Source: Patescibacteria group bacterium
Lineage (GTDB): Bacteria > Patescibacteriota > Minisyncoccia > Portnoybacterales > UBA2143
NCBI GenBank assembly: GCA_018830295.1
Contig: JAHJSM010000001.1
Location: 386,203-450,202 of the forward strand
DNA length: 64,000 nt
Direction: 5' to 3'
In this document: piece after piece, positions 1 through 64,000 of the stretch
How the letters are laid out: each line of letters begins with the position of its first letter
How positions within the stretch are numbered: the first letter of the stretch is position 1
Notes under the pieces: model-generated
Database searches by the model: none
What the model was told of the DNA's origin: nothing
Seen by the model: the letters and a program-made list of their open reading frames with translations, nothing else
Translations under genes and position numbers: made by a program

Positions 1-357
1 GAAATGGCCTTTAAAATCGCCGGCTCAATCGCTTTGCAGGCGGCGGCGAAAGAAGCCAATTTGATTTTATTGGAACCGATTATGAAATTAGAAGTGGTCA
101 CGCCAGAACAATTTATGGGCGATGTTATTGGTGACTTAAGTTCCAAGCGAGGCAAGATTGAAACAATGGAAGATCGAGGCGAAGGCGCGAGCAAAGTTAA
201 GGTGATTAGCGCTAAAATTCCTTTGGCAAATATGTTTGGCTATGCGACGCAAGTTAGGTCGTTGACACAAGGACGCGCTACCTTTAATATGGAGTTTGAG
301 AATTACATGGAAGCGCCTAAAAGCGTCGTTGAAGCGATCGTTGGAGATAATAAATAA
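1..357 (+). CDS. fusA: elongation factor G, C-terminal fragment; 5' end lies outside the window
   Basis: Translation matches the conserved EF-G C-terminal domain (…GRATFNMEF…YMEAP…). The ORF is open to the window edge. Confidence 0.85.
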
Positions 358-364
358 AAAAACT

Positions 365-610
365 ATGTGGGAAAAAATTAAGAAAATATTACAACAAGAA
401 GGAGGAAAGTGTATTATTATGAAAGAAGGGGAGCCGACTTATCTTGTGACAATACTTGATAATGGGGTGGAAGAGGCGAACCAAACACTTACTGAATGGG
501 AAAATGAAAAAGAGGTCTTTCAGGAAGAAGATGTTTTGGCAAATAATGTCGTTGAGGAAAACAGCAATCCAGTCAATCAGGAAGTCAAAATAGAGGATTT
601 GCCGTTCTAA
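365..610 (+). CDS. small acidic hypothetical protein between fusA and tuf
   Basis: ORF with an internal ATG at 365 just past the fusA stop. No recognisable domain. Unusual position in the str operon. Confidence 0.35.
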   Translation: MWEKIKKILQQEGGKCIIMKEGEPTYLVTILDNGVEEANQTLTEWENEKEVFQEEDVLANNVVEENSNPVNQEVKIEDLPF

Positions 611-747
611 CTATTGACTATTGTTTGTTTTTTGTGTAAGATTATTTTTATAAGTAGAATTAAAATAAATTTAATATAAGTGGATAGAGAATTTTGAATA
701 GCGCGTTATTGCTCGCTGTTCTTTGTTCGTTGTTCACCGCAATTATT

Positions 748-1947
748 ATGGCAGAAAAATTTGAGAGGACTAAGCCTCATCTTAATGTCGGTACGATTGG
801 TCATGTTGACCATGGCAAAACCACTTTGACGGCGGCTATTTTAAAATGCCTCAAAGGGGCCGGTTTTGTCGCGCAAGACAGAGATGTTTCAGACATTGAC
901 AACGCTCCCGAAGAAAGAGAGCGCGGTCTGACTATTTCTGTGACACATGTTGAGTATGAGACGGCGAATAGGCATTACGCTCATATTGATTGTCCGGGAC
1001 ACGCTGACTACATTAAAAATATGATTACCGGCGCCGCGCAAATGGACGGCGGTATTTTAGTCGTTTCGGCTCCTGATGGCGCGATGCCTCAAACGCGCGA
1101 GCATATTCTTTTGGCTCGCCAAGTTGGTTTACCCGCCTTAGTTGTCTTTTTAAATAAAATTGACCAAGCCGATGATCCAGAATTAGTTGATTTAGTTGAG
1201 CAGGAGATTAGAGAGCTTTTGAGTAAATATGAGTATGACGGAGACAAAATCTCTATTGTTCGCGGTTCGGCCTTACAAGCGTTGGAATGCGGATGCGGCA
1301 AGACAGATTGTGATAAATGTGGTCCGATTTTGGAATTAATGAGCAAAGTTGACTCCGATATTCCCGAGCCAGTTCGCGCGACAGAGGAGCCGTTTTTGTT
1401 GCCCGTTGAGGATGTTTTCTCAATTGAAGGTCGCGGAACGGTGGCGACAGGAAGAGCCGAAAGAGGTATTGTTAAAGTAGGCGATGAAGTTGAAATAATT
1501 GGTTTAACAGACACAAAGAAAACAACTGTTACAGGTATTGAAATGTTTAACAAATCACTTGACGAGGGTAGAGCGGGTGATAATATGGGTGTTTTATTAA
1601 GAGGCACAAAAAGAGAAGAAATCACCCGAGGTCAGGTCTTAGCCAAGCCCGGATCAATCACTCCTCATCAGGAATTTGAAGGGGAAATTTATGTTTTAAG
1701 CAAAGAGGAAGGCGGAAGACACACACCTTTCTTTAATGGATATAAGCCACAGTTCTATATTAGAACAACCGATGTGACGGGCGATGTTACTCTACCAAAA
1801 GGGACAGAAATGATTATGCCGGGAGATACAGCGAATTTGAATGTTAAATTGGTCTCCCCGGTCGCATTAGCGGAGAAGCAAAGGTTTGCCATTAGAGAAG
1901 GAGGACGAACAGTTGGAGCGGGCGTAGTGACGAAAATTATCAAATAG
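748..1947 (+). CDS. tuf: elongation factor Tu
   Basis: [11 protein letters not shown]-loop, DCPGH, NKID and the conserved domain 2/3 sequence. Start chosen at [11 protein letters not shown] inside the longer TTG-initiated ORF. Carries an unusual Cys4 insertion ([14 protein letters not shown]). Confidence 0.95.
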
Positions 1948-1949
1948 CA

Positions 1950-2282
1950 ATGGCGCAAAAAAAAGAAACGGAAGCAAAACAAAAAATTCGCATTAGAATT
2001 CAAGCGTATGACCACAAGCTTATTGACCAATCAGTCAAGCAGATTCTTGAAGTTGTCCAACGATACGATGCTGAAATATGCGGACCAGTTCCTTTGCCGA
2101 CCGAATTTCATAAATATACGGTTAATCGCTCGCCTTTTGTCAACAAAGACGCGCGGGAACAATATGAAATGAGAATTCATAAGCGGCTGATTGATATTGT
2201 TAATCCGGAGCACAAAGTGATTGACGCGCTAATGGAATTAAGTTTACCTGCTGGCGTTGATATTGAAATAAAAATGATTTAG
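1950..2282 (+). CDS. rpsJ: 30S ribosomal protein S10
   Basis: Full-length S10 homology, tightly coupled to the tuf stop. Confidence 0.95.
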
Positions 2283-2406
2283 TTTTTTAGTTGTAAGCGA
2301 AAACTAATTTATGACGCGTATTTTTCTTTTTATTTATTAAAATTATCTTATCTCAACGAATTTAGTCATCTCAAACCGGGACTATTCCCGGTTTTTGTTT
2401 GCCAAT

Positions 2407-3036
2407 ATGAAATTTATTTTAGGAAAAAAATTAGGAATGAGCCAATTCTTTGGCGAGGATGGAAAGGTTATACCTGTCACATTAGTTGAGGCGCTTTCTT
2501 GTTATGTCGTCCAGGCGAAAACAAAAGAAAAAGACGGTTATCAGTCCGTTCAAGTTGGGTTCGGAGAAATTAAAGAAAGAAAGGTTAAAAAACCGCAAAA
2601 GGGGCACATTAAAAAAGCGAACTTGGAAAATAATTTTAGCGGCTTTAAGGAGTTTAAAGAGATTGACCTGAAAGTCGGAGACGAAATCAATATTTCTGTT
2701 TTTAATGAAGGCGATAAAGTTAAGGTCTCTGGTATTTCAAAGGGAAAAGGATTTCAGGGTGTGGTTAAAAGGCATGGATTCGCGGGAATGCCCGCTTCTC
2801 ACGGAACGAAGCACTGCTTAAGAGCGCCGGGTTCAATAGGTTCTGGTTGGCCGCAAAGAGTTTTTAAGGGTATGAGGATGGCTGGAAAAATGGGAGACGA
2901 AAGGGTCTCTGTTAGAGGCTTGGAAATAGCCAAAATAGATACGGAGAATGGAATCATCGCTATTAAAGGAGCGGTCCCAGGCAAAAAAGGAACAATTTTG
3001 GAAATAGTCGGTCCGGGGGAGATAATAATTTCTTAA
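2407..3036 (+). CDS. rplC: 50S ribosomal protein L3
   Basis: MKFILGKKLGMSQFF… L3 N-terminus. Order S10-L3-L4-L23-L2. Confidence 0.9.
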   Translation: MKFILGKKLGMSQFFGEDGKVIPVTLVEALSCYVVQAKTKEKDGYQSVQVGFGEIKERKVKKPQKGHIKKANLENNFSGFKEFKEIDLKVGDEINISVFNEGDKVKVSGISKGKGFQGVVKRHGFAGMPASHGTKHCLRAPGSIGSGWPQRVFKGMRMAGKMGDERVSVRGLEIAKIDTENGIIAIKGAVPGKKGTILEIVGPGEIIIS

Positions 3037-3037
3037 A

Positions 3038-3688
3038 ATGCTAAAAGAAATAGTCTACAATCAAGAAGGCGAGGAAGTTGGGAAGGTTAATTTGCCGGCC
3101 GATGTTTTTGGTTTGGAAATTAATCAAGATTTGATTTGCCAAGCGGTTAACGCGCAAAGAGCGAACGCCAGAGAGTCAATAGCGCACACGAAAGACAGAA
3201 GCGAAGTGAGCGGAGGAGGAAAGAAGCCGTGGCGGCAAAAAGGAACTGGCCGAGCCAGGCATGGTTCAAACCGTTCGCCGATTTGGAAAGGCGGAGGTGT
3301 GACTTTTGGACCGACAAATGAAAGGGTCTTTACCCAAAAAATTAATAAAAAAATGAAGCAAAAGTCATTATTAATGGCTTTATCCTCTAAAGTAAAAGAT
3401 GAGGAGATAATTTTATTGGATAAATTGGATTTAACCGAAGCCAAGACGAAAAAAATGGCAGAAATTTTAAATAAATTAAAAAATGGGGCTAAAAAAGATA
3501 TAGACAAGGGGGTTTTGATTGTTTTGCCGGCGGTTGATCAAAAAATCATCACGGCGTCTCGCAATCTTCCAAAAATCAAAACAATTCAAGCGGATAGTTT
3601 AAATATTTACGATATTTTAAATTATCATTATTTGCTTATGCCTAAGGAATCAATCAAAGTAATCCAGAAATTTTATATCAAGCAATAA
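3038..3688 (+). CDS. rplD: 50S ribosomal protein L4
   Basis: L4 homology (…WRQKGTGRARHGS…). Confidence 0.9.
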   Translation: MLKEIVYNQEGEEVGKVNLPADVFGLEINQDLICQAVNAQRANARESIAHTKDRSEVSGGGKKPWRQKGTGRARHGSNRSPIWKGGGVTFGPTNERVFTQKINKKMKQKSLLMALSSKVKDEEIILLDKLDLTEAKTKKMAEILNKLKNGAKKDIDKGVLIVLPAVDQKIITASRNLPKIKTIQADSLNIYDILNYHYLLMPKESIKVIQKFYIKQ

Positions 3689-3694
3689 AAATTC

Positions 3695-4015
3695 ATGTCA
3701 TCATTAAATAAAATTAAAAAAGTCGTCTCCGCCTATAGAGTTATCAAAGAACCGCACATTACCGAAAAAGCAAGTTATTTGGGCGAGCAAAACAAGTATG
3801 CTTTTAAAATTTATCCAAAAGCGAATAAAAGCGAAGTTAAGAAAGCGGTTGAAGCCCTTTATGGAACGAAGGTGGAAAAGGTTAATATTATTCATTCCGC
3901 GCCAAAAAAGAGACGCGTTGGTAGAAGCGAGGGATGGCGGGGTGGACTTAAAAAGGGGTTTAAAAAAGCGATTGTAACTCTCAAAAAAGGAGAAAAGATA
4001 GAAATTGTAGGATAA
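3695..4015 (+). CDS. rplW: 50S ribosomal protein L23
   Basis: L23 homology and operon position. Confidence 0.9.
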   Translation: MSSLNKIKKVVSAYRVIKEPHITEKASYLGEQNKYAFKIYPKANKSEVKKAVEALYGTKVEKVNIIHSAPKKRRVGRSEGWRGGLKKGFKKAIVTLKKGEKIEIVG

Positions 4016-4028
4016 TTAATTTGTATAT

Positions 4029-4868
4029 ATGAAAAAGTATAAACCAACATCGCCGGGCAGGAGAGGAATGACCGTGGTGGATTATTCCGTTCTGACTAAA
4101 GCAAAACCGGAAAAAAAACTAACTAAAAAGTTGGTTCAAAAAGCAGGTCGAGGTAATCTCGGTCGTATTACGGTTCGGCACCAGGGCGGCGGTCATAAGA
4201 AAAAATATCGCTTGATTGATTTTAATCGCTCTGATAAGATAGATATTCCAGCAAAGGTGGCGGCGATTGAATATGATCCCAATAGAAGTTGTTTTATCGC
4301 TCTTTTGTATTACAAAGATGGCGAGAAAAGATATGTCTTGTCTCCAGAAGGACTCAAGGTTGGCGATGAGATTATCTGTCAGGAAAAGGCTCTTGTTGCT
4401 ATTGGCAATAGAATGGAATTAAAGAATATTATCCCGGGAAGCCAAGTGTATAATGTTGAATTGACACCGAAAAAAGGTGGACAGATAGTTCGTTCGGCTG
4501 GCTCGTCGGCTCAAGTTATGTCGCGCGACGGCGGTTTTATCCATCTTAAACTTCCTTCAGGGGAAGTGAGAATGATCAGGGAAAACTGCATGGCGAGTTT
4601 GGGGCAGTTGAGCAATTTCGAGCATAATATGGTTGTGATCGGCAAAGCAGGAAGAAGCCGCTGGATGGGTAAACGACCCACGGTGCGCGGTTCAGCGATG
4701 AATCCCTGCGATCATCCTCATGGCGGTGGAGAAAACAGACAGTCAATTGGATTAAGAAGAGGTCCGAAAACGCCTTGGGGTAAGTTGGCTTATGGAGTCA
4801 AGACGAGAAAAAAGAAACACAGCGATAAATTAATTATCAAGAAAAGAGTTAAAAAGAAAAGGAAATAA
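4029..4868 (+). CDS. rplB: 50S ribosomal protein L2
   Basis: Strong L2 homology (…GRNxxGRITVRHxGGGHK…, …[13 protein letters not shown]…). Confidence 0.95.
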
Positions 4869-4870
4869 CT

Positions 4871-5161
4871 ATGAGCAGATCACTTAAAAAAGGTCCATTC
4901 ATTGACCCAAAACTATTGAAAAAAATATCAAAGTTAAAGCTGGGCGATAAGACCATTATTAAAACATGGTCTCGCGCTTGTGTTATTGCTCCCGAAATGG
5001 TAGGTTTTACTTTTGGAGTTCATAATGGCAAAGATCACATTCCTGTTTTCATTACCGAAGATATGGTTGGGCATAAATTAGGAGAATTTTCTTTGACAAG
5101 GAAATTTGTTAAACATGGCGGCAAAATGCAAAAAGAACAAGAAACGGCCGCGCGTAAATAA
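4871..5161 (+). CDS. rpsS: 30S ribosomal protein S19
   Basis: [10 protein letters not shown]… canonical S19. Confidence 0.95.
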
Positions 5162-5166
5162 TAATT

Positions 5167-5703
5167 ATGATTACCGCCAAATTAAACAATTTAAGAACAT
5201 CTCCCAGAAAAGTTAGGTTGGTCGCTGATTTGATTAGAGGAATGATGGTTATGGAAGCAGAAAAGCAGTTGAGATTTTCAACCAAAAAAGCGTCTGTTCC
5301 AATTTTAAAACTTTTAAATTCAGCGATTGCTAACGCTAAGCAGAACGCTGGTTTAGCGAAAGAAAATCTTTACATCGCGAGTATCGTTGTTGAGGCGGGG
5401 CGAACTCTGAAACGATGGCGACCGCGCGCGATGGGCAGGGCGGGACGGATCATGAAAAGAACCAGCCATATTATTTTGTCTTTGGAACAAAAGGGAATCT
5501 TGAAAGCCGAGCCAGAAAAAACGGAAAAGAAATTTGAAATTTTACCGCAAGAAGAAACGAAAGTAAAAAAAGAACCATCTCTTAAAACAAAATCAGTCAA
5601 ATCAGAAAAACCTTATGCAACAACTTTAGGCTCAAAGAAAAGAATTTTTGGTCAACAAGCGGAGGGGGCGGGCAAAAAGATGTTTAGAAGGAAGAAGATA
5701 TAA
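5167..5703 (+). CDS. rplV: 50S ribosomal protein L22 with a Lys-rich C-terminal extension
   Basis: L22 core in the N-terminal ~115 aa. The extra ~60 aa are lysine-rich. Confidence 0.85.
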   Translation: MITAKLNNLRTSPRKVRLVADLIRGMMVMEAEKQLRFSTKKASVPILKLLNSAIANAKQNAGLAKENLYIASIVVEAGRTLKRWRPRAMGRAGRIMKRTSHIILSLEQKGILKAEPEKTEKKFEILPQEETKVKKEPSLKTKSVKSEKPYATTLGSKKRIFGQQAEGAGKKMFRRKKI

Positions 5704-5713
5704 ATTAATCACT

Positions 5714-6385
5714 ATGGGAAGAAAAGTTCATCCATTTTCATTTAGAATCGGCGTGGTCACTGATTGGAGGTCGCGTTGGTTTGATCAAAAGAATTATAGG
5801 GCGTTATTAGAGCAGGATATTAAACTGCGCGGTTTTGTCGCGAAAAAATTAGAAAAAGCCGGAGTTGATTCTATCGAAATAGAACGGTCGGCTAATTTTA
5901 TTAATATTATTGTTAAAACGGCTCGTCCCGGCTTGGTTATTGGACGCGGCGGAAGCGGCGTTGAGGATTTAAAACTTGAAATTAGAAAACTTCTTCAGAA
6001 AAAAACACCAGAATTATCTAAAACAGAAATTCGTTTAGAAATAGAGGAAGTTAAACAACCAACAAGCCGCGCGAGAATCGTCGCTCAAGAAATAGCCGGT
6101 CAAATAGAGAGAAGAATGCCTTTCCGCCGAACGATGAAACAGACCTTGAGCAAGATTATGGCGAATAAGGAAGCGCTGGGAGCTAAAATTATAGTGAAAG
6201 GGCGGCTTAACGGAGCGGAAATCGCGAGGAAAGAATGTATTAAAGAAGGAAGAATGCCTCTTCAAACATTACGCGCTAATATTGACTATGCTGAAGCGAC
6301 CGCCTACACTACCTACGGAACGATTGGAATAAAAGTGTGGATTTATAAGGGAGAGATTTTTGATAAAGTTGTAGATATTAATTGA
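5714..6385 (+). CDS. rpsC: 30S ribosomal protein S3
   Basis: MGRKVHPFSFRIG… S3 N-terminus and KH domain. Start chosen downstream of the overlapping rplV tail. Confidence 0.9.
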   Translation: MGRKVHPFSFRIGVVTDWRSRWFDQKNYRALLEQDIKLRGFVAKKLEKAGVDSIEIERSANFINIIVKTARPGLVIGRGGSGVEDLKLEIRKLLQKKTPELSKTEIRLEIEEVKQPTSRARIVAQEIAGQIERRMPFRRTMKQTLSKIMANKEALGAKIIVKGRLNGAEIARKECIKEGRMPLQTLRANIDYAEATAYTTYGTIGIKVWIYKGEIFDKVVDIN

Positions 6386-6388
6386 TTT

Positions 6389-6808
6389 ATGTTATCCCCA
6401 AAGAAAGTAAAACATAGGAAATGGCAAAAGGGCCGCAGAAGGAATAAAGGGAAAGAAACTCGCGGAGCGAAGTTGTCTTTCGGTTCTTATGGGCTTAAAG
6501 CAATGGCTGAATGTTGGTTGAGCGCCCGCCAAATTGAATCGGCAAGAAGAGCGATGACACGATATGTTCAAAGGGGTGGCAAGATTTGGATTAGAGTTTT
6601 TCCCGATAAGCCGGTAACTCAAAAAGGGATAGAAGTTCCTATGGGCGGCGGCAAAGGAAGCGTTGACCATTATGTTATGCCGATTAAACCGGGAAGAATT
6701 ATTTTTGAAATGGATGGAGTTCCGGAGGATTTGGCGAAAGAAGCGATGCGTCGCGCCAGCCATAAGCTTCCAATGAAAACGAAATTTATCACGAAATTAA
6801 TTGATTAA
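6389..6808 (+). CDS. rplP: 50S ribosomal protein L16
   Basis: L16 homology (…RxxKGxxxRGxK…). Confidence 0.9.
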
Positions 6809-7001
6809 CATGAAAATTAAAGAGTTGCGCCAAAAAACAGAAAAAGAATTGAAAGATTTATTAAGCGAAGACCGTCGCAAACTTGGTCAGTTTAAGTTTG
6901 ATTTGGCGTCAAAAAAGATTAAAAACGCCGGACAGATTGGAGAATTGCGCAGAGATATTGCTAAAATTTTAACTATTTTACAAGCAAAAAAAAATGATTA
7001 A
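6801..7001 (+). CDS. rpmC: 50S ribosomal protein L29
   Basis: Small coiled-coil L29-like protein in the conserved position. Confidence 0.8.
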
Positions 7002-7245
7002 AGAAAAAGAAAAAAAGGGCCGTTTTCTTAAGGGAATAGTGGCAAGTGATAAAATGGATAAAACCATCACGGTTTTGGTGACCAGATATAAAGAGCATCC
7101 GAAATACAAGAAAAGATATAAAGTTAGCAAAAAGTACAAAGCGCACGACGAAAAAAATGAATACAAAAAAGGAGACAAGGTCATTATCCAAGAAACGCGT
7201 CCGATTAGCAAAAACAAAAAGTGGACAGTAAAGAGTAAAGAGTAA
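6994..7245 (+). CDS. rpsQ: 30S ribosomal protein S17
   Basis: S17 OB-fold homology in the conserved position. Confidence 0.85.
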
Positions 7246-7408
7246 TTTCCAATTTTCAATTCTCAATTTCCAAACAATTCTCAATGATTAAATTTTCAAA
7301 TAAGAAAAACAAAAAAAGAATAGAAGAAAAGAAATTTGAGATTTTTGAAAATTAAGAAATTAAGAAATTGTTTGAAAATTGAAAATTAGAAATTGAAAAT
7401 TTTTATTT

Positions 7409-7774
7409 ATGATACAGCCAGGCACAAAATTAAAAGTAGCGGATAACTCTGGAGCTAAAACAATAGAGTGTTTTAAGATATTAGGCGGAAGCCACAGACG
7501 ATACGCTCAAATTGGCGATGTTTTTGTCGCGGCCGTTAAGACGGCTGATCCTAGGAAGGTGGTCAAAAAGAAAGATGTTGTTAGAGCCGTTCTTGTCCGA
7601 CAAAAAAAGGAATTTCGCCGCGCGGATGGTTCATATATTCGCTTTGACGAAAACGCGGCGGTTATTGTTGACGGGAAAAATCCAAAAGGAGGTCGTATTT
7701 TTGGACCAGTTACGCGTGAATTAAAAGAGAGGGGCTTTGACAAAATTGTTTCATTAGCTCCAGAAGTATTATGA
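7409..7774 (+). CDS. rplN: 50S ribosomal protein L14
   Basis: [17 protein letters not shown]… canonical L14. Confidence 0.95.
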
Positions 7775-8076
7775 AGATTAAAAAAGGCGATACGGTCTTA
7801 GTTATTACAGGGAAAGACAAGGGCAAGAAAAGCAAAGTTCTTGAGGCTTTTCCGCGTCAAAATAAGGCGATGGTAGAGGGGGTTAATATAGTCAAAAAGC
7901 ATCGGCGCGCGCAAAAGCAAGGGGAGAAAGGGCAAATTGTTGAAATTCCAAGACCGCTTGATAGCTCAAATCTTAAGTTTGTTTGTCCTAAATGCAACCA
8001 AGCAACGAGAATTGGATATAAAATTACAGGGCAAGAAAAGAATAGAACTTGCAAAAAATGCGGGCAAGAGGTATAA
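7771..8076 (+). CDS. rplX: 50S ribosomal protein L24 with a C-terminal CxxC…CxxC zinc ribbon
   Basis: KOW-type L24 N-terminus, plus a C-terminal CPKC…CKKC extension. Confidence 0.85.
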
Positions 8077-8089
8077 ACTAACTACTAAT

Positions 8090-8644
8090 ATGTCAGGACT
8101 AAAAGAAAAATATCAAAAAAAGGCATTACCCGCGTTGAAAGAGAAATTTGGGTATAAAAATGATTTGGCGGCGCCAAGAATCAAGAAGGTGGTTATTAAC
8201 ACAGGATTTAACCCCGACAAAAAAGACGATAAGGCGCAAGAAGAAATTGTCAATAATTTGGCGTCAATTGTTGGGCAAAAACCTTCTTTTCGCCAAGCGA
8301 AAAAAGCGGTAGCAACATTTAAAACGAGGAAAGGAATGATTGTTGGTATAGCCGTAACTTTAAGGGGCAGACGAATGTATGACTTTTTAGATCGTTTGGT
8401 TGATATTGTTTTGCCGCGAAGCAGAGATTTCCGGGGCCTGCTTCTAAAAAATATTGACCAAGGAGGAAATTTAAATATTGGCATTAAAGAGCAAATCATT
8501 TTTCCAGAAATTTCGGCTGAAAGCGCGAAAAGCATTTTTGGGCTAGAGATTGCCGTGGTAACTTCGTCTAAAAACCGAGAGGAAGGAATTGAATTATTTA
8601 AATTATTGGACTTTCCTATTATAGGATTGATAAGGCAAGAATAA
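8090..8644 (+). CDS. rplE: 50S ribosomal protein L5
   Basis: L5 homology. Start chosen at MSGLKEKYQ inside the longer ORF. Confidence 0.9.
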
Positions 8645-8654
8645 GAACTATACT

Positions 8655-8840
8655 ATGGCTAAAAAATCAGTTATTGCTAGAGCAAATAAAAAATTGAAAT
8701 TTTCATCCCGTTTAGTTCGGCGCTGTTTTCGTTGCGGGAGGAAAAGAGCGTTTTTCAGAAAATTCGGGATTTGCCGTATTTGTTTTAAGGAATTAGCCAG
8801 TAAAGGAGAACTTCCCGGAGTTAAGAAGAGTAGTTGGTAG
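8655..8840 (+). CDS. rpsZ: 30S ribosomal protein S14 type Z (zinc-binding)
   Basis: 61 aa with CxxC…CxxC, typical of short S14. Confidence 0.85.
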
Positions 8841-8864
8841 TATCGAAATTAGAAATTATAAATT

Positions 8865-9254
8865 ATGACAGATCCAATTTCAGATATGTTAACAAGAATA
8901 AGGAACGCGCAAGCCGTCTCTCACAAGACGGTCTCTATCCCGTTTTCAAAACTTAAATTTAGTCTTGCTCAAGTTTTCGAAAAGTCCGGGTTTGTCGGCG
9001 CGGTGTCTTCGCAAGGTAAAAAAATAAATAAAACAATTAAAATCGTATTGAAGTATGAAGAAAATCAATCAGTTATTAGAGAATTAAAAAGAATCAGCAA
9101 GCAAGGGCAAAGGATTTATATCAAGAAAGGCGATATTAAGCCAGTAAGACATGGCTATGGACTCGCTGTCATATCCACATCTAAAGGGTTAATGACTAGC
9201 GCGGAGGCGAGAAAGAAAGGGTTTGGAGGAGAAGTTATTTGCGAAATTTGGTAA
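8865..9254 (+). CDS. rpsH: 30S ribosomal protein S8
   Basis: MTDPISDMLTRIRNA… S8. Confidence 0.9.
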   Translation: MTDPISDMLTRIRNAQAVSHKTVSIPFSKLKFSLAQVFEKSGFVGAVSSQGKKINKTIKIVLKYEENQSVIRELKRISKQGQRIYIKKGDIKPVRHGYGLAVISTSKGLMTSAEARKKGFGGEVICEIW

Positions 9255-9279
9255 AGGATAGAAGTAATTTTATATTATT

Positions 9280-9822
9280 ATGTCGCGTATAGGAAAAAAA
9301 ATAATTATTATCCCTGAAAATGTAGAAGTTAAATTTGACAAAGGAGAAGTTGTCGTTAAAGGGAGTAAAGGAGAGTTATCTCAATTGATTCCTCTTGAGT
9401 TAGAGATATCTATTAAAGATAAGGAACTTTTGGTGACGCCGAAAAGGAAAGGGAAGGACGCGTCCGCTTTGTGGGGTCTCATTAGAAGCTTGATCGCCAA
9501 CATGATTCAAGGCGTAAGCGAAGGGTTTGAAAAGCAATTGGAAATTAACGGCGTTGGTTATCGGGTTGTTCTTGAAGGCAAGACGCTTGTTTTAAGTTTG
9601 GGCTTGTCTCATTCAGTCAAAATAGAGGCGCCTGAAAAGATTGAATTTAAGGTGGAAAAAAATATTATTACTGTTTCGGGTATAGACAAACAAGCGGTTG
9701 GTCAAATAGCGGCTAAAATCAGAGATCAGAAAAAGCCAGAGCCATATAAAGGTAAAGGGATTAGATATATAGATGAAGTTATTAGAAGGAAGTCAGGCAA
9801 AAAAGCGGCTGGTTCAGAATAA
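9280..9822 (+). CDS. rplF: 50S ribosomal protein L6
   Basis: MSRIGKKIIIIPENV… L6. Confidence 0.9.
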   Translation: MSRIGKKIIIIPENVEVKFDKGEVVVKGSKGELSQLIPLELEISIKDKELLVTPKRKGKDASALWGLIRSLIANMIQGVSEGFEKQLEINGVGYRVVLEGKTLVLSLGLSHSVKIEAPEKIEFKVEKNIITVSGIDKQAVGQIAAKIRDQKKPEPYKGKGIRYIDEVIRRKSGKKAAGSE

Positions 9823-9827
9823 ATATT

Positions 9828-10172
9828 ATGACAAAACAAGATCAAAGGAATAAGCGCCATAAGCGCGTTAGAGGGAAGGTGATCGGGATTGAAAAATGTC
9901 CGCGTCTTTCGGTTTTTCGCAGTAATAAATATATTAATCTTCAATTAATTAATGACGAAACGGGAAAAACGATGGCGAGTTTTAATGATTTAAAAATTAA
10001 TAAAAAAGGGAAAACGAAAATAGAGGCAGCTAAGGAAGCTGGAATCGCGCTTGCGAAAAAGGCGAACGAACAGAAAATTGAAAAAGTTGTTTTTGACAGA
10101 GGCGGATATAAATATCATGGTCGCGTTAAGGCGGCGGCTGAAGGAGCAAGAGAAGGAGGACTGAAATTCTAA
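9828..10172 (+). CDS. rplR: 50S ribosomal protein L18
   Basis: L18 homology in the conserved position. Confidence 0.85.
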   Translation: MTKQDQRNKRHKRVRGKVIGIEKCPRLSVFRSNKYINLQLINDETGKTMASFNDLKINKKGKTKIEAAKEAGIALAKKANEQKIEKVVFDRGGYKYHGRVKAAAEGAREGGLKF

Positions 10173-10189
10173 ATTTTAGATTATAAATT

Positions 10190-10675
10190 ATGTTCAATCA
10201 AAATAAAGAACAATCTAAATACGAACAAAAATTGCTTGATGTCGCGCGAGTAGTAAGAGTAGTTGCTGGCGGACGGCGATTTAGGTTTCGTGCTGTAGTA
10301 GCGATTGGAGACAGAAAGGGCAATGTTGGCGTTGGGGTGAGCAAGGGGCAAGATGTCGCGGTCGCGGTTGAGAAAGCGGTGGCTGGAGCGGAAAAGTGTT
10401 TAATTAATATCCCTTTAGTTGATGGAACGATTCCTCATAAAACAGAAGCGAAGTTTTGCAGCGCTAAGGTTTTGCTAAAGCCAGGCATAAAAGGAAAAGG
10501 AATTGTCGCGGGCGGCGCGGTGCGAGCGGTTTGCGAACTGGCCGGCATCGAGAATGTTTCAGGGAAGATTTTAGGCAAAACAAAAAACAAACTTAATAAC
10601 GCTAGAGCGACTATTAAGGCACTGAGTTTATTAAGGTCAAAGAAAGCGAGCGCGAGAGCAATTAGCGCGAAATAA
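10190..10675 (+). CDS. rpsE: 30S ribosomal protein S5
   Basis: S5 dsRBD homology. rplO follows directly, so there is no L30 gene. Confidence 0.9.
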
Positions 10676-10677
10676 AT

Positions 10678-11193
10678 ATGAGACTACATCAATTAAAATC
10701 TACTTCTTGGAAAAAGTCCCGCAAACGAGTTGGTCGGGGAGGCAAAAAAGGAACTTATTCAGGCCGCGGGATGAAAGGGCAAAAATCAAGAGCCGGTGGG
10801 AAGCCGCGTCCAGGTTTTGCTGGGGGCGATACGACGCTAGTGAAAAGATTGCCGAAAAAGAGAGGGCAAATTGGGAAAACAGAGCTTAAAAAAGGATCTA
10901 AACTGTCGCGGTTAAAATTAATGATTAAACCGGTCGTTTTCAATTTGGGCGATTTTGACAAGAAATTTTTCGCTAAAGACGGCTCTTCTTTTCATTGGGA
11001 AGAAAAGGAAGTTATTTCCCCAAAGAGCTTGCTTGAGAAAGGATTGATTCGCAGAATACAAGGGAGAATTCCCAAGATTAAAATTTTAGGTGTTGGCAAA
11101 TTAAGAAAAAAACTTGTTTTCAGCGGCGTTGTTTTTTCAAAAAGCGCGCGCGAGAAATTAGGAATTAAAGAAGCAGATGAAGTGGCTAAATAA
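10678..11193 (+). CDS. rplO: 50S ribosomal protein L15
   Basis: L15 homology (…GRGxxxGxGKTxGRGxKGQ…). Confidence 0.85.
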
Positions 11194-12460
11194 AATTACC
11201 CAAATTTTCAAGATTAAGGACTTGCGCCAAAAGATTTTGTTCGTCTTGTTTATTTTGGTTGTTTTTCGCATCGTTGCCAACATTCCCGTGCCAGGCATTG
11301 ACATAGAACGACTAAGTCAGTTTTTTTCAAATAATCAGTTGTTTGGTCTTTTGAATATTTTCACGGGCGGAGCGATGAGTAATTTGTCAATTAGCATGCT
11401 TGGGCTTGGTCCGTACATCACGGCGACGATTATTATGCAATTATTAACGATGATTTTCCCCTCGTTGGAAGCGATTTACAAAGAAGAAGGGGAAGCGGGC
11501 AGGCAGAAGTTTAATCAGTACGGCAGAATGCTCACGGTTCCTTTGGCTGTCCTTCAATCATACGGAATGCTCACGCTTTTAAGTCGACAGGGAATTCTTG
11601 ATTCTTTGTCGGCTTTGCAATGGATTACTTCTATTACTGTTATTACGGCGGGGGCGGTATTTCTAATGTGGCTGGGCGAGATGATTTCAGAAAAAGGGAT
11701 TGGAAATGGAGTTTCTTTGCTAATTTTTGCGGGAATTATTTCCAGCGTTCCAATGTCAATCAGAGAATTGGCGGTTACTTATGATGTTTCTAAAATTCCT
11801 TCCTATCTTGCTTTTTTCGCTGTTGCTTTAGTTATTACGGCCGCCGTTGTGGTCATTACCGAAGGGCGGCGCAATATTCCCGTTTCTTACGCAAAACGAA
11901 TTCGGGGCAACAAGGTCTATGGCGGCGTTTCCACCTATTTGCCATTAAATGTTAATCCAGCGGGCGTTATTCCAATTATTTTCGCCTTGTCAATTATGCT
12001 TTTTCCTGGAATGGTCGCCGGGTTCTTGAGCGCTTCCAGTATTGGCTGGCTTGCGCGTATTTCGCAAATAGTGAGCGGACTTTTTGAAGACCCGTGGTTT
12101 TACGGAATTACATATTTCGCTTTAGTTGTTTTGTTCACATACTTTTACACGGCGGTCACTTTTGACCCAAATAATGTCTCTAATAATCTGCAAAAAATGG
12201 GCGGTTTTATTCCAGGCATCAGACCGGGCAAACCGACTGCCGCTTTTCTTTATTTTATCCTCAACCGCGTTCTTCTTTTTGGCGCCATTTCTTTGGGTCT
12301 CATCGCCGTTTTGCCGTCAATCATTCAAGGCGCGACAGGCATTACCGCCTTCGGTTTCGCCATTGGCGGAACAGCCCTGCTGATTGTCGTTTCCGTCGTC
12401 TTAGACACAATCCGCCAAGTCAATTCTCAACTGACAATGAGGGATTACGAGGGATTTTAA
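11177..12460 (+). CDS. secY: preprotein translocase subunit SecY
   Basis: Ten-TM SecY homology in the conserved position after rplO. Confidence 0.95.
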
Positions 12461-12463
12461 AAA

Positions 12464-12492
12464 TTGACAAAAATTTGGGCTGGAATTAGAAT
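12464..12492 (+). promoter_or_regulatory. sigma70-like promoter (TTGACA-17-TAGAAT) upstream of hicB
   Basis: Near-consensus -35 and -10 with a 17-nt spacer, read directly in the secY-hicB intergenic DNA. Confidence 0.5.
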
Positions 12493-12510
12493 AAGAATAA
12501 TAAAGAAATT

Positions 12511-12774
12511 ATGCGCGATAGAAAATTTTCATATAATATTATTTTGCGCCCAGAACCAGAAGGCGGATTTACGGTGACCGTTCCTAGTTTGCCTGGGTGT
12601 GTTACTTATGGTAAGAATTTAAAAGAAGCAAAAAAAATGGCAGAAGACGCGATAAAAGGATATTTAGTCAGTTTAAAAAAACACAACGAACCAATTCCAA
12701 GCGATGAAAACGATTTTATTGGTTCTGTTGATTTGGAAATTTCAGATATAAAGCGAAATCTCGCTTGCGCTTAA
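12511..12774 (+). CDS. hicB: HicB-family antitoxin
   Basis: …FTVTVPSLPGCVTYGKNLKEAKKMAEDAIKGYL… HicB/UPF0150 fold, immediately upstream of a HicA-like ORF. Confidence 0.75.
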   Translation: MRDRKFSYNIILRPEPEGGFTVTVPSLPGCVTYGKNLKEAKKMAEDAIKGYLVSLKKHNEPIPSDENDFIGSVDLEISDIKRNLACA

Positions 12775-12776
12775 TT

Positions 12777-13004
12777 ATGTCTAAATTGCCTGTTTTGACT
12801 TCCAAGAAACTAATCAAAATTCTCAAAGAAAAAGGTTTTGAAATAGATCATTCCACGGGAAGTCATTTTATTTTTCGTCATTCGCTTAATAGCAAAATGG
12901 TCACTGTCCCATTTAAAAATAAAGATATTCCCAAGGGAACAATTATAAGCATTTTAAGGCAAGTCGGTATTTCTAAAAATGATTTAATTAAATTCAAGCG
13001 TTAA
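12777..13004 (+). CDS. hicA: HicA-family mRNA interferase toxin
   Basis: MSKLPVLTSKKLIKILKEKGFEIDHSTGSHFIFRH… YcfA/HicA motif. Its start lies 2 nt after the hicB stop. Confidence 0.75.
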   Translation: MSKLPVLTSKKLIKILKEKGFEIDHSTGSHFIFRHSLNSKMVTVPFKNKDIPKGTIISILRQVGISKNDLIKFKR

Positions 13005-13005
13005 A

Positions 13006-13665
13006 ATGTCAAACCGACCTAAAATTATTATTCTATTCGGCCGTTCGGGGTGCGGCAAGGGAACGCAGGCGACTCGTTTGCGGGAGGAGTTTGGTTTTGA
13101 TTATTTAAGCAGTGGAGATTTGTTGCGAGAGAGGGCGAAAGATAACGATTTTTCGGGGTTAAAATTAAGAAAGGTCTTAAAAGACGGCGAACTAGCGCCG
13201 TCCTTTTTAATGTTTCAAATTTGGAGCGCGAAAGTTGAGGAAATAAAAAACAAAAATGTTTTAGAAGGTCTCATTATTGACGGAAGCCCGCGCGCGCTGG
13301 CGGAAGCGAAACTAATGGACGATGTTTTTGAGTGGTATGAATGGAAAGACATCAAAGTTTTTTTAATAGATATTTCAGAAGAAGAAGCGTTTGGGCGTTT
13401 GACTAAAAGGCGCGTCTGCAAAGATTGCAGACGGATTATTCCCTGGGTGGACGACCTTAAGAATTTAAAAAAATGCGATAAATGCGGCGGAGAATTAGAA
13501 ACGCGTTCCGACGACAAACCCGAGGCGATTCAAGCCCGTCTTGATTATTACAAAAAAGATGTCCAGCCAGTAGTTGACTACTACGAAAAAAGAGGCGCTT
13601 TAATTAGAATCAACGGCGAACAAACCATAGAGAAGGTTTATGAGGATATAAGAAAACTACTATGA
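13006..13665 (+). CDS. adk: adenylate kinase (zinc-lid type)
   Basis: GRSGCGKGTQA P-loop and the CKDC…CDKC lid. Confidence 0.95.
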   Translation: MSNRPKIIILFGRSGCGKGTQATRLREEFGFDYLSSGDLLRERAKDNDFSGLKLRKVLKDGELAPSFLMFQIWSAKVEEIKNKNVLEGLIIDGSPRALAEAKLMDDVFEWYEWKDIKVFLIDISEEEAFGRLTKRRVCKDCRRIIPWVDDLKNLKKCDKCGGELETRSDDKPEAIQARLDYYKKDVQPVVDYYEKRGALIRINGEQTIEKVYEDIRKLL

Positions 13666-14405
13666 TCTCCATAAAAACACCTCAAGAAATTGAAATAATG
13701 ACTCAAGCAGGCAAGATTTTGGCTGGGATTATTAGGGAATTGAAAAACAAGGTTGAACCGGGGATAACGACCAAAGAATTGGACAATCTCGCGGAGAAAC
13801 TTATTTCAAACGCCGGCGCCAAGCCGGCTTTTAAGGGCTATCGGGGCTTTCCCGCCGCTTTGTGCGCTTCAATTAACGAACAAATTGTTCACGGCGTTCC
13901 TTCTGGCAGAAAATTGGTTGAGGGAGATATTCTAAGTTTGGACTTGGGTATTCTTTACAATGATTTTTATTCCGATATGGCGGCGACAGTTCCGGTTGGC
14001 GCGATTGACCCGGAAGTTGGCCGTTTAATTAAAGCGACTAAAAAATCGCTCAAAAGAGCGATTGGCAGGGTTAAACAGGGCAAAACAATTGGCGATATCG
14101 CCCAAGCGGTCCAAAGTCACGCTGAAGGACAGGGGTTTCAAGTCGTCCGTGAACTCTGCGGACACGGCATCGGTCGCCGCCTCCACGAAGACCCGGAAAT
14201 TCCCAATTTCGGACAAAGACACAAAGGACCCGAATTAAAAGTCGGCATGGTTCTGGCGATTGAGCCAATGCTCACCATAGGAAAGCCGAAAATAAAAAAG
14301 GGCCCCGATGGCTTTGTCTACCAAACAGCCGACAACAGCATCTCCGCCCACTTCGAACATACCATTGCCGTAACAGAAAGAGGGGCGAGGGTGCTTACAG
14401 AATAA
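13662..14405 (+). CDS. map: methionine aminopeptidase type I
   Basis: Metal-ligand motifs (…DLGILYNDFYSDMA…, …CGHGIGR…HE…). Confidence 0.95.
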   Translation: MISIKTPQEIEIMTQAGKILAGIIRELKNKVEPGITTKELDNLAEKLISNAGAKPAFKGYRGFPAALCASINEQIVHGVPSGRKLVEGDILSLDLGILYNDFYSDMAATVPVGAIDPEVGRLIKATKKSLKRAIGRVKQGKTIGDIAQAVQSHAEGQGFQVVRELCGHGIGRRLHEDPEIPNFGQRHKGPELKVGMVLAIEPMLTIGKPKIKKGPDGFVYQTADNSISAHFEHTIAVTERGARVLTE

Positions 14406-14411
14406 GGTTCC

Positions 14412-14485
14412 GGGGACAGTCCCCCAGAGGGGACTGTCCCCTTGGGATTAAAATGGGGGCTGCCCCCGCAACGGGGGCAGCCCCC
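14412..14485. repeat. composite palindromic mini-element (type A pair plus type B pair)
   Basis: GGGGACAGTCCCCCAGAGGGGACTGTCCCC … GGGGGCTGCCCCCGCAACGGGGGCAGCCCCC. Confidence 0.9.
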
Positions 14486-14513
14486 ATTCATCGTCCCCAA
14501 ACATCTAAAAAAT

Positions 14514-14542
14514 TTGACAAATAACGAAAGATAACATATAAT
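14514..14542 (+). promoter_or_regulatory. perfect-consensus sigma70 promoter (TTGACA-17-TATAAT) for the cassette gene
   Basis: Exact consensus hexamers with a 17-nt spacer. Followed by a ~70-nt leader and an AAAGGAGG Shine-Dalgarno. Confidence 0.6.
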
Positions 14543-14613
14543 TTTACACAAGTAGGGTCTGCTGATTTTCAGCGGAAAATTGTATCTTAAAAATTGGATA
14601 AAGGAGGTTTGTT

Positions 14614-15330
14614 ATGACGACGAGAAAATTTGTTGTTACAGACGAACAAGAGAAGATTTTTCACAAAAGGCGGCGAGAACTGGAAAATAGGTTTTTCAAG
14701 GGTGCCTTAAATCCAGAAGATGTAAATCAAGGCTTACAGATGCTTATTGAGGGGCGAAAAGTAATAGTTTTTAAGGAGAAACCAAACATTCCGGCTTTAA
14801 TTGTTGACTGGCGAAACTTCTACAGCGAACTTGGAATTGAAGCAGATTTTTCAAACCTGCAAATTCCAAACAAGCAAAAAGGTTTTGACCATCTGATTAT
14901 CGTGGCGAAAGAAATGACACCGCAATTGCTCTACGACAAATGCGAAGAACTATTCCCCTGTTGGAAATGGACAGACAAGAATTTGGATGAAATTGTAGAA
15001 TCCGAAAGAACAGCCAAAAATGGCGCCTACGCCATTTGGGTCAGAGACAGAGTTGAAGCGGATGAAGAATTAAAAAATCTATCTGCTGACGACCTAAAAA
15101 ACAAAAACATTCCAGGCATTACTTTGGAAGAGCGACTCATTCACGAGCTCAAGTATTTCAAAGAAACTGGCAAACACTTAGATAGAGATAATGTTACTCT
15201 TTGCGCGGGTTCGCGCTATTCTGATGGCCATGTGCCGGGTGTCGACTGGTACGGTGGCAGGCTCGAGGTCGGCTGGCGCTCTCCTGACCGTCGCGGTGGC
15301 TTTTTGCGCGCTCGTCGGGCAGTTTCTTAA
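14614..15330 (+). CDS. hypothetical protein (238 aa), a repeat-flanked cassette gene replacing the infA…rplQ block
   Basis: Strong Shine-Dalgarno and ATG. No domain I can recognise. The last ~100 nt are conspicuously GC-rich compared with the rest of the window. Confidence 0.5.
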   Translation: MTTRKFVVTDEQEKIFHKRRRELENRFFKGALNPEDVNQGLQMLIEGRKVIVFKEKPNIPALIVDWRNFYSELGIEADFSNLQIPNKQKGFDHLIIVAKEMTPQLLYDKCEELFPCWKWTDKNLDEIVESERTAKNGAYAIWVRDRVEADEELKNLSADDLKNKNIPGITLEERLIHELKYFKETGKHLDRDNVTLCAGSRYSDGHVPGVDWYGGRLEVGWRSPDRRGGFLRARRAVS

Positions 15331-15372
15331 CCTTGTACCTTTTATCTTTTAACCTTTTCAAAAACAAAAAAA

Positions 15373-15404
15373 GCCGCTCTTTATAAAGAAGAGTGGCTTT
15401 TTTT
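15373..15404 (+). terminator. rho-independent terminator
   Basis: GCCGCTCTT-TATAAAG-AAGAGTGGC hairpin followed by TTTTTTT. Confidence 0.7.
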
Positions 15405-15409
15405 ATTCC

Positions 15410-15465
15410 GGGGACTGTCCCCTTGGGATTAAAACGGGGGCTGCCCCCGCAACGGGGGCAGCCCC
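15410..15465. repeat. composite palindromic mini-element, right flank of the cassette
   Basis: GGGGACTGTCCCCTTGGGATTAAAACGGGGGCTGCCCCCGCAACGGGGGCAGCCCCC. Near-identical to the left-flank copy, including the TTGGGATTAAAA linker. Confidence 0.9.
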
Positions 15466-15481
15466 CAAACCCTGCCTTAAA

Positions 15482-17257
15482 CTACTTCTTCCCCTCAATC
15501 TCTTCCCTCATTTTCTCAATAAACTTCCCAACTTCCATCGCGCCGAGATTGCCTTTTTGTCTTTGGCGGGGGGCGATGGTTTTTGATTTTTCTTCTTTTT
15601 CGCCGACGATAAGGAGGTAGGGGATTTTTTGCGTTTCGCCTGCGCGAATTTTTTTGCCAAGCGTTTCGTCGCTCTCGTCAATTTCAACGCGGATATTTTC
15701 TTTCTTTAATTGTTTGGCGACCTCCTTGGCGTATTTGTTGAATTTCTCGCTGATGGGGATAATTCGCGCTTGGACGGGAGCGAGCCAAACAGGGAAGGCG
15801 CCCGCAAAATGTTCAATCAATAACGCTAAAAATCTCTCATAAGACCCAAGGATGGCGCGATGAACCATAACGGGGTTTACTTCTCTGCCTTTCTCGTCGA
15901 TATAAGTCAAATCAAAGCGTTTGGGCGTGGCAAAATCCAACTGAACGGTCGGAATTTGTATTTCTTTGCCCAATGAATCCTTGAACATAAAATCAAGTTT
16001 TGGCCCATATAAAGCGGCTTCACCTTCCATCCTTTTTGCGTCTAATTTCATTTCGTCGGCGACTTCAGCCAAGATTTTTTCACATTTATCCCAATCCTTT
16101 GAATCTCCTATATATTTTTCGGGGTGGTCATAGTCCCTTAACGACAAAGACACCCAATGGTTCTCCCAAAGACCCAAGGCGGTATAGAATTCTTTAATAA
16201 TATTGACCATATTTTTAATTTCATCTTTAACTTGGTCAATTTTACAAAAAGAATGTCCGTCTTCAACTGTAATCGCGTAAACTCTATTTAAGCCACCGAC
16301 TTCCCCCGTTTTTTCGGCTCGGTATTGTTTCTCTGATTCCATATATCTGATCGGTAAATCGCGATAAGACCTTGTCCTTGAAGCGTAAATCTGCGTTTGA
16401 TGAGGGCATTGAACCGGCTTCATGGCGAATTTATGTCCTTTTTCCGAAGTGACATGAAAAAGTTCTTCGCTGAATTTTTTGGCGTGTCCCGAAAGTTCAA
16501 ATAATTCTATTTTGGCCAAATGAGGAGTCATTACTTTTTCAAAACCGTAATTTCTACAAACCGATTCAATATGTTTTTTTAATTCGTCAATTATAATTAC
16601 CCCCTTAGGCGTGAATAAAGGCAATCCTGGACCAACCAAATCGGAAAAAACAAATAAATCTAATTCTTTGCCTAATTTTCGATGGTCTCTCTTTTTCGCT
16701 TCTTCCACCATCGCTTGATATTCGTCCAATTCTTTTTTGCTTTCAAAGGCGATGCCGTAAATCCGCGTCAGCATTTTATTTTTTTCGTCGCCTCTCCAAT
16801 AAGCGCCGGCGATTTTCGTTAATTTAAAAGTGTCTAATTTAATTTCTTTAGTTGAAGAAACATGAGGGCCAAGACAAAGGTCAGTGAAGTCGCCGGTCTT
16901 GTAGATAGTGACCTTTTCTAAATCTTGAATCAATTCCACCTTATACGGCTGTTTTAATTTTTTGAATAATTTAATTGCTTCTTCAGCGTTTAATTCTTCT
17001 TTTTCAAATTTTACGCCTCTTTGAATTAGTCCTCTCATCGCTTTTTCTATCTTAGGCAGGTCATCAGGGGACAGTCCCTGCTTTGCGGGGACTGTCCCCG
17101 TAAAATCTGTCCCCGTAAAATCTATATCATAATAAAATCCGTTTTCAATAATTGGACCAATGCCAAACTTCGCCTCCGGATAAAGTTTTTGAACAGCCGC
17201 GGCGAGAATATGAGCCAAAGAATGGCGAATGATTTCAATTTTTAGTAGTTTAAACAT
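15482..17257 (-). CDS. thrS: threonyl-tRNA synthetase carrying an in-frame palindromic-element insertion
   Basis: Class II motifs and the editing-domain HxxxH. The repeat at 17067-17099 is translated as …DFTGTDFTGTVPAKQG…. Confidence 0.9.
   Translation of the reverse strand: MFKLLKIEIIRHSLAHILAAAVQKLYPEAKFGIGPIIENGFYYDIDFTGTDFTGTVPAKQGLSPDDLPKIEKAMRGLIQRGVKFEKEELNAEEAIKLFKKLKQPYKVELIQDLEKVTIYKTGDFTDLCLGPHVSSTKEIKLDTFKLTKIAGAYWRGDEKNKMLTRIYGIAFESKKELDEYQAMVEEAKKRDHRKLGKELDLFVFSDLVGPGLPLFTPKGVIIIDELKKHIESVCRNYGFEKVMTPHLAKIELFELSGHAKKFSEELFHVTSEKGHKFAMKPVQCPHQTQIYASRTRSYRDLPIRYMESEKQYRAEKTGEVGGLNRVYAITVEDGHSFCKIDQVKDEIKNMVNIIKEFYTALGLWENHWVSLSLRDYDHPEKYIGDSKDWDKCEKILAEVADEMKLDAKRMEGEAALYGPKLDFMFKDSLGKEIQIPTVQLDFATPKRFDLTYIDEKGREVNPVMVHRAILGSYERFLALLIEHFAGAFPVWLAPVQARIIPISEKFNKYAKEVAKQLKKENIRVEIDESDETLGKKIRAGETQKIPYLLIVGEKEEKSKTIAPRQRQKGNLGAMEVGKFIEKMREEIEGKK
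17067..17099. repeat. type A palindromic element inside thrS
   Basis: GGGGACAGTCCCTGCTTTGCGGGGACTGTCCCC, followed by two copies of CCCGTAAAATC. Confidence 0.85.
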
Positions 17258-17260
17258 AAT

Positions 17261-20200
17261 TTACTCTATTACTTTAACACTATCGCAAAGTATCTTCAAG
17301 TCGTCGTTTCGGTCGCTTAGACGACCTCCAAGAAGGACAATCGTCTCTTCTTGCCAGATATCGGGGTTTTTCGCAAGGACGCTTGGGAAAACCAACGCTT
17401 CTATTCGTCCAGTCATATCCTCAATTTCAACAAAAAGCATCGGTTGTCCTGTTCGCGTATTAATTCTTTTAATACGGTTAATAATACCTCCGACTTTAAT
17501 TCTAGTGCCAGCGTGGTTTTTGGAAATACTCTGGCATTTTATAGTTTTTCCCGCCAATTGTTTTTGATACGCTTTAAGGGGGTGTTCGGAAATATACAAA
17601 CCGAGCAGTTCTTTTTCCCAACCAAGCAGTTCTTTTTTTTCCGCGGGAGGGGCGGACGGCAATTTGAAAGACGGCGCGACCATTGGTTGGTCGCTAAACA
17701 AACTGATTTGTCCGTTCGCTTTGTTTTTTTGCGATTCGCGCGCCAAATTTAACATCATTTCAACAGCGTTCAAAAGTTGATTTCTTTCTCCAAAGGCGTC
17801 AAACGCGCCGCATTTAACCAAACTTTCCAGCGATTTCTTATTAAGGTCTTTTGAATTAACTCTTTCCAAGAAATCGGTGATTGATTTGAAGGCGCCGTTT
17901 GTTTTTCTTTCTTCAACAATAGCATGAACGACATTATCACCCACATTTTTGACCGCTTTTAAACCAAACCTAATGATTCTATCTCCCGCCTTGGTGAAAT
18001 CGTGGTTACTTTCATTAATGTCAGGAGGTAAAACTTTGACGCCTATTTGGTTACATTCATCAACCAAAAAAGAAATTCTTTCAATATCGTTTTGGTCGGA
18101 GGTCATGACGGCCGCCATAAATTCGGTTGGGTAGTGGGCTTTAAGATAGGCGGTTTGGTAGCCGATTAGGGCGTAGCAAGTCGCATGGGCGGCGTTAAAT
18201 CCATAGCCAGCGAACGGTTCTACCATCTGCCAGACCTTTTCGGCGATTTGACGGCTGATATTATTCTTAATCATTCCGTCAATCATTTTCTTCGCTTGCT
18301 CGTCCAAAAGTTTCTTAATTTTCTTTCCAACCGCTTTGCGAAGCGTATCCGCCTCAGCCGGAGTAAAAAGCGACAAATCGCGCGCGATTCTCATCAACTG
18401 TTCTTGATATACGCAATTGTGTACAATAATGTTGTTGGCAATAAAATTATGTGTTCCTTCCACTTCTAAATCATAAACATTTTCTTTTCCTTTACGCCGA
18501 ATAGAAGCAATGTCTTCCCATCTCGCATGTTTGTTTTGGCATAGATTTATTAATTCTTTATCTTTAAGGAAATAAGCGATTTTATTCGCTACTTGCAAAT
18601 TTAAGCGATTTTTTATTTTTCCTTCTTTGCCAAAAAATCCCTTTCGACTTATCTTCAAAATATTTGAGAGAGATCGTTGCGAAATGGAATATTTTTTTTG
18701 ATATTCAATAATTTTTTTAAGAAACGGTTTTCTCGGAACAAATTCCTTGCAATCTTCTATTGGTCGCTTTAAATATTCAGCAAGTCGTTTTTTCTTATCA
18801 GTTATCATTAGATGGCCTATTTGATTATAGAATTCTCGCAAATTGTAAATAATTATCCGATAAGATTGTATCATCTCATCGCGCTGGTTTTTATATTTTT
18901 CCACTCTGTAGATATGACTGTTGATGCCTAATTTTAATAAAAGAGTTTGGAGATCGTAAATAATTCTTTTGGAAATCGCGGTTAGATAGGCGGATTTTAG
19001 CGATATCCCGCCATCGCAGTCCCAAAAAGTCGCTAAAAACGCCGCGATACATTGATTATCTAATTCAAAGACAAATTTTGGTATAAATTTGTCAACTGAC
19101 TTTTTGCCGCCTTTTTTATCTTTCAACCCCAACTCTCTCATCCATTCCAACAAACTATTAGGTTGATGGTATTTGGTGGTAATTTTCTTTGATGGATTGG
19201 CGCGCTTGACGCCTCTAATATGTTCGCTGAATGTGATTTTTAGATTATCAAAGGCGTTAGCGCGTTTTTTGAAATCGTTTAATATTTTTTCGTCTTTATT
19301 AACTAAATAGCACGAATTATGGTTTGACAGAGCGCCGTCGGCGATTAAATATGCCAAAACCTTGAGTTTGTCTTCGTTGAATTTCTTTATTCCGGAAAAA
19401 AGTTTTTTAGGGGTCATGATAAAGTCGCCCTTTTCCAGATTTTTTAATTTTTTCCATCCATCCGGAGTTAAAAATTCATGGTCGGCAGTAGCTTTGATTT
19501 GTTTTCCTGTTCGCAATCGAATTTCATAAACATTTTTTATCCCGTTAATAAATTTATTAATAATTTTCTTTTTGACGAAAGATTTTCCGTTCCATGATTG
19601 AACATAAAGTTGCTTAGAAGAACCAATCGCTTCGTCTATGCGCAATATTCCGCCAGGATTTGCTTCTTGGACAAAAGAGTCGCCAGTAACACAAACGCCG
19701 TAAGTGTTTTTTAGGATTGGTTCAAGGAGTGGGTGGATGTATCTGACTTCTTTTAGTCCATGCTTGCGGGCGATGAAGTCGGGGATAAATTCCATTGGAC
19801 CGGGGCGGTAAAGCGCGACCATAGCGACAATATCCTCAAATTGGGTTGGCTTTAATTCTCTTAAATATCTCTTCATTCCGTTTGATTCCAATTGGAAGAC
19901 GCCAGTCGTGTTTGCTTCCTGAAAGACCTTGAATGTTTCTTCGTCGTCCATGGGGATATTAGCCAAATCAATATCTTTTCCGATTAATTCTTTAATTTGT
20001 CGAAGCGCGTTTTGAATAATCGTCAAAGTTTTTAACCCGAGAAAATCCATTTTTAAGAGGCCTAATTGTTCAATCGCGTGCATTTCATATTGTGTCACGA
20101 TCGTTTGGTCATCTTTGCCGGAGCGTTGGCAGGGAACCATATCATCAAGCGGTTCTTTCGTAATCACAACCCCGGCAGCGTGGGTTGAGGCGTGGCGGAC

Positions 20201-21697
20201 AACCCCTTCAAGTTTCATCGCCATATCAATCAGCCGTTTAATTTGCGGGTCTGACTCGTACGCTTTGTGAAGTTCTTGCGATTCATAAACGGCCTCTTTG
20301 AGCGACAAGCCAAAGGGAACCATTTTCGCCGTTTGGTCGCAAACGATGTAAGGGTAATCAAGGGCGCGTCCGACATCGCGGATAGAGCCGCGCGCCGCCA
20401 TCGTCCCAAAAGTAATAATTTGGGCGACATGGTTTTGCCCATATTTTTTCGCGACATATTCAATGACTTCGTTGCGGCGGTCGTCGGCGAAATCCAAGTC
20501 AATATCAGGCATTGAAACGCGCTCGGGATTTAAAAACCGTTCAAAAAGCAAATTGTATTTAAGCGGGTCAATTTCTGTAATGCCAAGCAAAAAGGCGATA
20601 AGCGAGCCCGCGGCTGAACCCCTGCCTGGGCCGACTCCGATTCCTTGCTCCTTCGCCCAGTCCACGAAATCACAGACGATCAGGAAATATGAAGCAAAAC
20701 CCATTTTGTTGATGATTTTCAATTCGTAATCAAGCCGTTCTATAATCTCTTTGCTTGTTCCGTCCGGATAGCGGGTCTTCAATTCTTGGCGGCAAGTTTT
20801 TTCCAAAACGCCGTCGGGCGTTTCTCCTTTGGGAACTTCAAAAGAGGGGAGTTGAATTGTATCAAGGACAAATCCAAAATCGCACTGCTGGACAATTTTT
20901 TGGGTATTAGAAATCGCGTCAGGCGTGTCTTTGAAATCCGCGACCATTCGCTCAATCGGCCGCAAGGAAAAATCGTTTTCTTTCATAGAGAGACGGTTTC
21001 CATCGTCCATTTTCTTGTCCATTTGGATGCTCATCAAAACATCCTGCGCTTCGGCGTCTTCGGGTTTGATATAGTGAACATCGTTCGTCGCGACCAAGGG
21101 GATATTGTTTTTTCGCGCGATTTTAATTATTCCATCGTTGGCGATTCTTTGTTCAGGTAAATCAGGATGGTTTTGGATTTCTAAATAGAAATTGCCCGCG
21201 CCAAATATTTCCTGATATTCAAGCGCCAATTTTTCCGCCTCGTCCAAGTGGCCGTTGATAATTGTCCGAGGAATTTCTCCGACAATACAGGCGGAAAGGG
21301 CGATTAACCCTTTGCTATGTTTTTTAAGAAGTTCTTTGTCAACGCGCGGCTTGTAATAGAAGCCCTCTAAATACGCTTTGGTCGTCAGTTTAACTAAATT
21401 GCGATAGCCCTCTTCGTTTTTAACCAACAAAACCAAGTGATACGATTTATTATCAATATTCGGCCTTTTTTGGAACATTCCATTGGGCGCAATATACATT
21501 TCGTTTCCTAAAATTGGACGAATTCCTCTCTTTTTCGCTTCCCGATAAAATTCAACCAGCCCATACATAGAGCCATGGTCGGTTAAAGCGATAGAAGGCA
21601 TCTTCAACTCCTGACACATATCCAACAAAGGCCCGATTTTAGCGAGCCCGTCCAAAAGAGAATAGTGCGAGTGAACATGAAGATGAGTGAAGGACAT
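17261..21697 (-). CDS. dnaE: DNA polymerase III alpha subunit interrupted by an intein
   Basis: PHP domain (HLHVHSHYSLLDG) and pol III alpha core. A 426-aa intein sits between …KNTYGV and CVYQEQLMRIA…, the conserved TYG(I/V)-[C/L]YQEQ site. Confidence 0.9.
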   Translation of the reverse strand: MSFTHLHVHSHYSLLDGLAKIGPLLDMCQELKMPSIALTDHGSMYGLVEFYREAKKRGIRPILGNEMYIAPNGMFQKRPNIDNKSYHLVLLVKNEEGYRNLVKLTTKAYLEGFYYKPRVDKELLKKHSKGLIALSACIVGEIPRTIINGHLDEAEKLALEYQEIFGAGNFYLEIQNHPDLPEQRIANDGIIKIARKNNIPLVATNDVHYIKPEDAEAQDVLMSIQMDKKMDDGNRLSMKENDFSLRPIERMVADFKDTPDAISNTQKIVQQCDFGFVLDTIQLPSFEVPKGETPDGVLEKTCRQELKTRYPDGTSKEIIERLDYELKIINKMGFASYFLIVCDFVDWAKEQGIGVGPGRGSAAGSLIAFLLGITEIDPLKYNLLFERFLNPERVSMPDIDLDFADDRRNEVIEYVAKKYGQNHVAQIITFGTMAARGSIRDVGRALDYPYIVCDQTAKMVPFGLSLKEAVYESQELHKAYESDPQIKRLIDMAMKLEGVVRHASTHAAGVVITKEPLDDMVPCQRSGKDDQTIVTQYEMHAIEQLGLLKMDFLGLKTLTIIQNALRQIKELIGKDIDLANIPMDDEETFKVFQEANTTGVFQLESNGMKRYLRELKPTQFEDIVAMVALYRPGPMEFIPDFIARKHGLKEVRYIHPLLEPILKNTYGVCVTGDSFVQEANPGGILRIDEAIGSSKQLYVQSWNGKSFVKKKIINKFINGIKNVYEIRLRTGKQIKATADHEFLTPDGWKKLKNLEKGDFIMTPKKLFSGIKKFNEDKLKVLAYLIADGALSNHNSCYLVNKDEKILNDFKKRANAFDNLKITFSEHIRGVKRANPSKKITTKYHQPNSLLEWMRELGLKDKKGGKKSVDKFIPKFVFELDNQCIAAFLATFWDCDGGISLKSAYLTAISKRIIYDLQTLLLKLGINSHIYRVEKYKNQRDEMIQSYRIIIYNLREFYNQIGHLMITDKKKRLAEYLKRPIEDCKEFVPRKPFLKKIIEYQKKYSISQRSLSNILKISRKGFFGKEGKIKNRLNLQVANKIAYFLKDKELINLCQNKHARWEDIASIRRKGKENVYDLEVEGTHNFIANNIIVHNCVYQEQLMRIARDLSLFTPAEADTLRKAVGKKIKKLLDEQAKKMIDGMIKNNISRQIAEKVWQMVEPFAGYGFNAAHATCYALIGYQTAYLKAHYPTEFMAAVMTSDQNDIERISFLVDECNQIGVKVLPPDINESNHDFTKAGDRIIRFGLKAVKNVGDNVVHAIVEERKTNGAFKSITDFLERVNSKDLNKKSLESLVKCGAFDAFGERNQLLNAVEMMLNLARESQKNKANGQISLFSDQPMVAPSFKLPSAPPAEKKELLGWEKELLGLYISEHPLKAYQKQLAGKTIKCQSISKNHAGTRIKVGGIINRIKRINTRTGQPMLFVEIEDMTGRIEALVFPSVLAKNPDIWQEETIVLLGGRLSDRNDDLKILCDSVKVIE
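18416..19693 (-). mobile_element. DnaE intein with a LAGLIDADG homing-endonuclease domain
   Basis: Starts CVTGDS… and ends …IVHN, followed by C+1. Internal LAYLIADG and FWDCDGG dodecapeptide motifs. Confidence 0.75.
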
Positions 21698-21773
21698 AAA
21701 ATTAGTATACCACCTCCACCCCCTCCCGCAAAGATTGACATTTCTTGAAAAATGGTTGTTTGGGGACTGAATT

Positions 21774-21853
21774 AAAAAGGTCAGACCTTTCAAAACGACA
21801 TTCTCGCGACTGCTTATTATTTAGTGACAAACTAATGGAAAGGTCTGACCTTT
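21774..21853. promoter_or_regulatory. two copies of the 15-bp palindrome AAAGGTCWGACCTTT in the divergent dnaE/ligA control region
   Basis: AAAGGTCAGACCTTT at ~21776-21790 and AAAGGTCTGACCTTT at ~21839-21853. The first copy extends as AAAGGTCAGACCTTTCAAAACGACATTCTCGCGAC. Confidence 0.5.
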
Positions 21854-21912
21854 TTAATTTAACACACGAGGTCTAACACACTATTACTCCAAAATTGATT
21901 TCTTGAAAATAG

Positions 21913-24286
<2,374 letters not shown>

Positions 24287-24290
<4 letters not shown>

Positions 24291-25735
24291 ATCTCAATCA
24301 ACTTACAATTAAAGAAGCTCATCAAGGCCTTTTGAAGAAGGAATTTTCTTCGGTGGAACTGACCGAGGCGGTTTTGGGGCAGATTAAAAGGCGTAATCAA
24401 GAAATTAACGCCTATTTGGTCTTGACCGAAGAAATGGCGTTGACGCAAGCCAAAAAGGTGGACAAAATGATTGCTAATAACGAAGAAATTGGTCTTTTGG
24501 CGGGCATTCCTGCCGCGATTAAGGATAATATCATGATTGACGGCGTTCAGTGTACGGCCGCCTCAAAAATTTTGGAAAATTACATCGCGCCTTATGACGC
24601 GACAGTTATTAAAAAACTTAAAAAACAAGGCGCGGTTTTTGTTGGCAAAACAAATTTGGATGAATTCGCGATGGGGTCTTCAACCGAGAATTCGGCGTTT
24701 GGTCCGACTAAAAATCCGCGCGATTTGAGTCGTGTTCCAGGCGGAAGTTCGGGCGGGTCCGCGGCGGCTGTCGCCGATGACCAGTGTATTTACGCGTTGG
24801 GTTCTGACACAGGCGGTTCTATCCGCCAGCCAGCTTCTTTTTGCGGGGTGGCCGGATTAAAGCCGACTTATGGCTCGGTTTCTCGTTATGGGCTCATCGC
24901 TTTCGCTTCTTCTTTGGACCAAATCGGACCGCTCGCGAAAACGACCGAGGATTGTCAGATTATTTTTGAGGCGATTAATGGTAGAGACGAAATGGACGCG
25001 ACGAGTTTTAATTTCGGAAACCAAGTTTCCGCCGGAAACTCGGTTTCCAATCTTAAGATAGGAATTCCTAAGGAATATTTTGTGGCGGGGATTGACTCGG
25101 CAGTGGAGGAGGCGGTGAGGGGGGCAATTTCTCAATACGAGAAAATGGGATTTGAAATTGTGGAAATAAGTTTGCCTCACACCGAATACGCCTTGCCCGT
25201 TTACTATATTATTATGCCCGCCGAAGCGTCTTCTAATTTAGCCCGTTATGATGGAATTAAATACGGGCTTTCGGAAATTGACAAAGATTTATTGGGTGGA
25301 TACTTAAAAACGCGACAAAAGGGATTTGGCGATGAAGTCAAAAGAAGAATTATGCTCGGGACTTATGTTTTGTCGGCTGGCTATTACGACGCTTATTATC
25401 TTAAAGCGCAAAAAGTGAGAACTTTAATTAAGAACGACTTCTTGAAGGCGTTTGAAAAAGTAGATGTTTTAATCACGCCGACCGCGCCCACGCCCGCTTT
25501 CAAAATCGGGCAGAAAATAGCCGACCCTGTTTCAATGTATCTTTCGGATATTTACACAATTTCCGCGAACTTAGCTGGTTTACCCGCTATCTCTATTCCT
25601 ATTAAAAGCAACAGTCCTTTGCCGATAGGCATGCAAATTATAGGTAAACAATTTGGAGAAAATGATATTTTTAAAATAGCGCGCGCTTATGAGAATTTGG
25701 GGACAGTCCCCGCAACAGGGACTGTCCCCAAATAA
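24287..25735 (+). CDS. gatA: Asp/Glu-tRNA amidotransferase subunit A, C-terminus encoded by a palindromic element
   Basis: Amidase signature GGSSGGSAAAVA. The last residues …LGTVPATGTVPK come from the repeat at 25698-25729. Confidence 0.9.
25698..25729. repeat. type A palindromic element at the gatA 3' end
   Basis: GGGGACAGTCCCCGCAACAGGGACTGTCCCC. Confidence 0.85.
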
Positions 25736-25741
25736 AAATTT

Positions 25742-26275
25742 ATGCTTACAAAACTTCTTAAAATTCAGGAAAAAATCAATGACTACTTTCTTTCTTCCGA
25801 CTGGGAGGAAAATCTTTTGATTTTGAAAGTAATTTCTGTTCTTATTTCTGCTTTGCTCCTTTTTATTATTTTCTTCTTAACATTCCGATTAAGAAAAAGC
25901 GTTAAAAAATCATTGGAATTAGTAGCGGGAAGCGTTTCGTCCGCGGGCAAATCAACGAAAGTTGTCAGCAAAGAATGGGAATCGGTTTTGGAAAAAATAG
26001 AAAAGAAAGATGAGAGCAGTTATAAGCTGGCAGTGATTGAAGCGGATAAAATTTTGGACGACTTGCTCAAAAAAATCGGCTATGTCGGAGATGATATGGG
26101 GGAGCGGCTTAAAAAAATTACCGCCGCCCAACTATCCAACATTGACGAGGTCTGGCAAGCGCACCGCGTCCGCAACCGCGTCGTCCATGAACCCGATTTC
26201 CAACTAACCCGTCCCCAAGCCAAAAGAGCGATAGAAATCTATCAAAAGGCGTTAGAGGACTTGGAGATGATATAA
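25742..26275 (+). CDS. hypothetical membrane protein
   Basis: ORF with one hydrophobic helix. No recognised domain. Confidence 0.4.
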   Translation: MLTKLLKIQEKINDYFLSSDWEENLLILKVISVLISALLLFIIFFLTFRLRKSVKKSLELVAGSVSSAGKSTKVVSKEWESVLEKIEKKDESSYKLAVIEADKILDDLLKKIGYVGDDMGERLKKITAAQLSNIDEVWQAHRVRNRVVHEPDFQLTRPQAKRAIEIYQKALEDLEMI

Positions 26276-26278
26276 ATG

Positions 26279-26352
26279 CGGGAGCGACCGGGCTCGAACC
26301 GGCGACCTTCTGCGTGACAAGCAGATGCTCTAACCAACTGAGCTACGCCCCC
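26279..26352 (-). tRNA. tRNA-Asp (GUC)
   Basis: Cloverleaf read from the minus strand: GGGGGCG acceptor, D-arm GCUCAGUUGGUUAGAGC, anticodon loop UUGUCAC, T-arm GGUUCGAGCC. CCA is not encoded. Confidence 0.9.
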
Positions 26353-26382
26353 ATTGTTTTAGACCCTTCGCAGGTTCTAAAG

Positions 26383-26454
26383 TAGCAGGAGTGGGGATCG
26401 AACCCACCATAGGTCGCTTATGAGACGACCTCAGACACCAGTCTGCTTCCTGCC
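26383..26454 (-). tRNA. tRNA with a CAU anticodon (elongator Met or Ile2-like) and an atypical anticodon arm
   Basis: Acceptor GGCAGGA/UCCUGCU, T-arm GUGGGUUCGAUCCCCAC. Nine nt separate the 5-bp anticodon stem halves (UCUCAUAAG). That implies a sixth U·G pair with a CUCAUAA loop, or an expanded loop. Confidence 0.65.
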
Positions 26455-26482
26455 TCGGGTGGGTTTTAAATTAATAACCTTG

Positions 26483-26789
26483 TTGCGGGGGCAGGATTCG
26501 AACCTGCAACCTCAAGGTTCTTTGCGATTTCTATTTATAGAAGAAATCTGTATTAGCCATTTGTTTCCAAATGGAATGGACTATCCCATCATCTTTTTGC
26601 CTAAAAAAGATGTTCCCATTATAGTCTCTGAACCTTCCCTAATATGTATTAGGGCTTGGCTGCCGATTGCCGAGGGTTATATAACCCTGACGGTTTTCCA
26701 GCAATTTCGGGAATTTTCCACAAGATGTCGCCATCCTGCGCCACAATTTTATTTATGGGCCTCGCGAGCTGCCATTGCTCCACCCCGCG
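26483..26789 (-). tRNA. initiator tRNA-fMet (CAU) interrupted by a putative group I intron in the anticodon loop
   Basis: Exon 1 (26755-26789) is CGCGGGGUGGAGCAAUGGCAGCUCGCGAGGCCCAU. Exon 2 (26483-26519) is AACCUUGAGGUUGCAGGUUCGAAUCCUGCCCCCGCAA. The first 14 nt and the 3' strand CCCCGCA-A match E. coli tRNAfMet, including the C1·A72 mismatch. Confidence 0.75.
26520..26754 (-). other. putative 235-nt group I intron inside the tRNA-fMet gene
   Basis: 5' exon ends in U and can pair with an intron GUGG guide (a U·G P1). The intron ends in G. It contains a CAGAGACUAUAAUGGG stretch with the P7-region 'AGACUA' hallmark. No ORF. Confidence 0.6.
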
Positions 26790-26794
26790 TTGCT

Positions 26795-26823
26795 ATTATA
26801 GGGGATAATTTGTTTGATAGCAA
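26795..26823 (-). promoter_or_regulatory. promoter (TTGCTA-17-TATAAT) driving the tRNA-fMet/intron gene
   Basis: The -10 box lies 6-7 nt upstream of the mature tRNA 5' end on the minus strand. Confidence 0.55.
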
Positions 26824-26886
26824 GTTTTTTATGTCCACTTGCCCCAAAAGGTGAGAAGTGGTAAAATACACCCAATACAATAGGGT

Positions 26887-27276
26887 ATGAATTTATCTGT
26901 TTATTTATCAGGGTTGTTTATTGCCGTTTTATTGGCGAGCGCCTGTTTGGCGGCTATTTTAATTTATCTTAGTCCAACCCCTGTCAGCCCCTCTATTCTC
27001 GTCCTATTTTACTTAAGTTTATCCATCGCTTCCACGGGAATTTTCACTTTGACAGGCTTGTTTATTAGATGGATTTCCCACAGAAAAGGATTCTTTTTAT
27101 CGGAAAATCGCGTTTTTAGGCAATTGGAAATTTCTTTCAGGCAGGGCTTGCTTTTATCGGTTATTCTCGTCTCCGCTCTAATTCTGCAAAGCCAAAGAGC
27201 GTTGGCGTGGTGGCATTTAATTTTGTTAGTAGGTATAGTTGGGATAGCGGAATGGTGGTTAGGACATAGGACATAA
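26887..27276 (+). CDS. hypothetical small membrane protein
   Basis: Three or four predicted TM helices. No recognised domain. Confidence 0.4.
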   Translation: MNLSVYLSGLFIAVLLASACLAAILIYLSPTPVSPSILVLFYLSLSIASTGIFTLTGLFIRWISHRKGFFLSENRVFRQLEISFRQGLLLSVILVSALILQSQRALAWWHLILLVGIVGIAEWWLGHRT

Positions 27277-27284
27277 AATTTTTT

Positions 27285-28256
27285 ATGCTTAATCAACTTA
27301 AACAAAAAGCCCTTCAAGAGATAAGACAAGCAAAAGACATTAAGGCGCTTGAAGAGATATATCGTCAATATTTTGGCCGCAAGGGCGAATTGACGGAGAT
27401 TTTGCGTTCTTTGAAGGATTTGACGGAGGAAGAGAGAAAAGAAAAAGGGCGTCTCGCTAATCAAATTAAAAAGGAATTAGAGGAAGCGGTTAAAGAAAAA
27501 AGGGAAAAATTTTCCGTCAAAGGCGGGCAAGATAAAAAATGGATTGATGTAACTGCGCCTGGGGCTAAAGTTCCCGATGGTCATCTTCATCCGATTACTC
27601 TTGTTCAAAGACAGATAGAAGAAATTTTCCAATCAATGGGTTTTACGGTCGCCGAAGGTCCAGAAGTGGAGAGCGAGCATTATAATTTTGATGCTCTTAA
27701 TGTTCCCAAAGACCACCCCGCGCGAGACATTCAGGACACTTTTTGGCTGAAGGATTTTGATTTGCTTTTAAGGACGCACACCTCAAATATTCAAGCTAGA
27801 TACATGGAAAAGAACAATCCGCCTTTAAGAATTATCGCGCCCGGCCGTTGTTTTCGCCACGAGGCGACTGATGCTTCTCATGATGTTCAATTTAATCAAG
27901 TAGAGGGTTTAATGATCGGCCAAGATGTTTCGGTGGCGGATTTTAAGGGAGTAATGGAGGAATTTTTAAAAAGGTTTTTTAGCCAAGATATTGAAATGCG
28001 TTTGCGACCCGGATATTTTCCTTTTGTTGAGCCGGGCTTTGAAATTGACGCGAGAAGAAAAGGGCAAAAGTGGCTAGAACTAATGGGGGCGGGGATGGTT
28101 CATCCAAATGTTTTTAAAGCGGTTGGATATATCCCAAGCAAATGGCAGGGCTTTGCTTTTGGAATGTGTCCAGATCGTTTGGCAATGCTGAAATACAAAA
28201 TTGATGATATCAGATTATTCTACGCGAGCGATTTAAGATTTTTAAAACAATTCTAA
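27285..28256 (+). CDS. pheS: phenylalanyl-tRNA synthetase alpha subunit
   Basis: Class II core motifs (…FRHEATDASH…, …GAGMVHPNV…). Confidence 0.95.
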   Translation: MLNQLKQKALQEIRQAKDIKALEEIYRQYFGRKGELTEILRSLKDLTEEERKEKGRLANQIKKELEEAVKEKREKFSVKGGQDKKWIDVTAPGAKVPDGHLHPITLVQRQIEEIFQSMGFTVAEGPEVESEHYNFDALNVPKDHPARDIQDTFWLKDFDLLLRTHTSNIQARYMEKNNPPLRIIAPGRCFRHEATDASHDVQFNQVEGLMIGQDVSVADFKGVMEEFLKRFFSQDIEMRLRPGYFPFVEPGFEIDARRKGQKWLELMGAGMVHPNVFKAVGYIPSKWQGFAFGMCPDRLAMLKYKIDDIRLFYASDLRFLKQF

Positions 28257-30238
28257 TGAAGGTCTCATACAATTGGCTACAATCTTTTTTTGATAAAAAA
28301 CTTCCCAGTCCGGAAAAACTGGCGGATTTGCTGTCTTCGCATTCCTTTGAAACAGAGGTGATTGAACGGGTGGGTAGTGATTACGCTTTGGATGTGGATG
28401 TTTTGCCGAACCGGGCGCATGATTGCCTTGGGCATTTAGGTGTCGCGCGGGAAATTGGGGCGATCATAAATTCAAAACTCAAAATTCAAAACTCGCGCCG
28501 TCGCCAAAGCGGCTATGGCGCGTCGGCGACAAAATTAAAAATCAAAACGCAAAACAAAGATATTAAAGATTTTCTTAAAATTAAAGTCGGTGATAAAAAA
28601 CTTTGTCCGCGTTATACAGCTCGGATGGTGGTTGATGTTAAGGTTGGTCCTTCGCCAGAATGGATTCAAGAACGGCTCAAAGTTTGTGGTTTAAAGCCGA
28701 TTAACAACATCGTGGACACCGTTAATTATGTTATGTTGGAAACAGGACAGCCCATGCACGCTTTTGATTTTGACAAAATAGCGGGTGAGCCAAAAACTCT
28801 CATTATCCGCCGAGCCAAAAAGGGAGAGAAGATCATTTCTTTAGATAACGAAACATACGAATTAGACGAAAATATTTTAGTGATTGCGGACGAGAAGAGC
28901 CCTCTTTGTATTGCCGGCATGAAGGGCGGGAAGGACGCGGAAATTGATAAGGAGACAAAAAGAATTGTTTTGGAGGCAGCTAATTTTGATTCGCGAATTA
29001 TTCGGAAGGCGTTTAATCAATTAAAATTAAGAACGGACGCTTCGTGGCGTTTTGAAAACGGGCTTGACCCAAATTTAACCTCATCGGCGATGGATATGGC
29101 GGTTGCTTTAATTGATGGACAAATTCTTAAAGGAGTTGTTGATATTTATCCGAACAAAGTTAAGCCGAAGACGATAAAATTGGACGCGAAAAAAGTCAGG
29201 AGTTTGTTAGGAGTTAATATTTCAGATAAAGAAATAATTGCTATTTTGAAAAAGTTAAGTTTCGTTAAGATAGGGACAGTCCCTCTGAAAGAGGGACTGT
29301 CCCTATCAGTCACCGTTCCGACGGCCCGTTTGGACATTTCTATCCAAGAGGATTTAATTGAGGAGGTTGGACGTCTTTATGGATTTGAAAAAATTCCAAG
29401 CCGTTTGCCTTTGGCCGCTCTCATCCCTCCCAAGCGAAATGATGATTTGATTTACCAGAATAAAATTAAAGATATTTTAGTTAATCTTGGTTTTAGCGAG
29501 GCGCTTAATTATTCATTGATTGGCGACGCGGAAATTGAATTAGCCAATCCAATTAGCCAGGAGCAGAAATATTTGCGTCCTTCTTTAGCGCTTAATTTAT
29601 TAAAAAACATTGAAAGCAATAAAAGATATTTTAATGAAGTGAGGTTATTTGAAATTGGTCGGGTTTTTGAAAGGGATAACGACAAGGTAATTGAAAAGAA
29701 AAAATTGGGCGCCGCTTTGTTCCCATCTGACTTTTATCGCCTCAAAGGAATTATTGAGACATTATTGAATAAAATGCAAATTAGCGATGTTTGGTATGAG
29801 GATGAATTAGAAAGAGATGATTTAAAGAGAGCGAAAGTGATAGTGGGAAATGATTTATTAGGTTGGATTGGAGACAATATTTTCGAACTTGATTTTGAAA
29901 AAATAGTTGAATTGGCGACAGAAGAAAGAATTTATTCGCCTCCTTCAAAATATCCAGCCGTGGTCAGAGATGTCGCTTTGTTGGTTGAGCCGGGAACAAA
30001 GATAGTTGAAGTGATGAATTTAATTAATACAGCGGGCGGTTCGTTAATCAGCGATGTTGATTTGTTTGATATGTACGAAGGAGAGGAAATCCCAGATGGC
30101 AAAAAAAGTTTGGCTTTCCGCGTTATTTATCAAGCGGACGACCACACCTTAACCGACAAAGAAGTCAACGCCTTACAGGAGAAAGTTATGAAAGCGTTGG
30201 AAGATGAAGGAGGGTGGGAAGTGCGGAAACAGAAATAG
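28256..30238 (+). CDS. pheT: phenylalanyl-tRNA synthetase beta subunit, short form, with an in-frame palindromic-element insertion
   Basis: B3/4 and B5 domains, and the FDxY anticodon-binding C-terminus. The repeat at 29274-29304 is translated as …IGTVPLKEGLSLSVTVP…. Confidence 0.9.
   Translation: MKVSYNWLQSFFDKKLPSPEKLADLLSSHSFETEVIERVGSDYALDVDVLPNRAHDCLGHLGVAREIGAIINSKLKIQNSRRRQSGYGASATKLKIKTQNKDIKDFLKIKVGDKKLCPRYTARMVVDVKVGPSPEWIQERLKVCGLKPINNIVDTVNYVMLETGQPMHAFDFDKIAGEPKTLIIRRAKKGEKIISLDNETYELDENILVIADEKSPLCIAGMKGGKDAEIDKETKRIVLEAANFDSRIIRKAFNQLKLRTDASWRFENGLDPNLTSSAMDMAVALIDGQILKGVVDIYPNKVKPKTIKLDAKKVRSLLGVNISDKEIIAILKKLSFVKIGTVPLKEGLSLSVTVPTARLDISIQEDLIEEVGRLYGFEKIPSRLPLAALIPPKRNDDLIYQNKIKDILVNLGFSEALNYSLIGDAEIELANPISQEQKYLRPSLALNLLKNIESNKRYFNEVRLFEIGRVFERDNDKVIEKKKLGAALFPSDFYRLKGIIETLLNKMQISDVWYEDELERDDLKRAKVIVGNDLLGWIGDNIFELDFEKIVELATEERIYSPPSKYPAVVRDVALLVEPGTKIVEVMNLINTAGGSLISDVDLFDMYEGEEIPDGKKSLAFRVIYQADDHTLTDKEVNALQEKVMKALEDEGGWEVRKQK
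29274..29304. repeat. type A palindromic element inside pheT
   Basis: GGGACAGTCCCTCTGAAAGAGGGACTGTCCC. Confidence 0.85.
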
Positions 30239-30240
30239 TT

Positions 30241-33200
30241 ATGGTTAAAAAAAATAATAACAATTCAAATTACCAAGCAAAAGACATTTATGTCTTAGAA
30301 GGGCTTGATCCCGTGCGGCGGCGTCCAGGGATGTATATCGGTTCAACTGGTATTGAAGGTGTTCATCACCTTATTTGGGAAGTGGTTGACAACGCTTTAG
30401 ATGAAGCGATGGCTGGTTTTTGCGACGAAATAGAGGTTGTTCTTTTACCTGATAATAGGGTCAAAGTAACGGACAATGGGCGAGGGATTCCAGTTGACAA
30501 GCATCCGCAGACGAAAAAGTCGGCCTTGGAAACAGTCATGTGCACTCTTCACGCGGGCGGCAAATTCGGCGGGGAGTCATATAAAATCGCAGGCGGGTTG
30601 CACGGAGTCGGTGTTTCAGTTGTGAACGCGCTTTCCGTGATGACGCGGGCGGAAGTTTGCCGCGATGGTTTTTTATATGTTCAGGAATATGAACGGGGCA
30701 AGCCCAAAAAAGATGTTAAAAAAGAAGGCAAATGCGGCAGAAACGGAACGACGATCATTTTTGAACCAGACAAAGAAATTTTTCCAAAAATTGAATTTAA
30801 GTGGTCTAAGATATTAAAGCGATTGCGGCAGCAGGCGTATTTAACCAAGGGGATTAAAATAGTCGTCAAAGACGAAAGAAAAGAGCCGCGCAAAAGTTAT
30901 TCTTTCTATTTTGAGGGCGGAATTGTTTCTTATATTGGATATTTAAATCGCGGCGAAGAAACAAAACATAGTAATATTTTTTATGTTTCCGCGGAAAAGC
31001 AGGATGTGATGGTAGAGGCGGCTTTTCAATACACAGACGATATTCAAGGATATGAAGAAAGTTTTGCTAATAATATTTATACGGGCGAGGGCGGAATGCA
31101 TTTAACTGGCTTCAAAACGGCTTTAACAAGAACGCTTAACGATTACGCGCGGAAGAATGGTTTTTTAAAAGAGTCAGATGAAAATTTAAGCGGCGATGAT
31201 GTGAGAGAAGGGCTGACGGCGGTGATAAGCGTTAAATTAAGAGAGCCGCAATTTGAAGGGCAGACCAAGGCGAAGTTGGGCAATACCGAGGCGCGGACGG
31301 CGACTGACGCGATTGTTTCAGACGCGTTGGAAGAATTTTTAGAAAAGCATCCCCAAGATGCAAAGGAGATTATGGCGAAATGTCTCTTGGCGGCAAAAGC
31401 GCGCCGAGCGGCTAAAGCGGCGCGAGAAACGGTCATCCGAAAGGGCGTTTTGGAAGGCATGGCTTTGCCAGGGAAATTAGCCGACTGCTCCAATCGCAAC
31501 CCCGAAGATTCAGAAATCTACATAGTGGAAGGCGATTCCGCCGGAGGTTGTTTCGACGGAAAAACCAAAATTGCTTTAACTGATGGACGAAATTTAGATT
31601 TTATAGAATTAATTAAGGAGCAGAAAAGAGGAGAAAAGAATTATTGTTATACAATCAAAAAAGATGGCTTGATTGGTATTGAGCAAATTAGAAATGTCAG
31701 AAAAACAAAAAAGAACGCGGAGGTTATTAAAGTAATTCTTGATAACAACGAGGAAATTATTTGCACGCCCGACCACAAGTTTATGACAAGGGATGGTAAA
31801 TACAAACAAATAAAAGATTTAACTAATAAAGATTCTTTAATGCCGCTTTACAGAAAACTTTCTAAAAAAGAGAAGCGAATTACTATTGAAGGATATGAAA
31901 TGGTTTTAAGCCCAGAATTAAAAGACGGAAAGGAAAGATGGATTTTTACCCATCTTTTGGCTGATGAATATAATTTAAGAAATAAAATATATTCCAATAA
32001 AATCAATGTTCATAAGCATCATATTGATTTTAATAAATTAAATAATAATCCAGATAACATTAAGCAGATGGATAAAGATGAACACCTAAAACATCATTGT
32101 CGGATGTTGGAATTTACTATTCATCGAGAGGATGTAAAAGATAAAGTAAGAAAGATACATCAAACGACAGAATTTAGAGAAAAAATTAGAGCGACGATGA
32201 CTACTCCAGAAATGAAAAAAATGCTTAGTCGGAGAGCAAAAAAACAATGGCAAAATAAGGAATATAAGCAGTATATGGTTGAAAAGTTTTTGGAGTTTTA
32301 TAACAATTCACCTGATTACAGGGAAAAGAATAATAAATTATTGAATGATGTTCAAAAGAAGTATTGGGGCGATAAATCAAATCGACTCAAACAGGCGAGA
32401 CGCGTCAGAAAATATTTTAAATCAAATCCAGAGAAAAAAGAAGAACTTTCTTTGCTTGCCAAAAAGCAATGGTTAGACGCGGAGATGTTAACTTGGCGAA
32501 GTCAAAAAACAAAAGAGCAATGGACGGATGAATTTAGAAAAAAGCGGCAAAAGGCGTATAGCAAGACCTATTATAGACACACGATAGAATTTCTAAAAAA
32601 GGTCTATGAGAAATATGGTTCTTTTCGTGAATATGATTACGAAAGAACATTGATTAGAAATAATAATCTTTTGAAGTTCAATACTTTTTGCGCTCGGTTT
32701 TTTAACGGCGACAAAGAAGCGGTTTATGAGGCGGTGAAAAACTATAATCATAAAATCAAAAGGATAATTAAACTTAGAAAAAAAATTGATGTTTATGATT
32801 TGGAGGTTAAAGGGACCCATAATTTTGCTTTGGCTTCCGGCGTTTTTGTCCATAACAGCGCCAAACAGGGGAGGGATAGGTCTTTTCAGGCGATTTTGCC
32901 TTTGCGAGGGAAAATTCTTAATGTGGAAAAGGCGCGGTTGAGTCGAGCGCTTACTTCAACTGAAATTAAAACGCTTGTGATCGCGCTGGGGGCGGCGATT
33001 GCCGAGGAATTTGATATTGAAAAATTGCGATACCACCGCATTATTATTATGACGGACGCCGATGTGGACGGCTCGCATATCGCCACTTTGCTTTTGACTT
33101 TGTTCTTCCGATATTTCCCGCAAATTATAGACCGCGGTTATTTGTATGTCGCTCAACCGCCCCTTTATCGCCTGCAGAAAGGAAAAAGGGTTGAATATTG

Positions 33201-33468
33201 CTATACAATTGAAGACAGAGATGAAATTGTTTCTTCAATGGGCAATGAGGGCGTTAATATCCAACGATACAAGGGTTTGGGAGAAATGAATCCAAGCCAA
33301 TTATGGGAAACAACGATGGATCCCGCCAATCGGGTTATGAAACAAATTATGGTTGAAGACGCCAAAGAAGCGGACAAGATTTTTGATATTCTAATGGGAG
33401 ATGAAGTCGCGCCCAGAAAGAAATTTATCCAAACCCACGCGAAGAAAGCGAAAAATTTGGATATTTAA
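30241..33468 (+). CDS. gyrB: DNA gyrase subunit B interrupted by an intein
   Basis: GHKL ATPase, transducer and TOPRIM domains. A 436-aa intein splits EGDSAGG | SAKQGRDR. Confidence 0.9.
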   Translation: MVKKNNNNSNYQAKDIYVLEGLDPVRRRPGMYIGSTGIEGVHHLIWEVVDNALDEAMAGFCDEIEVVLLPDNRVKVTDNGRGIPVDKHPQTKKSALETVMCTLHAGGKFGGESYKIAGGLHGVGVSVVNALSVMTRAEVCRDGFLYVQEYERGKPKKDVKKEGKCGRNGTTIIFEPDKEIFPKIEFKWSKILKRLRQQAYLTKGIKIVVKDERKEPRKSYSFYFEGGIVSYIGYLNRGEETKHSNIFYVSAEKQDVMVEAAFQYTDDIQGYEESFANNIYTGEGGMHLTGFKTALTRTLNDYARKNGFLKESDENLSGDDVREGLTAVISVKLREPQFEGQTKAKLGNTEARTATDAIVSDALEEFLEKHPQDAKEIMAKCLLAAKARRAAKAARETVIRKGVLEGMALPGKLADCSNRNPEDSEIYIVEGDSAGGCFDGKTKIALTDGRNLDFIELIKEQKRGEKNYCYTIKKDGLIGIEQIRNVRKTKKNAEVIKVILDNNEEIICTPDHKFMTRDGKYKQIKDLTNKDSLMPLYRKLSKKEKRITIEGYEMVLSPELKDGKERWIFTHLLADEYNLRNKIYSNKINVHKHHIDFNKLNNNPDNIKQMDKDEHLKHHCRMLEFTIHREDVKDKVRKIHQTTEFREKIRATMTTPEMKKMLSRRAKKQWQNKEYKQYMVEKFLEFYNNSPDYREKNNKLLNDVQKKYWGDKSNRLKQARRVRKYFKSNPEKKEELSLLAKKQWLDAEMLTWRSQKTKEQWTDEFRKKRQKAYSKTYYRHTIEFLKKVYEKYGSFREYDYERTLIRNNNLLKFNTFCARFFNGDKEAVYEAVKNYNHKIKRIIKLRKKIDVYDLEVKGTHNFALASGVFVHNSAKQGRDRSFQAILPLRGKILNVEKARLSRALTSTEIKTLVIALGAAIAEEFDIEKLRYHRIIIMTDADVDGSHIATLLLTLFFRYFPQIIDRGYLYVAQPPLYRLQKGKRVEYCYTIEDRDEIVSSMGNEGVNIQRYKGLGEMNPSQLWETTMDPANRVMKQIMVEDAKEADKIFDILMGDEVAPRKKFIQTHAKKAKNLDI
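31549..32856 (+). mobile_element. GyrB intein with an HNH-type homing endonuclease
   Basis: Starts CFDGKTKIALTDG and ends …FVHN, followed by S+1. Internal HKHHIDFNKLNNNPDNIKQMDKDEHLKHH (HNH motif). Confidence 0.8.
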
Positions 33469-33477
33469 CAATAGAAT

Positions 33478-33492
33478 TAAAGGTCAGACCTT
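33478..33492. repeat. AAAGGTCAGACCTTT palindrome downstream of gyrB
   Basis: Same 15-bp palindrome as in the dnaE/ligA intergenic region. Confidence 0.7.
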
Positions 33493-33515
33493 TAATTTCT
33501 TTTTTGGTTGTTTCC

Positions 33516-33544
33516 TTGACATTTTTGAATGATTAAACTAAGAT
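33516..33544 (+). promoter_or_regulatory. promoter (TTGACA-17-TAAGAT) for secE-nusG-rplK
   Basis: Near-consensus hexamers. Followed by a GGACAGTAAGTCC hairpin and a U-run in the leader. Confidence 0.5.
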
Positions 33545-33579
33545 ACGGACAGTAAGTCCCTTGGGGCTTTTTTAATACA

Positions 33580-33780
33580 ATGCAAATTAGCAAGATACCA
33601 GCAAAAGTGGCGGAATTTCTCAGTGAAGTTCGCCTTGAATTAAAAAAAGTGACTTGGCCGACGCGTCAGGAAACGATTAAATACACAACGGCTGTGATTG
33701 TTTTTAGTTTGGTTTTATCCGCTTTTTTAGGCGGATTGGACTTTTTATTCAGTTGGTTATTAAATAAGTTTGTAATTTAA
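33580..33780 (+). CDS. secE: preprotein translocase subunit SecE
   Basis: 66 aa with a single TM, in the conserved position before nusG. Confidence 0.8.
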   Translation: MQISKIPAKVAEFLSEVRLELKKVTWPTRQETIKYTTAVIVFSLVLSAFLGGLDFLFSWLLNKFVI

Positions 33781-33781
33781 T

Positions 33782-34324
33782 ATGGCAAAACAAATACAAC
33801 AAGGGAGAAATTGGTATGTTCTCCACACTTACGCTGGCTACGAGGAGGCGGTTGAGAGAAATCTAAAACAGCGGATTGAGTCAATGGGAATGGAAGATAG
33901 AATTTTTAATGTTTTGGTTCCTACGGAAAAGAAAATTAAAATTAAAGGTGGTAAGCGGTTTGTTTTTGAAGAAAAAATTTATCCGGGATATGTTTTAGTG
34001 GAAATGATTGTTACGGACGCTTCTTGGTATGTTGTTCGCAACACGCCGCGGGTGACGGGTTTTATCGGCGCGGGGACGATTCCGACCCCTATCTCGGAGG
34101 ATGAAATTAAGTCGCTTCAGAAGAGAATGGGCGTGGAAGAACCGAAGTATAAGATTAATGTCGCGGTTGGCGACGCAGTTAAAATTACCGATGGGCCGTT
34201 CAAGGAATTTGACGGAAAAATTTCAGAGATTGACGAGAAAAGAGGAAAGGTCAAAGTTCTTGTTTCAATGTTTGGTCGCGAGACGCCCGTAGAATTGGAC
34301 TTTTTACAGATTAAAAAATTATAA
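33782..34324 (+). CDS. nusG: transcription termination/antitermination factor NusG
   Basis: NGN and KOW domains (…GYVLVEM…, …[15 protein letters not shown]…). Confidence 0.9.
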
Positions 34325-34326
34325 TT

Positions 34327-34749
34327 ATGGCAAAAGCAATAAAAACAATTATTAAACTTCAAATTCCGGCCGGGCAAGCTAATCCGGCGCCTCCGGTTGG
34401 ACCGGCTTTAGGTCAGCATGGTTTGAATATTCAAGATTTTTGTCTTAAATTCAACGAAGCGACCAAAGAAATGGCGGGCGATATTATTCCTGTTGAAATA
34501 ACTGTCTATGAAGACAGGACTTATGATTTCAAGTTAAAAACTCCGCCTGCGTCTGATTTGCTCAAAAAGGCGGCTGGAGTCCAAAAGGGTTCGGGAGATC
34601 CTCTTAAAACTAAAGTTGGAAAAGTGACTAAAGAGCAAATCCGCGAAATCGCCGAAAAGAAAATGGTTGACCTTAACGCGTATTCCATCGAACAAGCCGA
34701 AAAAATTATAGAAGGCACAGCGAGAAGTATGGGAATAGAGGTGAAGTAA
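34327..34749 (+). CDS. rplK: 50S ribosomal protein L11
   Basis: [32 protein letters not shown]… canonical L11. Confidence 0.95.
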
Positions 34750-34756
34750 TGTCTTT

Positions 34757-34787
34757 GGGGACAGTCCCCGCAACGGGGACTGTCCCC
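34757..34787. repeat. type A palindromic element
   Basis: GGGGACAGTCCCCGCAACGGGGACTGTCCCC, between rplK and the dCMP deaminase gene. Confidence 0.9.
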
Positions 34788-34833
34788 AAATCATTTGTTT
34801 TTTAACAATTTAGGAAATAAGGAGGGAAATATA

Positions 34834-35433
34834 ATGGATAAAAGACCGAGTTGGGATGAAATATTTATGTTTCAAGCGATAAGTTGCGCTGTTCGCCACA
34901 GTTGCCTTAAAAGACCTATTGGAGCCGTCTTAATTAAAGACAGGCGAATTATTGGAACGGGATATAATGGAGCGGCGCCTGGGATTACTAGTTGTAGGGA
35001 GTTGGGTTATTGTTATTATGACAAATTAGCTTTTGAAGAAGTAAAAACTAATGGCGGCGATATAAAAAAAACCAGAGAAATTTTTAAAATTTACTGCCAA
35101 GCGGTTCACGCAGAAGTTAATTCGCTTAGTCGTTGCGCGAGAAATGAAGCGCAGGGATCAACACTCTTTATTACTAGTTATCCTTGTCCGAAATGCGTTC
35201 GAGATGTAGTTGTTGTTCACGGGATAAAAGAATTGCGAGTTTGGAAGGATTATCTTCAAAATCCACATTTAACTATTGATGAAAGAAGAGCAAGCGAACA
35301 TAAACTTCTTGAGACAGGCGTTTCCGTTAAGTTCATTAAATTAACAGAGGAAAGAATTATGGAGATATCTGTCTATATGGCAAAGCAAGTAGGCGAGAGA
35401 ACTGATTATAAATTCAAAGAAAAGGAGGTGTAG
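34834..35433 (+). CDS. dCMP (deoxycytidylate) deaminase, zinc-dependent
   Basis: HAEVN…PCPKC cytidine/dCMP deaminase zinc motifs. Strong GGAGG Shine-Dalgarno before the ATG at 34834. Confidence 0.8.
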   Translation: MDKRPSWDEIFMFQAISCAVRHSCLKRPIGAVLIKDRRIIGTGYNGAAPGITSCRELGYCYYDKLAFEEVKTNGGDIKKTREIFKIYCQAVHAEVNSLSRCARNEAQGSTLFITSYPCPKCVRDVVVVHGIKELRVWKDYLQNPHLTIDERRASEHKLLETGVSVKFIKLTEERIMEISVYMAKQVGERTDYKFKEKEV

Positions 35434-35436
35434 GAT

Positions 35437-36213
35437 ATGAATAGAGTTGCTTTTTTAGAAGCGACATCGCTGAATGACGCATGGTTTCAGGCGCTTAATA
35501 AAATTATGACAGAAGGAAGGAAGTATCTCATAACCAAAGGAAGTTACGAAGGTATCTATCGTTCCGGTCTTCCTATAGTTATTGACATTAAACATCCAGG
35601 TGTTAGACCATTGGCGCCGATTATGCCTGAAGGGTCAAATATACCTCCTCCGACAACACAAGATGATATAGAAGAATATTTGACATACCTCATGACTCCG
35701 GTTAAACAGCCAAATGAGCATTATACTTACGGAGAGGATTTACATTGGCAAATTGAGTGGGTGATACGGCATTTCAAGGAATGCGGCTATGGAAATAATC
35801 ATTGCTATATGACTGTTGGACGACCAGAAACACTGTATTTTTACGATTTAGGCGTTAATTATAACGAAAGTGTTTCTGTAAAAGAACGCGTCACAGGCGG
35901 GATTATTGAAGATTATCGAAGAAGCAATGAGTGGAATGGAAAAAGCAATCCCAGTTCTCAGTGTTTACGGGGAATTGATACATGGATTGATGATAATAAA
36001 CTTCATTTTTGGGTTTATTTTCGTTCATGGGACCACTGGGGCGGCTTTCCAGTTAATTTAGGAGGCATCCAATTACTTAAGGAATATATGTCTTCCGAAA
36101 TTGGCGTGGGTGACGGATGTATGGTTGTTTCTTCAAAAGACCTTCATGTTTATGAACATACATGGGTGGTGGCTTTAATGAGAATTGGAGGACTCGTCGG
36201 AAAGGAGGGATAA
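35437..36213 (+). CDS. divergent thymidylate-synthase-family protein (ThyA-like)
   Basis: ThyA-like C-terminal region (…QCLRGIDTW…YFRSWDHWGGFPVNL…, compare PCHAFFQFY…YQRSCDVFLGLPFN). The His that follows the catalytic Cys is not conserved. Confidence 0.55.
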   Translation: MNRVAFLEATSLNDAWFQALNKIMTEGRKYLITKGSYEGIYRSGLPIVIDIKHPGVRPLAPIMPEGSNIPPPTTQDDIEEYLTYLMTPVKQPNEHYTYGEDLHWQIEWVIRHFKECGYGNNHCYMTVGRPETLYFYDLGVNYNESVSVKERVTGGIIEDYRRSNEWNGKSNPSSQCLRGIDTWIDDNKLHFWVYFRSWDHWGGFPVNLGGIQLLKEYMSSEIGVGDGCMVVSSKDLHVYEHTWVVALMRIGGLVGKEG

Positions 36214-36214
36214 A

Positions 36215-36484
36215 ATGGAACAATGTTTACATTGCGCAGGTTACCTCTTTTTTAAACCATTGCCGGATGAAACTTTTGCTTGTTGTCAGAAACATGATGA
36301 AAATATAAAAGACATTAATCTGAAAACAGGAGCTAGTCCGGCTATTGAAAAGCATGGATTAAAAGGGGTTCTTTGCAAAAAGTTCAAGCCAGGAAAAAGT
36401 ATTTGTTGTACTTCCGAGGTGACTCCTTTTTTACTTCATCCAGCTAGAGTGGAAGGCGAAAAGGAATTATCAGCGTTAATGTGA
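36215..36484 (+). CDS. small Cys-rich hypothetical protein
   Basis: 89 aa with CxxC…CC…C…CC. Shine-Dalgarno AAAGGAGGG. A hairpin plus T-tract lies downstream. Confidence 0.4.
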   Translation: MEQCLHCAGYLFFKPLPDETFACCQKHDENIKDINLKTGASPAIEKHGLKGVLCKKFKPGKSICCTSEVTPFLLHPARVEGEKELSALM

Positions 36485-36649
36485 TTAGTAAAAAAAACAA
36501 AGTCCTATCGGGATTAAATCCTAATGGGGCTTTATTTTTTGGTAATTTTACTGTAATATCAAGAGTAGTGAAATTTATTTTACGCCTGGAGCACATTAGA
36601 TTAGCATAAAATAAAGCATGCTATTTTAATCGCGACAGTCGCAGTTTTT

Positions 36650-37189
36650 ATGATTTTAGGTATAGACAAATTACATAAATTAGTCAAAGACAAAAAGTTG
36701 GTGGAGGGTCTTTGCCAGCGCGAGTTGGAAAATCCAGAGGGCGCCGGTTTTGATTTGCGATTAGATGAAGTTTATGAAATTAGCGGAAAATCATTTTTAG
36801 GGATTGAAGAGAGAAAGACGCCTGATACAAAACTTTTAGCTAAATTTAATGAAGATAAAAAAACAAGTTTTGTTTTCAAACCTGGTAATTATTATTTAGT
36901 AAAAACAATTGAGAAAGTTAATACTCCAGATGACATATTAATACTTTTTCGTCCGCGAACAACTATTTTTCGTTCGGGGATGATGTTATTAACAGGCAAT
37001 GCTTCCCCTGGTTATTGTGGTGAATTAAATTTTGGTTTTGTTAATCTCGGTCCAGTTGATGTGGAAATTGAACTTGGGGCAAGAGTGGTACACGCTATGT
37101 TTTACAAAGTTGATGGCAAGACGCACTTATACCGTGGGCAATGGCAAGGAGGCAGGGTGACTACTGATAAAAAAGAAAAACAAGTTTAA
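36650..37189 (+). CDS. dCTP deaminase / dUTPase-family protein
   Basis: Homology to the Dcd jelly-roll region (…FRPRTTIFRSGMMLLTGNASPGYCGEL…). Confidence 0.7.
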   Translation: MILGIDKLHKLVKDKKLVEGLCQRELENPEGAGFDLRLDEVYEISGKSFLGIEERKTPDTKLLAKFNEDKKTSFVFKPGNYYLVKTIEKVNTPDDILILFRPRTTIFRSGMMLLTGNASPGYCGELNFGFVNLGPVDVEIELGARVVHAMFYKVDGKTHLYRGQWQGGRVTTDKKEKQV

Positions 37190-37206
37190 GTATTGTCGTT
37201 TTATAA

Positions 37207-38436
37207 ATGTTTATCAAAACAGATCCTAAAATTAGCAAGTTGATTGAATTGGAGTTTGCCCGTCATCAGGATGGGCTTAATTTGATTGCGGCGGATAATT
37301 ATGCCAGTCCGGCGGTAAGGAGGGCAGTGGGGAGTATTTTGAGCGCGCGATACGCGGAGGGTTATCCGAAAAAAAGATATTATTCGGGGCAGAGGTTCAT
37401 TGACCAAATTGAGGAAGCGGCTATTTCGCGCGCCAAAAAATTGTTCGGCGCGAATTTTGCTAATGTTCAGCCGCACTCCGGTTCGCAAGCGAATCAAGCG
37501 GTCTATTTCGCTTTGCTTAAGCCAGGAGACATAATTTTGTCTATGCGGATTGACCAAGGTGGGCATTTGTCGCATGGTTCGGAAGTTAATTTTTCTGGCC
37601 AATTATATAAGTGTGTTTTTTATGGCGTTGATAAAAAAAGCGGAAGAGTCGTATTTGAAGAAGTTGCGAAAATAGCGAGGAAAGAAAAGCCGAAACTAAT
37701 CATCGCCGGCGCTTCCAGTTATCCGCGGCAAATTGATTTTTCTAAATTCGGTGCGATCGCCAAAGAAGTTGGCGCTTATTTAATGGCTGATATCGCTCAC
37801 ATTGCTGGTTTAGTCGCGGCTGGGCTTCATCCGAGCCCTTTTCCGCATTGCGATCTTGCGACGATGACGACGCATAAAACCTTGCGGGGCGCGCGCGGGG
37901 GGATAATTCTTTCAAATAAAAAAGAAATCGCTGAAAAAATAGACAAAGCGGTTTTTCCCGGCCTGCAAGGCGGGCCCTTGCAAAACGAAATTGCAGGGAA
38001 AGCGGTCGCGCTTAAAGAGGCGGGGCAAAAAACTTTTATTAGTTATCAAAAACAGGTCTTAAAAAACAGCCAAACTATGGCCGAGACACTTTTGAGTGAA
38101 GGACTGGACTTGGTTACCGGCGGCACGGATAATCATTTGGTTTTGGTTGATTTGACGCGGCTTGGCGTTTCAGGGAAGAAAGTGCAAGAAGCGCTTGAAG
38201 AAGTAAACATCTATGTCAATCGCAATGCAATCCCTTATGATATTCGTTCAAAATGGGAAACATCAGGGATTAGAATTGGAACTCCCGCGGTGACGACTAA
38301 GGGATTGAAAGAAAAAGAAATTAAACAAGTCGGCGTTTGGATTGCTCAAATTATTAAAGATATTAATAGCAATAAAATTAGAAGAGAAATTAAAAAAGAA
38401 GTGATTAAAATGGCGAGACGGTTTCCAATTATGTAA
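37207..38436 (+). CDS. glyA: serine hydroxymethyltransferase
   Basis: PLP-lysine region TTHKTLRGARGG and overall SHMT homology. Confidence 0.95.
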   Translation: MFIKTDPKISKLIELEFARHQDGLNLIAADNYASPAVRRAVGSILSARYAEGYPKKRYYSGQRFIDQIEEAAISRAKKLFGANFANVQPHSGSQANQAVYFALLKPGDIILSMRIDQGGHLSHGSEVNFSGQLYKCVFYGVDKKSGRVVFEEVAKIARKEKPKLIIAGASSYPRQIDFSKFGAIAKEVGAYLMADIAHIAGLVAAGLHPSPFPHCDLATMTTHKTLRGARGGIILSNKKEIAEKIDKAVFPGLQGGPLQNEIAGKAVALKEAGQKTFISYQKQVLKNSQTMAETLLSEGLDLVTGGTDNHLVLVDLTRLGVSGKKVQEALEEVNIYVNRNAIPYDIRSKWETSGIRIGTPAVTTKGLKEKEIKQVGVWIAQIIKDINSNKIRREIKKEVIKMARRFPIM

Positions 38437-38441
38437 AAGCA

Positions 38442-39206
38442 ATGAAGATTATTGACGGAAAAAAAATAGCCGATAGTATTTTGGCTCGGCTTAAAAAAGA
38501 GATTGAGCGAAGAAGAATTAACCCCTGCTTGGCGGTTATTTTAGTTGGAGATAATCCATCTTCTGTTTTATATATCAAAGCGAAAGAAAAAGCGGCGGAG
38601 AAAATTGGGGTTAGAATTAAGAAGTTTTTTTTGCCAGCGAATTCATCTGAAAACGAAATTTTAGAAGTAATTAAAAAATTAAATAATAATTTGGAGATTA
38701 ATGGTATTTTAGTTCAAATGCCTTTGCCAAAAGGAATTAGCCCTGATAGAATTATTAAAGAGATTAGTCCTGAAAAAGATGTTGATGGGCTTCTGCCTAA
38801 AAGCGGATTTGATTCGCCTTTTATTCTCTCCATCTGGGAAGCGCTTCAAGCGACTAAAGAAAATTTGGAAAATAAAAAGATAATCGCTTTGGTTAATTCA
38901 GAAATTTTTGGCGAACGAATGAGCATGTTTTTTAAACAAAGAGAGATAGAAATAATGATTGGGGGGCTGCCCCCAAAATTAGAGGCGGATATTTTAATTA
39001 CCGCGCTTGGCAAACCAGGAGTTATTAAGGGAAATATGGTTAAGCAGGGAGTTATCTTAATAGACGGAGGAATTAGTCGAGTGGACGGGAGGACGGCGGG
39101 TGATATTGACGAGGAAAGCGTCAAGCAAAAAGCAAAATGGCTTTCGCCAGTTCCTGGCGGTTTGGGCCCGCTCACAGTCGCTTTTTTATTAAAAAATTTA
39201 ATTTAA
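38442..39206 (+). CDS. folD: methylenetetrahydrofolate dehydrogenase/cyclohydrolase (short form)
   Basis: FolD homology (…YIKAKEK…, …PVPGGLGPLTVA…). Contains a single GGGGGGCTGCCCCC half-repeat. Confidence 0.85.
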   Translation: MKIIDGKKIADSILARLKKEIERRRINPCLAVILVGDNPSSVLYIKAKEKAAEKIGVRIKKFFLPANSSENEILEVIKKLNNNLEINGILVQMPLPKGISPDRIIKEISPEKDVDGLLPKSGFDSPFILSIWEALQATKENLENKKIIALVNSEIFGERMSMFFKQREIEIMIGGLPPKLEADILITALGKPGVIKGNMVKQGVILIDGGISRVDGRTAGDIDEESVKQKAKWLSPVPGGLGPLTVAFLLKNLI

Positions 39207-39210
39207 ACTC

Positions 39211-40668
39211 ATGAAATATCAGTCGGTGATCGGGTTAGAAATTCATAGCGCGTTAAAGACGGAGAGCAAAATGTTCTGCGGCTGTTTTAACGATTTGGAC
39301 GAAACAAAACCTAATACTAATGTTTGTCCTATTTGTATGGGACATCCCGGAACTTTGCCCGTTATCAACCAAAAGGCGGTTGATTGCGTCATTAAGACGG
39401 CGCTGGCTTTGAATTGTCGGGTTCCGAAATCAGCCAAGTTTGACCGCAAAAATTATTTTTATCCAGACATTCCCAAGGGGTATCAGATTTCCCAATATGA
39501 TATGCCATTGTCGTCTGGCGGTTTTTTGGAGATAGACGGGAAAAAAGTAAAGATTACGCGCATCCATTTAGAGGAAGATACTGGTCGTCTTGTTCATTCC
39601 GCCAACGATAACTCTTCTTTGGTTGATTTCAATCGGGCGGGCATACCTCTGATGGAATTAGTGACTGAACCAGATATTGTTTCAGGGGAAGAAGCGCGCC
39701 GTTTTTGCGAAGAACTGCAACTAATTTTGCGTTATCTTTTAGTTTCCGAAGCAAATATGGAAAAGGGGCAAATGCGATGCGAAGTTAATATTTCTTTGAA
39801 AAACGACGGCGAAGAAAACGGGACGAAAGTGGAAATTAAAAATTTAAATTCTTTTCGCGCTGTTGAAAGAGCGGTTGATTATGAAATTAAGAGGCAAGCC
39901 GGATTACTTGACGCGGGAGAAAAGATTATTCAGGAAACAAGAGGGTGGAACGAGAACAAGCAAAAAACTTTTTCGCAAAGGACAAAAGAAACGGCGAAGG
40001 ACTATCGCTATTTCCCCGAGCCGGATTTGCCGCCCTTAACCCAATTAGCGGAGATAAAAAAACGAGTTCAAGAAGAAATTCCAGAATTGCCCCAAGCGAA
40101 AAGAGAAAGATTTGAGAGGGAGTATAATTTGATCAAAGACGATGTTTATATTTTAACCGAGGATAAATTTTTCGCGGATTATTTTGAACAGGTTGTTTCT
40201 GAACTTAAAACATGGCTGAAAATTAAAGAGATTAGCGAAAAACAGCCGTTGGTAAAATTAACGGCGAATTATCTTTTAACCGAATTAAGAAAACTTTTGG
40301 CTGATAATGGAGTTAAAATAGGCGGATGTAAAATTAGCCCGGAGAATTTCGCCGAATTTGTCACTTTAATTCATCAAAAGGAAATTTCCAGTTCGGCCGC
40401 GCAGACCGTTTTGAAAGAGATGTTTAAAACAGGGGAGGATCCCTCTAATATTGTGGAAACGAAAGAGTTAAAACAAGTAAGCGACGAGGGAGATTTGTTA
40501 AAAATAGTTAAGCGAGTTATGTCGGAGAATTCTAAATCAGTTGAGGATTATCGCTCGGGTAAAGAAAATGCTCTCCAATTTTTGGTCGGCAAAGTCATGG
40601 CGGCAAGCAAAGGCCAAGCCAATCCGCAAGTGGCCAGGGAAATATTAAAGAAGGAAATTTCCAATTAG
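39211..40668 (+). CDS. gatB: Asp/Glu-tRNA amidotransferase subunit B
   Basis: MKYQSVIGLEIHSALKTESKMFCGC… GatB N-terminus and a C-terminal YqeY-like tail. Confidence 0.9.
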   Translation: MKYQSVIGLEIHSALKTESKMFCGCFNDLDETKPNTNVCPICMGHPGTLPVINQKAVDCVIKTALALNCRVPKSAKFDRKNYFYPDIPKGYQISQYDMPLSSGGFLEIDGKKVKITRIHLEEDTGRLVHSANDNSSLVDFNRAGIPLMELVTEPDIVSGEEARRFCEELQLILRYLLVSEANMEKGQMRCEVNISLKNDGEENGTKVEIKNLNSFRAVERAVDYEIKRQAGLLDAGEKIIQETRGWNENKQKTFSQRTKETAKDYRYFPEPDLPPLTQLAEIKKRVQEEIPELPQAKRERFEREYNLIKDDVYILTEDKFFADYFEQVVSELKTWLKIKEISEKQPLVKLTANYLLTELRKLLADNGVKIGGCKISPENFAEFVTLIHQKEISSSAAQTVLKEMFKTGEDPSNIVETKELKQVSDEGDLLKIVKRVMSENSKSVEDYRSGKENALQFLVGKVMAASKGQANPQVAREILKKEISN

Positions 40669-41538
40669 TTTTTTTGCCTGGGAGTAATTTTCAATCCATT
40701 GGATTCTTTTGTCTCTTTTGAACCAGGTCATTTGTCTTTTGGCGTATTGGCGAGTATGTGTTTTAACTAAATCTTTCGCTTCTTCAAGAGTGATTTTGTT
40801 TTGAAGATGAGCAATTATTTCTTGGTATCCGATGCTGTCCATTGAAATTATTTTTGAGCCGTATCTTTTGATTAATCCCTTCACTTCCTCTATTAAACCG
40901 GTCTGAATCATTTGATCTGCCCTCTGGGCTATTTTTTTTTCAAGTTTTTCTTTGTCTGGCTTAATTCCTATTTGCAAGACATCAAAAAGCGGTTTCCCTT
41001 TTTTTCTTTGTTGAGAAAAAGGTTTTCCTGTCGCGAGACAGACCTCTACAGCGCGAACAAGGCGTCTTTTGTTTTTGGAATCAATCGCGGCGGCGCAAAC
41101 CGGGTCTAATTTTTTAAGTTTTTCAAACAATTCCGCGTTCTCCATTTTTTCAAGTTTATTTCTCATTTTCGCGTCTGACTCTCCTTTTGGGATTTGGAGA
41201 TTATCAACAATAGATTGGATGTATAATCCTGTTCCGCCGACCAAAAATGGGACATTACCTCTTTTTTGTATATCTTTAATCGCTTTTATAGCCATTTTTT
41301 TGTATTGAGCCAGGGTGAATTTTTCGTCGGGATTAACAACATCAATTAAATGATGAGGAATTCCCTCGGGAACTATTTTGTCGGTCCCAATATCCATTTC
41401 GCGATAAACCTGCCTTGAATCGGCAGAAACAATTTCACCGGAAAATATCTTTGCCAATTTAATAGCCAAACTCGTCTTGCCCGAAGCAGTCGGACCAAGA
41501 ATAACGATTAATTTATTTTGAGAGTATTTACTTGACAT
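40645..41538 (-). CDS. miaA: tRNA dimethylallyltransferase
   Basis: P-loop GPTASGKT and MiaA core homology. Confidence 0.9.
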   Translation of the reverse strand: MSSKYSQNKLIVILGPTASGKTSLAIKLAKIFSGEIVSADSRQVYREMDIGTDKIVPEGIPHHLIDVVNPDEKFTLAQYKKMAIKAIKDIQKRGNVPFLVGGTGLYIQSIVDNLQIPKGESDAKMRNKLEKMENAELFEKLKKLDPVCAAAIDSKNKRRLVRAVEVCLATGKPFSQQRKKGKPLFDVLQIGIKPDKEKLEKKIAQRADQMIQTGLIEEVKGLIKRYGSKIISMDSIGYQEIIAHLQNKITLEEAKDLVKTHTRQYAKRQMTWFKRDKRIQWIENYSQAKKLIGNFLL

Positions 41539-41584
41539 AATTTCAATAATGTGTATACTTTAAATAGTTCATTTTCCTCCCCCT

Positions 41585-41745
41585 TGAACGGCGCCAAGGT
41601 TGGACCTTGGCGCCAAAACCTTATGGAGAGGTTGCCCTTCAAACAAGAACCCGTGGTTCCGCTACGGTGCGTACCCCCTTCTTGCGGGCAATCTCTCCCA
41701 CCCAAGCAACGAAAGCGTCTAAAAAATGGCGCTTTTTTTATTTGA
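41585..41745. other. GC-rich structured noncoding segment (possible small RNA)
   Basis: Perfect 10-bp hairpin GGCGCCAAGG-TTGGA-CCTTGGCGCC, then nested helices GGAGAGG…CTCTCC and TTGCCC…GGGCAA. The local GC content is far above the window average. Confidence 0.25.
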
Positions 41746-41749
41746 ATTT

Positions 41750-41808
41750 GGGGGCTGCCCCCGTTGCGGGGGCAGCCCCCAAATTTAGCCGCGGCGGGGG
41801 CAGCCCCC
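41750..41808. repeat. type B palindromic element plus an extra half
   Basis: GGGGGCTGCCCCCGTTGCGGGGGCAGCCCCC … GCGGCGGGGGCAGCCCCC. Confidence 0.9.
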
Positions 41809-41811
41809 TTT

Positions 41812-42807
41812 TTACTTATTTTGCCTCAAACTCAAAATAATATTCTTTCTTCTTTTCTTTTCCATAAAATGAACATCGTCTTTTAATTTCGCGGCGGCTG
41901 TGTTTGGGCGGGGGGAGTAGGCGGCGGCGTAAATTTGGTAAAAATTGTTTTTCCGAACGATTTTAACTGTGTTTTGGAATTGTTTTTCTGTTTCGCTAGG
42001 GAAGCCGACAATAATGTCGGTTGATAGTTTCGCTTGGGGAATCGCGCGGCGGATTTTTTTAATTAGTTTTTGGCAATCTTCAGCGGTGTATTTTCGGTTC
42101 ATTGCTTTGAGAATTTTATTGTCGCCCGATTGAATCGCCAAATGGATTTCTTTTGAAATTTTTTTGTTTTGAGCGATTATTCTAATCAACTTGTCCGACA
42201 TATCTTTGGGGTGAGAAGTTAAAAACTTAATTTGAAAATCGCCCGGAAGAGCGCAGATTAATTTTAAAAGTTTTTGGAAATTTATTTTTTTGGTTTTATC
42301 TTTGTATGAATTAACATTTTGTCCCAACAAAGTTATTTCTTTGTATCTACTGCTGATTAAGTTTTTAATTTCTTTAATAATTTCTCGCGCGGGGCGGGAA
42401 CTCTCTCTTCCGCGCGTGTAGGGGACGACGCAATAAGAGCAAAAATTGTTACATCCGCTCATAATTGGCAAAAACGCTTCGGATGATGATTTGCATTTTG
42501 GTTTTGTTTGGAAATCTGCGACGGGCCAAATTTCGTTCACTCGGTCTTTTAATTTTTTCTTGTCTTTTTCTAAAATACATCCGGTAAGAATAATTTTCGG
42601 CTTTGGTTTTCGTTCATTTAATATTTTAATTTTGCCGTAAACGCGGTTAATAGCGGATTGTCTGACGGAGCAGGCGTTGATCACAATTAAGTTAGCCAGT
42701 TTAATTTCTTTAACTGGTTTATGTCCCTTCTTTTCTAATTGAGCCGCCAGCCGTTCTGAATCGGACACATTCATTTGGCAACCGTAGGTTAAAATGTAAT
42801 AATTCAT
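41812..42807 (-). CDS. radical-SAM methylthiotransferase (MiaB/RimO family, short, no TRAM domain)
   Basis: N-terminal MTTase Cys triad (GCQMN…C…C) and radical-SAM CxxxCxxC (CNNFCSYC). Adjacent to miaA. Confidence 0.8.
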   Translation of the reverse strand: MNYYILTYGCQMNVSDSERLAAQLEKKGHKPVKEIKLANLIVINACSVRQSAINRVYGKIKILNERKPKPKIILTGCILEKDKKKLKDRVNEIWPVADFQTKPKCKSSSEAFLPIMSGCNNFCSYCVVPYTRGRESSRPAREIIKEIKNLISSRYKEITLLGQNVNSYKDKTKKINFQKLLKLICALPGDFQIKFLTSHPKDMSDKLIRIIAQNKKISKEIHLAIQSGDNKILKAMNRKYTAEDCQKLIKKIRRAIPQAKLSTDIIVGFPSETEKQFQNTVKIVRKNNFYQIYAAAYSPRPNTAAAKLKDDVHFMEKKRRKNIILSLRQNK

Positions 42808-42884
42808 AAAATTCTCTTTGTATCCTATCTAAAAATATAGTATAATACAAGCAGTTAAAATTTAATCATTAAAATTTAAAATTT

Positions 42885-43631
42885 ATGCAAAAAATATATT
42901 TGTCAATTGTTATTCCGGCCTATAACGAAGAAAAAAGCATCGGCAACACTTTGTTGGCGATTGACCATTATTTAAGCAAACAGGATTATGTTTATGAAAT
43001 TGTTGTGGTGAGCGACGGTTCTAAAGATAAAACGGCCCCAATTGTGGAAAAGTTTAGCGGGTTGATTAAGAATTTGCGGCTGATTGATAATAAGGAAAAT
43101 CACGGCAAGGGATGGGTTGTGAGGCAAGGGATGCTGGAGGCGAAGGGCGAGATTCGTCTTTTTACGGACGCGGACAACGCAACGACGATTGACCATTTTG
43201 AAAAAATGGCGCCTCTTTTCAAGGAGGGCTATCAGGTAGTAATTGGCTCGCGCGATAATAAGGACGCGAAAGGCGCCAAGCAAGCTGTTCCGCAGTCGTT
43301 TTTGAAAAGGCAATTGGGCAATTTGGGGAATGTTTTGATTCAGTTAGTGGCTGTTCCTGGCGTTTGGGACACTCAATGCGGATTTAAGGCGTTCACGGCG
43401 GAAGCGGCGGATAATGTTTTTAAGCGTTGTTTGATTGACAAATGGGGGTTTGATATTGAGGCGCTGGCTCTAACTCGCAAATTTGGTTATCGCATGGGGA
43501 TTATTCCGGTTTATTGGATTAATAATCCTAATAGCCGCGTTAGTTTAAAGGGATACTTGAACACATTCAGAGAATTGTTTAAAATTAGGTGGAATTTAAT
43601 TAGGGGAAGATATGATCAAAAAGAAAATTAA
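42885..43631 (+). CDS. family 2 glycosyltransferase (polyprenol-phosphate sugar transferase-like)
   Basis: LSIVIPAYNEE… GT2 N-terminus and a DxD-type motif (DAD). Confidence 0.8.
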   Translation: MQKIYLSIVIPAYNEEKSIGNTLLAIDHYLSKQDYVYEIVVVSDGSKDKTAPIVEKFSGLIKNLRLIDNKENHGKGWVVRQGMLEAKGEIRLFTDADNATTIDHFEKMAPLFKEGYQVVIGSRDNKDAKGAKQAVPQSFLKRQLGNLGNVLIQLVAVPGVWDTQCGFKAFTAEAADNVFKRCLIDKWGFDIEALALTRKFGYRMGIIPVYWINNPNSRVSLKGYLNTFRELFKIRWNLIRGRYDQKEN

Positions 43632-44619
43632 AAGCAAATTTCCTTCGGAACTGCGGATGGATTTGGTCTCCAATGACTGGGTCGTGATCGCGACCGGTCG
43701 GAGTCGTCGTCCAAGCAGTTTTGCTAAACAGGAAAGAAACAAAAAAGTTGTCTCGAAAAAGGACTGTCCTTTTTGCCAACCAGAAAACATTAAAGATGTT
43801 ATCGCTAAGCGCGAACATAATGGCGATTCATGGTTTGTGATTTCAATTCCCAATAAGTTTCCCGCTTTTTCAGAAGGTGACGATCTGGGTCAGCGGAAAG
43901 AAGGGCCTAATCGGATTATCAATGGTTTTGGGTATCATGAAGTGATTATTACTGCTCCTCACGAGAGACCGCTCGCGCTTTTTTCGTTGGAAGAAACAAT
44001 GATGGTCGTTGACCTTTATCAAGCGCGATATTTGGATTTAATGAACAAAAAATTTATTAAATATATTTCTATTTTCCACAACCACGGGCGTGAGGCGGGC
44101 GCTTCGGTTTCTCATCCTCACTCTCAACTCTTGGCCATTCCTGTGATAGATCCAGATTTAAGAGGGAGTTTGGACGGCGCGGAGGCATTTTACACGAGTC
44201 AAGGAAAATGCGTTTATTGTACGATGCTTGATTGGGATATTAGAGATGGCCGTCGCGTTGTTTATGAAAACGAGAAATTTGTTGTTCTTTGTCCTTTCGC
44301 TTCGCAGGTCGCTTTTGAGACAAGAATTTATCCAAAAGAGCACCAATCGTATTTTGAAAGAATTACCGAGAGTGAGAAGAAACTTTTTGCCGACGCTTTG
44401 CGAACGGCTTTGAGCAAAATTCACAAAGGCCTCAATGACCCCGCCTATAATTTTTATATCCACACTGCCCCCTCTGACAAAGCGAATTATGACCATTACC
44501 ATTGGCATTTGAATATCTTTCCAAAAACATCAACCTGGGCGGGGTTTGAATTGGGCGCTGGTATAGAAATTAGCACGATTGAACCAGAAAAAGCGGCAGA
44601 GTTTTTGAGGAAACAGTAA
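43612..44619 (+). CDS. galactose-1-phosphate uridylyltransferase-like (HIT superfamily)
   Basis: Zinc site CPFC and the HPHSQ nucleotidyl-histidine motif. Confidence 0.7.
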   Translation: MIKKKIKSKFPSELRMDLVSNDWVVIATGRSRRPSSFAKQERNKKVVSKKDCPFCQPENIKDVIAKREHNGDSWFVISIPNKFPAFSEGDDLGQRKEGPNRIINGFGYHEVIITAPHERPLALFSLEETMMVVDLYQARYLDLMNKKFIKYISIFHNHGREAGASVSHPHSQLLAIPVIDPDLRGSLDGAEAFYTSQGKCVYCTMLDWDIRDGRRVVYENEKFVVLCPFASQVAFETRIYPKEHQSYFERITESEKKLFADALRTALSKIHKGLNDPAYNFYIHTAPSDKANYDHYHWHLNIFPKTSTWAGFELGAGIEISTIEPEKAAEFLRKQ

Positions 44620-44628
44620 TTTTAAGAT

Positions 44629-45246
44629 ATGATTTTAGAATCTCTTGCTAATTTTGTTGTTAACGCCGTCGCGTCCTTGGGCTATTGGGGCATTGCTTTT
44701 TTTATGGCTGTTGAGAGTTCTTTTATTCCTTTTCCATCAGAAATCATTGTTCCGCCGGCCGCTTATTTAGCGCAACAAGGCGAGATGAATATTTTTTTAG
44801 TGATTTTGGCTGGAGTTATTGGCAGTTTATTGGGCGCGCTCATCAACTATTTTTTAGCGCTAACCTTAGGAAGAAAAGTTATTTACGGGTTGGCGAGAAG
44901 CAGGTTTGCCAAATTCTTTTTAATTAACGGAGAGAAATTAGAAAAGGCGGAAAAATATTTTCTAAAATACGGCAACAGTTCAACTCTTATTTGTCGGTTC
45001 GTTCCCGGAGTAAGGCAATTGGTTTCTATTCCGGCCGGTTTTTCAAAAATGAATTTTAAGAGTTTTGTTTTTTACACCTCGCTCGGCTCCGCAATTTGGG
45101 TTATGATTTTAGCCGCCCTGGGCTGGTTTTTCGGAGCGAATCAAGAATTGCTTACGAGATATTACAAAGAAATTTCCTTATTCTTTATCTTAGTATTTTT
45201 CGTTTTTATCGTATTTATTATCTTTCGCAAAAACAACAATAAATGA
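44629..45246 (+). CDS. DedA/SNARE-associated family membrane protein
   Basis: Multi-TM protein with a DedA-like core (…RFVPGVRQLVSIPAG…). Confidence 0.7.
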   Translation: MILESLANFVVNAVASLGYWGIAFFMAVESSFIPFPSEIIVPPAAYLAQQGEMNIFLVILAGVIGSLLGALINYFLALTLGRKVIYGLARSRFAKFFLINGEKLEKAEKYFLKYGNSSTLICRFVPGVRQLVSIPAGFSKMNFKSFVFYTSLGSAIWVMILAALGWFFGANQELLTRYYKEISLFFILVFFVFIVFIIFRKNNNK

Positions 45247-46022
45247 GCAAGGAACCATTAATCATCGCGAATTGGAAATGCAACCCGGCTTCAAAAAAAG
45301 AAGCAGAGCATCTTTTTGGCGTTTTAAAAAAAGAATTGAGAAGAATAAAAAAGACAGAGGTGGTTATCTGCCCGCCATTTATTTTTTCTTCATTGTTTCC
45401 TGCTCGCTGTTCGTTGAAATTGGGGGGTCAGAATTGCTTCTGGGAAAACAGAGGAGCTTTTACGGGAGAGGTTTCTCCTTTGATGCTTAAAAATTTAGGA
45501 TGCGAGTTTGTGATTATCGGCCATTCAGAAAGAAAGAAATATTTTCAGGAAAGCGATCTAATTATCAATAAAAAACTAAAAGCGGTTTTGAAAAATCGCC
45601 TTCAGCCCATTTTGTGCGTTGGCGAAGAGGCGAGAGACGCTTTTACCGCAGAAGGCAAACCGCTCAACGAAATGAGTTTGGTCGTGGGCGAACAAGTTGA
45701 AAAGGGCCTAAGCGGAATTTCTTCTTCCCGTTTGGGTGAAATCGTTATTGCCTACGAGCCGGTTTGGGCGATTGGGACGGGAATGCCTTGTTTGCCAAAT
45801 GACGCAATGAAAGCAGCTTTGCTTATTAGAAAAACGCTCACAAATCTCTATAGCAGAAACATCGCCGAAAAAGTCAGGATAATTTACGGAGGGAGCGTCA
45901 ACAGTCAAAACGCGTCCGACTATACCAAAGGAGCTGCGATGAACGGTCTGCTTATTGGCGGCGCCTCTCTTAACGCCAGCGAGTTTGTAAAGATTGTCAA
46001 AGATGTGGAGGAAATTTTATGA
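45243..46022 (+). CDS. tpiA: triosephosphate isomerase
   Basis: IIANWKCN, GHSERK and AYEPVWAIGTG motifs. Confidence 0.9.
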   Translation: MSKEPLIIANWKCNPASKKEAEHLFGVLKKELRRIKKTEVVICPPFIFSSLFPARCSLKLGGQNCFWENRGAFTGEVSPLMLKNLGCEFVIIGHSERKKYFQESDLIINKKLKAVLKNRLQPILCVGEEARDAFTAEGKPLNEMSLVVGEQVEKGLSGISSSRLGEIVIAYEPVWAIGTGMPCLPNDAMKAALLIRKTLTNLYSRNIAEKVRIIYGGSVNSQNASDYTKGAAMNGLLIGGASLNASEFVKIVKDVEEIL

Positions 46023-47176
46023 AAACAGTTCGCGATTTTAATTTTAAGAACAAAAAAGTTCTTTTGAGGGCTGATTTTAACGAGCCGTTAAAAGACGGAG
46101 AGTTGACCAGTGATTTTAGAATTAAAGCTGTTTTGCCAACGATTAAATATTTGGTTAAAGAAGGCGCGAAAGTAATTTTATTAACCCATTTGGGGCGTCC
46201 CAAGGGCAATATGGTAAAACAATTAAGAGTTGACCCGGTTGGAAAAAGAATTTCGCGATTATTAAACAAGCCCGTTAAAAAACTTAATGATTGCATTGGC
46301 GAGAAGGTTGAAAAAGAGATTAAAGAAATGGCGGCGGGGGATTTAATTCTTTTAGAGAATGTTCAATTTCATGATGGGGAAATAGAAAACAGCCCCGATT
46401 TTGTCGGCTCTTTAGCTAATTTGGCGGATATTTTTGTCATGGACGCCTTTGGGCAATCTCATCGCGATTACGCGTCCATTAGCGGTTTGTCAAAAAAAAT
46501 GCCCAGTTGCGCGGGCTTGCTTTTGGAAAAAGAAGTAAAAGTTCTTTCAGATGTTTTAAATAACGCGGACCATCCATTAGTGGTGATTATCGGCGGTGTA
46601 AAAATTTCAACTAAAATTAAGGTGATTGAGAAATTTTTAGAAAAAGCGGACGATATTCTTCTTGGTGGAGCTTTAGCGAATACAGTCATTAGCGCCAAAG
46701 GATTTGCTATTGGCCGTTCAATCTCGGAAGAAAGCATGGTAAAAGAGGTTAAAAAACTGCAACTGACTAATACAAAACTTCATATTCCTGTAGATGTTGT
46801 TGTTTCGACCGATCCGTTGGGTGGCGCCGATAAGCGGATTGCTCCTGTTGGAAATATTGGAGAGAATGAAATGATTTTAGATATCGGAATAGATACAAGT
46901 TATATTTTTAATAAGATTATCTCTCAAGCCAAAACAATTATTTGGAACGGTCCAATGGGGCTTTTCGAGGTGAATAAATTTGCGGCGGGCAGTCAGGAAA
47001 CAGCCCGCGCTATTATTCGGAGCAAGGGCTTCGCGCTTGCTGGTGGCGGCGACACGATAACTCTCTTGGAACAATTAGGTTTAATGAGTAAGATGGACCA
47101 TATTTCCACCGGCGGAGGAGCGATGCTTGAATTTTTAACAGGAGCAAAGTTGCCAGGGATTGAAGCGCTAAAATAA
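46019..47176 (+). CDS. pgk: phosphoglycerate kinase
   Basis: …RADFNEP…, …THLGRPKG… and a C-terminal GGGA(M/S)LEF motif. Confidence 0.95.
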   Translation: MKTVRDFNFKNKKVLLRADFNEPLKDGELTSDFRIKAVLPTIKYLVKEGAKVILLTHLGRPKGNMVKQLRVDPVGKRISRLLNKPVKKLNDCIGEKVEKEIKEMAAGDLILLENVQFHDGEIENSPDFVGSLANLADIFVMDAFGQSHRDYASISGLSKKMPSCAGLLLEKEVKVLSDVLNNADHPLVVIIGGVKISTKIKVIEKFLEKADDILLGGALANTVISAKGFAIGRSISEESMVKEVKKLQLTNTKLHIPVDVVVSTDPLGGADKRIAPVGNIGENEMILDIGIDTSYIFNKIISQAKTIIWNGPMGLFEVNKFAAGSQETARAIIRSKGFALAGGGDTITLLEQLGLMSKMDHISTGGGAMLEFLTGAKLPGIEALK

Positions 47177-47188
47177 TTTTTAAATCTT

Positions 47189-48943
47189 ATGGAATGGAAA
47201 CTTAAACCAACGCCGCCGAGCGGTTTTTTTAAAAAATTTCCTGAATATTCTTCTCTAACCGCGCGGCTTCTTTATGCGCGCGGGTTGAAAACGCAAAGAG
47301 AAATAGATGAATTTTTTAATTCTGATTATGAAGAGGACATTCATAATCCTTTTTTGCTAAAAGGGATGAAAAAAGCAGTTAAGCGCGTTTTACAGGCGGT
47401 TGAAAAAGAAGAGAAGATCTTAATTTACGGCGATTTTGACGCTGATGGCGTTTGTTCAACGGCCATTTTGTGTCTAACGCTCAAACATTTAGGAGTTAAA
47501 AAACTGAAAATTTATATTCCTGATAGAGAAAAAGAAAATCACGGCTTGAATAAAAAAGCGATTAAAGAATTCTCGAAAGAGGGAGTGAATTTAATTATTA
47601 CGGTTGATTGCGGCAGCACCGATTTAAAGGAAGTCAGTTTGGCGAATTCTTTGGGAATGGATGTCATTATTACCGACCATCACGAATTAAGAGATGAATT
47701 GCCAAAGACGGTCGCGATTATTAATTCTCTGCAAAAAGGAGATAAATATCCATTTAAGAAATTGTGCGGCGCGGGCATCGCGTATAAACTGGCTTGCGCG
47801 CTTTTATCCTCAAATGAGACTTTTAAAAAATGGCTTCTTGATTTAACGGCGATCGCGACTGTTTCTGATGTAATGCCGATTGTCGGAGAAAATAGAACTT
47901 TGGTTAAATATGGTTTGGGCGTTTTGGCGCAAACAAAATGGCTCGGTCTTCAAGAATTAATGAAGGTCTCGCAGATAGACCCGCTCATCACAAAGCCCTC
48001 TTTAAACGGAGAAGCGCCTCTGACAAATCTTGATACAAGAACAATTGGTTTTGTTATAGGCCCGCGACTAAACGCCGCCAGCAGGATGGACCACGCCAAT
48101 AGCGCCCTTCGCCTTTTAATTACGAAAAATAAAAGGGAAGCGATGGAATTGGCGGCGCAAATTAATCAAAATAATTCCGCGAGGCAAAATTTAACCACAA
48201 AAATTGTTCAAGAAGTAGAAAAGTGTATTTTGGAAAAAGAAAAAAAGGGTAAAAGCTCTAAATTAATTTTTGAAGGCAGCGCAGAATGGCCGGTCGGGTT
48301 GGTTGGTTTAATTGCTGGAAAAATCGCTTCAAAATATTGCCGTCCGGCGTTTATTTATCATCAGGCGGGCGAATTAATTCACGCTTCAGGCCGAAGCGCT
48401 TCGCAAGTTGACTTAGTAGGCGTTATCAAGCAAGGAAGTGATTTTCTTGACGATTATGGTGGACATAAAGACGCGGCTGGATTTAGAATGAAAAAGAAAA
48501 ATCTTAAAAAAGCGAAAGATTTTTTTAAAAAAATAGTTGAGAAAGAATTGAAAGGCAAAGAGTTGATTGCTTCGCTTGAAATTGACGCGGAATTATCTCT
48601 TCGCGAAATGAATTGGCAGACCTATGACGAAATTCAAAAATTTACTCCTTTTGGCAGAGGTAATTTAGAACCAAGATTTAGCGCGAAAGGAATGGAAATT
48701 AGCGAAATTAGAACAGTTGGCAACGGTGACAAGCACTTGAAACTGTCTTTAATGATGTTTGACAGCGAGCAGAAAAAAGCTAAAAATTTCAAAGCGATCG
48801 CTTTCGGATTAGGCGAGCGAGGCGAGCATCTTAAAAAAGGCGACTCGGTTGATATCGTTTTTGAATTTATTATCAACGAATGGAACGGATGCCGGGAGTT
48901 GGAATTAAAAGTGGTGGATATTAAAAATACAAAAAACTTATGA
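47189..48943 (+). CDS. RecJ-like single-stranded-DNA exonuclease (DHH/DHHA1)
   Basis: DHH motifs DFDADGV, ITVDCGS and ITDHHE. Confidence 0.8.
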   Translation: MEWKLKPTPPSGFFKKFPEYSSLTARLLYARGLKTQREIDEFFNSDYEEDIHNPFLLKGMKKAVKRVLQAVEKEEKILIYGDFDADGVCSTAILCLTLKHLGVKKLKIYIPDREKENHGLNKKAIKEFSKEGVNLIITVDCGSTDLKEVSLANSLGMDVIITDHHELRDELPKTVAIINSLQKGDKYPFKKLCGAGIAYKLACALLSSNETFKKWLLDLTAIATVSDVMPIVGENRTLVKYGLGVLAQTKWLGLQELMKVSQIDPLITKPSLNGEAPLTNLDTRTIGFVIGPRLNAASRMDHANSALRLLITKNKREAMELAAQINQNNSARQNLTTKIVQEVEKCILEKEKKGKSSKLIFEGSAEWPVGLVGLIAGKIASKYCRPAFIYHQAGELIHASGRSASQVDLVGVIKQGSDFLDDYGGHKDAAGFRMKKKNLKKAKDFFKKIVEKELKGKELIASLEIDAELSLREMNWQTYDEIQKFTPFGRGNLEPRFSAKGMEISEIRTVGNGDKHLKLSLMMFDSEQKKAKNFKAIAFGLGERGEHLKKGDSVDIVFEFIINEWNGCRELELKVVDIKNTKNL

Positions 48944-49374
48944 AAATTAAAATTTATACCGATGGCGGGTCGCGGGGAAATCCGGGACCGTCGGCGATTG
49001 GCGTTGTTATTATCCAAGAAGGAGAAGCGTCAAAAAAATATGGAGAATATATCGGGGAGGGGACGAACAATCAAGCCGAATACAAAGCGGTTATTTTCGC
49101 TTTGAAAAAAGTTAAACAATTATTTGGCAAGCAAAAAGCGAAAGGAGCGGAAATAACCGTTCTTTCGGACAGTGAATTATTAGTTAAACATATAAATCAC
49201 CAATACAAAATCAAAGAGGGCGAACTTCAGTCGCTTTTCTTAGAGGTTTGGAACCTAATGCTCGATTTCAACCAAGTCAATTTCCAACACACTCTCCGCG
49301 GAGGGAACAAAGAAGCCGACGAAATGGTCAACCGCGCCTTAGATGAGAAATCAAACAAACAAACGCTTCTGTAA
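48940..49374 (+). CDS. rnhA: ribonuclease HI
   Basis: IYTDGGSRGNPGPSA…, E/D catalytic residues, …TNNQAEY…. Confidence 0.85.
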   Translation: MKIKIYTDGGSRGNPGPSAIGVVIIQEGEASKKYGEYIGEGTNNQAEYKAVIFALKKVKQLFGKQKAKGAEITVLSDSELLVKHINHQYKIKEGELQSLFLEVWNLMLDFNQVNFQHTLRGGNKEADEMVNRALDEKSNKQTLL

Positions 49375-49381
49375 CTAAGAT

Positions 49382-49412
49382 GGGGGCTGCCCCCGCGGCG
49401 GGGGCAGCCCCC
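49382..49412. repeat. type B palindromic element
   Basis: GGGGGCTGCCCCCGCGGCGGGGGCAGCCCCC, upstream of rnpB. Confidence 0.9.
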
Positions 49413-49426
49413 AGTCGCAATTGGGG

Positions 49427-49454
49427 TTGACAGAGGGTGGGGGTGTGGTATTAT
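49427..49454 (+). promoter_or_regulatory. promoter (TTGACA-16/17-TATTAT) for RNase P RNA
   Basis: The -10 box lies ~7 nt upstream of the P1 5' strand. Confidence 0.55.
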
Positions 49455-49460
49455 GGGGAG

Positions 49461-49852
49461 GACCCGAGCAAATTAGATAGTCGCCTCGCAATTTTGTGGG
49501 GAGGAAAGTCCGGGCGTCGCAAATGGCAGCGGGTAATACCCGCCGGTCGCGAGATTAGGGAAAGCGCCACAGAGACAATATTTCTTTGGTTTTGGGGCAA
49601 TCTCCAAAACTGGGGTAAAGGTGAAAAGTGAGGGATTAAGACCCCTCTCTCCGCAGGGAGACCTGTCGGAGTGGCAAGCCCTGCCTGACGCAAGAGCAAA
49701 CCATTCCGCAATATTGCGGGATGATGAAAAGTAGCTCGCTTGAGGTTAGCGGCAACGCTAACCCTAGATAGATGACTATCCAAGACCCTCCGTCGCCCTT
49801 TGGGCTATGGCGGGTGAGACAGAACCCGGCTTATTATTTGCTCGGGTTTTTG
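49461..49852 (+). ncRNA. rnpB: RNase P RNA (bacterial type A-like)
   Basis: P1 pairing CCCGAGCAAAU / AUUUGCUCGGG. P4 strands GGAAAGUCCGGGC and ACAGAACCCGGCUUA. GGUAAAGGUGAAA motif. U-tract at the 3' end. Confidence 0.85.
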
Positions 49853-49874
49853 TTTGTCTTGATTTTTAGAAGAT

Positions 49875-49960
49875 GGGGGCTGCCCCCGTTGCGGGGGCAG
49901 CCCCCATTCTGTGGGGTGAGAAAGACGGGAGCAGTCCCCGCTGCGAGGGCTGCCCCCCTA
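49875..49960. repeat. type B palindromic element plus a degenerate hybrid copy
   Basis: GGGGGCTGCCCCCGTTGCGGGGGCAGCCCCC … GGGAGCAGTCCCCGCTGCGAGGGCTGCCCCCC. Confidence 0.85.
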
Positions 49961-50024
49961 AAATAGCAGACCTTTTCTCTTTTGATTCCTTGATTTTAGG
50001 GGTTTTATTGAGTAAGATGGGGGT

Positions 50025-51413
50025 ATGAAGAAGTCAGAATTGGTTTTTACATTTATTTTGGTTCCGCTGGATTTTTTGGCGCTTTTGGGGGCGGGGGCGG
50101 CGGCTTATTTTCTGCGGACGAGCGAATGGGTTGCCCAATATCGTCCAGTAGTTTTCTACTTAAACCTTCCTTTTGGACGGTATTTTTGGCTTGTTTTTGG
50201 AGCGGCTCTTTTTCTTTTAATTATTTTCGCTTTAGTCGGATTATATAAAATCCAAATCAGGCGGTCTTTGCTGGACGATTTTCTTAAGATATTAATCGGC
50301 GTTTCGGCGGGAATGATTGCTTTGGTTTTTTATATCTTTCTTAGTCGCGAATGGTTTGATTCTCGATTTATTATGCTCACTGGCTGGGGAATGTCAGTCG
50401 CCTTTGTTTTTTTTGGACGGCTTTTTGTCCATTTCTGGCGGAGTTATTTAATTAGGAAATACAATTTTGGCGCTCATAGGGTTATGATTATTGGTCGGGA
50501 CGGTATTAGTAAAAGGATTAGCGGGTGCATTAAGCAAAATCCAAATTTAGGATACTATTTAGCCGCCAATTTGATTGAGCCGGACATGACGGAAATCAGG
50601 AGCAAGGTTAACAATCCGGGCGTTGAGGAAATTATTTTAGCCGATACGGATTGGCCGAGAGAAAAGGTTTTGGAATTAGTTGATTTTTGCGAAGAAAACC
50701 ATTTGTCCTTCAAATTCGCGCCTAATCTTTTCCAAACACTCACGAGCAATACCTCAGTAGAAACGATCGGAGGCATTCCAATTGTTGAATTGAAAAGAAC
50801 CGCTTTGGACGGATGGGGGAGAATTATTAAAAAATTCGTTGACTTGAGCGGAGCGATTTTTGGAATAGTTTTTTTAAGTCCCTTTTTCGCCTTAACTGCG
50901 CTTGCGATTAAATGGGATTCGCCTGGGCCAGTTTTGGTTAAATTAAAAAGAGTGAGCCATGGCAAAGAATTTAATCTTTATAAATTTCGTTCAATGGTGA
51001 ATGGCGCGGAGGATTTGAAAAAATTTCTTTGGGCGTACAATGAGAGGGATGACGGGCCTTTATTTAAAATAAAGAAAGACCCACGCGTGACTTCGGTTGG
51101 ACGATTCTTGAGGAAATATCGGATTGATGAGTTTCCCCAATTAATTAATGTTTTGAAAGGAGAAATGAGTTTGGTCGGACCGCGACCGCATCAGCCAGAC
51201 GAAATCGCCCAGTATCAAAAACATCATAAAAAGGTTCTCGCGATTAAAGCGGGCATGTCGGGATTCGCCCAAATTAGCGGCAGTTCGGATTTATCTTTTG
51301 AGGAGGAGGTCAAATTAGACACATACTATATTGAAAAATGGTCGCTTTTAATGGATATTAAAATTTTATTAAAGACAATTGTTGTTTTGGTAAGGGACAG
51401 GTCGGCATGTTAA
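50025..51413 (+). CDS. polyprenyl-phosphate sugar-1-phosphate transferase (WbaP/CpsE-like 'bacterial sugar transferase')
   Basis: N-terminal TM helices and the C-terminal sugar-transferase catalytic domain (…PGPVLVKLKRVSHGKEFNLYKFRSM…DEFPQLINVLKGEMSLVGPRP…). Confidence 0.85.
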   Translation: MKKSELVFTFILVPLDFLALLGAGAAAYFLRTSEWVAQYRPVVFYLNLPFGRYFWLVFGAALFLLIIFALVGLYKIQIRRSLLDDFLKILIGVSAGMIALVFYIFLSREWFDSRFIMLTGWGMSVAFVFFGRLFVHFWRSYLIRKYNFGAHRVMIIGRDGISKRISGCIKQNPNLGYYLAANLIEPDMTEIRSKVNNPGVEEIILADTDWPREKVLELVDFCEENHLSFKFAPNLFQTLTSNTSVETIGGIPIVELKRTALDGWGRIIKKFVDLSGAIFGIVFLSPFFALTALAIKWDSPGPVLVKLKRVSHGKEFNLYKFRSMVNGAEDLKKFLWAYNERDDGPLFKIKKDPRVTSVGRFLRKYRIDEFPQLINVLKGEMSLVGPRPHQPDEIAQYQKHHKKVLAIKAGMSGFAQISGSSDLSFEEEVKLDTYYIEKWSLLMDIKILLKTIVVLVRDRSAC

Positions 51414-51422
51414 TTAATTATT

Positions 51423-52508
51423 ATGCGCGTTGCTTTGGTTCATGATTATCTTAATCAGTACGGCGGGGCAGAGAGGGTTTTGGAAGCGTTTTGCCAGATC
51501 TTTCCAAAAGCGCCGATTTACACTCTTTTTTATGACAAAAAAGGGACTGGTTTTGCTTTCGCGAATCGCCGCGTTGAGACATCTTTTTTACAAAAAACGC
51601 CCTTTGTTAAATCCCATCATCGCTCTTTTTTAATGCTCATGCCAATCGCGATTGAGCAGTTTGATTTTTCCCAATACGACTTGGTTCTTTCCGATTCTTC
51701 CAGTTACGCTAAGGGTGTAATTACTCCTCCAGGAACAAAGCATATCTGTTATTGCCACACGCCCATCCGTTACGCATGGGATGATTCGCATAAATATATT
51801 AACGAGTTTGGCTACTCCAGAGCCGCGCAAAAAATTATTCCATTTTTTATGAATTATATTCGTTTTTGGGACGAGCAGGCCGCCGCGCGAGTAGACGGAT
51901 TTATCGCTAACTCTTCTTTTGTGGCGAAAAGAATTAAAAAATATTATCAGCGCGAATCGGAAATTATTCACCCTCCGATTAGAACCGACTTGTTTTATTT
52001 AGCCGAAAAACCAGAAAAATATTTTTTAATGGTTGGCCGCCTTTTGACTTACAAACGGTTTGATTTGGCGATTGAGGCGTTTAACCAACTTGGTTGGCCT
52101 TTAAAAATTGTGGGGGACGGGCCTGACCGCTCGCGGTTGGAAAAAATGGCGCGGGGGAATATAGAGTTTGTTGGTTTGGTCCCGGACAGTAAGTTAAGAG
52201 ATTATTACGCGCATTGTCGGGCTTTTGTCTTTCCTCAGGAAGAGGATTTTGGGATTGTTCCTGTTGAAGCGATGGCGTCAGGCCGTCCGGTGATCGCTTA
52301 TCAGGGCGGAGGAGCGCTGGAAATTGTCCAGCCTGGAGTGACAGGGATGTTTTTCAAAGAGCAGACAACAGAATGTTTAATTGACGCTTTAAAACAATTT
52401 GAGTCCGACGATTTTAATCCAAAAATTATTAAAGAGCAGGCGGAGAAATTTAGCCAGGAGCGGTTTAAGGAAAAAATAAAAGAGTATCTAAATGAATATC
52501 GGAATTGA
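51423..52508 (+). CDS. family 4 glycosyltransferase
   Basis: GT4/GT-B C-terminal EX7E-type region (…FVFPQEEDFGIVPVEAMASGRPVIA…). Confidence 0.8.
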   Translation: MRVALVHDYLNQYGGAERVLEAFCQIFPKAPIYTLFYDKKGTGFAFANRRVETSFLQKTPFVKSHHRSFLMLMPIAIEQFDFSQYDLVLSDSSSYAKGVITPPGTKHICYCHTPIRYAWDDSHKYINEFGYSRAAQKIIPFFMNYIRFWDEQAAARVDGFIANSSFVAKRIKKYYQRESEIIHPPIRTDLFYLAEKPEKYFLMVGRLLTYKRFDLAIEAFNQLGWPLKIVGDGPDRSRLEKMARGNIEFVGLVPDSKLRDYYAHCRAFVFPQEEDFGIVPVEAMASGRPVIAYQGGGALEIVQPGVTGMFFKEQTTECLIDALKQFESDDFNPKIIKEQAEKFSQERFKEKIKEYLNEYRN

Positions 52509-52531
52509 CATCAGAGTTTTGGCGCGCGGGG
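52469..52531 (+). repeat. 63-bp direct repeat, copy 1, flanking the inserted gene
   Basis: GGAAAAAATAAAAGAGTATCTAAATGAATATCGGAATTGACATCAGAGTTTTGGCGCGCGGGG. Identical to 53727-53789. Confidence 0.9.
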
Positions 52532-52578
52532 TTAAGATAATATTATTCTAATAACGGTTAGTTAATAGTCAAAAATTT

Positions 52579-53727
52579 ATGAAAATCAAAACCTCCCTCA
52601 TTATAACAATCATCATTATAACAATCATCATTCTATTTTCCATATTAATTACGGGAGCTGTTTTAGTTTACAAACAGATGACTGATTTTAACCAAGATAA
52701 CAAGATAGACATAGGCGACTTCGGCATCTTAATGAGCGAGTGGGGAAAGGGACCATTAACTACCTGCAAAAAATGGAATCCGGGCCATTATATTCTTCCT
52801 ACATCAGAAGAAGATCTTGATGAGATTGAGTTAATTCTGTCTAACCCCTTAAATCATATTGCCGGACTTCAAGCTTACTTTACGTGGAGGCAACTTGAAA
52901 CTGAAAAAGGTGTTTATGATTTTTCTAAAATTGAAGAGATGCTTGAACTTGTAAAAAAATATAATAAACACTTATTTGTGCAAGTATCAGATAGAACATT
53001 TAAAGCAGGTGAGAAGCCAGTTCCTGATTATCTATATGAAGATCCAATCTATAATGGAGGCATTGAGTTATTTACATCAGGAAAGGGTTCTGTCTCGAGA
53101 ATATGGGACCCAAATGTAAATGAAAGATTCAACTTGCTTATATTAGAATTAGGAAAAAGATTTGACGATAAAGAAAATTTTGAAGGAATAGTTTTTGAGG
53201 AAAGTGCTCTTGATATAGATACTACAACAGCAGAGGGTTATTCTGTTGAAAAATTGGTTGACGGAATAATGCATAGAAATAACGCAGCTGCTCTGGCTTT
53301 TCCCAATTCTGTGGTTATACAGTACATGAATTATGGTCCGTCTGAATTTATTAATCTTTTTGAATATCTTTATTTAACAGGAGTTGGTACGGGCGGTCCC
53401 GACCTTGTGCCTGATAAAGGAAGATTTCCTGAAAAACAAAGAATACCCGCTTACGATTATTACCCCCTATACGCAGGTAAAATGCCTTTGGGCGTAGCCG
53501 TTCAAACACCTAATTTAATGAAAGATGAAAGAAATAAGAAAGGAATTTTTACTCTGGATGGATTTTGGGATATGGGTTTAAACACATTGAAACTAAATTA
53601 TATTTTTTGGTCTTTTGTTGAACAGCCCTGGCATAAATTCAGCTTCACGAATGATATTTTACCATACATTAATGAAAGAGAAGGAGAAATCAATGACGGT
53701 TGCCCTGAGAATATGCAAGTAAAGTAG
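52579..53727 (+). CDS. foreign-looking secreted/membrane-anchored (β/α)8 glycoside-hydrolase-like protein with a dockerin-like Ca-binding motif
   Basis: N-terminal TM helix, DFNQDNKIDIGDFGILMSEW motif, GH-like core. CpG-poor codon usage (AGA/ATA/ACA), unlike the neighbouring genes. Flanked by 63-bp direct repeats. Confidence 0.55.
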   Translation: MKIKTSLIITIIIITIIILFSILITGAVLVYKQMTDFNQDNKIDIGDFGILMSEWGKGPLTTCKKWNPGHYILPTSEEDLDEIELILSNPLNHIAGLQAYFTWRQLETEKGVYDFSKIEEMLELVKKYNKHLFVQVSDRTFKAGEKPVPDYLYEDPIYNGGIELFTSGKGSVSRIWDPNVNERFNLLILELGKRFDDKENFEGIVFEESALDIDTTTAEGYSVEKLVDGIMHRNNAAALAFPNSVVIQYMNYGPSEFINLFEYLYLTGVGTGGPDLVPDKGRFPEKQRIPAYDYYPLYAGKMPLGVAVQTPNLMKDERNKKGIFTLDGFWDMGLNTLKLNYIFWSFVEQPWHKFSFTNDILPYINEREGEINDGCPENMQVK

Positions 53728-53789
53728 GAAAAAATAAAAGAGTATCTAAATGAATATCGGAATTGACATCAGAGTTTTGGCGCGCGGGG
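53727..53789 (+). repeat. 63-bp direct repeat, copy 2
   Basis: Identical to 52469-52531. Carries the true start ([13 protein letters not shown]) of the downstream GT4 gene. Confidence 0.9.
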
Positions 53790-56053
53790 CGAGGACGGGG
53801 GTGGAGGAATACGCGATTAATCTCCTGTCAGAACTTTTGCCTTTGAACAAGGGCGTTAATTACAAACTTTTTTACAACGCTTTTCGCAAGGCGGAGCTGA
53901 ATTATCCGTGGCTTAGTTTGGATAATGTCCATCTTAAAGACAGCAGAATCCCTAATCGTTTTTTCTTTGCTGTCGCGCGATATTTGAACGCGCCAAAAAT
54001 TGACAAACTGCTTGGCGGAATTGATGTCTATTTTAACCCGCATTTTTTTGTCGCGCCCGTTTCTCGCGATTGTCGTAAGGTGATTACTTTTCATGATTTG
54101 TCCTTTGAGCATTATCCAGAATTTTTTTCTAAAAGAAAAAGATTGTGGCAAAAGGTTTTAATGAATACAAAAAAAGAAGCGGAGAAAGCGGACAAGATTA
54201 TCGCTGTTTCTAATTCAACTAAGGCGGACCTGGTTAATCTTTACGGCGTTGATGAAAGAAAAATAGAGGTGATTTATTCGGGGGTTTCGGAAAGATTTAA
54301 AGAGATAGACAAGGACAGTCCCTCGCCGCGAGGGACTGTCCCTTGTTGGATAGAAGCGATTAAAAAGAAATATAATTTGCCCGATAAATTTATTTTATAT
54401 TTCGGGACGATTGAGCCGAGAAAAAATATTGTCGGTATTATTAAAGCGTTTGAATTATTAAAAAAAGATAAGTCATTGAAGTTAGTTATCGCCGGGACAA
54501 AGGGGTGGCTTTATAAAGACATTTTCAAAGCGGCTCAAAATTCAAAATATAGCCAAGATATATTTTTTACGGGCTTTGTTGAAGATGCGGACAAACCATT
54601 TCTTTATAACTTAGCCGAGCTTTTCGTCTATCCAAGTTTTTTTGAGGGATTTGGATTTCCTCCTTTAGAGGCGATGGCTTGCGGCTTGCCGGTAATTGTC
54701 TCTTGTAACTCTTCTCTGCCTGAAGTTGTTGGAAAAGCGGCTCTCATGGTTGACCCTGCCAACATTGACGAACTTGCTTGGGCGATGGAAATCGCGTTGA
54801 ATGACCAAGAATTAAGAAAACGAATTATCGCGGCGGGCCTTGAGCAAGCGAAGAAATTCTCATGGCGAGAATGCGCGGAGAAGACGATGGCTGTTTTGGG
54901 GAAAACGGGGGCTGCCCCCGTTGCGGGGGCAGCCCCCATCCGAAGTAAGATGGCAATTGACGCGCGTTTTTACGGACCTAAGCAAAAGGGGTTGGGGCGT
55001 TATGTTCAGAAGTTGGTTGAAAACTTAGAAAGGGAGGATGTTATTAATAAATACTTCGTTTTTTTGAGAAGAGAAAATTGGGATGAATATTATCCTAAAA
55101 ATCCAAATTTTAAAAAGGTTTTGGCGGATTGCCGATGGTATGGTTTTAAAGAACAGTTTTTAATGCCTTGGAAAATTTGGCGCGAGAAAGCCGACTTGAC
55201 ACACTATCCTCATTTTAATGTTCCAATTTTTGCCCCAAAACCATTTGTTGTCACTATCCACGATTTAATTCTTAAAAGATTTCCCACACGCCGCGCTTCT
55301 ACGCTTGGTTTTTTTTCTTACTGGTTTAAAAATTTTGCCTATCATTTTGTTATTTCCCTCGCTTTGCGTCGCGCGAAAAAAATTATCGCCATTTCTAATT
55401 ATACGAAAAAAGATATTTTAAAATATTTCAAAGTTAGTCCGGAGAAAATAGAGGTGGTTTATGAGGGGGGAGTGATACAGACGGGAGCAGCCCCCGAAAG
55501 CGGGGGACTGCCCCCTAATATCCAGTCCCCATCTAATATCCCCAACCCTTATTTGCTTTATGTTGGGAATGCTTACCCGCATAAGAATTTAGAAAGGTTG
55601 ATTTTGGCTTTTGCCAAAATTAAACATTCGGATTTAAGATTAGTTCTGGTGGGGGAGATGGACTATTTTTATCAACGGCTTCAAAAAGAATTTTCTCATG
55701 TTCAAGGATTGGTTTTTACCGACTTTGTTTCGGATAGCGATTTGGAAGTTTTGTATCGCGGGGCGTCTCTTTATGTTTTCCCTTCTCTCTGTGAGGGATT
55801 TGGACTTCCACCTTTGGAGGCGATGAGTTACGGTTTGCCCGTGGTTTCCTCAAACGCGACTTGTCTGCCTGAAATTTTAGGAGACGCGGCGGTATATTTT
55901 AATTCAGAGAACATAGATGAAATGGCGGAAAAAATTAAAGAGGTTTTAGATAACGAGGCGTTAAGAAAAGATTTAATTTTAAAAGGATATAAAAGAGTTA
56001 AAAAATACGATTGGATAAAAATGGCGAGAGAAACGGTGAAGATATATAATTAA
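53750..56053 (+). CDS. two GT4 glycosyltransferase modules fused in one frame through a palindromic element
   Basis: Module 1 (~53750-54900) and module 2 (from MAIDARFYG at ~54949) each carry the GT4 motif (…[24 protein letters not shown]… and …[24 protein letters not shown]…). They are joined by [16 protein letters not shown] encoded by the repeat at 54907-54937. Two further elements lie in-frame at 54312-54340 and 55484-55516. Confidence 0.7.
54907..54937. repeat. type B palindromic element bridging two GT4 modules in-frame
   Basis: GGGGGCTGCCCCCGTTGCGGGGGCAGCCCCC is translated as [10 protein letters not shown]. No stop codon on either side. Confidence 0.85.
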
Positions 56054-56056
56054 AGA

Positions 56057-56091
56057 GGGGACAGTCCCCATTCTGAATGGGGACTGTCCCC
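56057..56091. repeat. type A palindromic element
   Basis: GGGGACAGTCCCCATTCTGAATGGGGACTGTCCCC. Confidence 0.9.
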
Positions 56092-56144
56092 GGATTTGTT
56101 AAATTTTTTCTTGTGGAGATTTTGTGGTATAATACAAGTATATT

Positions 56145-58607
56145 ATGGAGGGGAAGACAAAACAATTTGGGCGGGTTTTTACCGCTTTGTATGATATTAA
56201 GCCCGTTACGGCGGCGGGCGTTTTAGATGTTGAAAGGATAGAGAAGATAACCGACATTTTGGATTTAAGTGGGGAGAAGAAAAAAGAATTTATTCCTTAC
56301 GATTTGCCAAAAGAAGAATCTTTTAATTTTATTTTAACAAATACAGACGATTTGGATGTTTTGCCAACTCGCGAGGAAATTTTGGCGGAGTTGAATAAAA
56401 TTGAAAATTTTGAAGAATTTTTAAGGGCGGCCGAAGAGGGGGAGAGAAAAAATAAAGCGCAAGAGGAAAAAGCGCAAGCGGATATTTTGGATAAAAACAA
56501 TCAAAGGTCAGACCTTTCAAAACGACATTCTCGTGACCTCAATTCTCTTCCACGGATATCGGGGTTAGAGGAATTTTATTTTCCCGAGGTGGCGCGAGGA
56601 ACAGTTTTAGTCGCGGAGAGCGAGGATAAAAAAGAGGTCCGGGCGGATGGGAATAAATCTTTGTTTAAATTTTTAATGGCAGGGATTTTAATTGCTTTAA
56701 TTGTTCCGGCGGCCACTTGGGTTGGGTATGGGTTTAAAATCAAAGAGGATGTTTTAAGTAGCGGGCTTTCGGCTTATCAAAATCTTTTGTCCGCCAAACA
56801 GTCGTTAGAAGAGTCTGATTGGCAGGATGCCGAGCATAATTTTGGATTGGCGCGTTCAGATTTTTTTGAAGCGCATCAAGATATTAATCAATTAGGTCGG
56901 TTGACTTTAGGCGTCTTGGAACAAATGCCGGGCGGTTCTTTAATTTCTTCGGGCAGTCATTTAGTTAAAGTTGGCGAGAGTTTAGCGCGAGCGGGCGAAG
57001 GACTTGCCGCGGCGGTTAATCTTTTTTCTTTAAATAATTTATTTAATCTTGTTGAATCGCCGCAAGGCGGGACTCTAACGGATTCAATCGCTTTAAGTAA
57101 GGATAATTTAAGAGCGGCTTTGACCGAGATTGAGACGGCCAATCAGGAGATTGAACAGATTAAAATCAAATCGTTGCCGGAAGATATCCAAAGCGGCATT
57201 CTTTTTTTGAAAGAAAATTTGCCTTTGGTTAAAGAAACGCTTTCTCAAGCGCTTGATTATTCAGTGGCATTTTTGAGCATTTTAGGGCATGATAATCCTC
57301 GCCAGTATCTTTTAATTTTTCAAAACAACGGTGAAGCGAGGGCGACAGGCGGATTTATCGGGACTTATGGCTTAATCACATTAGACAGAGGCGCGTTGAC
57401 GAACCTTTTCATAGACGGTATTTATAACGCGGACGGACAGTTGCGAGAAAAAATTATTCCTCCGCAGCCGATTCAAAAAATTAGCACCGCTTGGTCAATG
57501 CATGACGCGAACTGGTTCGCTGACTTTCCGACTTCCGCCCAAAAAGTGGCTTGGTTCTACGAAAAAACAGGCGGGCCGACGGTTGATGGTGTGATTAGTT
57601 TGACACCGACTGTAGTTGAACGCCTCTTGGCGTTAACTGGCCCTATTTCTATGCCGGAATACGGCGTTGAATTGGACGCGAGCAGTTTTGTTGAATTAAT
57701 TCAATACAAAGTGGAGACCGACTATGATAAAGAGTTAAATCAGCCAAAAAAGATTTTGGCGGATTTTGCTCCGAAATTTATTAAACAAATAGGCGAGTTA
57801 TCCGCGGAAAAAAAGAAAGAGGCGGTGGAAATTATTTTTGATTGCTTAGAAGAAAAACATATCTTAGTGTTTTTTAGTAATCCTTCTTTGGAAAAATTAG
57901 CGGACGAAGAGGGGTGGTCGGGAAAGATTCTTTCAACGGATAAGGATTATTTAAGCGTCGTTTCGTCAAACATTAATGGCTACAAAACAGATTGGGTGAT
58001 TAAAGAAACAATTGCTCATCAGGCGGAAATTCAAGGAGACGGTTCGGTTATTGACACACTCACTATTACTCGCCAGCATCAGGGAGGCGATTTGGCATAC
58101 GATTGGTGGAACAGAGTTAACGCGAATTATTTGAGGGTTTATTTGCCTTTAGGGAGTCAGTTGATTTCCGCTGAGGGGCAAAGTTTAGAAATTTATCAGC
58201 CGCCGATTGATTATGAAGAAAATAATTTTAAAAAAGACCCGCTGGTTGAGAAGATTGAGAGTAGTATGATTATTGACTCTAAAACTGGAACGCGCATTTT
58301 TGAAGAAAGCGGCAAAACAGTTTTTGCCAACTGGGCTTATGTTAGTCCGGGCGAAACGGTTGTTTTGACCTATAAATACAAATTGCCTTTCAAGATTGGC
58401 TTGACCGGGGCGACTGATAGTTATAGTTTGTTAACGCAAAAGCAGTTAGGCAGTTTAGGAAGCGCCTTTAGTCATCAATTAAAGTTTCCGTCTAACTGGC
58501 AGGTCTCATGGAGATATCCAGAAACATCTAGACTAAACGCGGGAGGAATTAATTTTAACGGCGACCTAAAAACAGATAAATTCATCGGCGCGTCATTTGA
58601 ATTTTGA
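56145..58607 (+). CDS. large hypothetical membrane-anchored protein (820 aa) upstream of murJ
   Basis: ~175-aa cytoplasmic N-terminus, one TM (LFKFLMAGILIALIVPAATWVGYGF), then a large extracytoplasmic domain. Carries an in-frame copy of the AAAGGTCAGACCTTTCAAAACGACATTCTCGTGAC repeat (56503-56538). Confidence 0.5.
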   Translation: MEGKTKQFGRVFTALYDIKPVTAAGVLDVERIEKITDILDLSGEKKKEFIPYDLPKEESFNFILTNTDDLDVLPTREEILAELNKIENFEEFLRAAEEGERKNKAQEEKAQADILDKNNQRSDLSKRHSRDLNSLPRISGLEEFYFPEVARGTVLVAESEDKKEVRADGNKSLFKFLMAGILIALIVPAATWVGYGFKIKEDVLSSGLSAYQNLLSAKQSLEESDWQDAEHNFGLARSDFFEAHQDINQLGRLTLGVLEQMPGGSLISSGSHLVKVGESLARAGEGLAAAVNLFSLNNLFNLVESPQGGTLTDSIALSKDNLRAALTEIETANQEIEQIKIKSLPEDIQSGILFLKENLPLVKETLSQALDYSVAFLSILGHDNPRQYLLIFQNNGEARATGGFIGTYGLITLDRGALTNLFIDGIYNADGQLREKIIPPQPIQKISTAWSMHDANWFADFPTSAQKVAWFYEKTGGPTVDGVISLTPTVVERLLALTGPISMPEYGVELDASSFVELIQYKVETDYDKELNQPKKILADFAPKFIKQIGELSAEKKKEAVEIIFDCLEEKHILVFFSNPSLEKLADEEGWSGKILSTDKDYLSVVSSNINGYKTDWVIKETIAHQAEIQGDGSVIDTLTITRQHQGGDLAYDWWNRVNANYLRVYLPLGSQLISAEGQSLEIYQPPIDYEENNFKKDPLVEKIESSMIIDSKTGTRIFEESGKTVFANWAYVSPGETVVLTYKYKLPFKIGLTGATDSYSLLTQKQLGSLGSAFSHQLKFPSNWQVSWRYPETSRLNAGGINFNGDLKTDKFIGASFEF

Positions 58608-60250
58608 TGATAAAACGATTTTTTAATAATCAATCAAAGACGATTTTTTCGGCCGCTGTTGTTTTAGGAGCGGCTTCTTTTGTAAGTCGTTTTTTGGGTT
58701 TGATTCGTGATAAAATTTTGGCAGGAATGTTTGGCGCGGGCGGAGAGTTGGATGCGTATTACGCCGCTTTTCGCATTCCGGATTTAATTTATTCTTTGCT
58801 TGTTTTAGGCGCCGTTTCGGCTGGCTTTATTCCTGTCTTTGTTAATTATCTCAACCAAGATAAAAAAACGCAAGATACGAATCATTGGCATTTAGCCAAT
58901 AGCGTTCTTAATTTAATGGCCTTGTCTTTAATGGCGGCGTGTTTTCTTTTGGCGATTTTCGCTCCTTGGATAATGAAATTAGTCGCGCCTGGTTTTTCCG
59001 CGGAGCAGTTGTCGCTTGCTTCCCAATTAACCAGAATTATGTTTTTAAGCCCTTTCTTTATGGGTTTGTCCGCGATTTTTGGAGGCATTTTGCAAAGTTT
59101 TCGTCGATTTCTCGCTTACGCGATGGCGCCGATCGCGTATAATTTAGGCATTATTTTTGGCGCTTTGGTTTTGACAAATTATTTTGGTCTTTTAGGTTTG
59201 GCTTATGGCGTGGCGCTTGGCTCTTTTTTTCATTTGGCGATTCAAATTCCGACTGCTTTTCTCTGCGGATTTAGGTGGCGTCCAGTTTTTGACTTCAGGT
59301 TTGACGGCGTCAGAAGGATTTTCAAATTAATGCCCGCGCGGGTCTTGAGTTTAGGGCTTTCCCAGATTACGATTTGGATTATGACTGCTTTTGCTTCTCT
59401 TCTGACGGTTGGGAGCATCGCGATTTATAGTTTGACTTTGAATATTTGGAGTTTTCCTTTGGGTGTCTTTGGCGTTTCTTTCGTTGTGGCGGCTTTTCCC
59501 AAACTTTCCGAAACGGCGCAGAAAAATGATTTGGAAGGATTTATTAAAACATTCTATTCCGCCGTCCGCCAAATACTTTTCTTTATTCTTCCATCGTCTG
59601 CTTTGTTTATTGTTTTGCGAACGCATCTCGTTAGTATCATTCTCCAAGGCGGTCGATTCGGTCCACAAGAAACGGCTTTAGCCGCGGAAACACTAGCGTA
59701 TTTTTCAATCGCTTTATTCGCCGAAGCGTTGGTTCTTCTTTTCTTGCGATGCTATTTCGCTTGGGAAGATTCCAAAACGCCATTTTTAATCGGCTTCGCG
59801 GCAATGGCGGCGCGGCTCTCGGCGGCTTGGGTTTTGTCCTATTCGCTGGGCGTGGCAGGTTTGGCGCTTGGCTATGCCATAGGAAGTATTTTTTATTTGA
59901 TTTTACTGGCGGTCTTTTTTAGGGCGAAACTTAGGAAAAAGTTTGGCGCGGGCGTTAATTTGAATGGAAAAGATGTTCTTATTTCAGGAATAAAAATGGT
60001 CTCAGCTTCTTTTCTCGCTGCTTTGGCGAGTTGGCTTTTTTTGCGGTCTTTCGGAGAAATTATTTGCCATAAGGGCGTTTTTGAAATATGCTGTCAGGGC
60101 GGAATGGCGGGCATAATCGGCGTTTTGTCGTATTTCTTTTTCGCTTGGGTCTTCCGATTAAGCGAACTGGATTTATTTGTCAAAGCATTATCGCGCCGCC
60201 TGCCTTGGAAGAAAATATCATGGTTCGGAATTGGAAGCGGGAGGGAGTAA
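58604..60250 (+). CDS. murJ: lipid II flippase MurJ (MviN family)
   Basis: MurJ N-terminal signature (…LGLIRDKILAGMFGAGGELDAYYAAFRIPDLIYSLLVLGAVSAGFIPVF…) and ~14 TM helices. Confidence 0.85.
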   Translation: MMIKRFFNNQSKTIFSAAVVLGAASFVSRFLGLIRDKILAGMFGAGGELDAYYAAFRIPDLIYSLLVLGAVSAGFIPVFVNYLNQDKKTQDTNHWHLANSVLNLMALSLMAACFLLAIFAPWIMKLVAPGFSAEQLSLASQLTRIMFLSPFFMGLSAIFGGILQSFRRFLAYAMAPIAYNLGIIFGALVLTNYFGLLGLAYGVALGSFFHLAIQIPTAFLCGFRWRPVFDFRFDGVRRIFKLMPARVLSLGLSQITIWIMTAFASLLTVGSIAIYSLTLNIWSFPLGVFGVSFVVAAFPKLSETAQKNDLEGFIKTFYSAVRQILFFILPSSALFIVLRTHLVSIILQGGRFGPQETALAAETLAYFSIALFAEALVLLFLRCYFAWEDSKTPFLIGFAAMAARLSAAWVLSYSLGVAGLALGYAIGSIFYLILLAVFFRAKLRKKFGAGVNLNGKDVLISGIKMVSASFLAALASWLFLRSFGEIICHKGVFEICCQGGMAGIIGVLSYFFFAWVFRLSELDLFVKALSRRLPWKKISWFGIGSGRE

Positions 60251-60253
60251 AAT

Positions 60254-62080
60254 ATGATACCTCAATCACATATTCGGAATTTTTCTATTATCGCGCATAT
60301 TGACCACGGGAAGTCCACTTTGGCTGACCGTTTTTTGGAATTGACGGGGACGGTTGAGAAAAGAAAGATGCGGGAACAGGTTTTGGATATGATGGATTTG
60401 GAAAGAGAAAGGGGGATTACGATTAAACTTCAGCCGGCGCGGATGGAATACACATATAAGGGCGAGCGGTATCTTTTGAATTTGATTGATACGCCCGGGC
60501 ATGTTGATTTCGCTTACGAGGTTTCGCGGAGTTTGGCGGCGGTGGAGGGGACAATTCTATTAGTTGACGCGAGCCAAGGAGCGCAAGCGCAAACACTCGC
60601 CAATCTTAATTTGGCGCGCGGGCAGAATTTGATTATTATCCCCGTGGTTAATAAAATTGATTTAGGACACGCTAAAGTTGATGAAGCGATTAAAGAGATT
60701 AGCCAATTAACTGAAGTTGGCGAAGAAGATGTTATTAAAATTTCCGCTAAAAGCGGATTGAATGTGGAGCGGGTCTTGGAAGAGGTTATTAAAAAAATTC
60801 CCGCGCCAACGGGCGAATTTGAAAAACCTTTAAGGGCTTTGATTTTTGATTCCTCTTACGACACATACAAAGGCGTGATCGCATACATTAGAATCGTGGA
60901 TGGGGAAATTAAAAGGGGTGACAAAGTAGAGATGTTCGCTTCGGGAGTTCAAACGGAAGTTATTGAGGTTGGGGTTTTTAGGCCAATGCTCGTTAAGATA
61001 GAAACATTAAGAGCGGGCGAAACGGGATATGTTGCCACGGGCCTGAAAGAAATCGGGCAGTGCCGGGTGGGCGACACGATTATTTCGCCAAAAAGGGGAC
61101 AGTCCCCATTCAAAATGGGGACTGTCCCCGTTATTCTTCCTTTGCCCGGATACAAAGAGCCGAGTCCGCTCATTTTCGCCAGCTTTTATCCTGTGGACGC
61201 GAACGATTACGATCTTCTCAAAGACGGACTCGCTAAATTAAATTTAAGCGACGCTTCTCTGGTTTATGAATTAGAATCGTGCGAAGGATTGGGACGCGGC
61301 TTTCGTTGCGGATTTTTAGGGATGCTTCATTTAGAAATTGTTTCAGAGCGGCTTAAAAGGGAATACGATTTAGACTTGGTGACGACCTCGCCTTCGGTCA
61401 GTTACCGTATTTTGGATGATTCACAAAGAGGGTATCAAGTAATTTCTTCCGCTTCTGATTTTCCTGACGCGAGCAGGTTCGCGGAGACCCAAGAGCCGTG
61501 GATCAATTTGGAAATTATTACGCCCGTAAATTATTTGGGTCAAACAATGAAAATTTTGGAAAATTTAAGAGGTATTTATGGCGAGACCCAGTATTTAAGC
61601 AGTGAAAGAGTTTTAATTAAATATGAAGCTCCTTTGGGCGAAATTATTATTGATTTTTATGACAAACTTAAAAATGTAACGGCCGGTTACGCGTCCATGA
61701 GTTATGAATTATCGGATTATCGTCCAGCCGACTTAACGCGACTTGATATTTTAATCGCCGGAGAAAAAGCAGAGGCGTTTTCTCGGATTGTCCCGCGCGC
61801 GAAGGCGGACCAAGAAGGAAGGGCTTTGGTTAAGAAACTCAAAGAAGTTATTCCTTCTCAATTATTTACAATCGCTTTACAGGCGGCGATTGGCGGAAAG
61901 GTTATCGCTCGCGAAACGATTAGCGCTTTGCGAAAAGATGTGACGGGCTACCTTTATGGCGGCGACTATTCCCGTAAAAGAAAACTTTTGGAAAAACAAA
62001 AAAAGGGTAAAAAAAAGATGATGCAATCAGGGAGAGTCAATATTCCTTCAGATGTGTTTTTGAAGGTGTTGAAGAAGTAA
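60254..62080 (+). CDS. lepA: elongation factor 4 (LepA) with an in-frame palindromic-element insertion
   Basis: IRNFSIIAHIDHGKSTL and DTPGHVDF motifs, and the LepA C-terminal domain. The repeat at 61094-61128 is translated as …RGQSPFKMGTVPVILP…. Confidence 0.95.
   Translation: MIPQSHIRNFSIIAHIDHGKSTLADRFLELTGTVEKRKMREQVLDMMDLERERGITIKLQPARMEYTYKGERYLLNLIDTPGHVDFAYEVSRSLAAVEGTILLVDASQGAQAQTLANLNLARGQNLIIIPVVNKIDLGHAKVDEAIKEISQLTEVGEEDVIKISAKSGLNVERVLEEVIKKIPAPTGEFEKPLRALIFDSSYDTYKGVIAYIRIVDGEIKRGDKVEMFASGVQTEVIEVGVFRPMLVKIETLRAGETGYVATGLKEIGQCRVGDTIISPKRGQSPFKMGTVPVILPLPGYKEPSPLIFASFYPVDANDYDLLKDGLAKLNLSDASLVYELESCEGLGRGFRCGFLGMLHLEIVSERLKREYDLDLVTTSPSVSYRILDDSQRGYQVISSASDFPDASRFAETQEPWINLEIITPVNYLGQTMKILENLRGIYGETQYLSSERVLIKYEAPLGEIIIDFYDKLKNVTAGYASMSYELSDYRPADLTRLDILIAGEKAEAFSRIVPRAKADQEGRALVKKLKEVIPSQLFTIALQAAIGGKVIARETISALRKDVTGYLYGGDYSRKRKLLEKQKKGKKKMMQSGRVNIPSDVFLKVLKK
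61094..61128. repeat. type A palindromic element inside lepA
   Basis: GGGGACAGTCCCCATTCAAAATGGGGACTGTCCCC. Confidence 0.85.
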
Positions 62081-62227
62081 AAAATTACAGGTATGATTAA
62101 AACATCGGCGCGAGGAGGAAAGAGGACATGCTCAAAATAACGAGCGCGGCAAGAACAATCCAAGACCAGCGAAAAAGTTTGTTTTTAGTTGATAGTTTCA
62201 TATTTTTATAATAAACCAAAACGACAA

Positions 62228-62644
62228 ATGATTCAACAATCTCGCGACGAGAATATTATTAAAAAGGTTTTGGGTTCAAAGATTTTCCTCTTCTTAGCTG
62301 TTTTGGCTTTGATTTATTTAGTGATTAATTTAGGCAGAGAAAGTTATCGCAAGCATCAATTAACGAAAGAAGTTGATAATTTAAAATTAGAGATTGAACG
62401 GTTAGAGGGAAGCAATCAGCAATTGGCGAATTTGATGGACTATTTTAAAGAAGAGTCGTTTATAGAAAAAGAAGCTCGTCTTAAACTTAATCTGAAAAAA
62501 CCAGGCGAAAAGGTTGTTATTTTATCCGACTATTTTAACACAAGTTCTAATCTTGACGCTTTATCTAATGGCAGCCATAATACGGAGACGACAGAAGAAG
62601 AGTCGTCTAATTATTGGAAATGGTGGGAGTATTTTTTCCAGTAG
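62228..62644 (+). CDS. FtsB/DivIC-like septum formation initiator
   Basis: Short cytoplasmic N-terminus, one TM, then a coiled coil (…LTKEVDNLKLEIERLEGSNQQLANLMDYFKEESFIEKEARLKLNL…). Confidence 0.55.
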   Translation: MIQQSRDENIIKKVLGSKIFLFLAVLALIYLVINLGRESYRKHQLTKEVDNLKLEIERLEGSNQQLANLMDYFKEESFIEKEARLKLNLKKPGEKVVILSDYFNTSSNLDALSNGSHNTETTEEESSNYWKWWEYFFQ

Positions 62645-62651
62645 AATAATT

Positions 62652-62722
62652 GCGGATGTAGCTCAATGGCAGAGCGTCTGCTTCCCAAGCAGATGACGAG
62701 GGTTCGATTCCCTTCACCCGCT
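62652..62722 (+). tRNA. tRNA-Gly (CCC)
   Basis: Acceptor GCGGAUG/CACCCGC with one A·C mismatch, D-arm GCUCAAUGGCAGAGC, anticodon loop UUCCCAA, T-arm GAGGGUUCGAUUCCCUU. Confidence 0.85.
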
Positions 62723-62728
62723 CACGAA

Positions 62729-62800
62729 GCCGAGGTAGCTCAAGGGTAGAGCAACGCACTCGTAACGCGTAGGTTGTGGGTTCGATTCCCACCCTCGGCT
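62729..62800 (+). tRNA. tRNA-Thr (CGU)
   Basis: Acceptor GCCGAGG/CCUCGGC, D-arm GCUCAAGGGUAGAGC, anticodon loop CUCGUAA, T-arm GUGGGUUCGAUUCCCAC. Confidence 0.85.
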
Positions 62801-62817
62801 CACGAATTAGCAATTTA

Positions 62818-62846
62818 GGGACAGTCCCCAAGAGGGGACTGTCCCC
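62818..62846. repeat. type A palindromic element
   Basis: GGGACAGTCCCCAAGAGGGGACTGTCCCC. Confidence 0.9.
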
Positions 62847-62874
62847 AGAGTCGGAAATGTGTTAGAATACGCTA

Positions 62875-63624
62875 ATGAGTGAATTAGAGGAAAAATCAAC
62901 GGGATATGACGGGCGAAGGGCAGTTTTGTCTATTTACGCGGGCGCGGGAGGAGCCGACGCGCAGGATTGGACAGAAATGCTTTTTCAAATGTATTTGAAG
63001 TTCGCCAAAAAGAAAAACTGGCCCGTTCGCATTCTTCAAATTAAAGAAGGAAAGGAAGCGGGATTTAAAAACGCGACATTCGTGGTTGAAGTCGCAAGCA
63101 CTTATGGATATCTTAAGGGAGAAATGGGCGTTCATCGGCTAGTTCGTCTTTCTCCTTTTAACGCCAATCATCTTCGCCACACTTCTTTCGCTTTGGTTGA
63201 GGTTTTGCCCGAAATGGACGAACTTAAAGAAATTACTATCAGACCAGAGGATTTAAGAGTAGAGACATATAAAGCGGGAGGTCCGGGCGGGCAATATGTC
63301 AATAAAACAGAGTCGGCCGTTCGGATCACGCATCTTCCGACAGGGATTGTTGTTGGCTGCCAGAACGAAAGATTGCAAGGCGATAACAAGAAGCAGGCGA
63401 TGAAATGGCTTTATGGCAAACTTCATATTCATTTATTAAAGAATAAACAAAAAGAATTAAATTTGTTAAGAGGCCAGCCAACGGATATTGAATGGGGCAA
63501 TCAAATTCGTTCTTATGTTTTACATCCTTACCAAATGGTCAAAGACCATAGAACGGGAGTAAAGGTTGGAGACGCCGAAAGGGTCTTGGACGGGAAGTTG
63601 GATAAGTTCATAAAAGTAAAATGA
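62875..63624 (+). CDS. prfB: peptide chain release factor 2-like, short form (249 aa, domain 1 absent)
   Basis: SPF tripeptide (RLSPFNANHLRHTSFA) and GGQ (GGPGGQYVNKTESAVRITH). No upstream in-frame segment and no frameshift site. Confidence 0.8.
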   Translation: MSELEEKSTGYDGRRAVLSIYAGAGGADAQDWTEMLFQMYLKFAKKKNWPVRILQIKEGKEAGFKNATFVVEVASTYGYLKGEMGVHRLVRLSPFNANHLRHTSFALVEVLPEMDELKEITIRPEDLRVETYKAGGPGGQYVNKTESAVRITHLPTGIVVGCQNERLQGDNKKQAMKWLYGKLHIHLLKNKQKELNLLRGQPTDIEWGNQIRSYVLHPYQMVKDHRTGVKVGDAERVLDGKLDKFIKVK

Positions 63625-64000
63625 TAAAATTTGAAAATGTTTCAAAAATATATCCACCGGATTGCAGGGCGATAGATAATGTTAGTTTGGAAATAAAAGA
63701 TAAAGAGTTTGTTTCTATCGCGGGGCGTTCGGGGGCGGGAAAGTCCACTTTAATTAAACTTTTAATTCGCGAAGAAGTTCCGACTCGCGGGAAAATCCTT
63801 TGGCGCGGTTTTGATTTAAGCGAAATCGCCGAGAAAGAAATGCCTCTTTGGCGGCGGAAGATTGGAATGGTTTTTCAGGACTTTAAACTTTTGCCGGAAA
63901 AGACGGCTTACGAAAATATCGCTTTCGCGATGGAAGTGGGGGGGAGAGACGACGAAGATATTGAACGGGACATTCCTAAACTTCTAAAATTGGTCAATTT
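63621..64000 (+). CDS. ftsE: cell-division ABC ATPase FtsE, N-terminal part; 3' end lies outside the window
   Basis: Walker A GRSGAGKST. Its ATG overlaps the prfB TGA (ATGA). The ORF is open to the window end. Confidence 0.85.
   Translation, partial: MIKFENVSKIYPPDCRAIDNVSLEIKDKEFVSIAGRSGAGKSTLIKLLIREEVPTRGKILWRGFDLSEIAEKEMPLWRRKIGMVFQDFKLLPEKTAYENIAFAMEVGGRDDEDIERDIPKLLKLVN

Follow-up and report, generated by a model that had tools for sequence, protein, structure and literature searches.

DGR clade 2 is restricted to CPR, and its target proteins have no recognisable domains (PMC8144416). Remote DGR targets exist in several bacteria and are missed by standard RT-proximal scans (PMC8144416). 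CPR DGR targets are generally reported to have neither a signal peptide nor a transmembrane segment. The CPR-restricted DGRs are said to have been first surveyed by Paul et al. 2017. With both DGRs in CPR and remote targets already known, the locus described here is no new kind of system. We analysed a 64-kb stretch of patescibacterial DNA (the window) that carries a 238-aa ORF at 14614..15330 (+ strand). Overall, we suggest that this ORF probably encodes the target protein of a CPR/Patescibacteria-restricted DGR clade, which serves it in trans or did so until very recently.

Expression signals and gene layout

A sequence-only reading had described the 238-aa ORF, perfect promoter hexamers, a Shine-Dalgarno sequence and a terminator, and all of these were borne out. 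The features of the locus are as follows.

14406..14490, unstranded: left composite palindromic element, 3' of the map stop codon and 5' of the promoter
14514..14542, + strand: predicted sigma-70-type promoter TTGACA-17-TATAAT, 12/12 matches
14558..14576, + strand: small 5'-UTR hairpin, CTGCTGA ttt TCAGCGG, kept in locus L001
14601..14608, + strand: Shine-Dalgarno sequence AAAGGAGG, with the ATG 5 nt downstream
14614..14805, + strand: codons 1-64, predicted helical N-terminal module, apparently swappable and variable in the family
14806..15204, + strand: codons 65-197, conserved core with a predicted C-type-lectin/FGE-like fold
15205..15327, + strand: codons 198-238, putative DGR variable region (VR), GC-rich and adenine-poor (7.3% A)
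15328..15362, + strand: stop codon and pyrimidine-rich spacer CCTTGTACCTTTTATCTTTTAACCTTTTC, a family-specific 3' element
15363..15407, unstranded: predicted bidirectional intrinsic terminator hairpin, common to the gene and the convergent thrS
15406..15467, unstranded: right composite palindromic element, with half of hairpin A, the same linker and the full hairpin B

The promoter is the only perfect TTGACA-17-TATAAT site within 14000-16000, and the block AAAGGAGGTTTGTYATGACGAC around the Shine-Dalgarno sequence is invariant among five family members. The terminator consists of a 17-bp stem at 15366-15404 with an A-run on its 5' side and a T-run on its 3' side, and has a predicted folding energy of -22 kcal/mol (z = -5.95). 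It is kept in L001 and L092 and is the counterpart of a hairpin found 3' of the VR in all family members. These signals support the view that the gene is transcribed independently, equipped with a promoter, a ribosome-binding site and a terminator of its own. It closes the ribosomal-protein/secY/adk/map cluster as a stand-alone gene. In the small 5'-UTR hairpin, L001 has a compensatory C-G to T-A change. The hairpin folds weakly (z = -1.6 and -2.1) and an Rfam search around it gave 0 matches in the region; on both grounds we rejected it as a known RNA.

The spacer behind the stop codon is built from ~8-nt units (CTTGTAMC / CTTTTAAC). The hexamer CTTGTA lies at most 60 nt from the stop in 35 of 88 family genes, compared with 0.8% of background windows. 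A 29-nt stretch of the spacer is identical to one in L090, the genomic context of which is unrelated.

Flanking palindromes and conservation of the locus

A 58-nt direct repeat (14429-14486 and 15410-15467, 98% identical, linker TTGGGATTAAAA included) brackets the promoter-ORF-terminator unit. The left element comprises a complete hairpin A (GGGGACAGTCCCC/GGGGACTGTCCCC, 14412-14441), the linker, and hairpin B (GGGGGCTGCCCCC/GGGGGCAGCCCCC, 14452-14488), with a predicted folding energy of -72.7 kcal/mol (z = -8.3). The right copy retains only one arm of hairpin A; an identical copy of it is found at the corresponding place in L092. Both elements are missing from the corresponding sites in L001, and the left one is a lineage-specific insertion between map and the promoter. 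Such an arrangement had led to the proposal of a mobile or recently acquired expression cassette, inserted via the 58-nt repeats by recombination or transposition and displacing the infA...rplQ block. In line with this, the A-linker-B composite with TTGGGATTAAAA is found within the window at just two sites, the gene's two flanks. The locus also does recombine, given that an exchange has reached the promoter and the 5' portion of the gene in the orthologue L092, where an unrelated module stands in place of the N-terminal one. However, the breakpoint of that exchange lies at codons 65/66, away from the repeats.

The near-identical elements on the two flanks are real, but they are not specific to the gene. 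We found 16 matches to GGGGACWGTCCCC in the window (0.01 expected) and 31 to GGGGGCWGCCCCC (0.02 expected), and GC palindromes form 14 clusters across the 64 kb. Eight clusters are intergenic, a few nucleotides 3' of stop codons, and the other six lie in frame within long ORFs, namely thrS and five other ORF positions. ThrS has an 11-aa insertion exactly at 17067-17099 relative to its L001 orthologue. The RNase P RNA is likewise bracketed by palindromes on both sides. Among 92 loci, palindromes occur only in the source genome, in its close relative L092 and, as one type, in L039. They constitute a lineage-specific dispersed family of REP/BIME-like character. Like REP/BIME elements (PMC2817692, PMC3733652), they are short GC-rich hairpins, highly repeated and mostly located just 3' of stop codons, and the A-linker-B arrangement on both flanks matches the mosaic combination of BIMEs. 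REP elements have a conserved 5' GTAG or CGTC tetranucleotide and an associated RAYT transposase (PMC2817692, PMC3733652), whereas the element here ends TTCC/GGGG... and neither tag is present in the sequences; among the ORFs of the window no RAYT gene is evident. In-frame insertion into essential genes, seen for some palindromes here, is also known for Rickettsia palindromic elements (PMC1779305), but the units inserted there are far longer than the ~30-nt units of the window. The host of the palindromes here is a CPR bacterium, unlike those of the REP/BIME and Rickettsia elements.

The gene itself is found without the repeats. In L001 the order is secY-adk-map-gene-thrS(-), the protein is 74% identical, and the -35 box (there overlapping the 3' end of map), the ribosome-binding site and the terminator are the same, with no GC palindromes on either side. 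The gene also occupies the corresponding position in L092, L006, L097 and L098. In the window, thrS(-) and dnaE(-) lie 3' of the ORF, and a tblastn search found no homologue of InfA, S13, S11, S4, RpoA or L17 anywhere in the 64 kb, which confirms that the genes from infA to rplQ are missing after map. That the gene replaced them is not supported, however: the operon break is common to L001, and map and the gene are again adjacent in L055 and L069. An exact look-up of the Map protein gave only contigs that bear the gene or break at the repeat, so no empty site with a single repeat was found. No transposase or integrase ORF adjoins the unit among the window ORFs, nothing follows the logic of a target-site duplication, and apart from the VR the gene resembles the genome in GC and codon composition. 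We therefore reject the cassette, which is very improbable, because L001 carries the gene in the same place without flanking repeats. The 58-nt repeats are probably copies of the dispersed GC palindromes, which entered the spacers on both sides of a gene that stood there before. Judged from sequence, the flanking repeats have no bearing on the origin of the gene.

Protein family and variable region

The protein is one of more than 1000 members of a family that occurs across CPR and has no Pfam match. A profile search of the protein against Pfam, NCBIfam, PHROGs, PADLOC and PDB gave nothing meaningful, and neither a signal peptide nor a transmembrane segment was found in the 238 aa. Structure prediction, which the sequence-only reading had proposed, gave an AlphaFold2 model (pLDDT 91.3) with the C-type-lectin/FGE fold, like TvpA and Mtd; a Foldseek search of the model against PDB returned no significant match. 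DGR targets display the VR on a C-type-lectin (or Ig-like) fold, and the predicted model has the C-type-lectin one. From its layout, the protein would combine an exchangeable helical module (codons 1-64), the lectin-like core (65-197) and a terminal VR (198-238).

Over its full length the protein is 59-63% identical to P0008, P0011 and P0014, each of which is followed by a TR, avd and RVT_1. In L003, L008 and L088 family proteins are encoded immediately ahead of a TR, avd and an RVT_1 (Pfam) reverse transcriptase, and an RT lies within about 2 kb in 34 of 80 family loci taken from GTDB representative genomes. DGR targets carry a VR of about 100-130 nt at their 3' end. In about 30 homologous loci the final ~120 nt of the gene are followed, 250-300 nt further on, by a TR, and the mismatches in these VR/TR pairs, also about 30, are almost confined to TR adenines (28/28 in L079, 25/25 in L056, 22/22 in L045 and 18/22 in L003). 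The VR of the window gene is homologous to the VRs of the about 30 loci with cognate TRs. By homology to these demonstrable DGR targets, the gene can be assigned as a DGR variable protein.

The mechanism shown in the homologues, which we infer for the window copy, would run as follows. RT and Avd would copy the ~120-nt TR RNA into cDNA with misincorporation opposite template adenines, and the cDNA would replace the VR. Codons templated by AAY, GAY, AAG etc. would be randomised at positions 1 and 2 while non-adenine bases are copied faithfully. The outcome would be a fast-changing ligand-binding face on a constant scaffold. The base composition of the VR would be explained by such templating with adenine mutagenesis: its adenine content is 7.3% versus 36.9% in the rest of the gene, and GC reaches 0.67 at 15200-15299 versus 0.37-0.44 elsewhere in the gene. 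The GC-rich 3' end had been noted from the sequence, as a reading frame that runs into foreign or repeat-derived DNA. The tail is conserved coding sequence across the family and is not foreign; the hint at a repeat origin holds in an unforeseen sense, a DGR variable region being a copy of the template repeat.

Orthologue comparisons display the same signature. Relative to L001, codons 206-231 have 16 changes at codon positions 1 and 2 and one at position 3, while the core has 35 and 47, respectively; third positions are changed in 1/26 codons of the VR versus 47/133 of the core (p = 8e-4). In the comparison with L092, which shares the locus and has an identical 3' repeat, 10/399 nt (2.5%) of the core and 26/123 nt (21%) of the VR are different; 21 of the latter fall on codon positions 1 or 2 (p = 1.6e-10). 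This contrast points to very recent diversification in one or both lineages. The codon-position signature of the VR is unlike that of the core in comparisons with L001, L092 and also L100; the latter shares the VR scaffold and lies in another genomic context. Sites at which the three VRs vary coincide with L003 TR adenines (odds ratio 10.4, p = 1.7e-7), as expected of DGR targets, in which variation among orthologues stays at template-adenine positions and the non-adenine scaffold, synonymous sites included, is constant. The TR predicted by restoring adenines, which reads ACGAGTTCGAGCTATTCTGATGGCAATGTGCCGAATGTCAACTGGTACAATGGCAAGCTCAAGGTCAACTGGCACTATCCTGACCATCGCAATGACAATTTG..., can be aligned from end to end with real TRs, at 71-79% identity across about 121 nt.

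Hypervariability might also arise without a retroelement, by positive selection or paralogue gene conversion acting on a surface loop. Codons 198-238 do have a non-synonymous excess, multi-copy paralogue families exist per genome (five copies in MAG STA_35, for example), and the swap of the N-terminal module is recombination between copies. It is conceivable that the VR difference from L092 came from recombination with the VR of a paralogue, since such an exchange evidently took place at the N-terminal module; this weighs against the DGR reading. However, positive selection leaves the near-absence of synonymous change in the VR unexplained, and neither the overlap of variable sites with template adenines nor the adenine depletion of the VR is accounted for. 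Adenine-specific TR/VR pairs are, moreover, demonstrable in homologues. We consider an origin without a retroelement extremely unlikely.

At its 3' end the VR has a conserved ...CGTCGGGCAGTTTC, followed by the CTTGTA-type spacer and the hairpin. By analogy with phage BPP-1, we suggest that the VR end, spacer and hairpin are putative IMH-like homing signals.

Search for the retroelement and comparison with known systems

A blastn search with the VR matched only itself in the 64 kb, and tblastn with the RT and Avd of L003 (E <= 5) found neither in the window. Exact-protein look-ups led to contigs of closely related strains that extend the window by about 8 kb on its upstream side and about 3 kb on its downstream side, and no TR, RT or Avd was found there. 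A degenerate 54-mer ("VR base or A") had 0 matches in metagenome, genome and viral contig collections, and a 48-mer of the predicted TR had 0 matches in metagenome contigs. These pattern scans also missed the window's own VR, and hence the source genome is not in those collections. Of the 120 best relatives listed for the L088 RT, none was on the 744,622-bp source contig, which therefore seems to lack the RT clade found with the most similar targets (at least 67% identity). A TR is likewise missing from the short contig of L100, a near relative that shares the VR scaffold. In total, the search for RT and Avd reached about 10% of the source genome. The lack of all three components from the 64 kb and about 11 kb of extension speaks against the target assignment, unless a DGR elsewhere in the genome serves the gene in trans, or did until very recently, which we propose for this reason.

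The same negative results could mean that the gene is a fossil or orphan target, with its retroelement lost, its VR frozen and the protein left as a lectin-fold binder of fixed specificity. The source contig contributes no RT to the 120 closest relatives of the family RT; degenerate TR-like remnants without an RT are present in L029 and L026, with mismatches that are not adenine-specific; and L069 has the order map-target-TR-avd-RT, so that loss of the RT part could have given the arrangement of the window. On the other hand, the 21% versus 2.5% divergence from the L092 orthologue indicates recent diversification, the family-specific 3' spacer and hairpin are still present, and the RT search covered under 10% of the 744-kb contig. 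Remote targeting is also demonstrated within the family: the VR of L015, on contig 1 of a MAG, matches the TR of L018 on contig 2 of the same MAG, with 23/25 mismatches at TR adenines. We thus consider a frozen target unlikely.

The assignment as a DGR target, served in trans or until very recently, could be extended further. The gene may be expressed constitutively and at a high level and be targeted in trans by a DGR at a distance of more than 50 kb, with a portable 3' homing signal (15331-15407) and N-terminal modules exchanged between paralogues at a fixed junction, codons 65/66. As a whole this is possible but doubtful. If true, CPR cells would combine cassette-like shuffling of "address" domains with retroelement hypermutation of the binding site, and a portable ~30-nt spacer of CTTGTAMC/CTTTTAAC units plus hairpin would let one retroelement serve dispersed copies.

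With the proposed assignment, the NCBI "hypothetical protein" KKG85_01530 and its more than 1000 unannotated CPR relatives would become recognisable as lectin-fold DGR variable proteins, a class defined by core, variable region and 3' signal. Such targets can lie far from any RT, within a housekeeping cluster, where RT-centred surveys miss them. Hypervariable binding proteins would be prime candidates for host or phage recognition in CPR, which are host-attached and have tiny genomes. Predicted strong autonomous expression at a conserved locus offers a handle for metatranscriptomic and population studies.

Identity to the known variable proteins TvpA (Treponema denticola, 2y3c), Mtd (Bordetella phage BPP-1, 1yu0) and TaqVP (Thermus aquaticus, 5vf4) is 11-14%. 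Unlike in these proteins, the domain here is much smaller and the helical N-terminal module is different and interchangeable. Mtd forms the tip of a phage tail fibre and TvpA is a lipoprotein, whereas the protein here has no export signal. A close counterpart is CPR DGR clade 2 (Roux et al. 2021, PMC8144416), with which the window gene shares a patescibacterial host, a small protein that lacks a signal peptide, a transmembrane segment and a Pfam domain, a VR formed by the last ~40 codons, and homologues that carry TR, avd and RT and show adenine-specific mutagenesis. It differs from that clade in having no retroelement for at least 64 kb, in its own consensus promoter and in its place at the end of a ribosomal-protein/secY/adk/map cluster. 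Surveys in which the VR must lie no more than 1 kb from an RT would miss it (PMC8144416). Like other remote DGR targets, it is a VR-bearing gene far from RT and TR, L015/L018 being the demonstrated inter-contig case, and the window copy would likewise be targeted in trans.

Gene, signals and protein family

The window belongs to a genome of the Patescibacteria (CPR). The product of ORF 14614-15330 is identical to NCBI KKG85_01530 (assembly GCA_018820055.1) and is also found on a 744,622-bp ENA contig. Upstream of the gene lie the S10-spc ribosomal cluster, secY, hicBA, adk and map, and downstream thrS and dnaE, both convergent to it. The features mentioned below are as follows.

Features of the window (strand in brackets)
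12511-13004: hicB/hicA toxin-antitoxin pair, between secY and adk
14429-14486 and 15410-15467: flanking direct repeat, 58 nt, 98% identical, TTGGGATTAAAA linker included
14514-14542: promoter TTGACA-17-TATAAT, 12/12 matches
14614-15330 (+): ORF under study, 238 aa
17067-17099, 25699-25729, 38962-38974, 54907-54937, 55483-55515, 61095-61129: palindromes inside ORFs (thrS, gatA 3' end, three others)
17261-21793 (-): DnaE, one intein with homing-endonuclease-like insert
26278-26352: tRNA-Asp
26382-26454: tRNA-Met
26420-26854: 144-aa ORF overlapping the group I intron, probably spurious
26557-26764 (-): group I intron (Rfam RF00028, 87.7 bits), beside the two tRNA genes
30214-33468 (+): GyrB, one intein with homing-endonuclease-like insert
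49465-49848: RNase P RNA gene (Rfam RF00010, 220 bits), type-B palindromes at 49382-49412 and 49875-49957

The sequence-only reading held up on the signals: besides the promoter and the repeat, we recovered the Shine-Dalgarno (AAAGGAGG, 5 nt upstream of the ATG), the terminator (17-bp hairpin between A and T runs, –22 kcal/mol, z = –5.95) and the GC-rich 3' end (GC jumps to 0.67 at 15200-15299). It was also right that infA, rpsM, rpsK, rpsD, rpoA and rplQ do not follow map; the whole 64-kb window holds 0 homologues of them. With an independent consensus promoter, ribosome-binding site and terminator, the ORF is its own transcription unit, and its expression is predicted to be high and constitutive. 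The source strain group (loci L095-L099) carries the hicB/hicA pair and the homologous locus L001 lacks it; the pair is a further lineage-specific insertion in the ribosomal superoperon.

Pfam, NCBIfam, PHROGs, PADLOC and a PDB sequence profile gave no match to the 238-aa protein. It has more than 1000 homologues, all in CPR-type metagenomic bins. Their alignment shows a variable N-terminal part (~64 residues), a strongly conserved core starting at W66, and ~40 C-terminal residues in which an invariant scaffold (VP, W, L, V, LR.R..VS) is interleaved with positions accepting any residue. An AlphaFold2 model from an 89-sequence alignment reached pLDDT 91.3. One member (L004 4552-4911), truncated and degenerate (119 aa, VR-like tail), adjoins an rRNA operon; its MAG carries at least five full-length paralogues, none with a reverse transcriptase within 10 kb.

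Flanking palindromes

The region 14406-15475 had been read as a mobile or recently acquired cassette. However, L001, whose protein is 74% identical, keeps the gene in the same place (secY-adk-map-gene-thrS(-)), with the –35 box, ribosome-binding site and terminator conserved and no palindrome in the intergenic spacers on either side (98 and 64 nt versus 208 and 151 nt in the window). This result, set beforehand as refuting, speaks against mobility, and no empty site was found among contigs bearing an identical Map protein.

The palindrome arms are dispersed. GGGGACWGTCCCC occurs 16 times in the window and GGGGGCWGCCCCC 31 times (the latter on both strands), versus ~0.01-0.02 matches expected by chance. 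They group into 14 clusters, eight of them a few bases 3' of stop codons, including either side of the RNase P RNA gene; thus, double flanking by type-B palindromes is not peculiar to our ORF. The other 6/14 lie in frame within long ORFs and are translated, for instance as GTVP, GLSP or GAAP motifs; in ThrS the palindrome accounts for 11 inserted residues when compared with the L001 orthologue. In this, the palindromes of a CPR genome resemble Rickettsia palindromic elements. Across 92 loci examined, the arms were confined to the source genome, its close relative L092 and, for one type, L039. Dispersal over 14 clusters, lineage-limited arms and the repeat-free L001 locus argue strongly against the repeats being cassette ends. 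The A-linker-B mosaic, in which a linker joins two palindromes, occurs on both flanks of the ORF and at no other site in the window; the simplest guess is local copying or conversion between the two spacers.

A probable diversity-generating retroelement target

The decisive lead to the family's identity was the genomic context of P0011, a homologue with 60% identity: a bAvd gene and an RVT_1 reverse transcriptase (RT) lie downstream of it. The final 123 nt of the P0011 gene are repeated 405 nt downstream (82% identity), and 18/22 mismatches fall at adenines of the downstream copy. We surveyed 80 family loci, drawn from genomes that represent their species; at 34 of them the same RT, mostly with avd, lies within ~2 kb of the gene. 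Pairs of variable region (VR) and template repeat (TR) with mismatches all or nearly all at TR adenines were found at ~30 loci (e.g. 28/28, 25/25, 22/22, 20/20). A target (L015) and a TR (L018) on different contigs of one MAG also match in this way (23/25). RT/avd context, adenine-specific pairs and this inter-contig match identify the family as bona fide variable proteins of diversity-generating retroelements (DGRs), remote targets included.

Cassettes at L003 (9017-10550), L008, L088 and ~30 other loci run target(+), hairpin, TR(+), avd on the opposite strand, RT(+), with avd and RT overlapping by ~40 nt at their 5' ends; L038 and L059 have two adjacent targets per cassette. In phage BPP-1, by contrast, avd, TR and RT are co-oriented.

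In the window copy, the GC-rich tail (15205-15327) is the portion homologous to family VRs, and adenine drops there to 7.3% versus 36.9% in the remainder of the gene. Relative to L001, codons 206-231 have changed 16 times at first or second codon positions and once at a third, versus 35 and 47 times in the core. This synonymous deficit (P-value = 8e–4) is expected if template bases other than adenine are copied faithfully. It is not predicted by positive selection, which was rejected as the source of VR variation. The L092 contig shares the terminator, an identical right-hand composite repeat and downstream thrS, and therefore represents the same locus. Its core differs at 10/399 nt and its VR at 26/123 nt, 21 of them at positions 1 or 2 (P-value = 1.6e–10). 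Sites varying among the three VRs (window, L001 and L092) coincide with L003 TR adenines (odds ratio 10.4, P-value = 1.7e–7). A predicted TR, with A restored at variable sites, encodes ...NVPNVNWYNGKLKVNWHYPDHRNDNL... and aligns over its full length to real TRs (71-79% identity). L100, from another sample and an unrelated context (NUDIX-gene-transglutaminase), is 85% identical in the core and shares the VR scaffold; its variable codons differ. We thus identify the tail, from these comparisons, as a DGR variable region: the suspicion that it is repeat-derived was correct, though for another reason, and the mobile-cassette interpretation was not confirmed.

L092 also has a wholly different promoter region and N-terminal module (window 14614-14805 versus L092 95-232), and identity starts again exactly at codons 65/66 (GACTGG), showing that the N-terminal domain is exchanged as a module at a fixed junction. 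At least three module types recur across the family, suggesting domain shuffling between paralogues.

After the stop codon, 15331-15362 is pyrimidine-rich, with ~8-nt units (CTTGTAMC / CTTTTAAC) followed by a strong hairpin. This conserved type of spacer also occurs at L090 (10684-10730), L100 (1463-1500), L004, L008, L010, L025 and others; it is absent in the closest relatives, L001 and L092. CTTGTA lies within 60 nt of the stop in 35/88 family genes versus 0.8% of background windows, and 29 spacer nt are identical between the window and L090, whose proteins are just 64% identical. The spacer might serve as a signal for DGR homing or at the RNA level.

A target without a nearby retroelement

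RT, Avd, TR and a second family member were all missing from the 64-kb window, even at E ≤ 5, and likewise from ~8 kb further upstream and ~3 kb further downstream on contigs of closely related strains. With the most similar cassette's RT as query, none of the best 120 matches listed came from the 744,622-bp contig, and all listed RTs at least 67% identical to the query were on other contigs; this mildly suggests that the 744,622-bp contig lacks the matching RT clade. Without a retroelement nearby, the window copy is either targeted in trans by a more distant DGR in another part of the genome or has been orphaned very recently. Given the L092 contrast (VR 21% versus core 2.5%), recent DGR activity is the better reading. 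By the mechanism shown in homologues, which we infer for the window copy, RT and Avd would copy TR RNA to cDNA with adenine-specific errors, the cDNA would replace 15205-15327, and ~20 codons would be randomised on an unchanging lectin-fold scaffold. A family member right after map recurs in other CPR lineages (L069 1-2989, L055 8587-10540). In L069 the order is map-target-TR-avd-RT, so a complete cassette at this site could be ancestral to the window arrangement.

DGRs are abundant in CPR bacteria and form a CPR-restricted clade, and remote targets are acknowledged yet under-detected (PMC8144416). The 238-aa protein has no export signal, matching reports on CPR DGR targets generally, which lack recognisable domains and export signals (PMC8144416). 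Since CPR DGRs and remote targets are already described, ORF 14614-15330 is a further case of known DGR biology and not a new system. What it adds is modest: an unannotated target family defined by core, VR and 3' element, a stand-alone target copy documented inside a housekeeping cluster, and modular N-terminal exchange at a fixed junction.

Follow-up and report, generated by a model that had tools for sequence, protein, structure and literature searches.

The window analysed here, a stretch of 64,000 nucleotides on a 744,622-bp contig of a Patescibacteria genome, contains a family of GC-rich 13-mer units that make up 20 loci spanning positions 14412-62846. Eight of these loci (40%) lie within genes, i.e., thrS, gatA, pheT, folD, lepA and, three times, a GT4-GT4 glycosyltransferase gene (identities confirmed by Pfam), and the ORF is intact in all eight cases. 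The remaining 12 are located in non-coding DNA, which accounts for roughly 10% of the window, and this non-coding excess is counted as a purifying filter. Intergenic loci are mostly found 3-15 nt from a stop codon or flanking the RNA genes rnpB and tRNA-Thr; since the spacers are very short, any intergenic insert necessarily lies near a stop codon. A sequence-only reading of this DNA had described palindromic elements inserted both between genes and in frame, and its coordinates for pheT, lepA, gatA, thrS and folD were right to within 1-2 nt; the peptides that it quoted were correct.

Repeat units and their architecture

The unit GGGGRCWGYCCCC occurs in 27 exact copies in the window and in 37 copies with up to two mismatches, while 0.00 and 1.22 copies, respectively, were expected from 100 shuffles (shuffle maximum of 5 for the latter). 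The unit density is approximately 1 per 1.7 kb. Inverted pairs constitute the majority of the loci and form perfect hairpins of 12-19 bp. The element consists of two inverted 13-mers (G4-[A/G]C-W-G[T/C]-C4) separated by a 3-9-nt loop, giving a 31-39-bp perfect hairpin, and many copies measure 31-35 bases. The order of the units is fixed, with GGGGACAGTCCCC-loop-GGGGACTGTCCCC in each of the eight type A pairs and GGGGGCTGCCCCC-loop-GGGGGCAGCCCCC in each of the six pure type B pairs, so that CAG precedes CTG in 8/8 of the former and CTG precedes CAG in 6/6 of the latter, two states that are not interconvertible by a strand flip. Besides, we detected hybrid A/B doublets (49927-49957 and 55483-55515) and a third variant unit, AGGGACWGTCCCT (29272-29304 and 54314-54343). 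Element pairs share 33-38 nt at 95-100% identity and have no likeness outside that stretch, the copy units terminate 1-4 nt from the stem, and loop subfamilies are shared among copies. The fixed polarity of each type, the shared loop subfamilies and the sharp copy ends show that the copies descend from a few master copies.

The elements have a GC content of 0.54-0.88 compared to 0.37-0.46 for the window, in agreement with the contrast noted earlier. The window contains 23 perfect hairpins whose arms reach 9 bp or more; 15 of them belong to the 13-mer family, and so does every one whose arms reach 12 bp or more. Folding, which had been suggested as a check, gave energies of -15 to -21 kcal/mol per element (z = -4 to -9). 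No stop codon is present in any of the six frames of the 13-mers, which encode Gly...Pro turn peptides (GTVP, GQSP, GDSP, GAAP and GLP), properties that would let copies persist within genes. Two further motifs, at ~33547 and ~36632, had been listed as related; they do lie in indels missing from relatives but do not belong to the family.

The very high stability of the hairpins, the placement of most intergenic loci beside stop codons, rnpB and tRNA-Thr, and the conservation among relatives of the composites at 14.4 and 15.4 kb (see below) are also what host-beneficial structural sites would produce, be they 3' mRNA stabilisers, terminators, or binding sites for nucleoid or topology proteins. 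However, a T-tract follows 1 of 18 hairpins (ordinary terminators adjoin some of them), eight loci are within ORFs, the short spacers by themselves force intergenic inserts towards stop codons, most copies are dispensable in near-identical strains, and copies in relatives decay by point mutation, which makes such a role highly improbable as the explanation of the family.

The loci in the window and in its relatives

A type A doublet, GGGGACAGTCCCC-CAGA-GGGGACTGTCCCC, is found at 14412..14441, 6 nt past the map stop codon, and is kept in relatives L212-L214 and L218 but changed in L215 and L219. The type B doublet that follows at 14455..14485, GGGGGCTGCCCCC-GCAAC-GGGGGCAGCCCCC, has 36 nt identical to 49873-49908 in reverse orientation; it and the unit at 14429 together make up the left-hand member of a 57-nt composite direct repeat (14429-14485). 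The right composite (15410..15466), 15 nt past the thrS stop, is composed of a single type A unit, TTGGGATTAAAAC, and a type B doublet. The two composites flank a strain-variable gene slot, as relatives retain both of them around an unrelated 308-aa ORF where the window has a 238-aa ORF; no association of the gene family of this slot with the motif was found elsewhere. In thrS, a type A doublet on the minus strand (17067..17099) encodes in frame ...TGTVPAKQGLSP..., an insert of 11-13 residues absent from 15 ThrS orthologues. A 15-nt tandem duplication at 17093..17122 (TGTCCCCGTAAAATC twice) comprises the outer half-arm and 8 nt of flank and encodes a repeated DFTGT, and half-unit echoes of this kind are also found behind the elements at 14486 and 55516.

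The final 12 codons of gatA (LGTVPATGTVPK*) are a type A doublet (25699..25729), also found in L231, a contig of another strain, and 38 nt of this copy are 97% identical to the copy downstream of rplK. The latter, a type A doublet at 34757..34787, occupies the spacer between rplK and the next gene; the site is empty in nine relatives, with 1174 nt upstream 99.8-100% identical and a single difference in the next 1.4 kb downstream, and the element replaced ~10 nt of the target. In the B5 domain of pheT, a variant doublet, AGGGACAGTCCCT-CTGAAAG-AGGGACTGTCCCT, lies in frame at 29272..29304; the insert is missing in L203-L205 (PheT of 656 aa vs 660 aa) and adds about 5 residues relative to PDB 2rhq_B. 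A single type B unit in folD (38962..38974; IGGLPPK) is also in frame, and relatives have a different, shorter sequence at this site (FolD of 252 aa vs 254 aa). At 41750..41808, three type B units, two of them forming a doublet, lie 3 nt past the stop of a radical-SAM methylthiotransferase gene on the minus strand.

Around rnpB, a type B doublet with loop GCGGC (49382..49412), 7 nt past the rnhA stop and upstream of rnpB, is common to the window and relative L001, while two doublets (49875..49957), one of type B and one an A/B hybrid, are contained in a 113-nt insertion downstream of rnpB that is not in L001 and has the direct repeat CTTGATTTT(T)AG at its borders. Three loci fall in the GT4-GT4 gene, i.e., a variant doublet in frame in the first module (54314..54343, absent from L001), a type B doublet that forms the linker between the modules (54907..54937), and a hybrid doublet in frame in the second module (55483..55515, common to the window and L001). 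L224 has two separate 384-aa GT4 genes located 12 nt apart, of which the first matches residues 1-386 of the window protein and the second residues 400-767. The copy at 54907..54937 took the place of a stop codon and spacer, which joined the two glycosyltransferase genes into one. A type A doublet with loop ATTCTGAAT (56057..56091), 3 nt past the GT4 stop and absent from L001, is 95% identical over 37 nt to the copy in lepA. This in-frame type A doublet (61095..61129; RGQSPFKMGTVP) extends to 16 residues a loop that has 10 in the LepA of eight relatives (79-97% identity); residues 281-292 have a pLDDT of <50 and lie in the domain II-III linker, a disordered interdomain stretch that houses the insert. 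Finally, a type A doublet between tRNA-Thr and a release-factor gene (62817..62846) is absent from L001 and present in the same-strain assembly L232.

Overall, 13 loci could be compared with relatives of 96-99.9% identity, which lack the element at 8 of them; no locus is specific to a relative. As orthologues lack the encoded peptides (relatives for LepA, 15 orthologues for ThrS, and PDB 2rhq_B), the elements are recent insertions; the sequence-only reading had already taken them for insertions. Nothing speaks for ancestral peptide segments or for assembly or chimera artefacts except that all sequences come from metagenome assemblies. This possibility is refuted by those orthologues, by the frames kept at 8/8 intragenic loci, and by three independent assemblies (ENA ERZ27247117, NCBI GCA_018820055.1 and Logan SRR6514730) that are identical through the elements; we give it practically no weight. 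Turnover, also proposed earlier, is evident from the hybrid and decayed copies and from unit swaps among relatives, such as a type A unit of the window that is type B in L219, a conversion in place, or the flipped, decaying unit in L215. On the other hand, the target-site duplications that were to be looked for do not exist at any empty/filled comparison; in every one, about 8-40 nt of the target were replaced. Sequence differences that separate the window from its relatives occur in clusters, some of them tracts made up purely of SNPs. Some of the "new" copies may therefore be recombination imports from an unsampled donor lineage, and part of the strain difference may derive from such short imports and not from fresh transposition in this strain.

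Distribution across phyla and potential mode of spread

The same 13-mer doublet was detected at 120 or more loci in at least 15 phyla, including in-frame copies in Omnitrophota MiaB and in genes of Planctomycetia and Saccharibacteria, in host genomes with a GC content of 32-76%. Hardly any copies occur in viral contigs, plasmids or E. coli, and other Patescibacteria loci of 15-21 kb contained none. We found no published mention of the motif, and its cross-phylum occurrence within genes is, as far as could be found, apparently undescribed. Host repair alone can hardly account for one and the same 13-mer in at least 15 phyla, which points to a sequence-specific protein.

Rickettsia palindromic elements (RPEs) are repeats found in frame in housekeeping genes and between genes, with extra peptides that are tolerated and a mobilising enzyme that is unknown (PMC10969869). 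Our elements share with RPEs their in-frame insertion in unrelated housekeeping genes, the tolerated extra peptides and their intergenic occurrence. However, RPEs are about 150 bp long and restricted to Rickettsia, and their ten families have conserved peptides, whereas the elements of the window measure 31-39 bp, are made up of nothing but a loop and two 13-mers, and occur in Patescibacteria, with a core also found across many phyla. The earlier view of an RPE-like but distinct family is thus supported, except that the 13-mer core is not lineage-specific. Miniature inverted-repeat elements (MITEs, e.g., Correia) are likewise non-autonomous, strain-variable and able to fuse to ORFs (PMC10969869), but they have target-site duplications, a length of 100-400 bp or more and an IS origin, none of which applies here. 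Fungal mitochondrial GC clusters, PstI palindromes and double-hairpin elements also are tiny, GC-rich, strain-polymorphic palindromes in AT-rich genomes, both intergenic and in frame, and are not known to have a transposase; they are organellar, eukaryotic and unrelated in sequence, and are not known to share a core of this kind across lineages.

The DNA uptake sequences of Neisseria and Haemophilus (DUS/USS) are motifs of 9-13 nt that recur every 1-2 kb or so, frequently in inverted pairs directly behind genes and, inside genes, in reading frames that tolerate them; the window elements resemble them in these respects. A 13-mer preferred by the competence machinery could accumulate by biased uptake and recombination, and the unit density, the pairs directly past stop codons, the frequent short-tract recombination seen in the SNP clusters and the lack of a detected transposase would fit this. 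We nevertheless consider it highly improbable, as uptake sequences are present in all strains of a species and mostly arise by substitution, whereas here most copies are missing in close relatives and add residues; moreover, the motif recurs in unrelated phyla of widely different GC content but not in the other Patescibacteria loci.

REPs are short, GC-rich, high-copy palindromes clustered after genes, and a REPIN comprises two inverted REPs as one long hairpin (PMC3184786; 10.1101/119743). The window doublets share these features, although a typical REPIN is three to four times as long. REPs are extragenic, with a conserved tetranucleotide head and a single-copy, REP-flanked RAYT gene. Doublets could be substrates of an HUH/Y1, RAYT-like single-strand hairpin transposase encoded once elsewhere, which would excise them or copy them from the lagging-strand template; the sharply defined copy ends, the burst of elements in one strain and the core conserved across phyla would agree with this. 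Yet 40% of the loci are intragenic, no conserved GTAG-type head was found beside the palindromes, neither the scanned ORFs of the window nor the annotated flanks include a Y1 transposase or RAYT gene, the composite-flanked gene is variable and its family is not associated with the motif elsewhere, and target bases are lost, unlike in the precise insertion of IS200/IS605-type elements. We therefore regard this mechanism as unlikely.

Based on these data, we consider it probable that the family consists of selfish, non-autonomous palindromic mini-elements copied by break or gap repair or template switching. The replacement of 8-40 nt without target-site duplication favors installation through break or gap repair over staggered-cut cut-and-paste. 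We hypothesize that template switching lets a 3' end that has stalled or broken copy a hairpin already present or, alternatively, that a nuclease-resistant hairpin fragment is captured, after which synthesis would rejoin the target a few bases off. The same template switching would correct near-palindromes, keeping the arms perfectly complementary and generating A/B hybrids. A 27-nt in-frame insertion at 57052-57078 makes an inverted repeat of its own flank, a case of fold-back synthesis at work in this genome. No mobilising gene was found among the window ORFs, and nearly all ORFs of at least 100 aa have Pfam assignments (direct scans and precomputed locus annotations), with no transposases. 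We give about even odds to initiation by a dedicated enzyme, i.e., a sequence-specific nuclease or a transposase whose gene lies elsewhere, and clearly lower odds to initiation by host replication and repair alone.

Short-tract homologous recombination would then carry filled alleles between strains. New copies arise in spacers just past stop codons and in loop-coding parts of genes, where only frame-restoring events would be retained by selection. We infer solely from the intact ORFs that the inserts would be translated, and the intergenic copies may have a function.

Inventory and hairpin structure of the repeats

The unit GGGGRCWGYCCCC occurs exactly 27 times in the window, with a shuffle expectation of 0.00, and 37 times when up to two mismatches are allowed (1.22 expected, shuffle maximum 5). 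These units fall into 20 loci spanning positions 14412-62846, more than the at least 15 copies in 64 kb counted by a sequence-only reading, whose coordinates, peptides and gene names proved right to within 1-2 nt. Each unit is a near-palindrome, GGGGAC-W-GTCCCC, differing from its reverse complement solely at the central base, and in the window the units nearly always form inverted pairs with a spacing of 3-9 nt. One element is therefore a perfect hairpin of 31-39 bp with a 12-19-bp stem, frequently closed by a triloop. Folded as single-stranded DNA, the elements gave stable hairpins, with folding energies of -15 to -21 kcal/mol and z-scores of -4 to -9. Perfect hairpins with arms of at least 9 bp number 23 in the window, and 15 of these belong to this family, as do all those with arms of at least 12 bp. 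The GC content of the elements is 54-88%, compared to a window average of ~41%.

A 744,622-bp contig at ENA (ERZ27247117 k141_539904) contains the window and is 100% identical to it over 20.4 kb, and the NCBI assembly GCA_018820055.1 shows 100% identity to it across 10 kb, five elements included. Besides, a Logan assembly contig (L232) starts within the element at 62817 and is identical thereafter across the 70 nt compared. Since these assemblies match through the elements and the reading frames are preserved, the assembly or chimeric artefact that had been considered earlier is excluded. LepA and other proteins of the window place the host within Patescibacteria, known also as the candidate phyla radiation (CPR), near Candidatus Portnoybacteria.

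Intrinsic terminators were considered and rejected: a T-tract follows 1 of 18 hairpins, eight loci lie inside ORFs, and two copies (15.39 and 41.72 kb) have classical terminators beside them. Regular arrays such as CRISPR (unique spacers of at least 25 nt) were also rejected, since the loci occur one by one across 48 kb and their spacers measure 3-9 nt. Rfam gave no match to the elements at the gathering threshold or at E-values up to 0.5.

Elements inside genes and around a variable gene slot

Eight of the 20 loci are intragenic and leave their ORFs intact, in a window that is ~90% coding; intergenic sites are enriched ~six-fold, as purifying selection would predict. All six frames of the units are free of stop codons, and the encoded G-x-x-P peptides vary with the frame in which the 31-39-bp copy unit is inserted. 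In LepA, DTIISPKRGQSPFKMGTVPVILPLPGY is found where eight relatives (79-97% identity) have a 10-residue loop, e.g. DTITVGAERRKKVKVLPLPGY; in an AlphaFold model (mean pLDDT 77.5) the insert (residues 281-292) takes the form of coil at pLDDT <50, and its predicted location is the linker between domains II and III. The 11-13 residues at the thrS element are missing from 15 orthologues (ThrS relatives from a metagenome scan, none closer than 65-67% identity, were used for protein-level comparison only), and PheT has ~5 residues more than PDB 2rhq_B. The last 12 codons of gatA come from an element. The intact ORFs and the orthologues without the segments bear out the earlier claims that copies sit in frame within unrelated genes and that the thrS, pheT and lepA segments are insertions and not ancestral sequence.

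An element also forms the linker of a 767-aa GT4-GT4 protein (type B, 54907-54937). In a Portnoybacteria relative (L224), two 384-aa genes stand separately with 12 nt between them and match residues 1-386 and 400-767, which indicates that the element replaced the stop codon and spacer and thereby fused the GT4 genes.

A different kind of insert was observed in the N-terminal part of pheT (28464-28563), where relatives have GTCATTGCGAGCCCCGCGAAGCAATCC...GAGATTGCCGCG...CTCGCAACGAC in place of the hairpin of the window, which differs. In a distant LepA homologue (P0102), the element-bearing loop carries a ~40-residue insert of this kind (IASERSERGNP...APRNDK). There is thus a second, unrelated family of in-frame palindromic inserts.

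Two composite elements (14429-14485 and 15410-15466) bracket a gene slot between map and thrS that holds a 238-aa ORF in the window (14614-15330) and an unrelated 308-aa ORF in relatives (L212, 14396-15319). The family of the 238-aa ORF comprises 1,729 representatives at 50% clustering, at times with two copies per genome, and all of its named members are Patescibacteria; Pfam, NCBIfam, PADLOC and PDB gave no match. As a candidate mobilising enzyme it was rejected, since three homologues in other genomes are motif-free for 4-10 kb on each side and relatives keep the composites around the unrelated 308-aa ORF. Integron attC cassettes were rejected as well, given that gene exchange occurred at 14608 and 15355, outside the palindromes, and that no integrase was found within the window. 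In another Patescibacteria genome of 32% GC (L065, 1863-2747), identical A+B hybrid doublets, GGGGACAGTCCCC-CGTCCGC-GGGGGCTGCCCCC, bracket in direct orientation a gene with an NYN domain (PIN-like nuclease), an arrangement echoing the slot at 14.4-15.4 kb.

Gain, descent and turnover among near-identical strains

At the DNA level, the window was compared with contigs of very close relatives (96-99.9% identical) at 13 comparable loci, of which 8 are filled in the strain of the window alone and 5 are shared; no locus is found in a relative only. Over 49.4-63.3 kb, five loci are empty in the relative contig L001 (49875-49957, 54314, 56057, 61095 and 62817) and three are shared. Nine relative contigs over 26.4-41.4 kb contain no units, so that the pheT, rplK-downstream and folD sites are empty there. 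Both composites (14.4 and 15.4 kb) occur in relatives as well, and the gatA copy is found in another strain too. Differences among these genomes are strongly clustered, with near-identity outside the clusters; around the rplK site, identity is 99.8-100% over the 1174 nt upstream, and one difference occurs in the next 1.4 kb downstream. In these alignments, the element insertions are shown to be recent. In the 26.4-41.4 kb part of the window, the one compared in most detail, seven structural differences set it apart from near-identical strains, and elements are involved in three of them.

Target-site duplications, which the sequence-only reading had proposed to look for, were absent in 7 of 8 empty/filled comparisons, and target bases had been replaced instead. 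The filled allele of the rplK spacer has lost AGTTAGAT, and three nearby bases differ; at the lepA site ~48 nt stand in place of ~30 nt, at 62.8 kb 57 nt stand in place of 20 nt, and at folD ~40 nt upstream of the unit are unalignable with relatives. The eighth comparison, at 49.9 kb, revealed a 113-nt insertion consisting of two doublets and other sequence, bounded by an 11-12-nt direct repeat, CTTGATTTT(T)AG, the sole direct repeat seen at gain sites. MITEs are flanked by target-site duplications and are thus excluded. No full-length autonomous insertion-sequence partner was found among the matches listed from other genomes (120 loci). DNA uptake sequences are alike in density, with ~one per 1-2 kb (37 units in 64 kb here), but they are shared lineage-wide and arise mainly by substitution, whereas the copies described here are insertions missing from relatives at 8 of 13 loci, and this strain polymorphism excludes them.

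Matching copies (rplK with gatA; lepA with 56057; 49875 with 14455, 41750 and 54907) have 33-38 nt in common at 95-100% identity, and their similarity ends 1-4 nt beyond the stem. No source copy for the replaced flanks was found elsewhere in the window, the copies sharing the hairpin alone. All eight type A pairs read CAG-then-CTG and all six pure type B pairs CTG-then-CAG, polarities that are not interconverted by a strand flip. Had the pairs been assembled independently from randomly oriented single units, the chance of this uniformity would be ~2 x 10^-4. The copies therefore descend from masters, with which the loop subfamilies GCAAC/GTTGC, ATTC-WW-AAT and MAGA are consistent.

The turnover proposed earlier on the basis of hybrid and degenerate copies was confirmed both within the window, which has A/B hybrid units at 49927-49957 and 55483-55515, and in relatives. 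The left composite has a flipped first unit and a decaying second one in L215, and a type B unit with a different loop in L219, versus type A in the window. A variant, AGGGACWGTCCCT, has four terminal bases altered, and the change is compensated. A half-unit echo follows three elements after 7-8 nt, the thrS case being an exact 15-nt tandem duplication. The related motifs reported at ~33547 and ~36632 do lie in indels versus relatives, but their likeness to the family is only loose; these two further indels (33468-33579 and 36565-36647) contain other small hairpins, TTAAAGGTCAGACCTTTAA, GGACAGTAAGTCC and GCGACAGTCGC.

Other small differences were observed between these genomes. A DUF4012 gene carries a 27-nt in-frame insertion (57052-57078), missing from L001, that contains a CGCC-GCAA-GGCG hairpin and repeats the neighbouring native CGGATTCAA in inverted orientation; its appearance is that of a fold-back template-switch product. 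SNP clusters with ~10-15% divergence over 100-150 nt occur at 58180-58330, 59230-59380 and 36523-36560 in almost identical surroundings, a pattern that suggests frequent short-tract recombination with diverged strains.

Several further features were noted in the window and its relatives. GyrB (30214-33468) is a 1084-aa protein with an intein (Pfam Intein_splicing), and relatives with 96-99% identity have 639-648 aa and no intein; homology to them breaks at 31548 and resumes at 32857, a presence/absence polymorphism between near-identical strains. DnaE (17261-21793, minus strand) contains an intein with a LAGLIDADG homing-endonuclease domain (residues ~740-1126), and the GCA_018820055.1 contig departs from the window inside dnaE into an N6/N4 methyltransferase ORF. 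A group I intron (Rfam RF00028, 87.7 bits; 26557-26764, minus strand) adjoins tRNA-Asp and a weak tRNA-Met (32.5 bits) and presumably interrupts a tRNA gene uncalled by ARAGORN; the 144-aa ORF opposite to it (26420-26854) had no Pfam match. Contig L231 (ERZ27247128), compared with the window at 26276-26352, is colinear through gatA and a 177-aa ORF and diverges in the tRNA-Asp gene after GGGCTCGAACC, which may be an integration site in the 3' half of the tRNA. The release-factor gene at 62875-63624 encodes 249 aa that match the PCRF profile at positions 96-194 and the RF-1 domain in full, the usual N-terminal part being missing, and the protein has 253 aa (L222) and 368 aa (L224) in other Patescibacteria genomes. 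In relatives, a HicB/HicA antitoxin-toxin pair is annotated between secY and adk in the ribosomal-protein/secY/adk/map cluster, where the window (~12510-13005) is 99% identical.

Occurrence across phyla, related elements and a possible mechanism

A scan for the doublet in one genome per species (596 Gb) detected at least 120 loci in genomes of 32-76% GC from at least 15 phylum-level groups, for an estimate of fewer than ~20 chance doublets even if all 596 Gb had 70% GC. Among the matches listed are Planctomycetota (including Kuenenia), Omnitrophota, Actinomycetota, Coriobacteriia, Thermoleophilia, Geobacteraceae, Myxococcaceae, Pseudomonadota, Acidobacteriota/Aminicenantes, WOR-3, Armatimonadota, Thermotogae, Bacteroidales, Nitrospira, Binatia, Lentisphaerae, Saccharibacteria, Portnoybacteria and other Patescibacteria. 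These matches are overwhelmingly of type A, though the pattern admitted GC-richer variants, and many of the genomes listed have multiple copies, some as arrays (nine units with an 18-nt period in L091). Direct pairs outnumber inverted ones among the matches listed from other phyla (94 vs 39), so the strictly inverted form of the window is one flavour of the family. The base beside the unit in other phyla shows a weak C at -1 only. At low-GC loci, doublets lie in frame in long ORFs, for example three times in Omnitrophota MiaB and also in ORFs of 908 aa (Planctomycetia) and 889 aa (Saccharibacteria), and all three MiaB segments fall in alignment gaps against structure 7mjz. In another Patescibacteria genome (LepA identity 70%), the LepA loop that bears the element here contains a 58-nt palindrome based on GGGACTGTCCC...GGGACAGTCCC.

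The occurrence of the motif is patchy, with none in three other Patescibacteria loci (15-21 kb). Viral contigs gave no strict and one degenerate match, plasmids gave only insignificant partial matches (E of at least 2), and E. coli genomes gave none. All-against-all BLASTP of 3,936 stop-to-stop ORFs near the motif (L002-L121) revealed no specific gene enrichment, only generic families recurring (response regulators, ABC ATPases, short-chain dehydrogenases and ECF sigma factors). In the literature, the 13-mers or 11-mers were not found in any bacterial context, and no account of such elements was found for CPR, Omnitrophota or Planctomycetes.

In size and behaviour, the nearest analogue is the GC clusters of fungal mitochondria. 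REP/REPIN sequences are similar in structure, with two inverted palindromes and a spacer (13 + 3-9 + 13 nt) forming one long hairpin with 12-19-bp stems. However, they are extragenic and have a GTAG/GTGG head, while 8 of the 20 loci here are intragenic and have no conserved flank; a Y1 (RAYT) transposase gene, which in REPIN systems typically has the repeats on both sides, was not found within the 64-kb window or in the annotated flanks of the compared loci. Rickettsia palindromic elements (RPEs) are ~100-150 bp long and encode a family-specific conserved peptide (PMC10969869). The present elements resemble them in being palindromic and in frame in unrelated protein-coding genes, but are set apart by their length of 31-39 bp, which excludes homology over a whole RPE, and by their Patescibacteria host, as well as by their frame-dependent peptides. 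The sequence-only reading of RPE-like behaviour in a distinct family thus holds, the in-frame behaviour being the same and the length, sequence and host different.

These results demonstrate copy descent, recent gain of elements, replacement of target bases without duplications, conversion between types and tolerance in coding sequence. We hypothesize that copies are installed by repair synthesis, either through template switching onto an existing hairpin or through capture of a hairpin fragment at a break. Near-palindrome correction via template switching would keep the arms perfect, and short-tract recombination, seen as SNP clusters at 58.2 and 59.2 kb, could carry filled alleles between strains. 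The identity of the core across phyla argues that a sequence-specific protein takes part. Such a protein was not found among the genes examined, which is the main weak point of this account.

Overall, the finding is real and its earlier reading is supported, with a substantial probability that a widespread and hitherto undescribed class of minimal mobile hairpins is seen here for the first time. More tentatively, and as a possibility somewhat short of probable, the GGGGAC(A/T)GTCCCC doublet may represent the core of a hitherto undescribed superfamily of mobile hairpins of ultra-small size (~30-60 bp), in frame in genes of at least 15 phyla, with Patescibacteria, Omnitrophota, Planctomycetota and Actinomycetota among them. 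These would spread horizontally without phage or plasmid carriers, moved by a sequence-specific enzyme or through hairpin DNA that resists nucleases and is taken up and captured by repair, and would yield gene fusions and new surface loops.

Selfish DNA that enters essential genes without destroying them has hitherto been a curiosity of Rickettsia and fungal mitochondria. Here the behaviour appears in minimal form, with elements that consist of two 13-mers plus a loop and reside in a genome among the smallest of bacteria, and the empty sites in close relatives make gain events readable base by base. Element-linked strain differences matter for strain-resolved metagenomics and for assembly breaks, as in the Logan contig. 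New protein loops and gene fusion (the GT4-GT4 protein) can arise from the elements, and the presence of one 13-mer in many phyla without a known carrier or enzyme may reflect either a new nuclease or transposase or transposase-free spread of DNA.

Follow-up and report, generated by a model that had tools for sequence, protein, structure and literature searches.

For GyrB inteins that interrupt the EGDSAGG site and carry an HNH motif, we take the prototype to be the intein of Synechocystis sp. PCC 6803, in which an HNH endonuclease was reportedly identified by Dalgaard et al. in 1997. In DnaE, the GFNK|SH motif is presumably the site of the split intein (here and below the bar marks a splice junction). 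By sequence, the solved structures closest to the splicing domain of the DnaE intein described here are those of the Ssp and Npu DnaB and the Mtu RecA mini-inteins, which however interrupt other host proteins at other sites and were solved in forms devoid of an endonuclease domain. A hot spot in the finger domain of DNA polymerase III alpha, with the insertion points a-d and g in a stretch of 75 aa and point a corresponding to the cyanobacterial split DnaE intein, is described by Novikova et al. 2016 (PMC4760082). The two inserts analyzed in this work interrupt the essential replication genes dnaE and gyrB of an uncultured Patescibacteria bacterium whose reduced genome is assembled as a single contig of 745 kb (Table 1). 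Their sequences make it very probable that both are class-1 inteins, one in each gene and each with a nested homing-endonuclease domain. Since both belong to populous, already recognized allelic families, the finding is correct but ordinary, and neither intein is of a new kind.

Table 1. Features of the dnaE and gyrB loci; positions are those of the window, the whole stretch of 64,000 nucleotides that was analyzed.
Feature	Position	Strand	Basis or remark
dnaE precursor (DNA polymerase III alpha)	17261..21697, stop included	-	1478 aa from ATG 21697
DnaE N-extein, 668 aa, end ...EPILKNTYGV	19694..21697	-	junction reading, alignments
DnaE intein, 426 aa, CVTGDS...NIIVHN	18416..19693	-	profiles, PDB match, composition
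DnaE intein block B, TxxH, GKQIKATADHEFLT	19466..19507	-	Thr and His invariant in alignment A3
First LAGLIDADG motif, LKVLAYLIADGAL	19328..19366	-	LAGLIDADG_3 match; conservation in A3
Second LAGLIDADG motif, IAAFLATFWDCDGGI	19004..19048	-	D-x-D-G invariant in A3
DnaE intein blocks F and G, VYDLEVEGTHNFIAN NIIVHN, then +1 Cys	18416..18478	-	intein_Cterm; H-N-C invariant
DnaE C-extein, 384 aa, CVYQEQLMRIA..., and stop	17261..18415	-	junction reading, alignment
gyrB precursor	30241..33468	+	1075 aa from ATG 30241; TIGR01059
GyrB intein, 436 aa, CFDGKT...GVFVHN, then +1 Ser	31549..32856	+	
GyrB intein block B, TxxH, EEIICTPDHKFMT	31750..31788	+	T73, P74, H76 at least 90% conserved in alignment A1
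HNH catalytic motif, VHKHHIDFNKLNNNPDNIKQMDKDEHLKHH	32008..32097	+	model: strand 154-158, strand 171-175, helix 176-190
All-helical region 3' of HNH, Trp-centred repeats	32125..32748	+	AlphaFold model helices 194-397
GyrB intein blocks F and G, VYDLEVKGTHNFALAS GVFVHN	32791..32856	+	invariant V415, D417, N425-L428, G431, F433-N436

The dnaE product was recognized by the NCBIfam model PRK06826 (DNA polymerase III alpha) at 1425 bits (cut-off 1260) and contains the Pfam domains PHP, DNA_pol3_alpha, finger, HHH_6 and OB. Called mechanically, its open reading frame reaches a TTG at 21793 and counts 1510 codons, the intein then being residues 701-1126; the true start is likely the ATG at 21697 (M33) rather than this TTG. 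In the M33 form the PHP domain begins at residue 5 and the intein occupies residues 669-1094, as in a public protein of 1478 aa whose intein part is 100% identical. The exact sequence of the DnaE precursor itself was not on record in an exact-sequence look-up; in public records the same DnaE is found split or labelled 'hypothetical protein'. The gyrB product matched TIGR01059 at 916.6 bits (cut-off 882.4), the model being covered from 1 to 639 across residues 11-1075, and the intein corresponds to residues 446-881. The gene call in ENA starts at a GTG at 30214, which gives an overlap of 25 nt with pheT; the product of this GTG start is on record there with its exact sequence, and the form starting at M10 was not found by the same kind of look-up.

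Both inserts scored above the curated cut-offs of the intein profiles. Intein_splicing (Pfam PF14890, cut-off 35.8 bits) matched the DnaE insert with an E-value of 5.8e-27 (94.8 bits) and the GyrB insert with 1.6e-21 (77.1 bits), and the NCBIfam models intein_Nterm (TIGR01445, cut-off 24.5) and intein_Cterm (TIGR01443, cut-off 15.6) gave 30.2 and 28.1 bits for DnaE and 45.6 and 28.6 bits for GyrB, respectively. The NCBIfam model PRK07773, which describes DnaB with its intein, aligned to residues 1-426 of the DnaE intein (E 1.4e-66), and among the PDB sequences this intein matched the Ssp DnaB mini-intein 1mi8 (E 6e-21) as well as 4o1r and 2imz. The Hint fold of a class-1 intein was recognized in each insert, together with the residues of the class, namely C1, T-A-D-H, H-N and C+1 in DnaE and C1, T-P-D-H, H-N and S+1 in GyrB. 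In the alignment of 14 same-site DnaE inteins (A3), where 12 extein residues are counted in, the Thr and His of the DnaE block B are T81 and H84. Careful alignment confirmed the canonical C1 and terminal HN announced in the original prediction, with the junction residues present in both inteins.

The open reading frame, the boundaries and the length of each intein are exactly those first proposed, and the GyrB site, then given as EGDSAGG|SAKQGRDR, reads EGDSAGG|C...HN|SAKQGRDR. For DnaE, the position at the conserved motif was right but the junction, written TYG|YQEQ, had to be corrected to NTYGV|CVTGDS...NIIVHN|CVYQEQ, the +1 Cys and the next Val being extein residues. In-silico splicing, by removal of the insert, left a colinear conserved host protein in both cases: the spliced DnaE aligned without gaps to residues 553-824 of E. 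coli Pol III alpha with the junction at I683|I684, and the spliced GyrB aligned in the same way to the solved GyrB 8s7k_B (411-528). No alignment was obtained between the inserts themselves and native DnaE or GyrB sequence. The junction DNA of the intein-less genes would join ATCCTAAAAAACACTTACGGCGTT to TGCGTATATCAAGAACAGTTGATG in dnaE and GTGGAAGGCGATTCCGCCGGAGGT to AGCGCCAAACAGGGGAGGGATAGG in gyrB, these being the predicted homing targets. The GC content is 33.7% in the DnaE intein vs 44.1% in its exteins and 31.3% in the GyrB intein vs 44.7%, each intein lying below every one of the 43 other genes in the window. A recent horizontal acquisition, considered on account of this low GC, is not supported, since the GC3 values, although low, fall inside the range spanned by the other genes and the divergence of the inteins parallels that of the exteins. 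No third intein was found in the window by phmmer searches of both inteins against all six-frame ORFs, a search of limited sensitivity.

The presence of LAGLIDADG motifs in the DnaE intein, as predicted, is borne out by a match to Pfam LAGLIDADG_3 (PF14528, E 1.2e-17, 64.3 bits, cut-off 22.5) and by two motifs with a conserved acidic residue; across the 14 same-site inteins, the ...ADG of the first motif shows an invariant Gly and an Asp conserved to at least 90%. The comparison with known alleles gave same-site relatives for both inteins. For DnaE, the allele TYG[IV]|C[VIL]YQEQ was confirmed at 233 loci of GTDB species genomes, with 35-69% identity over the full length, in Chloroflexota, Bacteroidota (including the cultured Hymenobacter and Runella), Acidobacteriota and Patescibacteria, and among the cluster representatives at 50% identity, at least 14 carry an intein at this site. 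With the closest relative the identity is 68% for the intein and 66-75% for the exteins. Judged from these sequences, inheritance of the DnaE intein within Patescibacteria seems to have been largely vertical over a long period. By sequence position its site is within the known finger hot spot of Pol III alpha: in E. coli numbering, I683|I684 is located 75 residues upstream of GFNK|SH (K758|S759), a site which many contiguous DnaE inteins among the matches occupy. The intein thus resembles the known finger-domain DnaE inteins in its place of insertion, and differs from the cyanobacterial split DnaE intein in being contiguous and full-length, with a LAGLIDADG domain.

The GyrB allele returned 969 database matches, the host protein being GyrB for every one listed, with E-values down to 2e-166 and 46-62% identity over the full length (62% for the best match). 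The site is identical in 37 of the 37 matches in which both junctions could be read (E[GS][DE]SAGG|C...HN|S[AG]K). The hosts include Patescibacteria, DPANN archaea, Chloroflexota and cyanobacteria (Oscillatoriophycideae, Waterburya, Pseudanabaena, Aetokthonos), and the name 'intein-containing DNA gyrase subunit B' is already in use at NCBI for such proteins; many GyrB relatives are entered as partial in public records. Host protein, site, Cys1, Ser+1, HNH motif and helical repeats are shared with the known EGDSAGG-site inteins, from which the present one, with the same architecture, differs only by sequence divergence and host lineage.

The predicted HNH motif of the GyrB intein is visible at residues 154-183. 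The central domain matched Pfam HNH_3 with only 13 bits (E 0.08) vs a cut-off of 24.8; because of this weak score the HNH call is put on the evidence from the family, PHROGs and the model. Three 'HNH endonuclease' families of PHROGs match the intein (E 2.6e-8 to 2.7e-4), HNH_3 is matched by 16 of 40 homologues (E <= 0.01, best 1.1e-5), and the motif HH-D-N-N-H-H is near-invariant across the family. In the AlphaFold model the motif forms a beta-beta-alpha unit, the His...Asn...His/Asn residues being carried by a beta-hairpin and a helix. The best fold match of the model outside the Hint fold is I-HmuI of phage SPO1 (PDB 1u3e), which is a nicking enzyme. I-HmuI is free-standing and intron-encoded, whereas the HNH domain of the GyrB intein is nested in an intein, and the two have no detectable sequence similarity. 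A profile of the GyrB family retrieved only GyrB and topoisomerase chains from the PDB sequences because its extein columns dominated; a profile of the HNH and helical domains found no match there even at E 10. A literature search on GyrB inteins and HNH returned no paper.

Downstream of the HNH motif, the helical region contains Trp-centred repeats of the pattern ...PE.+..LS..AK.QW.[DN].[ED]Y... (also ...LS..AKKQW.n.eY...). Comparison of four candidate repeats by hhalign gave a single strong independent pair, the W234 and W308 repeats (probability 97%, E 4.5e-11), and two weak pairs with P about 5-7e-4; a second strong score was discarded as an artefact of overlapping segments. No Pfam family was found for the region. 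A free-standing homing endonuclease of GIY-YIG type and the HNH intein of a T4-like phage portal protein contain these repeats as well. The region is presumed to be a DNA-recognition module, and we tentatively consider that these approximately 200 aa could represent an undescribed modular DNA-binding domain associated with nucleases.

What is established for class-1 inteins and for homing endonucleases of the LAGLIDADG and HNH types lets us infer how the two elements would splice and move. Each gene would be translated as one precursor, in which Cys1 would undergo an N-S acyl shift and the resulting thioester would be attacked by the nucleophile at +1, a Cys in DnaE and a Ser in GyrB. The terminal Asn would then cyclize with the help of the penultimate His, releasing the intein and joining the exteins by a normal peptide bond, which would restore the finger motif of Pol III alpha (...TYGV-CVYQEQ...) and the Toprim motif of GyrB (EGDSAGG-SAKQGR). 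The free intein or the precursor would act as a site-specific DNase, a single-chain LAGLIDADG enzyme with two motifs in the case of DnaE and an I-HmuI-like HNH enzyme (beta-beta-alpha-metal) with a helical Trp-repeat DNA-binding extension in the case of GyrB. Each enzyme would cut the intein-less allele at the junction, into which the intein would be copied by recombinational repair (homing).

Other readings of the same data have to be weighed. The inteins may splice while at least one endonuclease domain is inactive, both being then fixed passengers kept because splicing failure is lethal. This is rather unlikely, although the parallel identities of DnaE intein and exteins in Patescibacteria relatives fit a long vertical inheritance without re-invasion, the GyrB family includes deletion variants without the HNH motif, and an allele lacking the intein was not seen in this organism. 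Both nucleases retain their catalytic residues, which are near-invariant among relatives only 28-68% identical overall; this argues for a purifying selection on the nuclease function, and both reading frames are intact with a full length typical of their families. That the inteins would be retained as conditional switches on replication enzymes, sensitive for example to redox or stress, is highly improbable. Both do lie in catalytic motifs, that of DnaE in the fingers of Pol III alpha and that of GyrB immediately behind the Toprim EGDSAGG; the nucleophiles of the DnaE intein are Cys1 and Cys+1; and Novikova et al. 2016 (PMC4760082) take the clustering of inteins in replisome active sites to suggest a function. 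Placement at conserved sites is however equally explained by the conservation of homing-endonuclease targets, full endonuclease domains in both inteins are expected of selfish elements, and regulation has no specific support in the sequence.

A third reading, with assembly chimeras or lineage-specific insertions native to DnaE and GyrB in place of inteins, is effectively refuted. One contig of a metagenome-assembled genome (JAHJOZ010000043.1) is 100% identical to positions 11261-18725 of the window and then diverges inside the DnaE intein, but the reading frame and the homology to same-site inteins continue through this breakpoint, and for this reason a chimera is rejected for the window. An ENA contig of 744,622 bp carries the gyrB product with its exact sequence, the same architecture is found in hundreds of independent genomes, and the intein profile matches are highly significant for both inserts. 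Two class-1 inteins with nested homing-endonuclease domains remain the preferred reading.

Nothing in either intein overturns or opens a question, and the main value of the result is one of annotation: once the inteins are recognized, the correct mature proteins are a Pol III alpha of 1052 aa and a GyrB of 639 aa. Both inteins are also potential new splicing or endonuclease reagents. If the Trp-repeat region is a DNA-binding module as proposed, it would account for the reading of long target sites by HNH inteins and could be a portable DNA-recognition scaffold. Between dnaE and gyrB, a group I intron was observed in an initiator tRNA gene, in the region 26470-26800 of the minus strand. With the two inteins, at least three self-splicing elements are present in 16 kb of housekeeping genes of this tiny Patescibacteria genome. 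A tRNA-fMet intron is also known in cyanobacteria; this intron, and the GyrB intein family common to cyanobacteria and archaea, are both relevant to the circulation of selfish elements among uncultured lineages.

The two longest open reading frames of the region encode the alpha subunit of DNA polymerase III (dnaE) and the B subunit of DNA gyrase (gyrB), and the translation of each contains a long internal block without a match to the host family. The junction peptides, ...EPILKNTYGV / CVTGDSF...NNIIVHN / CVYQEQLMRIA in DnaE and ...IVEGDSAGG / CFDGKTK...GVFVHN / SAKQGRDRSF in GyrB, place both blocks exactly at the coordinates and lengths originally predicted. The DnaE site had been written TYG/YQEQ, which is right in location and slightly off as a shorthand, because the valine before the insert and the Cys-Val after it are host residues (true junction TYGV/CVYQEQ). 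The probable start of dnaE is the ATG at 21697 (M33), since the PHP domain starts at residue 5 of this form and since the public-library protein P0167 (1478 aa), 100% identical across the intein, carries it at the same 669-1094. The start of gyrB is ambiguous between a GTG at 30214 (the ENA gene call), which would give a 25-nt overlap with the end of pheT, and an ATG at 30241, just upstream of the first matching position of the GyrB family model. The exact gyrB product is recorded in the 744,622-bp ENA metagenome contig ERZ27247117 k141_539904, and the window very probably derives from this contig or one identical to it.

Coordinates of the host genes, inteins and other features of the window
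Feature	Position	Strand	Remarks
dnaE ORF	17261-21793	minus	NCBIfam PRK06826, 1425 bits
DnaE intein	18416-19693	minus	426 aa, ORF residues 701-1126, located by junction peptides
First LAGLIDADG motif, DnaE intein	19328-19366	minus	LKVLAYLIADGAL
Second LAGLIDADG motif, DnaE intein	19004-19048	minus	IAAFLATFWDCDGGI
Split tRNA-Met(CAU) gene	26482-26789	minus	ARAGORN with introns allowed
tRNA-Met exon 1	26789-26755	minus	
Group I intron	26754-26520	minus	235 nt, ORF-less; Rfam RF00028, 87.7 bits
tRNA-Met exon 2	26519-26482	minus	
gyrB ORF	30214-33468	plus	NCBIfam TIGR01059, 916.6 bits
GyrB intein	31549-32856	plus	436 aa, ORF residues 446-881, located by junction peptides
Trp-centred helical repeats, GyrB intein	32125-32748	plus	no Pfam family
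GC-rich palindromes	14429-14489, 15410-15470, 25696-25733, 34754-34791, 41747-41784, 49379-49416		
GC-rich palindromes	49872-49906, 54904-54938, 56052-56092, 61090-61130, 29268-29304, 54307-54343		

On sequence grounds, both inserts are inteins. When isolated, they match the Pfam model Intein_splicing well over its curated cut-off (E 5.8e-27 for DnaE and 1.6e-21 for GyrB), the NCBIfam models of the N-terminal and C-terminal splicing regions are also over cut-off for both, and the solved Ssp DnaB mini-intein (1mi8) is matched by the DnaE intein at both ends (E 6e-21). The canonical C1 and terminal HN are in place in both inteins, together with the TxxH of block B (ATADH in DnaE, CTPDH in GyrB), block F/G with its His-Asn end, and a +1 nucleophile, Cys in DnaE and Ser in GyrB. 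Nor are the inserts native host sequence: the 1052-aa DnaE and 639-aa GyrB left by their removal in silico show no gap where the exteins meet when aligned with E. coli Pol III alpha (residues 553-824) and the solved GyrB 8s7k_B (411-528), respectively. An artefact is effectively excluded; the observation of two real inteins is confirmed and the interpretation given with it supported. The analysis as a whole establishes the anatomy, catalytic residues, fold and allelic families of both inteins. From established intein biology, class-1 splicing would take four steps: an N-S acyl shift at Cys1, trans-esterification to Cys+1 (DnaE) or Ser+1 (GyrB), cyclisation of the Asn, and a further acyl shift that restores a peptide bond. 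Functional Pol III alpha and GyrB would result. A regulatory, conditional-splicing role for the inteins is conceivable but improbable, with no feature of the sequence pointing specifically to it.

The two endonuclease types named in the original prediction were both recovered. Pfam LAGLIDADG_3 recognises the DnaE intein (E 1.2e-17), and across 14 aligned DnaE inteins from the same site, only 28-56% identical overall, the acidic residues of its motifs are conserved or invariant. For the GyrB intein, the Pfam HNH_3 match (E 0.08, 13 bits) is insufficient alone for an HNH call. Its 301-aa central segment, however, matches three PHROGs "HNH endonuclease" families over the motif region (E 2.6e-8, 1.9e-5 and 2.7e-4), and HNH_3 is matched individually by 16 of 40 family members (best E 1.1e-5). 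In the family alignment, where mean column identity is 46%, conservation is 90% or higher at H157, H158, D160, N165-167, P168, N170, H179 and H183, and in the structure model the motif lies on a beta-beta-alpha unit (strand 154-158, strand 171-175, helix 176-190). In homing, each enzyme would cut the junction DNA of alleles that lack the intein; the main live rival, in which at least one of the two nucleases is an inactive relic, appears rather unlikely beside this residue conservation.

Each intein is a further representative of an allele that was already recognised and has many members. For GyrB, 969 proteins match at E <= 0.001, the relatives being counted as clusters at 90% identity; all best matches listed with a readable host are GyrB, many already named "intein-containing DNA gyrase subunit B" by NCBI, and the EGDSAGG/C...HN/SAK site is identical in all 37 relatives with both junctions readable. 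The GyrB relatives come from, among others, Patescibacteria, DPANN and other archaea, cyanobacteria, Chloroflexota and Omnitrophota. An HNH domain in an intein was reportedly first recognised by Dalgaard et al. in 1997, in the GyrB intein that Synechocystis PCC 6803 carries at this same insertion site.

Relatives of the DnaE intein were few by word-indexed search, and an exhaustive HMMER search gave 8890 matches. Among the best full-length matches whose junctions were read, the TYG[IV]/C[VIL]YQEQ site is identical in at least 14 DnaE cluster representatives, others being contiguous DnaE inteins at GFNK/SH or DnaB inteins. In a survey that took a single genome for each GTDB species, 233 same-site loci were confirmed; among their hosts are Candidatus Portnoybacteria (69% identity), Nealsonbacteria, Saccharibacteria, Saprospiraceae and Acidobacteriota, many Chloroflexota, and strains of Hymenobacter and Runella that are in culture. 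The site corresponds to E. coli I683/I684 in the fingers domain and precedes K758/S759 of the GFNK/SH motif by 75 residues; the cyanobacterial split DnaE intein is inserted in that motif. The mapped position fits the finger-domain hot spot for which Novikova et al. 2016 (PMC4760082) give insertion points a-d and g in a stretch of 75 residues.

Both families are also present on IMG/VR contigs classed as viral. Phages might thus serve as vectors of the inteins, or the contigs might be cellular DNA placed in the wrong class. One such contig, the 98.9-kb IMGVR_UViG_3300033145_001746, encodes at 1396-4617 a GyrB with a same-site HNH intein (endonuclease domain 48% identity), and four others (L084-L087) encode DnaE with same-site LAGLIDADG inteins of 29-36% identity.

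The GC content of the inteins (33.7% for DnaE, 31.3% for GyrB, against about 44-45% for the exteins) is below that of all 43 other genes of the window (minimum 34.9%), and their GC3, although low, is inside the gene range. For the DnaE intein, long co-divergence with the host fits better than recent invasion, because intein identity tracks extein identity, with 68% vs 66-75% in Portnoybacteria, about 56% vs 51-64% in other Patescibacteria and 36-42% vs 40-55% in other phyla. Positions 11261-18725 are 100% identical to contig JAHJOZ010000043.1 of the "Patescibacteria group bacterium" MAG GCA_018820055.1, which departs completely from the window at 18725/18726 (5120/5121 on the contig), inside the DnaE intein, and carries recJ and two N6/N4 methyltransferase genes beyond that point; on it, the 3' part of dnaE goes under the name "hypothetical protein" (P0122, 488 aa). 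This contig is probably chimeric, and a real rearrangement may be the alternative.

Between dnaE and gyrB, an initiator-type tRNA-Met(CAU) gene missed by the default tRNA scan is split, just after position 36 of the anticodon, by a group I intron, so that the 16-kb span has three self-splicing elements, not two. Spliced in silico, the tRNA forms a clean cloverleaf whose C1xA72 mismatch is characteristic of bacterial initiator tRNAs. Gloeobacter and Synechocystis PCC 6803 are known to carry group I introns in tRNA-fMet (PMC8450103). The 144-aa plus-strand ORF 26420-26854 runs antisense to the tRNA-Met genes and the group I intron, matches no family and can almost certainly be dismissed as a gene. 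Perfect palindromes rich in GC (GGGGGCTGCCCCC-N5-GGGGGCAGCCCCC, with GGGGACAGTCCCC variants) occur throughout the window, mostly at gene ends with a few within called ORFs, and resemble terminator-like hairpins of one dispersed family; they also lie on both sides of a bacterial type A RNase P RNA (49465-49848, plus, Rfam 220 bits). An exact 64-nt direct repeat (52468-52531 and 53726-53789, spacing 1258 nt) spans the ends and starts of the consecutive genes 51423-52508, 52579-53727 and 53750-56053, possibly as the trace of a recent tandem duplication or of gene conversion between paralogues. Another repeat, 35 nt long and 97% identical between its copies, contains the small palindrome AAAGGTC-A-GACCTTT and occurs in the divergent dnaE/ligA intergenic region (21776-21810) and within ORF 56145-58607 (56503-56537).

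After the HNH motif, the GyrB intein continues with about 200 residues of helices (194-397), for which a Pfam search gave no match. They contain Trp-centred repeats (...LSRRAKKQWQNKEY..., ...LSLLAKKQWLDAEM...), those at W234 and W308 being clearly related (hhalign probability 97%, E 4.5e-11). The repeats recur on viral contigs. One instance is a T4-like phage portal protein that has a LAGLIDADG intein and a second intein, of HNH type, with the repeats (L097, 508-4989); another is a free-standing GIY-YIG-type homing endonuclease (L098, 2719-3477). This recurrence suggests a modular DNA-binding repeat common to different nuclease classes, and the unannotated helical Trp-repeat module on the HNH core is the least ordinary aspect of the finding.

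Follow-up and report, generated by a model that had tools for sequence, protein, structure and literature searches.

A predicted self-splicing group I intron family after the anticodon of initiator-type tRNA(CAU) genes in Patescibacteria

A gene for an initiator-type tRNA(CAU) from a member of the Patescibacteria is split between U36 and A37 by an insert that is, with high confidence, a functional group I intron, and its structure predicts that it is self-splicing. The insert has a compact, Azoarcus-like architecture, with helices P1 to P9, GNRA tetraloops on P2 and P9, and no open reading frame (ORF); by architecture alone, we would assign it to type IC3. As judged from aligned sequences, the intron is one of a family whose members interrupt this tRNA at this position in many relatives that have not been cultivated, and the family has co-evolved with the tRNA. 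We studied the intron in a 64,000-nt stretch of DNA, which we call the window; coordinates are positions in this window, and the tRNA genes, the intron, and the promoter are all on the minus strand. The same sequence, without a difference, also lies within GCA_018820055.1.

The 5' exon (26755-26789; CGCGGGGTGGAGCAATGGCAGCTCGCGAGGCCCAT, read from 26789) is 35 nt long, represents nucleotides 1-36 in the standard tRNA numbering, and has the anticodon CAU at its end. The intron (26520-26754, 235 nt) begins with AAATAAAATTGTGG (also given as AAAUAAAAUUGUGG) and ends with CGCAAAG. The 3' exon (26483-26519; AACCTTGAGGTTGCAGGTTCGAATCCTGCCCCCGCAA, read from 26519) begins with AACC and represents nucleotides 37-73, without an encoded CCA. 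The split gene was not seen in the window by ARAGORN with its default settings or by the Rfam tRNA model. If ARAGORN is allowed a 235-nt intron at 36/37, then it reports a 73-base tRNA-Met(CAU) cloverleaf, of which 72 nt make up a normal tRNA and one base is additional. This intron search delimits both exons; the 3' exon is also delimited by comparison to E. coli, and the intron by Rfam and by covariation (see below). A sequence-only reading of this DNA had proposed an initiator tRNA split after U36 by 235 nt, and the coordinates and the length agree with the sequence, the ARAGORN intron search, and Rfam.

The same reading had proposed that the insert is a group I intron. The Rfam model for these introns (Intron_gpI, RF00028) matches the minus strand at 26557-26764 with a score of 87.7 bits (E = 5e-21), as compared to a gathering score of 50. 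The match is to the full length of the model (positions 1-253) and aligns P1, P2, P3, P4-P6, P8, and P9. A tmRNA had been raised as a rival model, but neither ARAGORN nor Rfam identified a tmRNA anywhere in the window. The sense strand of the intron does not contain an ORF.

The spliced tRNA has C1xA72, G2:C71, C3:G70, A11:U24, and A73 as its discriminator base. At both ends (the first 14 nt, and the last 8 nt, 3' CCCCGCAA), it agrees base for base with an E. coli gene in the three-copy tRNA-Met cluster beside mltA, and this cluster is the best match in E. coli (80% identity to the same gene over the full length). We take the cluster beside mltA to be the metZWV initiator cluster. The likeness to E. 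coli tRNAfMet at both ends, including C1xA72, had already been read from the sequence and is borne out. The anticodon stem is A29:U41, G30:C40, and G31:C39, that is, two G-C pairs instead of the strict 3GC rule; this au/GC/GC stem is a natural initiator variant that is found in alpha-proteobacteria and some mycoplasmas (PMC5389676). Position 33 is a C, which gives an anticodon loop of CCCAUAA. C33 is unusual in a bacterial initiator: in the survey of PMC8887486, the initiators from bacteria carry U33. In multicellular eukaryotes, C33 is typical for initiator tRNAs. C33 and A29:U41 are both departures from the textbook bacterial initiator, and neither was remarked on in the sequence-only reading.

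In the structure that we propose for the intron, P1 (26741-26758) forms between C33-C34-A35-U36 of the exon plus A1-A2 of the intron and a guide sequence, UUGUGG (intron nt 9-14). CCAUAA, with the splice junction after its U, pairs with UUGUGG, and U36.G11 marks the 5' splice site. P2 (26721-26738) is capped by the GNRA tetraloop GCGA. The 5' strand of P3 (UUCCC, 26709-26713) pairs with GGGAA (26613-26617) to give the P3/P7 pseudoknot. The P4-P5-P6 domain (26632-26703), which was aligned to the Rfam consensus, includes P4 (UGCUGG/UCGGCA), P5 and its extension, P6 (GC/GU), and the P6a hairpin. The guanosine-binding helix P7 has G-A-GACUA as its 5' strand (26622-26628), with a GGUUCA junction before it, and UAGUCC as its 3' strand (26578-26583), which was placed by both the Rfam alignment and the covariation alignment. 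The P8 hairpin (26590-26612) lies between the second strands of P3 and P7, and the P9 hairpin (26557-26574) has a GAAA tetraloop. An extra hairpin (26526-26548) follows P9, ahead of the 3' splice site, and is present only in the window and in the loci L088, L104, and L117; in the aligned sequences of the window and L117, two of its pairs show compensatory changes by eye (A-U to G-C and U-A to C-G). The intron ends in the terminal G, or omega-G (26520). Parts of this had been anticipated: the CCAU/GUGG pairing of P1 with its U.G, the G at the end of the intron, and the AGACUA motif of P7 are all present, an ORF is lacking, as proposed, and a P3-P7 core, whose absence had been named as a reason to doubt the group I assignment, was recovered.

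To find relatives of the intron, we scanned two collections of sequences. A scan of species-representative genomes with a pattern that combined the exons and the core gave 52 matches. Three of these are true 36/37 homologs (L013, L017, and L045, in MAGs labelled Saccharibacteria or Paceibacterota), and four are 33/34-type introns in CAU tRNAs (L016, which ends at a contig edge, L033, L034, and L042). We rejected the other 45 as chance matches in coding DNA. A scan of JGI metagenomes with a clade-specific P7/J8-7 pattern gave 68 loci, and the family is ascertained by that pattern. One locus (L003) was left out: it has the same 177-aa gene, a truncated tRNA-Asp, and unrelated sequence downstream, and it looks like an assembly chimera.

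Across the two collections, the whole pre-tRNA could be delimited in 68 of 72 loci, which gave 56 distinct sequences. All 68 are initiator-type tRNA(CAU) genes that are split after U36, with an intron that ends in G and a 3' exon that starts with AA. The introns are 189-300 nt long, and none of the 56 has room for an endonuclease gene. Intron_gpI matched all 12 of a diverse set of family members, with scores of 58-94 bits. The most distant of the 56 sequences is just 62% identical to the copy in the window, and the closest loci (L088, L104, and L117) are 97-99.7% identical. In the loci that we fetched, a search for an uninterrupted version of this tRNA gene gave nothing usable: the matches that we checked lay inside the split genes or in the neighbouring tRNA-Met.

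We aligned the 56 distinct precursors and projected the structure derived from the window onto the alignment, with P3 and P7 as a pseudoknot. The projected structure includes the four stems of the tRNA as well as P1, P2, P3, P4, P5, P6/P6a, P7, P8, and P9. Standard pairs were found in 98.3% of the cells, as compared to 37-46% if the 3' partners were slid by 1-3 columns. Changes on both sides were seen for 40 of 70 pairs, and none of 500 shuffles reached any of the observed measures. Combined with the Rfam match, this covariation supports the identification of the insert as a group I intron. P3, P5, P6a, and P8 each have several covarying pairs. Compensatory changes affect all seven pairs of P2, six of the seven pairs of P9, and three of the five pairs counted in P8; P3 is paired in 99.3% of cells and has two compensatory pairs. 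In P4, changes are confined to one strand. P7 and its flanks do not vary in the family; however, the pattern used for the search dictated P7, J6/7, J8/7, and some of P3, so their invariance is uninformative. The stems of the tRNA exons also covary, and the exons are as conserved as the intron.

The most telling evidence from the alignment is the outermost exon pair of P1, between tRNA position 33 and the guide, which is C-G in 44 of the 56 sequences, U-A in the other 12, and never unpaired. The U36.G pair at the splice site is present in all 56, as is the terminal G. P9.0, in which the next-to-last base of the intron pairs with base 2 of J7/9, is U-A in 47 sequences, A-U in 6, and A-A in 3. 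L2 and L9 are GNRA loops in every sequence (56/56), which fits the Azoarcus-type IC3 fold, where two tetraloop-receptor contacts act as clamps.

These features suggest how the precursor would be made and spliced, and they are consistent with the usual two-step pathway of group I introns. A sigma-70-type promoter that abuts the 5' end of the tRNA would transcribe the fMet-Met-Asp array. In the transcript, the guide UUGUGG would pair with C33-C34-A35-U36 and the first two bases of the intron to form P1, and a free guanosine bound in P7 would attack after U36. The terminal G (26520), positioned by P9.0, would then replace the guanosine in the P7 site, and the two U's of the guide, which were paired to A1-A2 of the intron, would pair instead with A37-A38 (P10). 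Once ligated, the exons would again form a CCCAUAA anticodon loop. The tRNA could not work until the intron had been removed.

The sequence-only reading had also given the gene a consensus promoter of its own at the 5' end of the tRNA, and a place in an array of three tRNAs that includes a second unusual CAU tRNA. Both hold up. Among sigma-70-like sites in the region, the putative promoter TTGCTA-17-TATAAT (26823-26795) scores best, with 10 of 12 matches to the consensus. It comprises a -35-like hexamer (TTGCTA, 26818-26823), identified by a promoter scan, and a -10 hexamer (TATAAT, 26795-26800) that ends 5 nt before the first nucleotide of the tRNA. Of 48 distinct sequences upstream of family members, about 28 have a TAnnnT that ends 5-6 nt before the tRNA, usually with a TTG-type -35 about 17 nt ahead of it, although the spacers differ. 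Given this distance in both the window and its relatives, transcription probably starts at the mature 5' end of the tRNA or within 1-2 bases of it. Downstream are a second tRNA(CAU) with an atypical body (26382-26454), which is presumably the elongator tRNA-Met and which was found by ARAGORN and scores low with the Rfam tRNA model (32.5 bits), and tRNA-Asp(GUC) (26278-26352), which was found by both ARAGORN and Rfam. The same order (the intron-containing fMet gene, tRNA-Met(CAU), and tRNA-Asp(GUC)) recurs in many related loci. In the window, the array sits between plus-strand genes at 25742-26275 and 26887-27276.

We considered whether the region might encode a protein instead, with the RNA features being incidental. 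A plus-strand ORF (26420-26854, 144 aa) is open through the whole region in the window, and it is called as a gene in locus L002. However, its frame is open over the pre-tRNA in just 4 of the 56 homologs, and it has stops even in L088, L104, and L117, the near-identical loci. The ORF has no match in Pfam, it would overlap two tRNA genes and the promoter, and the substitutions across the family have the pattern of paired RNA helices. We rejected the ORF as a gene, and the chance that it is one seems negligible. A split gene could also be a pseudogene with a decayed intron, in a genome that has an uninterrupted initiator gene elsewhere. The window does cover just 64 kb of a genome of roughly 0.74 Mb, and the non-canonical C33 and the two G-C pairs of the anticodon stem would fit with decay. 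But the core helices are intact, and compensatory changes persist across 56 sequences that are as little as 62% identical, in the exons as well as the intron, with equal conservation of the exons and with a conserved promoter. Also, the guide has changed so as to compensate for C33, which would be relevant only if splicing is selected. Because both the intron and the exons show compensatory evolution, a decayed pseudogene is very unlikely.

If the gene is intact, the identity of its tRNA still matters, as an anticodon of CAU by itself does not separate Met, fMet, and Ile2. If the host were tRNA-Ile2 (with the anticodon lysidine-AU) or an elongator tRNA-Met, then the intron would be an ordinary member of the Ile2 36/37 (Azoarcus-type) class: it shares with the classical Ile2.5Ug class both its point of insertion and the CAU of the exon that P1 binds, and an anticodon stem with two G-C pairs rather than three would be less of a surprise. 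Other features of the tRNA speak against this reading. Position 1:72 is C.A in 32 of the 56 sequences, U-A in 11, A.A in 7, A.G in 4, and U.G in 2, so it is mismatched or weak in all of them, and A11:U24, GC at 2:71, and CG at 3:70 are each found in 55 of the 56. Furthermore, the best match in E. coli is the initiator cluster, and many of the loci have a separate, canonical tRNA-Met(CAU) just downstream. These features, and the elongator gene next door, make it unlikely that the tRNA is Ile2 or an elongator, and we treat the host as initiator-type.

How does this initiator intron compare to known tRNA introns? The sequence-only reading had pointed to the introns in tRNA-fMet of cyanobacteria, and this context was misleading: the classical fMet site is 33/34 rather than 36/37, and the host here belongs to the Patescibacteria (CPR). 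Proteins encoded in the window carry the name Patescibacteria group bacterium in NCBI nr, and the DNA ligase falls into a cluster, at 90% identity or more, with one from Candidatus Portnoybacteria, so the host is probably Portnoybacteria-like. The element is of a well-known class, in a phylum other than the one that reading pointed to. There are four classical classes (Williams 2020), namely Leu (34/35), Arg (36/37), fMet (33/34), and Ile2(CAU) (36/37). Among the entries that we used from PMC13011429, all of the tRNA-fMet introns are at 33/34; these come from Cyanobacteriota and Bacteroidota (Table S5) and from Microgenomatia (Table S3). The fMet introns of L034 and L042 are likewise at 33/34. 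In the classical fMet.2Ug introns, such as those of Synechocystis and Gloeobacter, the anticodon is in the 3' exon, whereas here it is in the 5' exon; their P1 pairs with other bases of the exon; and some copies carry a homing endonuclease gene, as compared to none of the 56 members of this family. Nor could the window intron be placed at 33/34: ahead of the intron, the loop has no U other than U36, and the 3' exon starts with AACC, without a CAU.

We also ran an HMM for the family against 13 known intron sequences. All of the scores were weak (8-43 bits), with no clear nearest class. In this crude test, which considers only the sequence, the Gloeobacter fMet intron scored 18 bits, which is below the Leu, Asn, Arg, and Ile2 introns. 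An approximate sequence for the Azoarcus intron did not match the HMM, and we draw no conclusion from this. In its architecture, the Azoarcus intron is like this family: it is compact, its P2 and P9 are capped by GNRA loops, and it does not contain an ORF. The Azoarcus-type Ile2.5Ug introns and the Arg.5Ug introns are inserted after position 36, as in the window, but their hosts are tRNA-Ile2 or tRNA-Arg instead of an initiator-type tRNA. Ile2.5Ug even shares the triplet of the 5' exon, with CAU pairing to GUG, according to the class definition in Williams 2020. Against the family profile, the Arg 36/37 introns and the Ile2 36/37 introns of Bacteroidota score just 22-27 bits, with the window family as a separate lineage. 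The family also has clade-specific sequences in P4 and J6/7 (UGCUGG/CGGCAG and GGUUCAGAGACUAUAAUGGG).

Within the same phylum, introns are known from tRNA-Asn and tRNA-Asp, and these also hide tRNA genes from annotation (Nakagawa et al. 2026, PMC13011429, in the sections cited here). Of the known introns, the one in tRNA-Asn of Dojkabacteria matches the profile of the family best, at 43 bits, and it shares GGAAGGUUCAGAGACUA. However, the Asn and Asp introns of Patescibacteria are at 35/36, are of class IA, and contain long inserted segments that separate P7 from P7' (same sections of PMC13011429). That survey covered 95 complete genomes of Patescibacteria, and in those sections, it reports neither an intron at 36/37 of a CAU tRNA nor an intron of IC type.

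The sequence comparisons indicate that the window family is a separate lineage rather than the classical fMet intron moved to another position. Set against the Cyanobacteriota and Bacteroidota entries of Table S5, as far as these were available to us, it appears to join the host of one classical class to the site of another. Introns can be transferred by reverse splicing with a match of 4-6 nt (PMC3984707). Because the Ile2 and initiator tRNAs have a common target, CAU followed by AA, it is plausible that the intron could have moved between CAU tRNAs by this route.

In this organism and most of its relatives, standard tRNA finders either overlook the initiator tRNA gene or call it wrongly. Even when we ran ARAGORN's intron search on the family loci, it called no tRNA in 26 of 74, and many of the others were called as tRNA-Leu(aag) or tRNA-Phe(aaa). 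The initiator tRNA has been colonised at two positions of its loop, 33/34 and 36/37, and the second of these is also used in tRNA-Ile(CAU). The finding thereby extends the 2026 survey (PMC13011429), in whose cited sections the tRNA introns of Patescibacteria are 35/36-biased and not of IC type. The family also provides a natural set of bacterial initiators with C33, in which base 33 is tied to RNA-RNA pairing within the unspliced transcript, and so offers a clean case in which an intron constrains, or is constrained by, a functionally critical base of a tRNA.

A broader proposal is more doubtful, although possible: that a large clade of Patescibacteria has long kept this ribozyme in what is probably its single initiator gene, and that U33, which is otherwise almost universal, changed to C33 together with the guide of the intron, which gave a metazoan-type CCCAUAA loop. 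If so, then all translation initiation in these bacteria would depend on guanosine-dependent self-splicing, and the supply of initiator tRNA could be gated by the intron in response to GTP or Mg2+. Long retention of the ribozyme would also explain why initiator tRNA genes have gone undetected in many CPR genomes.

In 47 of the 56 initiator tRNAs of the 36/37 intron family (alignment A1, loci L045 to L121), the D loop is AGUAGUA, which lacks G18, and the T loop is UGCAAxU, in which G replaces the near-universal U55. The remaining nine members have a GG-containing D loop, and their T loop is always UUCRAxU; these include the window's own initiator tRNA, which lacks the AGUAGUA/UGCAAxU combination. 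Because D-loop type and T-loop type are perfectly associated across the 56 members, we suggest that an A18-G55 pair replaces the G18-U55 tertiary pair in the 47 tRNAs with AGUAGUA.

The introns of this family also vary in length. An insertion of about 50 nt lies in the P5 extension in L070, L076, L082, L084, L090, L111, L114, and L121 (A1 columns ~128 to 178), with the conserved sequence …CGCGACAACG…GAACGCTTAAAAA…, and another of about 80 nt lies in P6 in L058, L066, and L079 (A1 columns ~218 to 300). Both are peripheral domains that were gained inside the family. The contigs of these members carry further tRNA genes as well.

Some of the loci examined fall outside the family. CAU tRNAs with group I introns of the classical type, inserted between positions 33 and 34, were found in metagenome-assembled genomes (MAGs) of Omnitrophota (L042), Saccharibacteria (L034), Elusimicrobia (L016), and Chloroflexia (L033). 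The intron of L042 starts with CAUUGAAAAG, and the sequence after U33 in L016 starts with CAUCAG, so CAU lies directly 3' of U33 in the unspliced gene; this is why our exon search pattern matched these loci. Both the classical class and the window's 36/37 type therefore occur in Patescibacteria-labelled MAGs. Another locus, L003 (ENA/JGI contig k141_519570), has a 177-amino-acid gene identical to the window's, but beyond this gene tRNA-Asp is represented by its 3' part alone, and the sequence then becomes unrelated. The intron and the fMet gene are absent from its sequence after the 177-amino-acid gene, and L003 is probably a chimera of metagenome assembly.

The sequence-only reading had described the array's second tRNA(CAU) (26382-26454, minus strand) as unusual, and its body is indeed atypical: it has G1·U72, position 8 is A rather than U, the D loop (CUGGUG) is short, and the anticodon stem apparently has 6 bp. 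It scores just 32.5 bits with the Rfam tRNA model and was dropped by the filter in the whole-window scan. In several related loci (such as L063 and L099), its counterpart is a canonical elongator tRNA-Met. Elsewhere in the window, tRNA-Gly(CCC) and tRNA-Thr(CGU), 6 nt apart (62652-62801, plus strand), are both canonical and intronless. A class A bacterial RNase P RNA (49465-49848, plus strand; 220 bits) indicates that the organism has RNase P, although the promoter of the split tRNA abuts the mature 5' end.

The tRNA promoter seems to share its 100-bp spacer with a second promoter that points the other way, toward a 129-amino-acid gene at 26887: the promoter-like sequence at 26839-26867 (plus strand) reads TTGCCC-17-TAAAAT and includes the TG of an extended -10 element.

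One public assembly (L002) annotates a gene of 144 amino acids at 26420-26854 (plus strand), an open reading frame that runs opposite the intron, exon 1, the promoter, and some of the second tRNA. We rejected it as a spurious call because stop codons break the frame in 52 of the 56 homologs. Even with its intron search on, ARAGORN made no tRNA call for 26 of 74 sub-sequences of family loci (such as L057, L069, L070, L073, L076, and L080), and it mis-called many others as tRNA-Leu(aag) or tRNA-Phe(aaa) with a shifted intron. Routine annotation would miss the initiator tRNA genes of these organisms.
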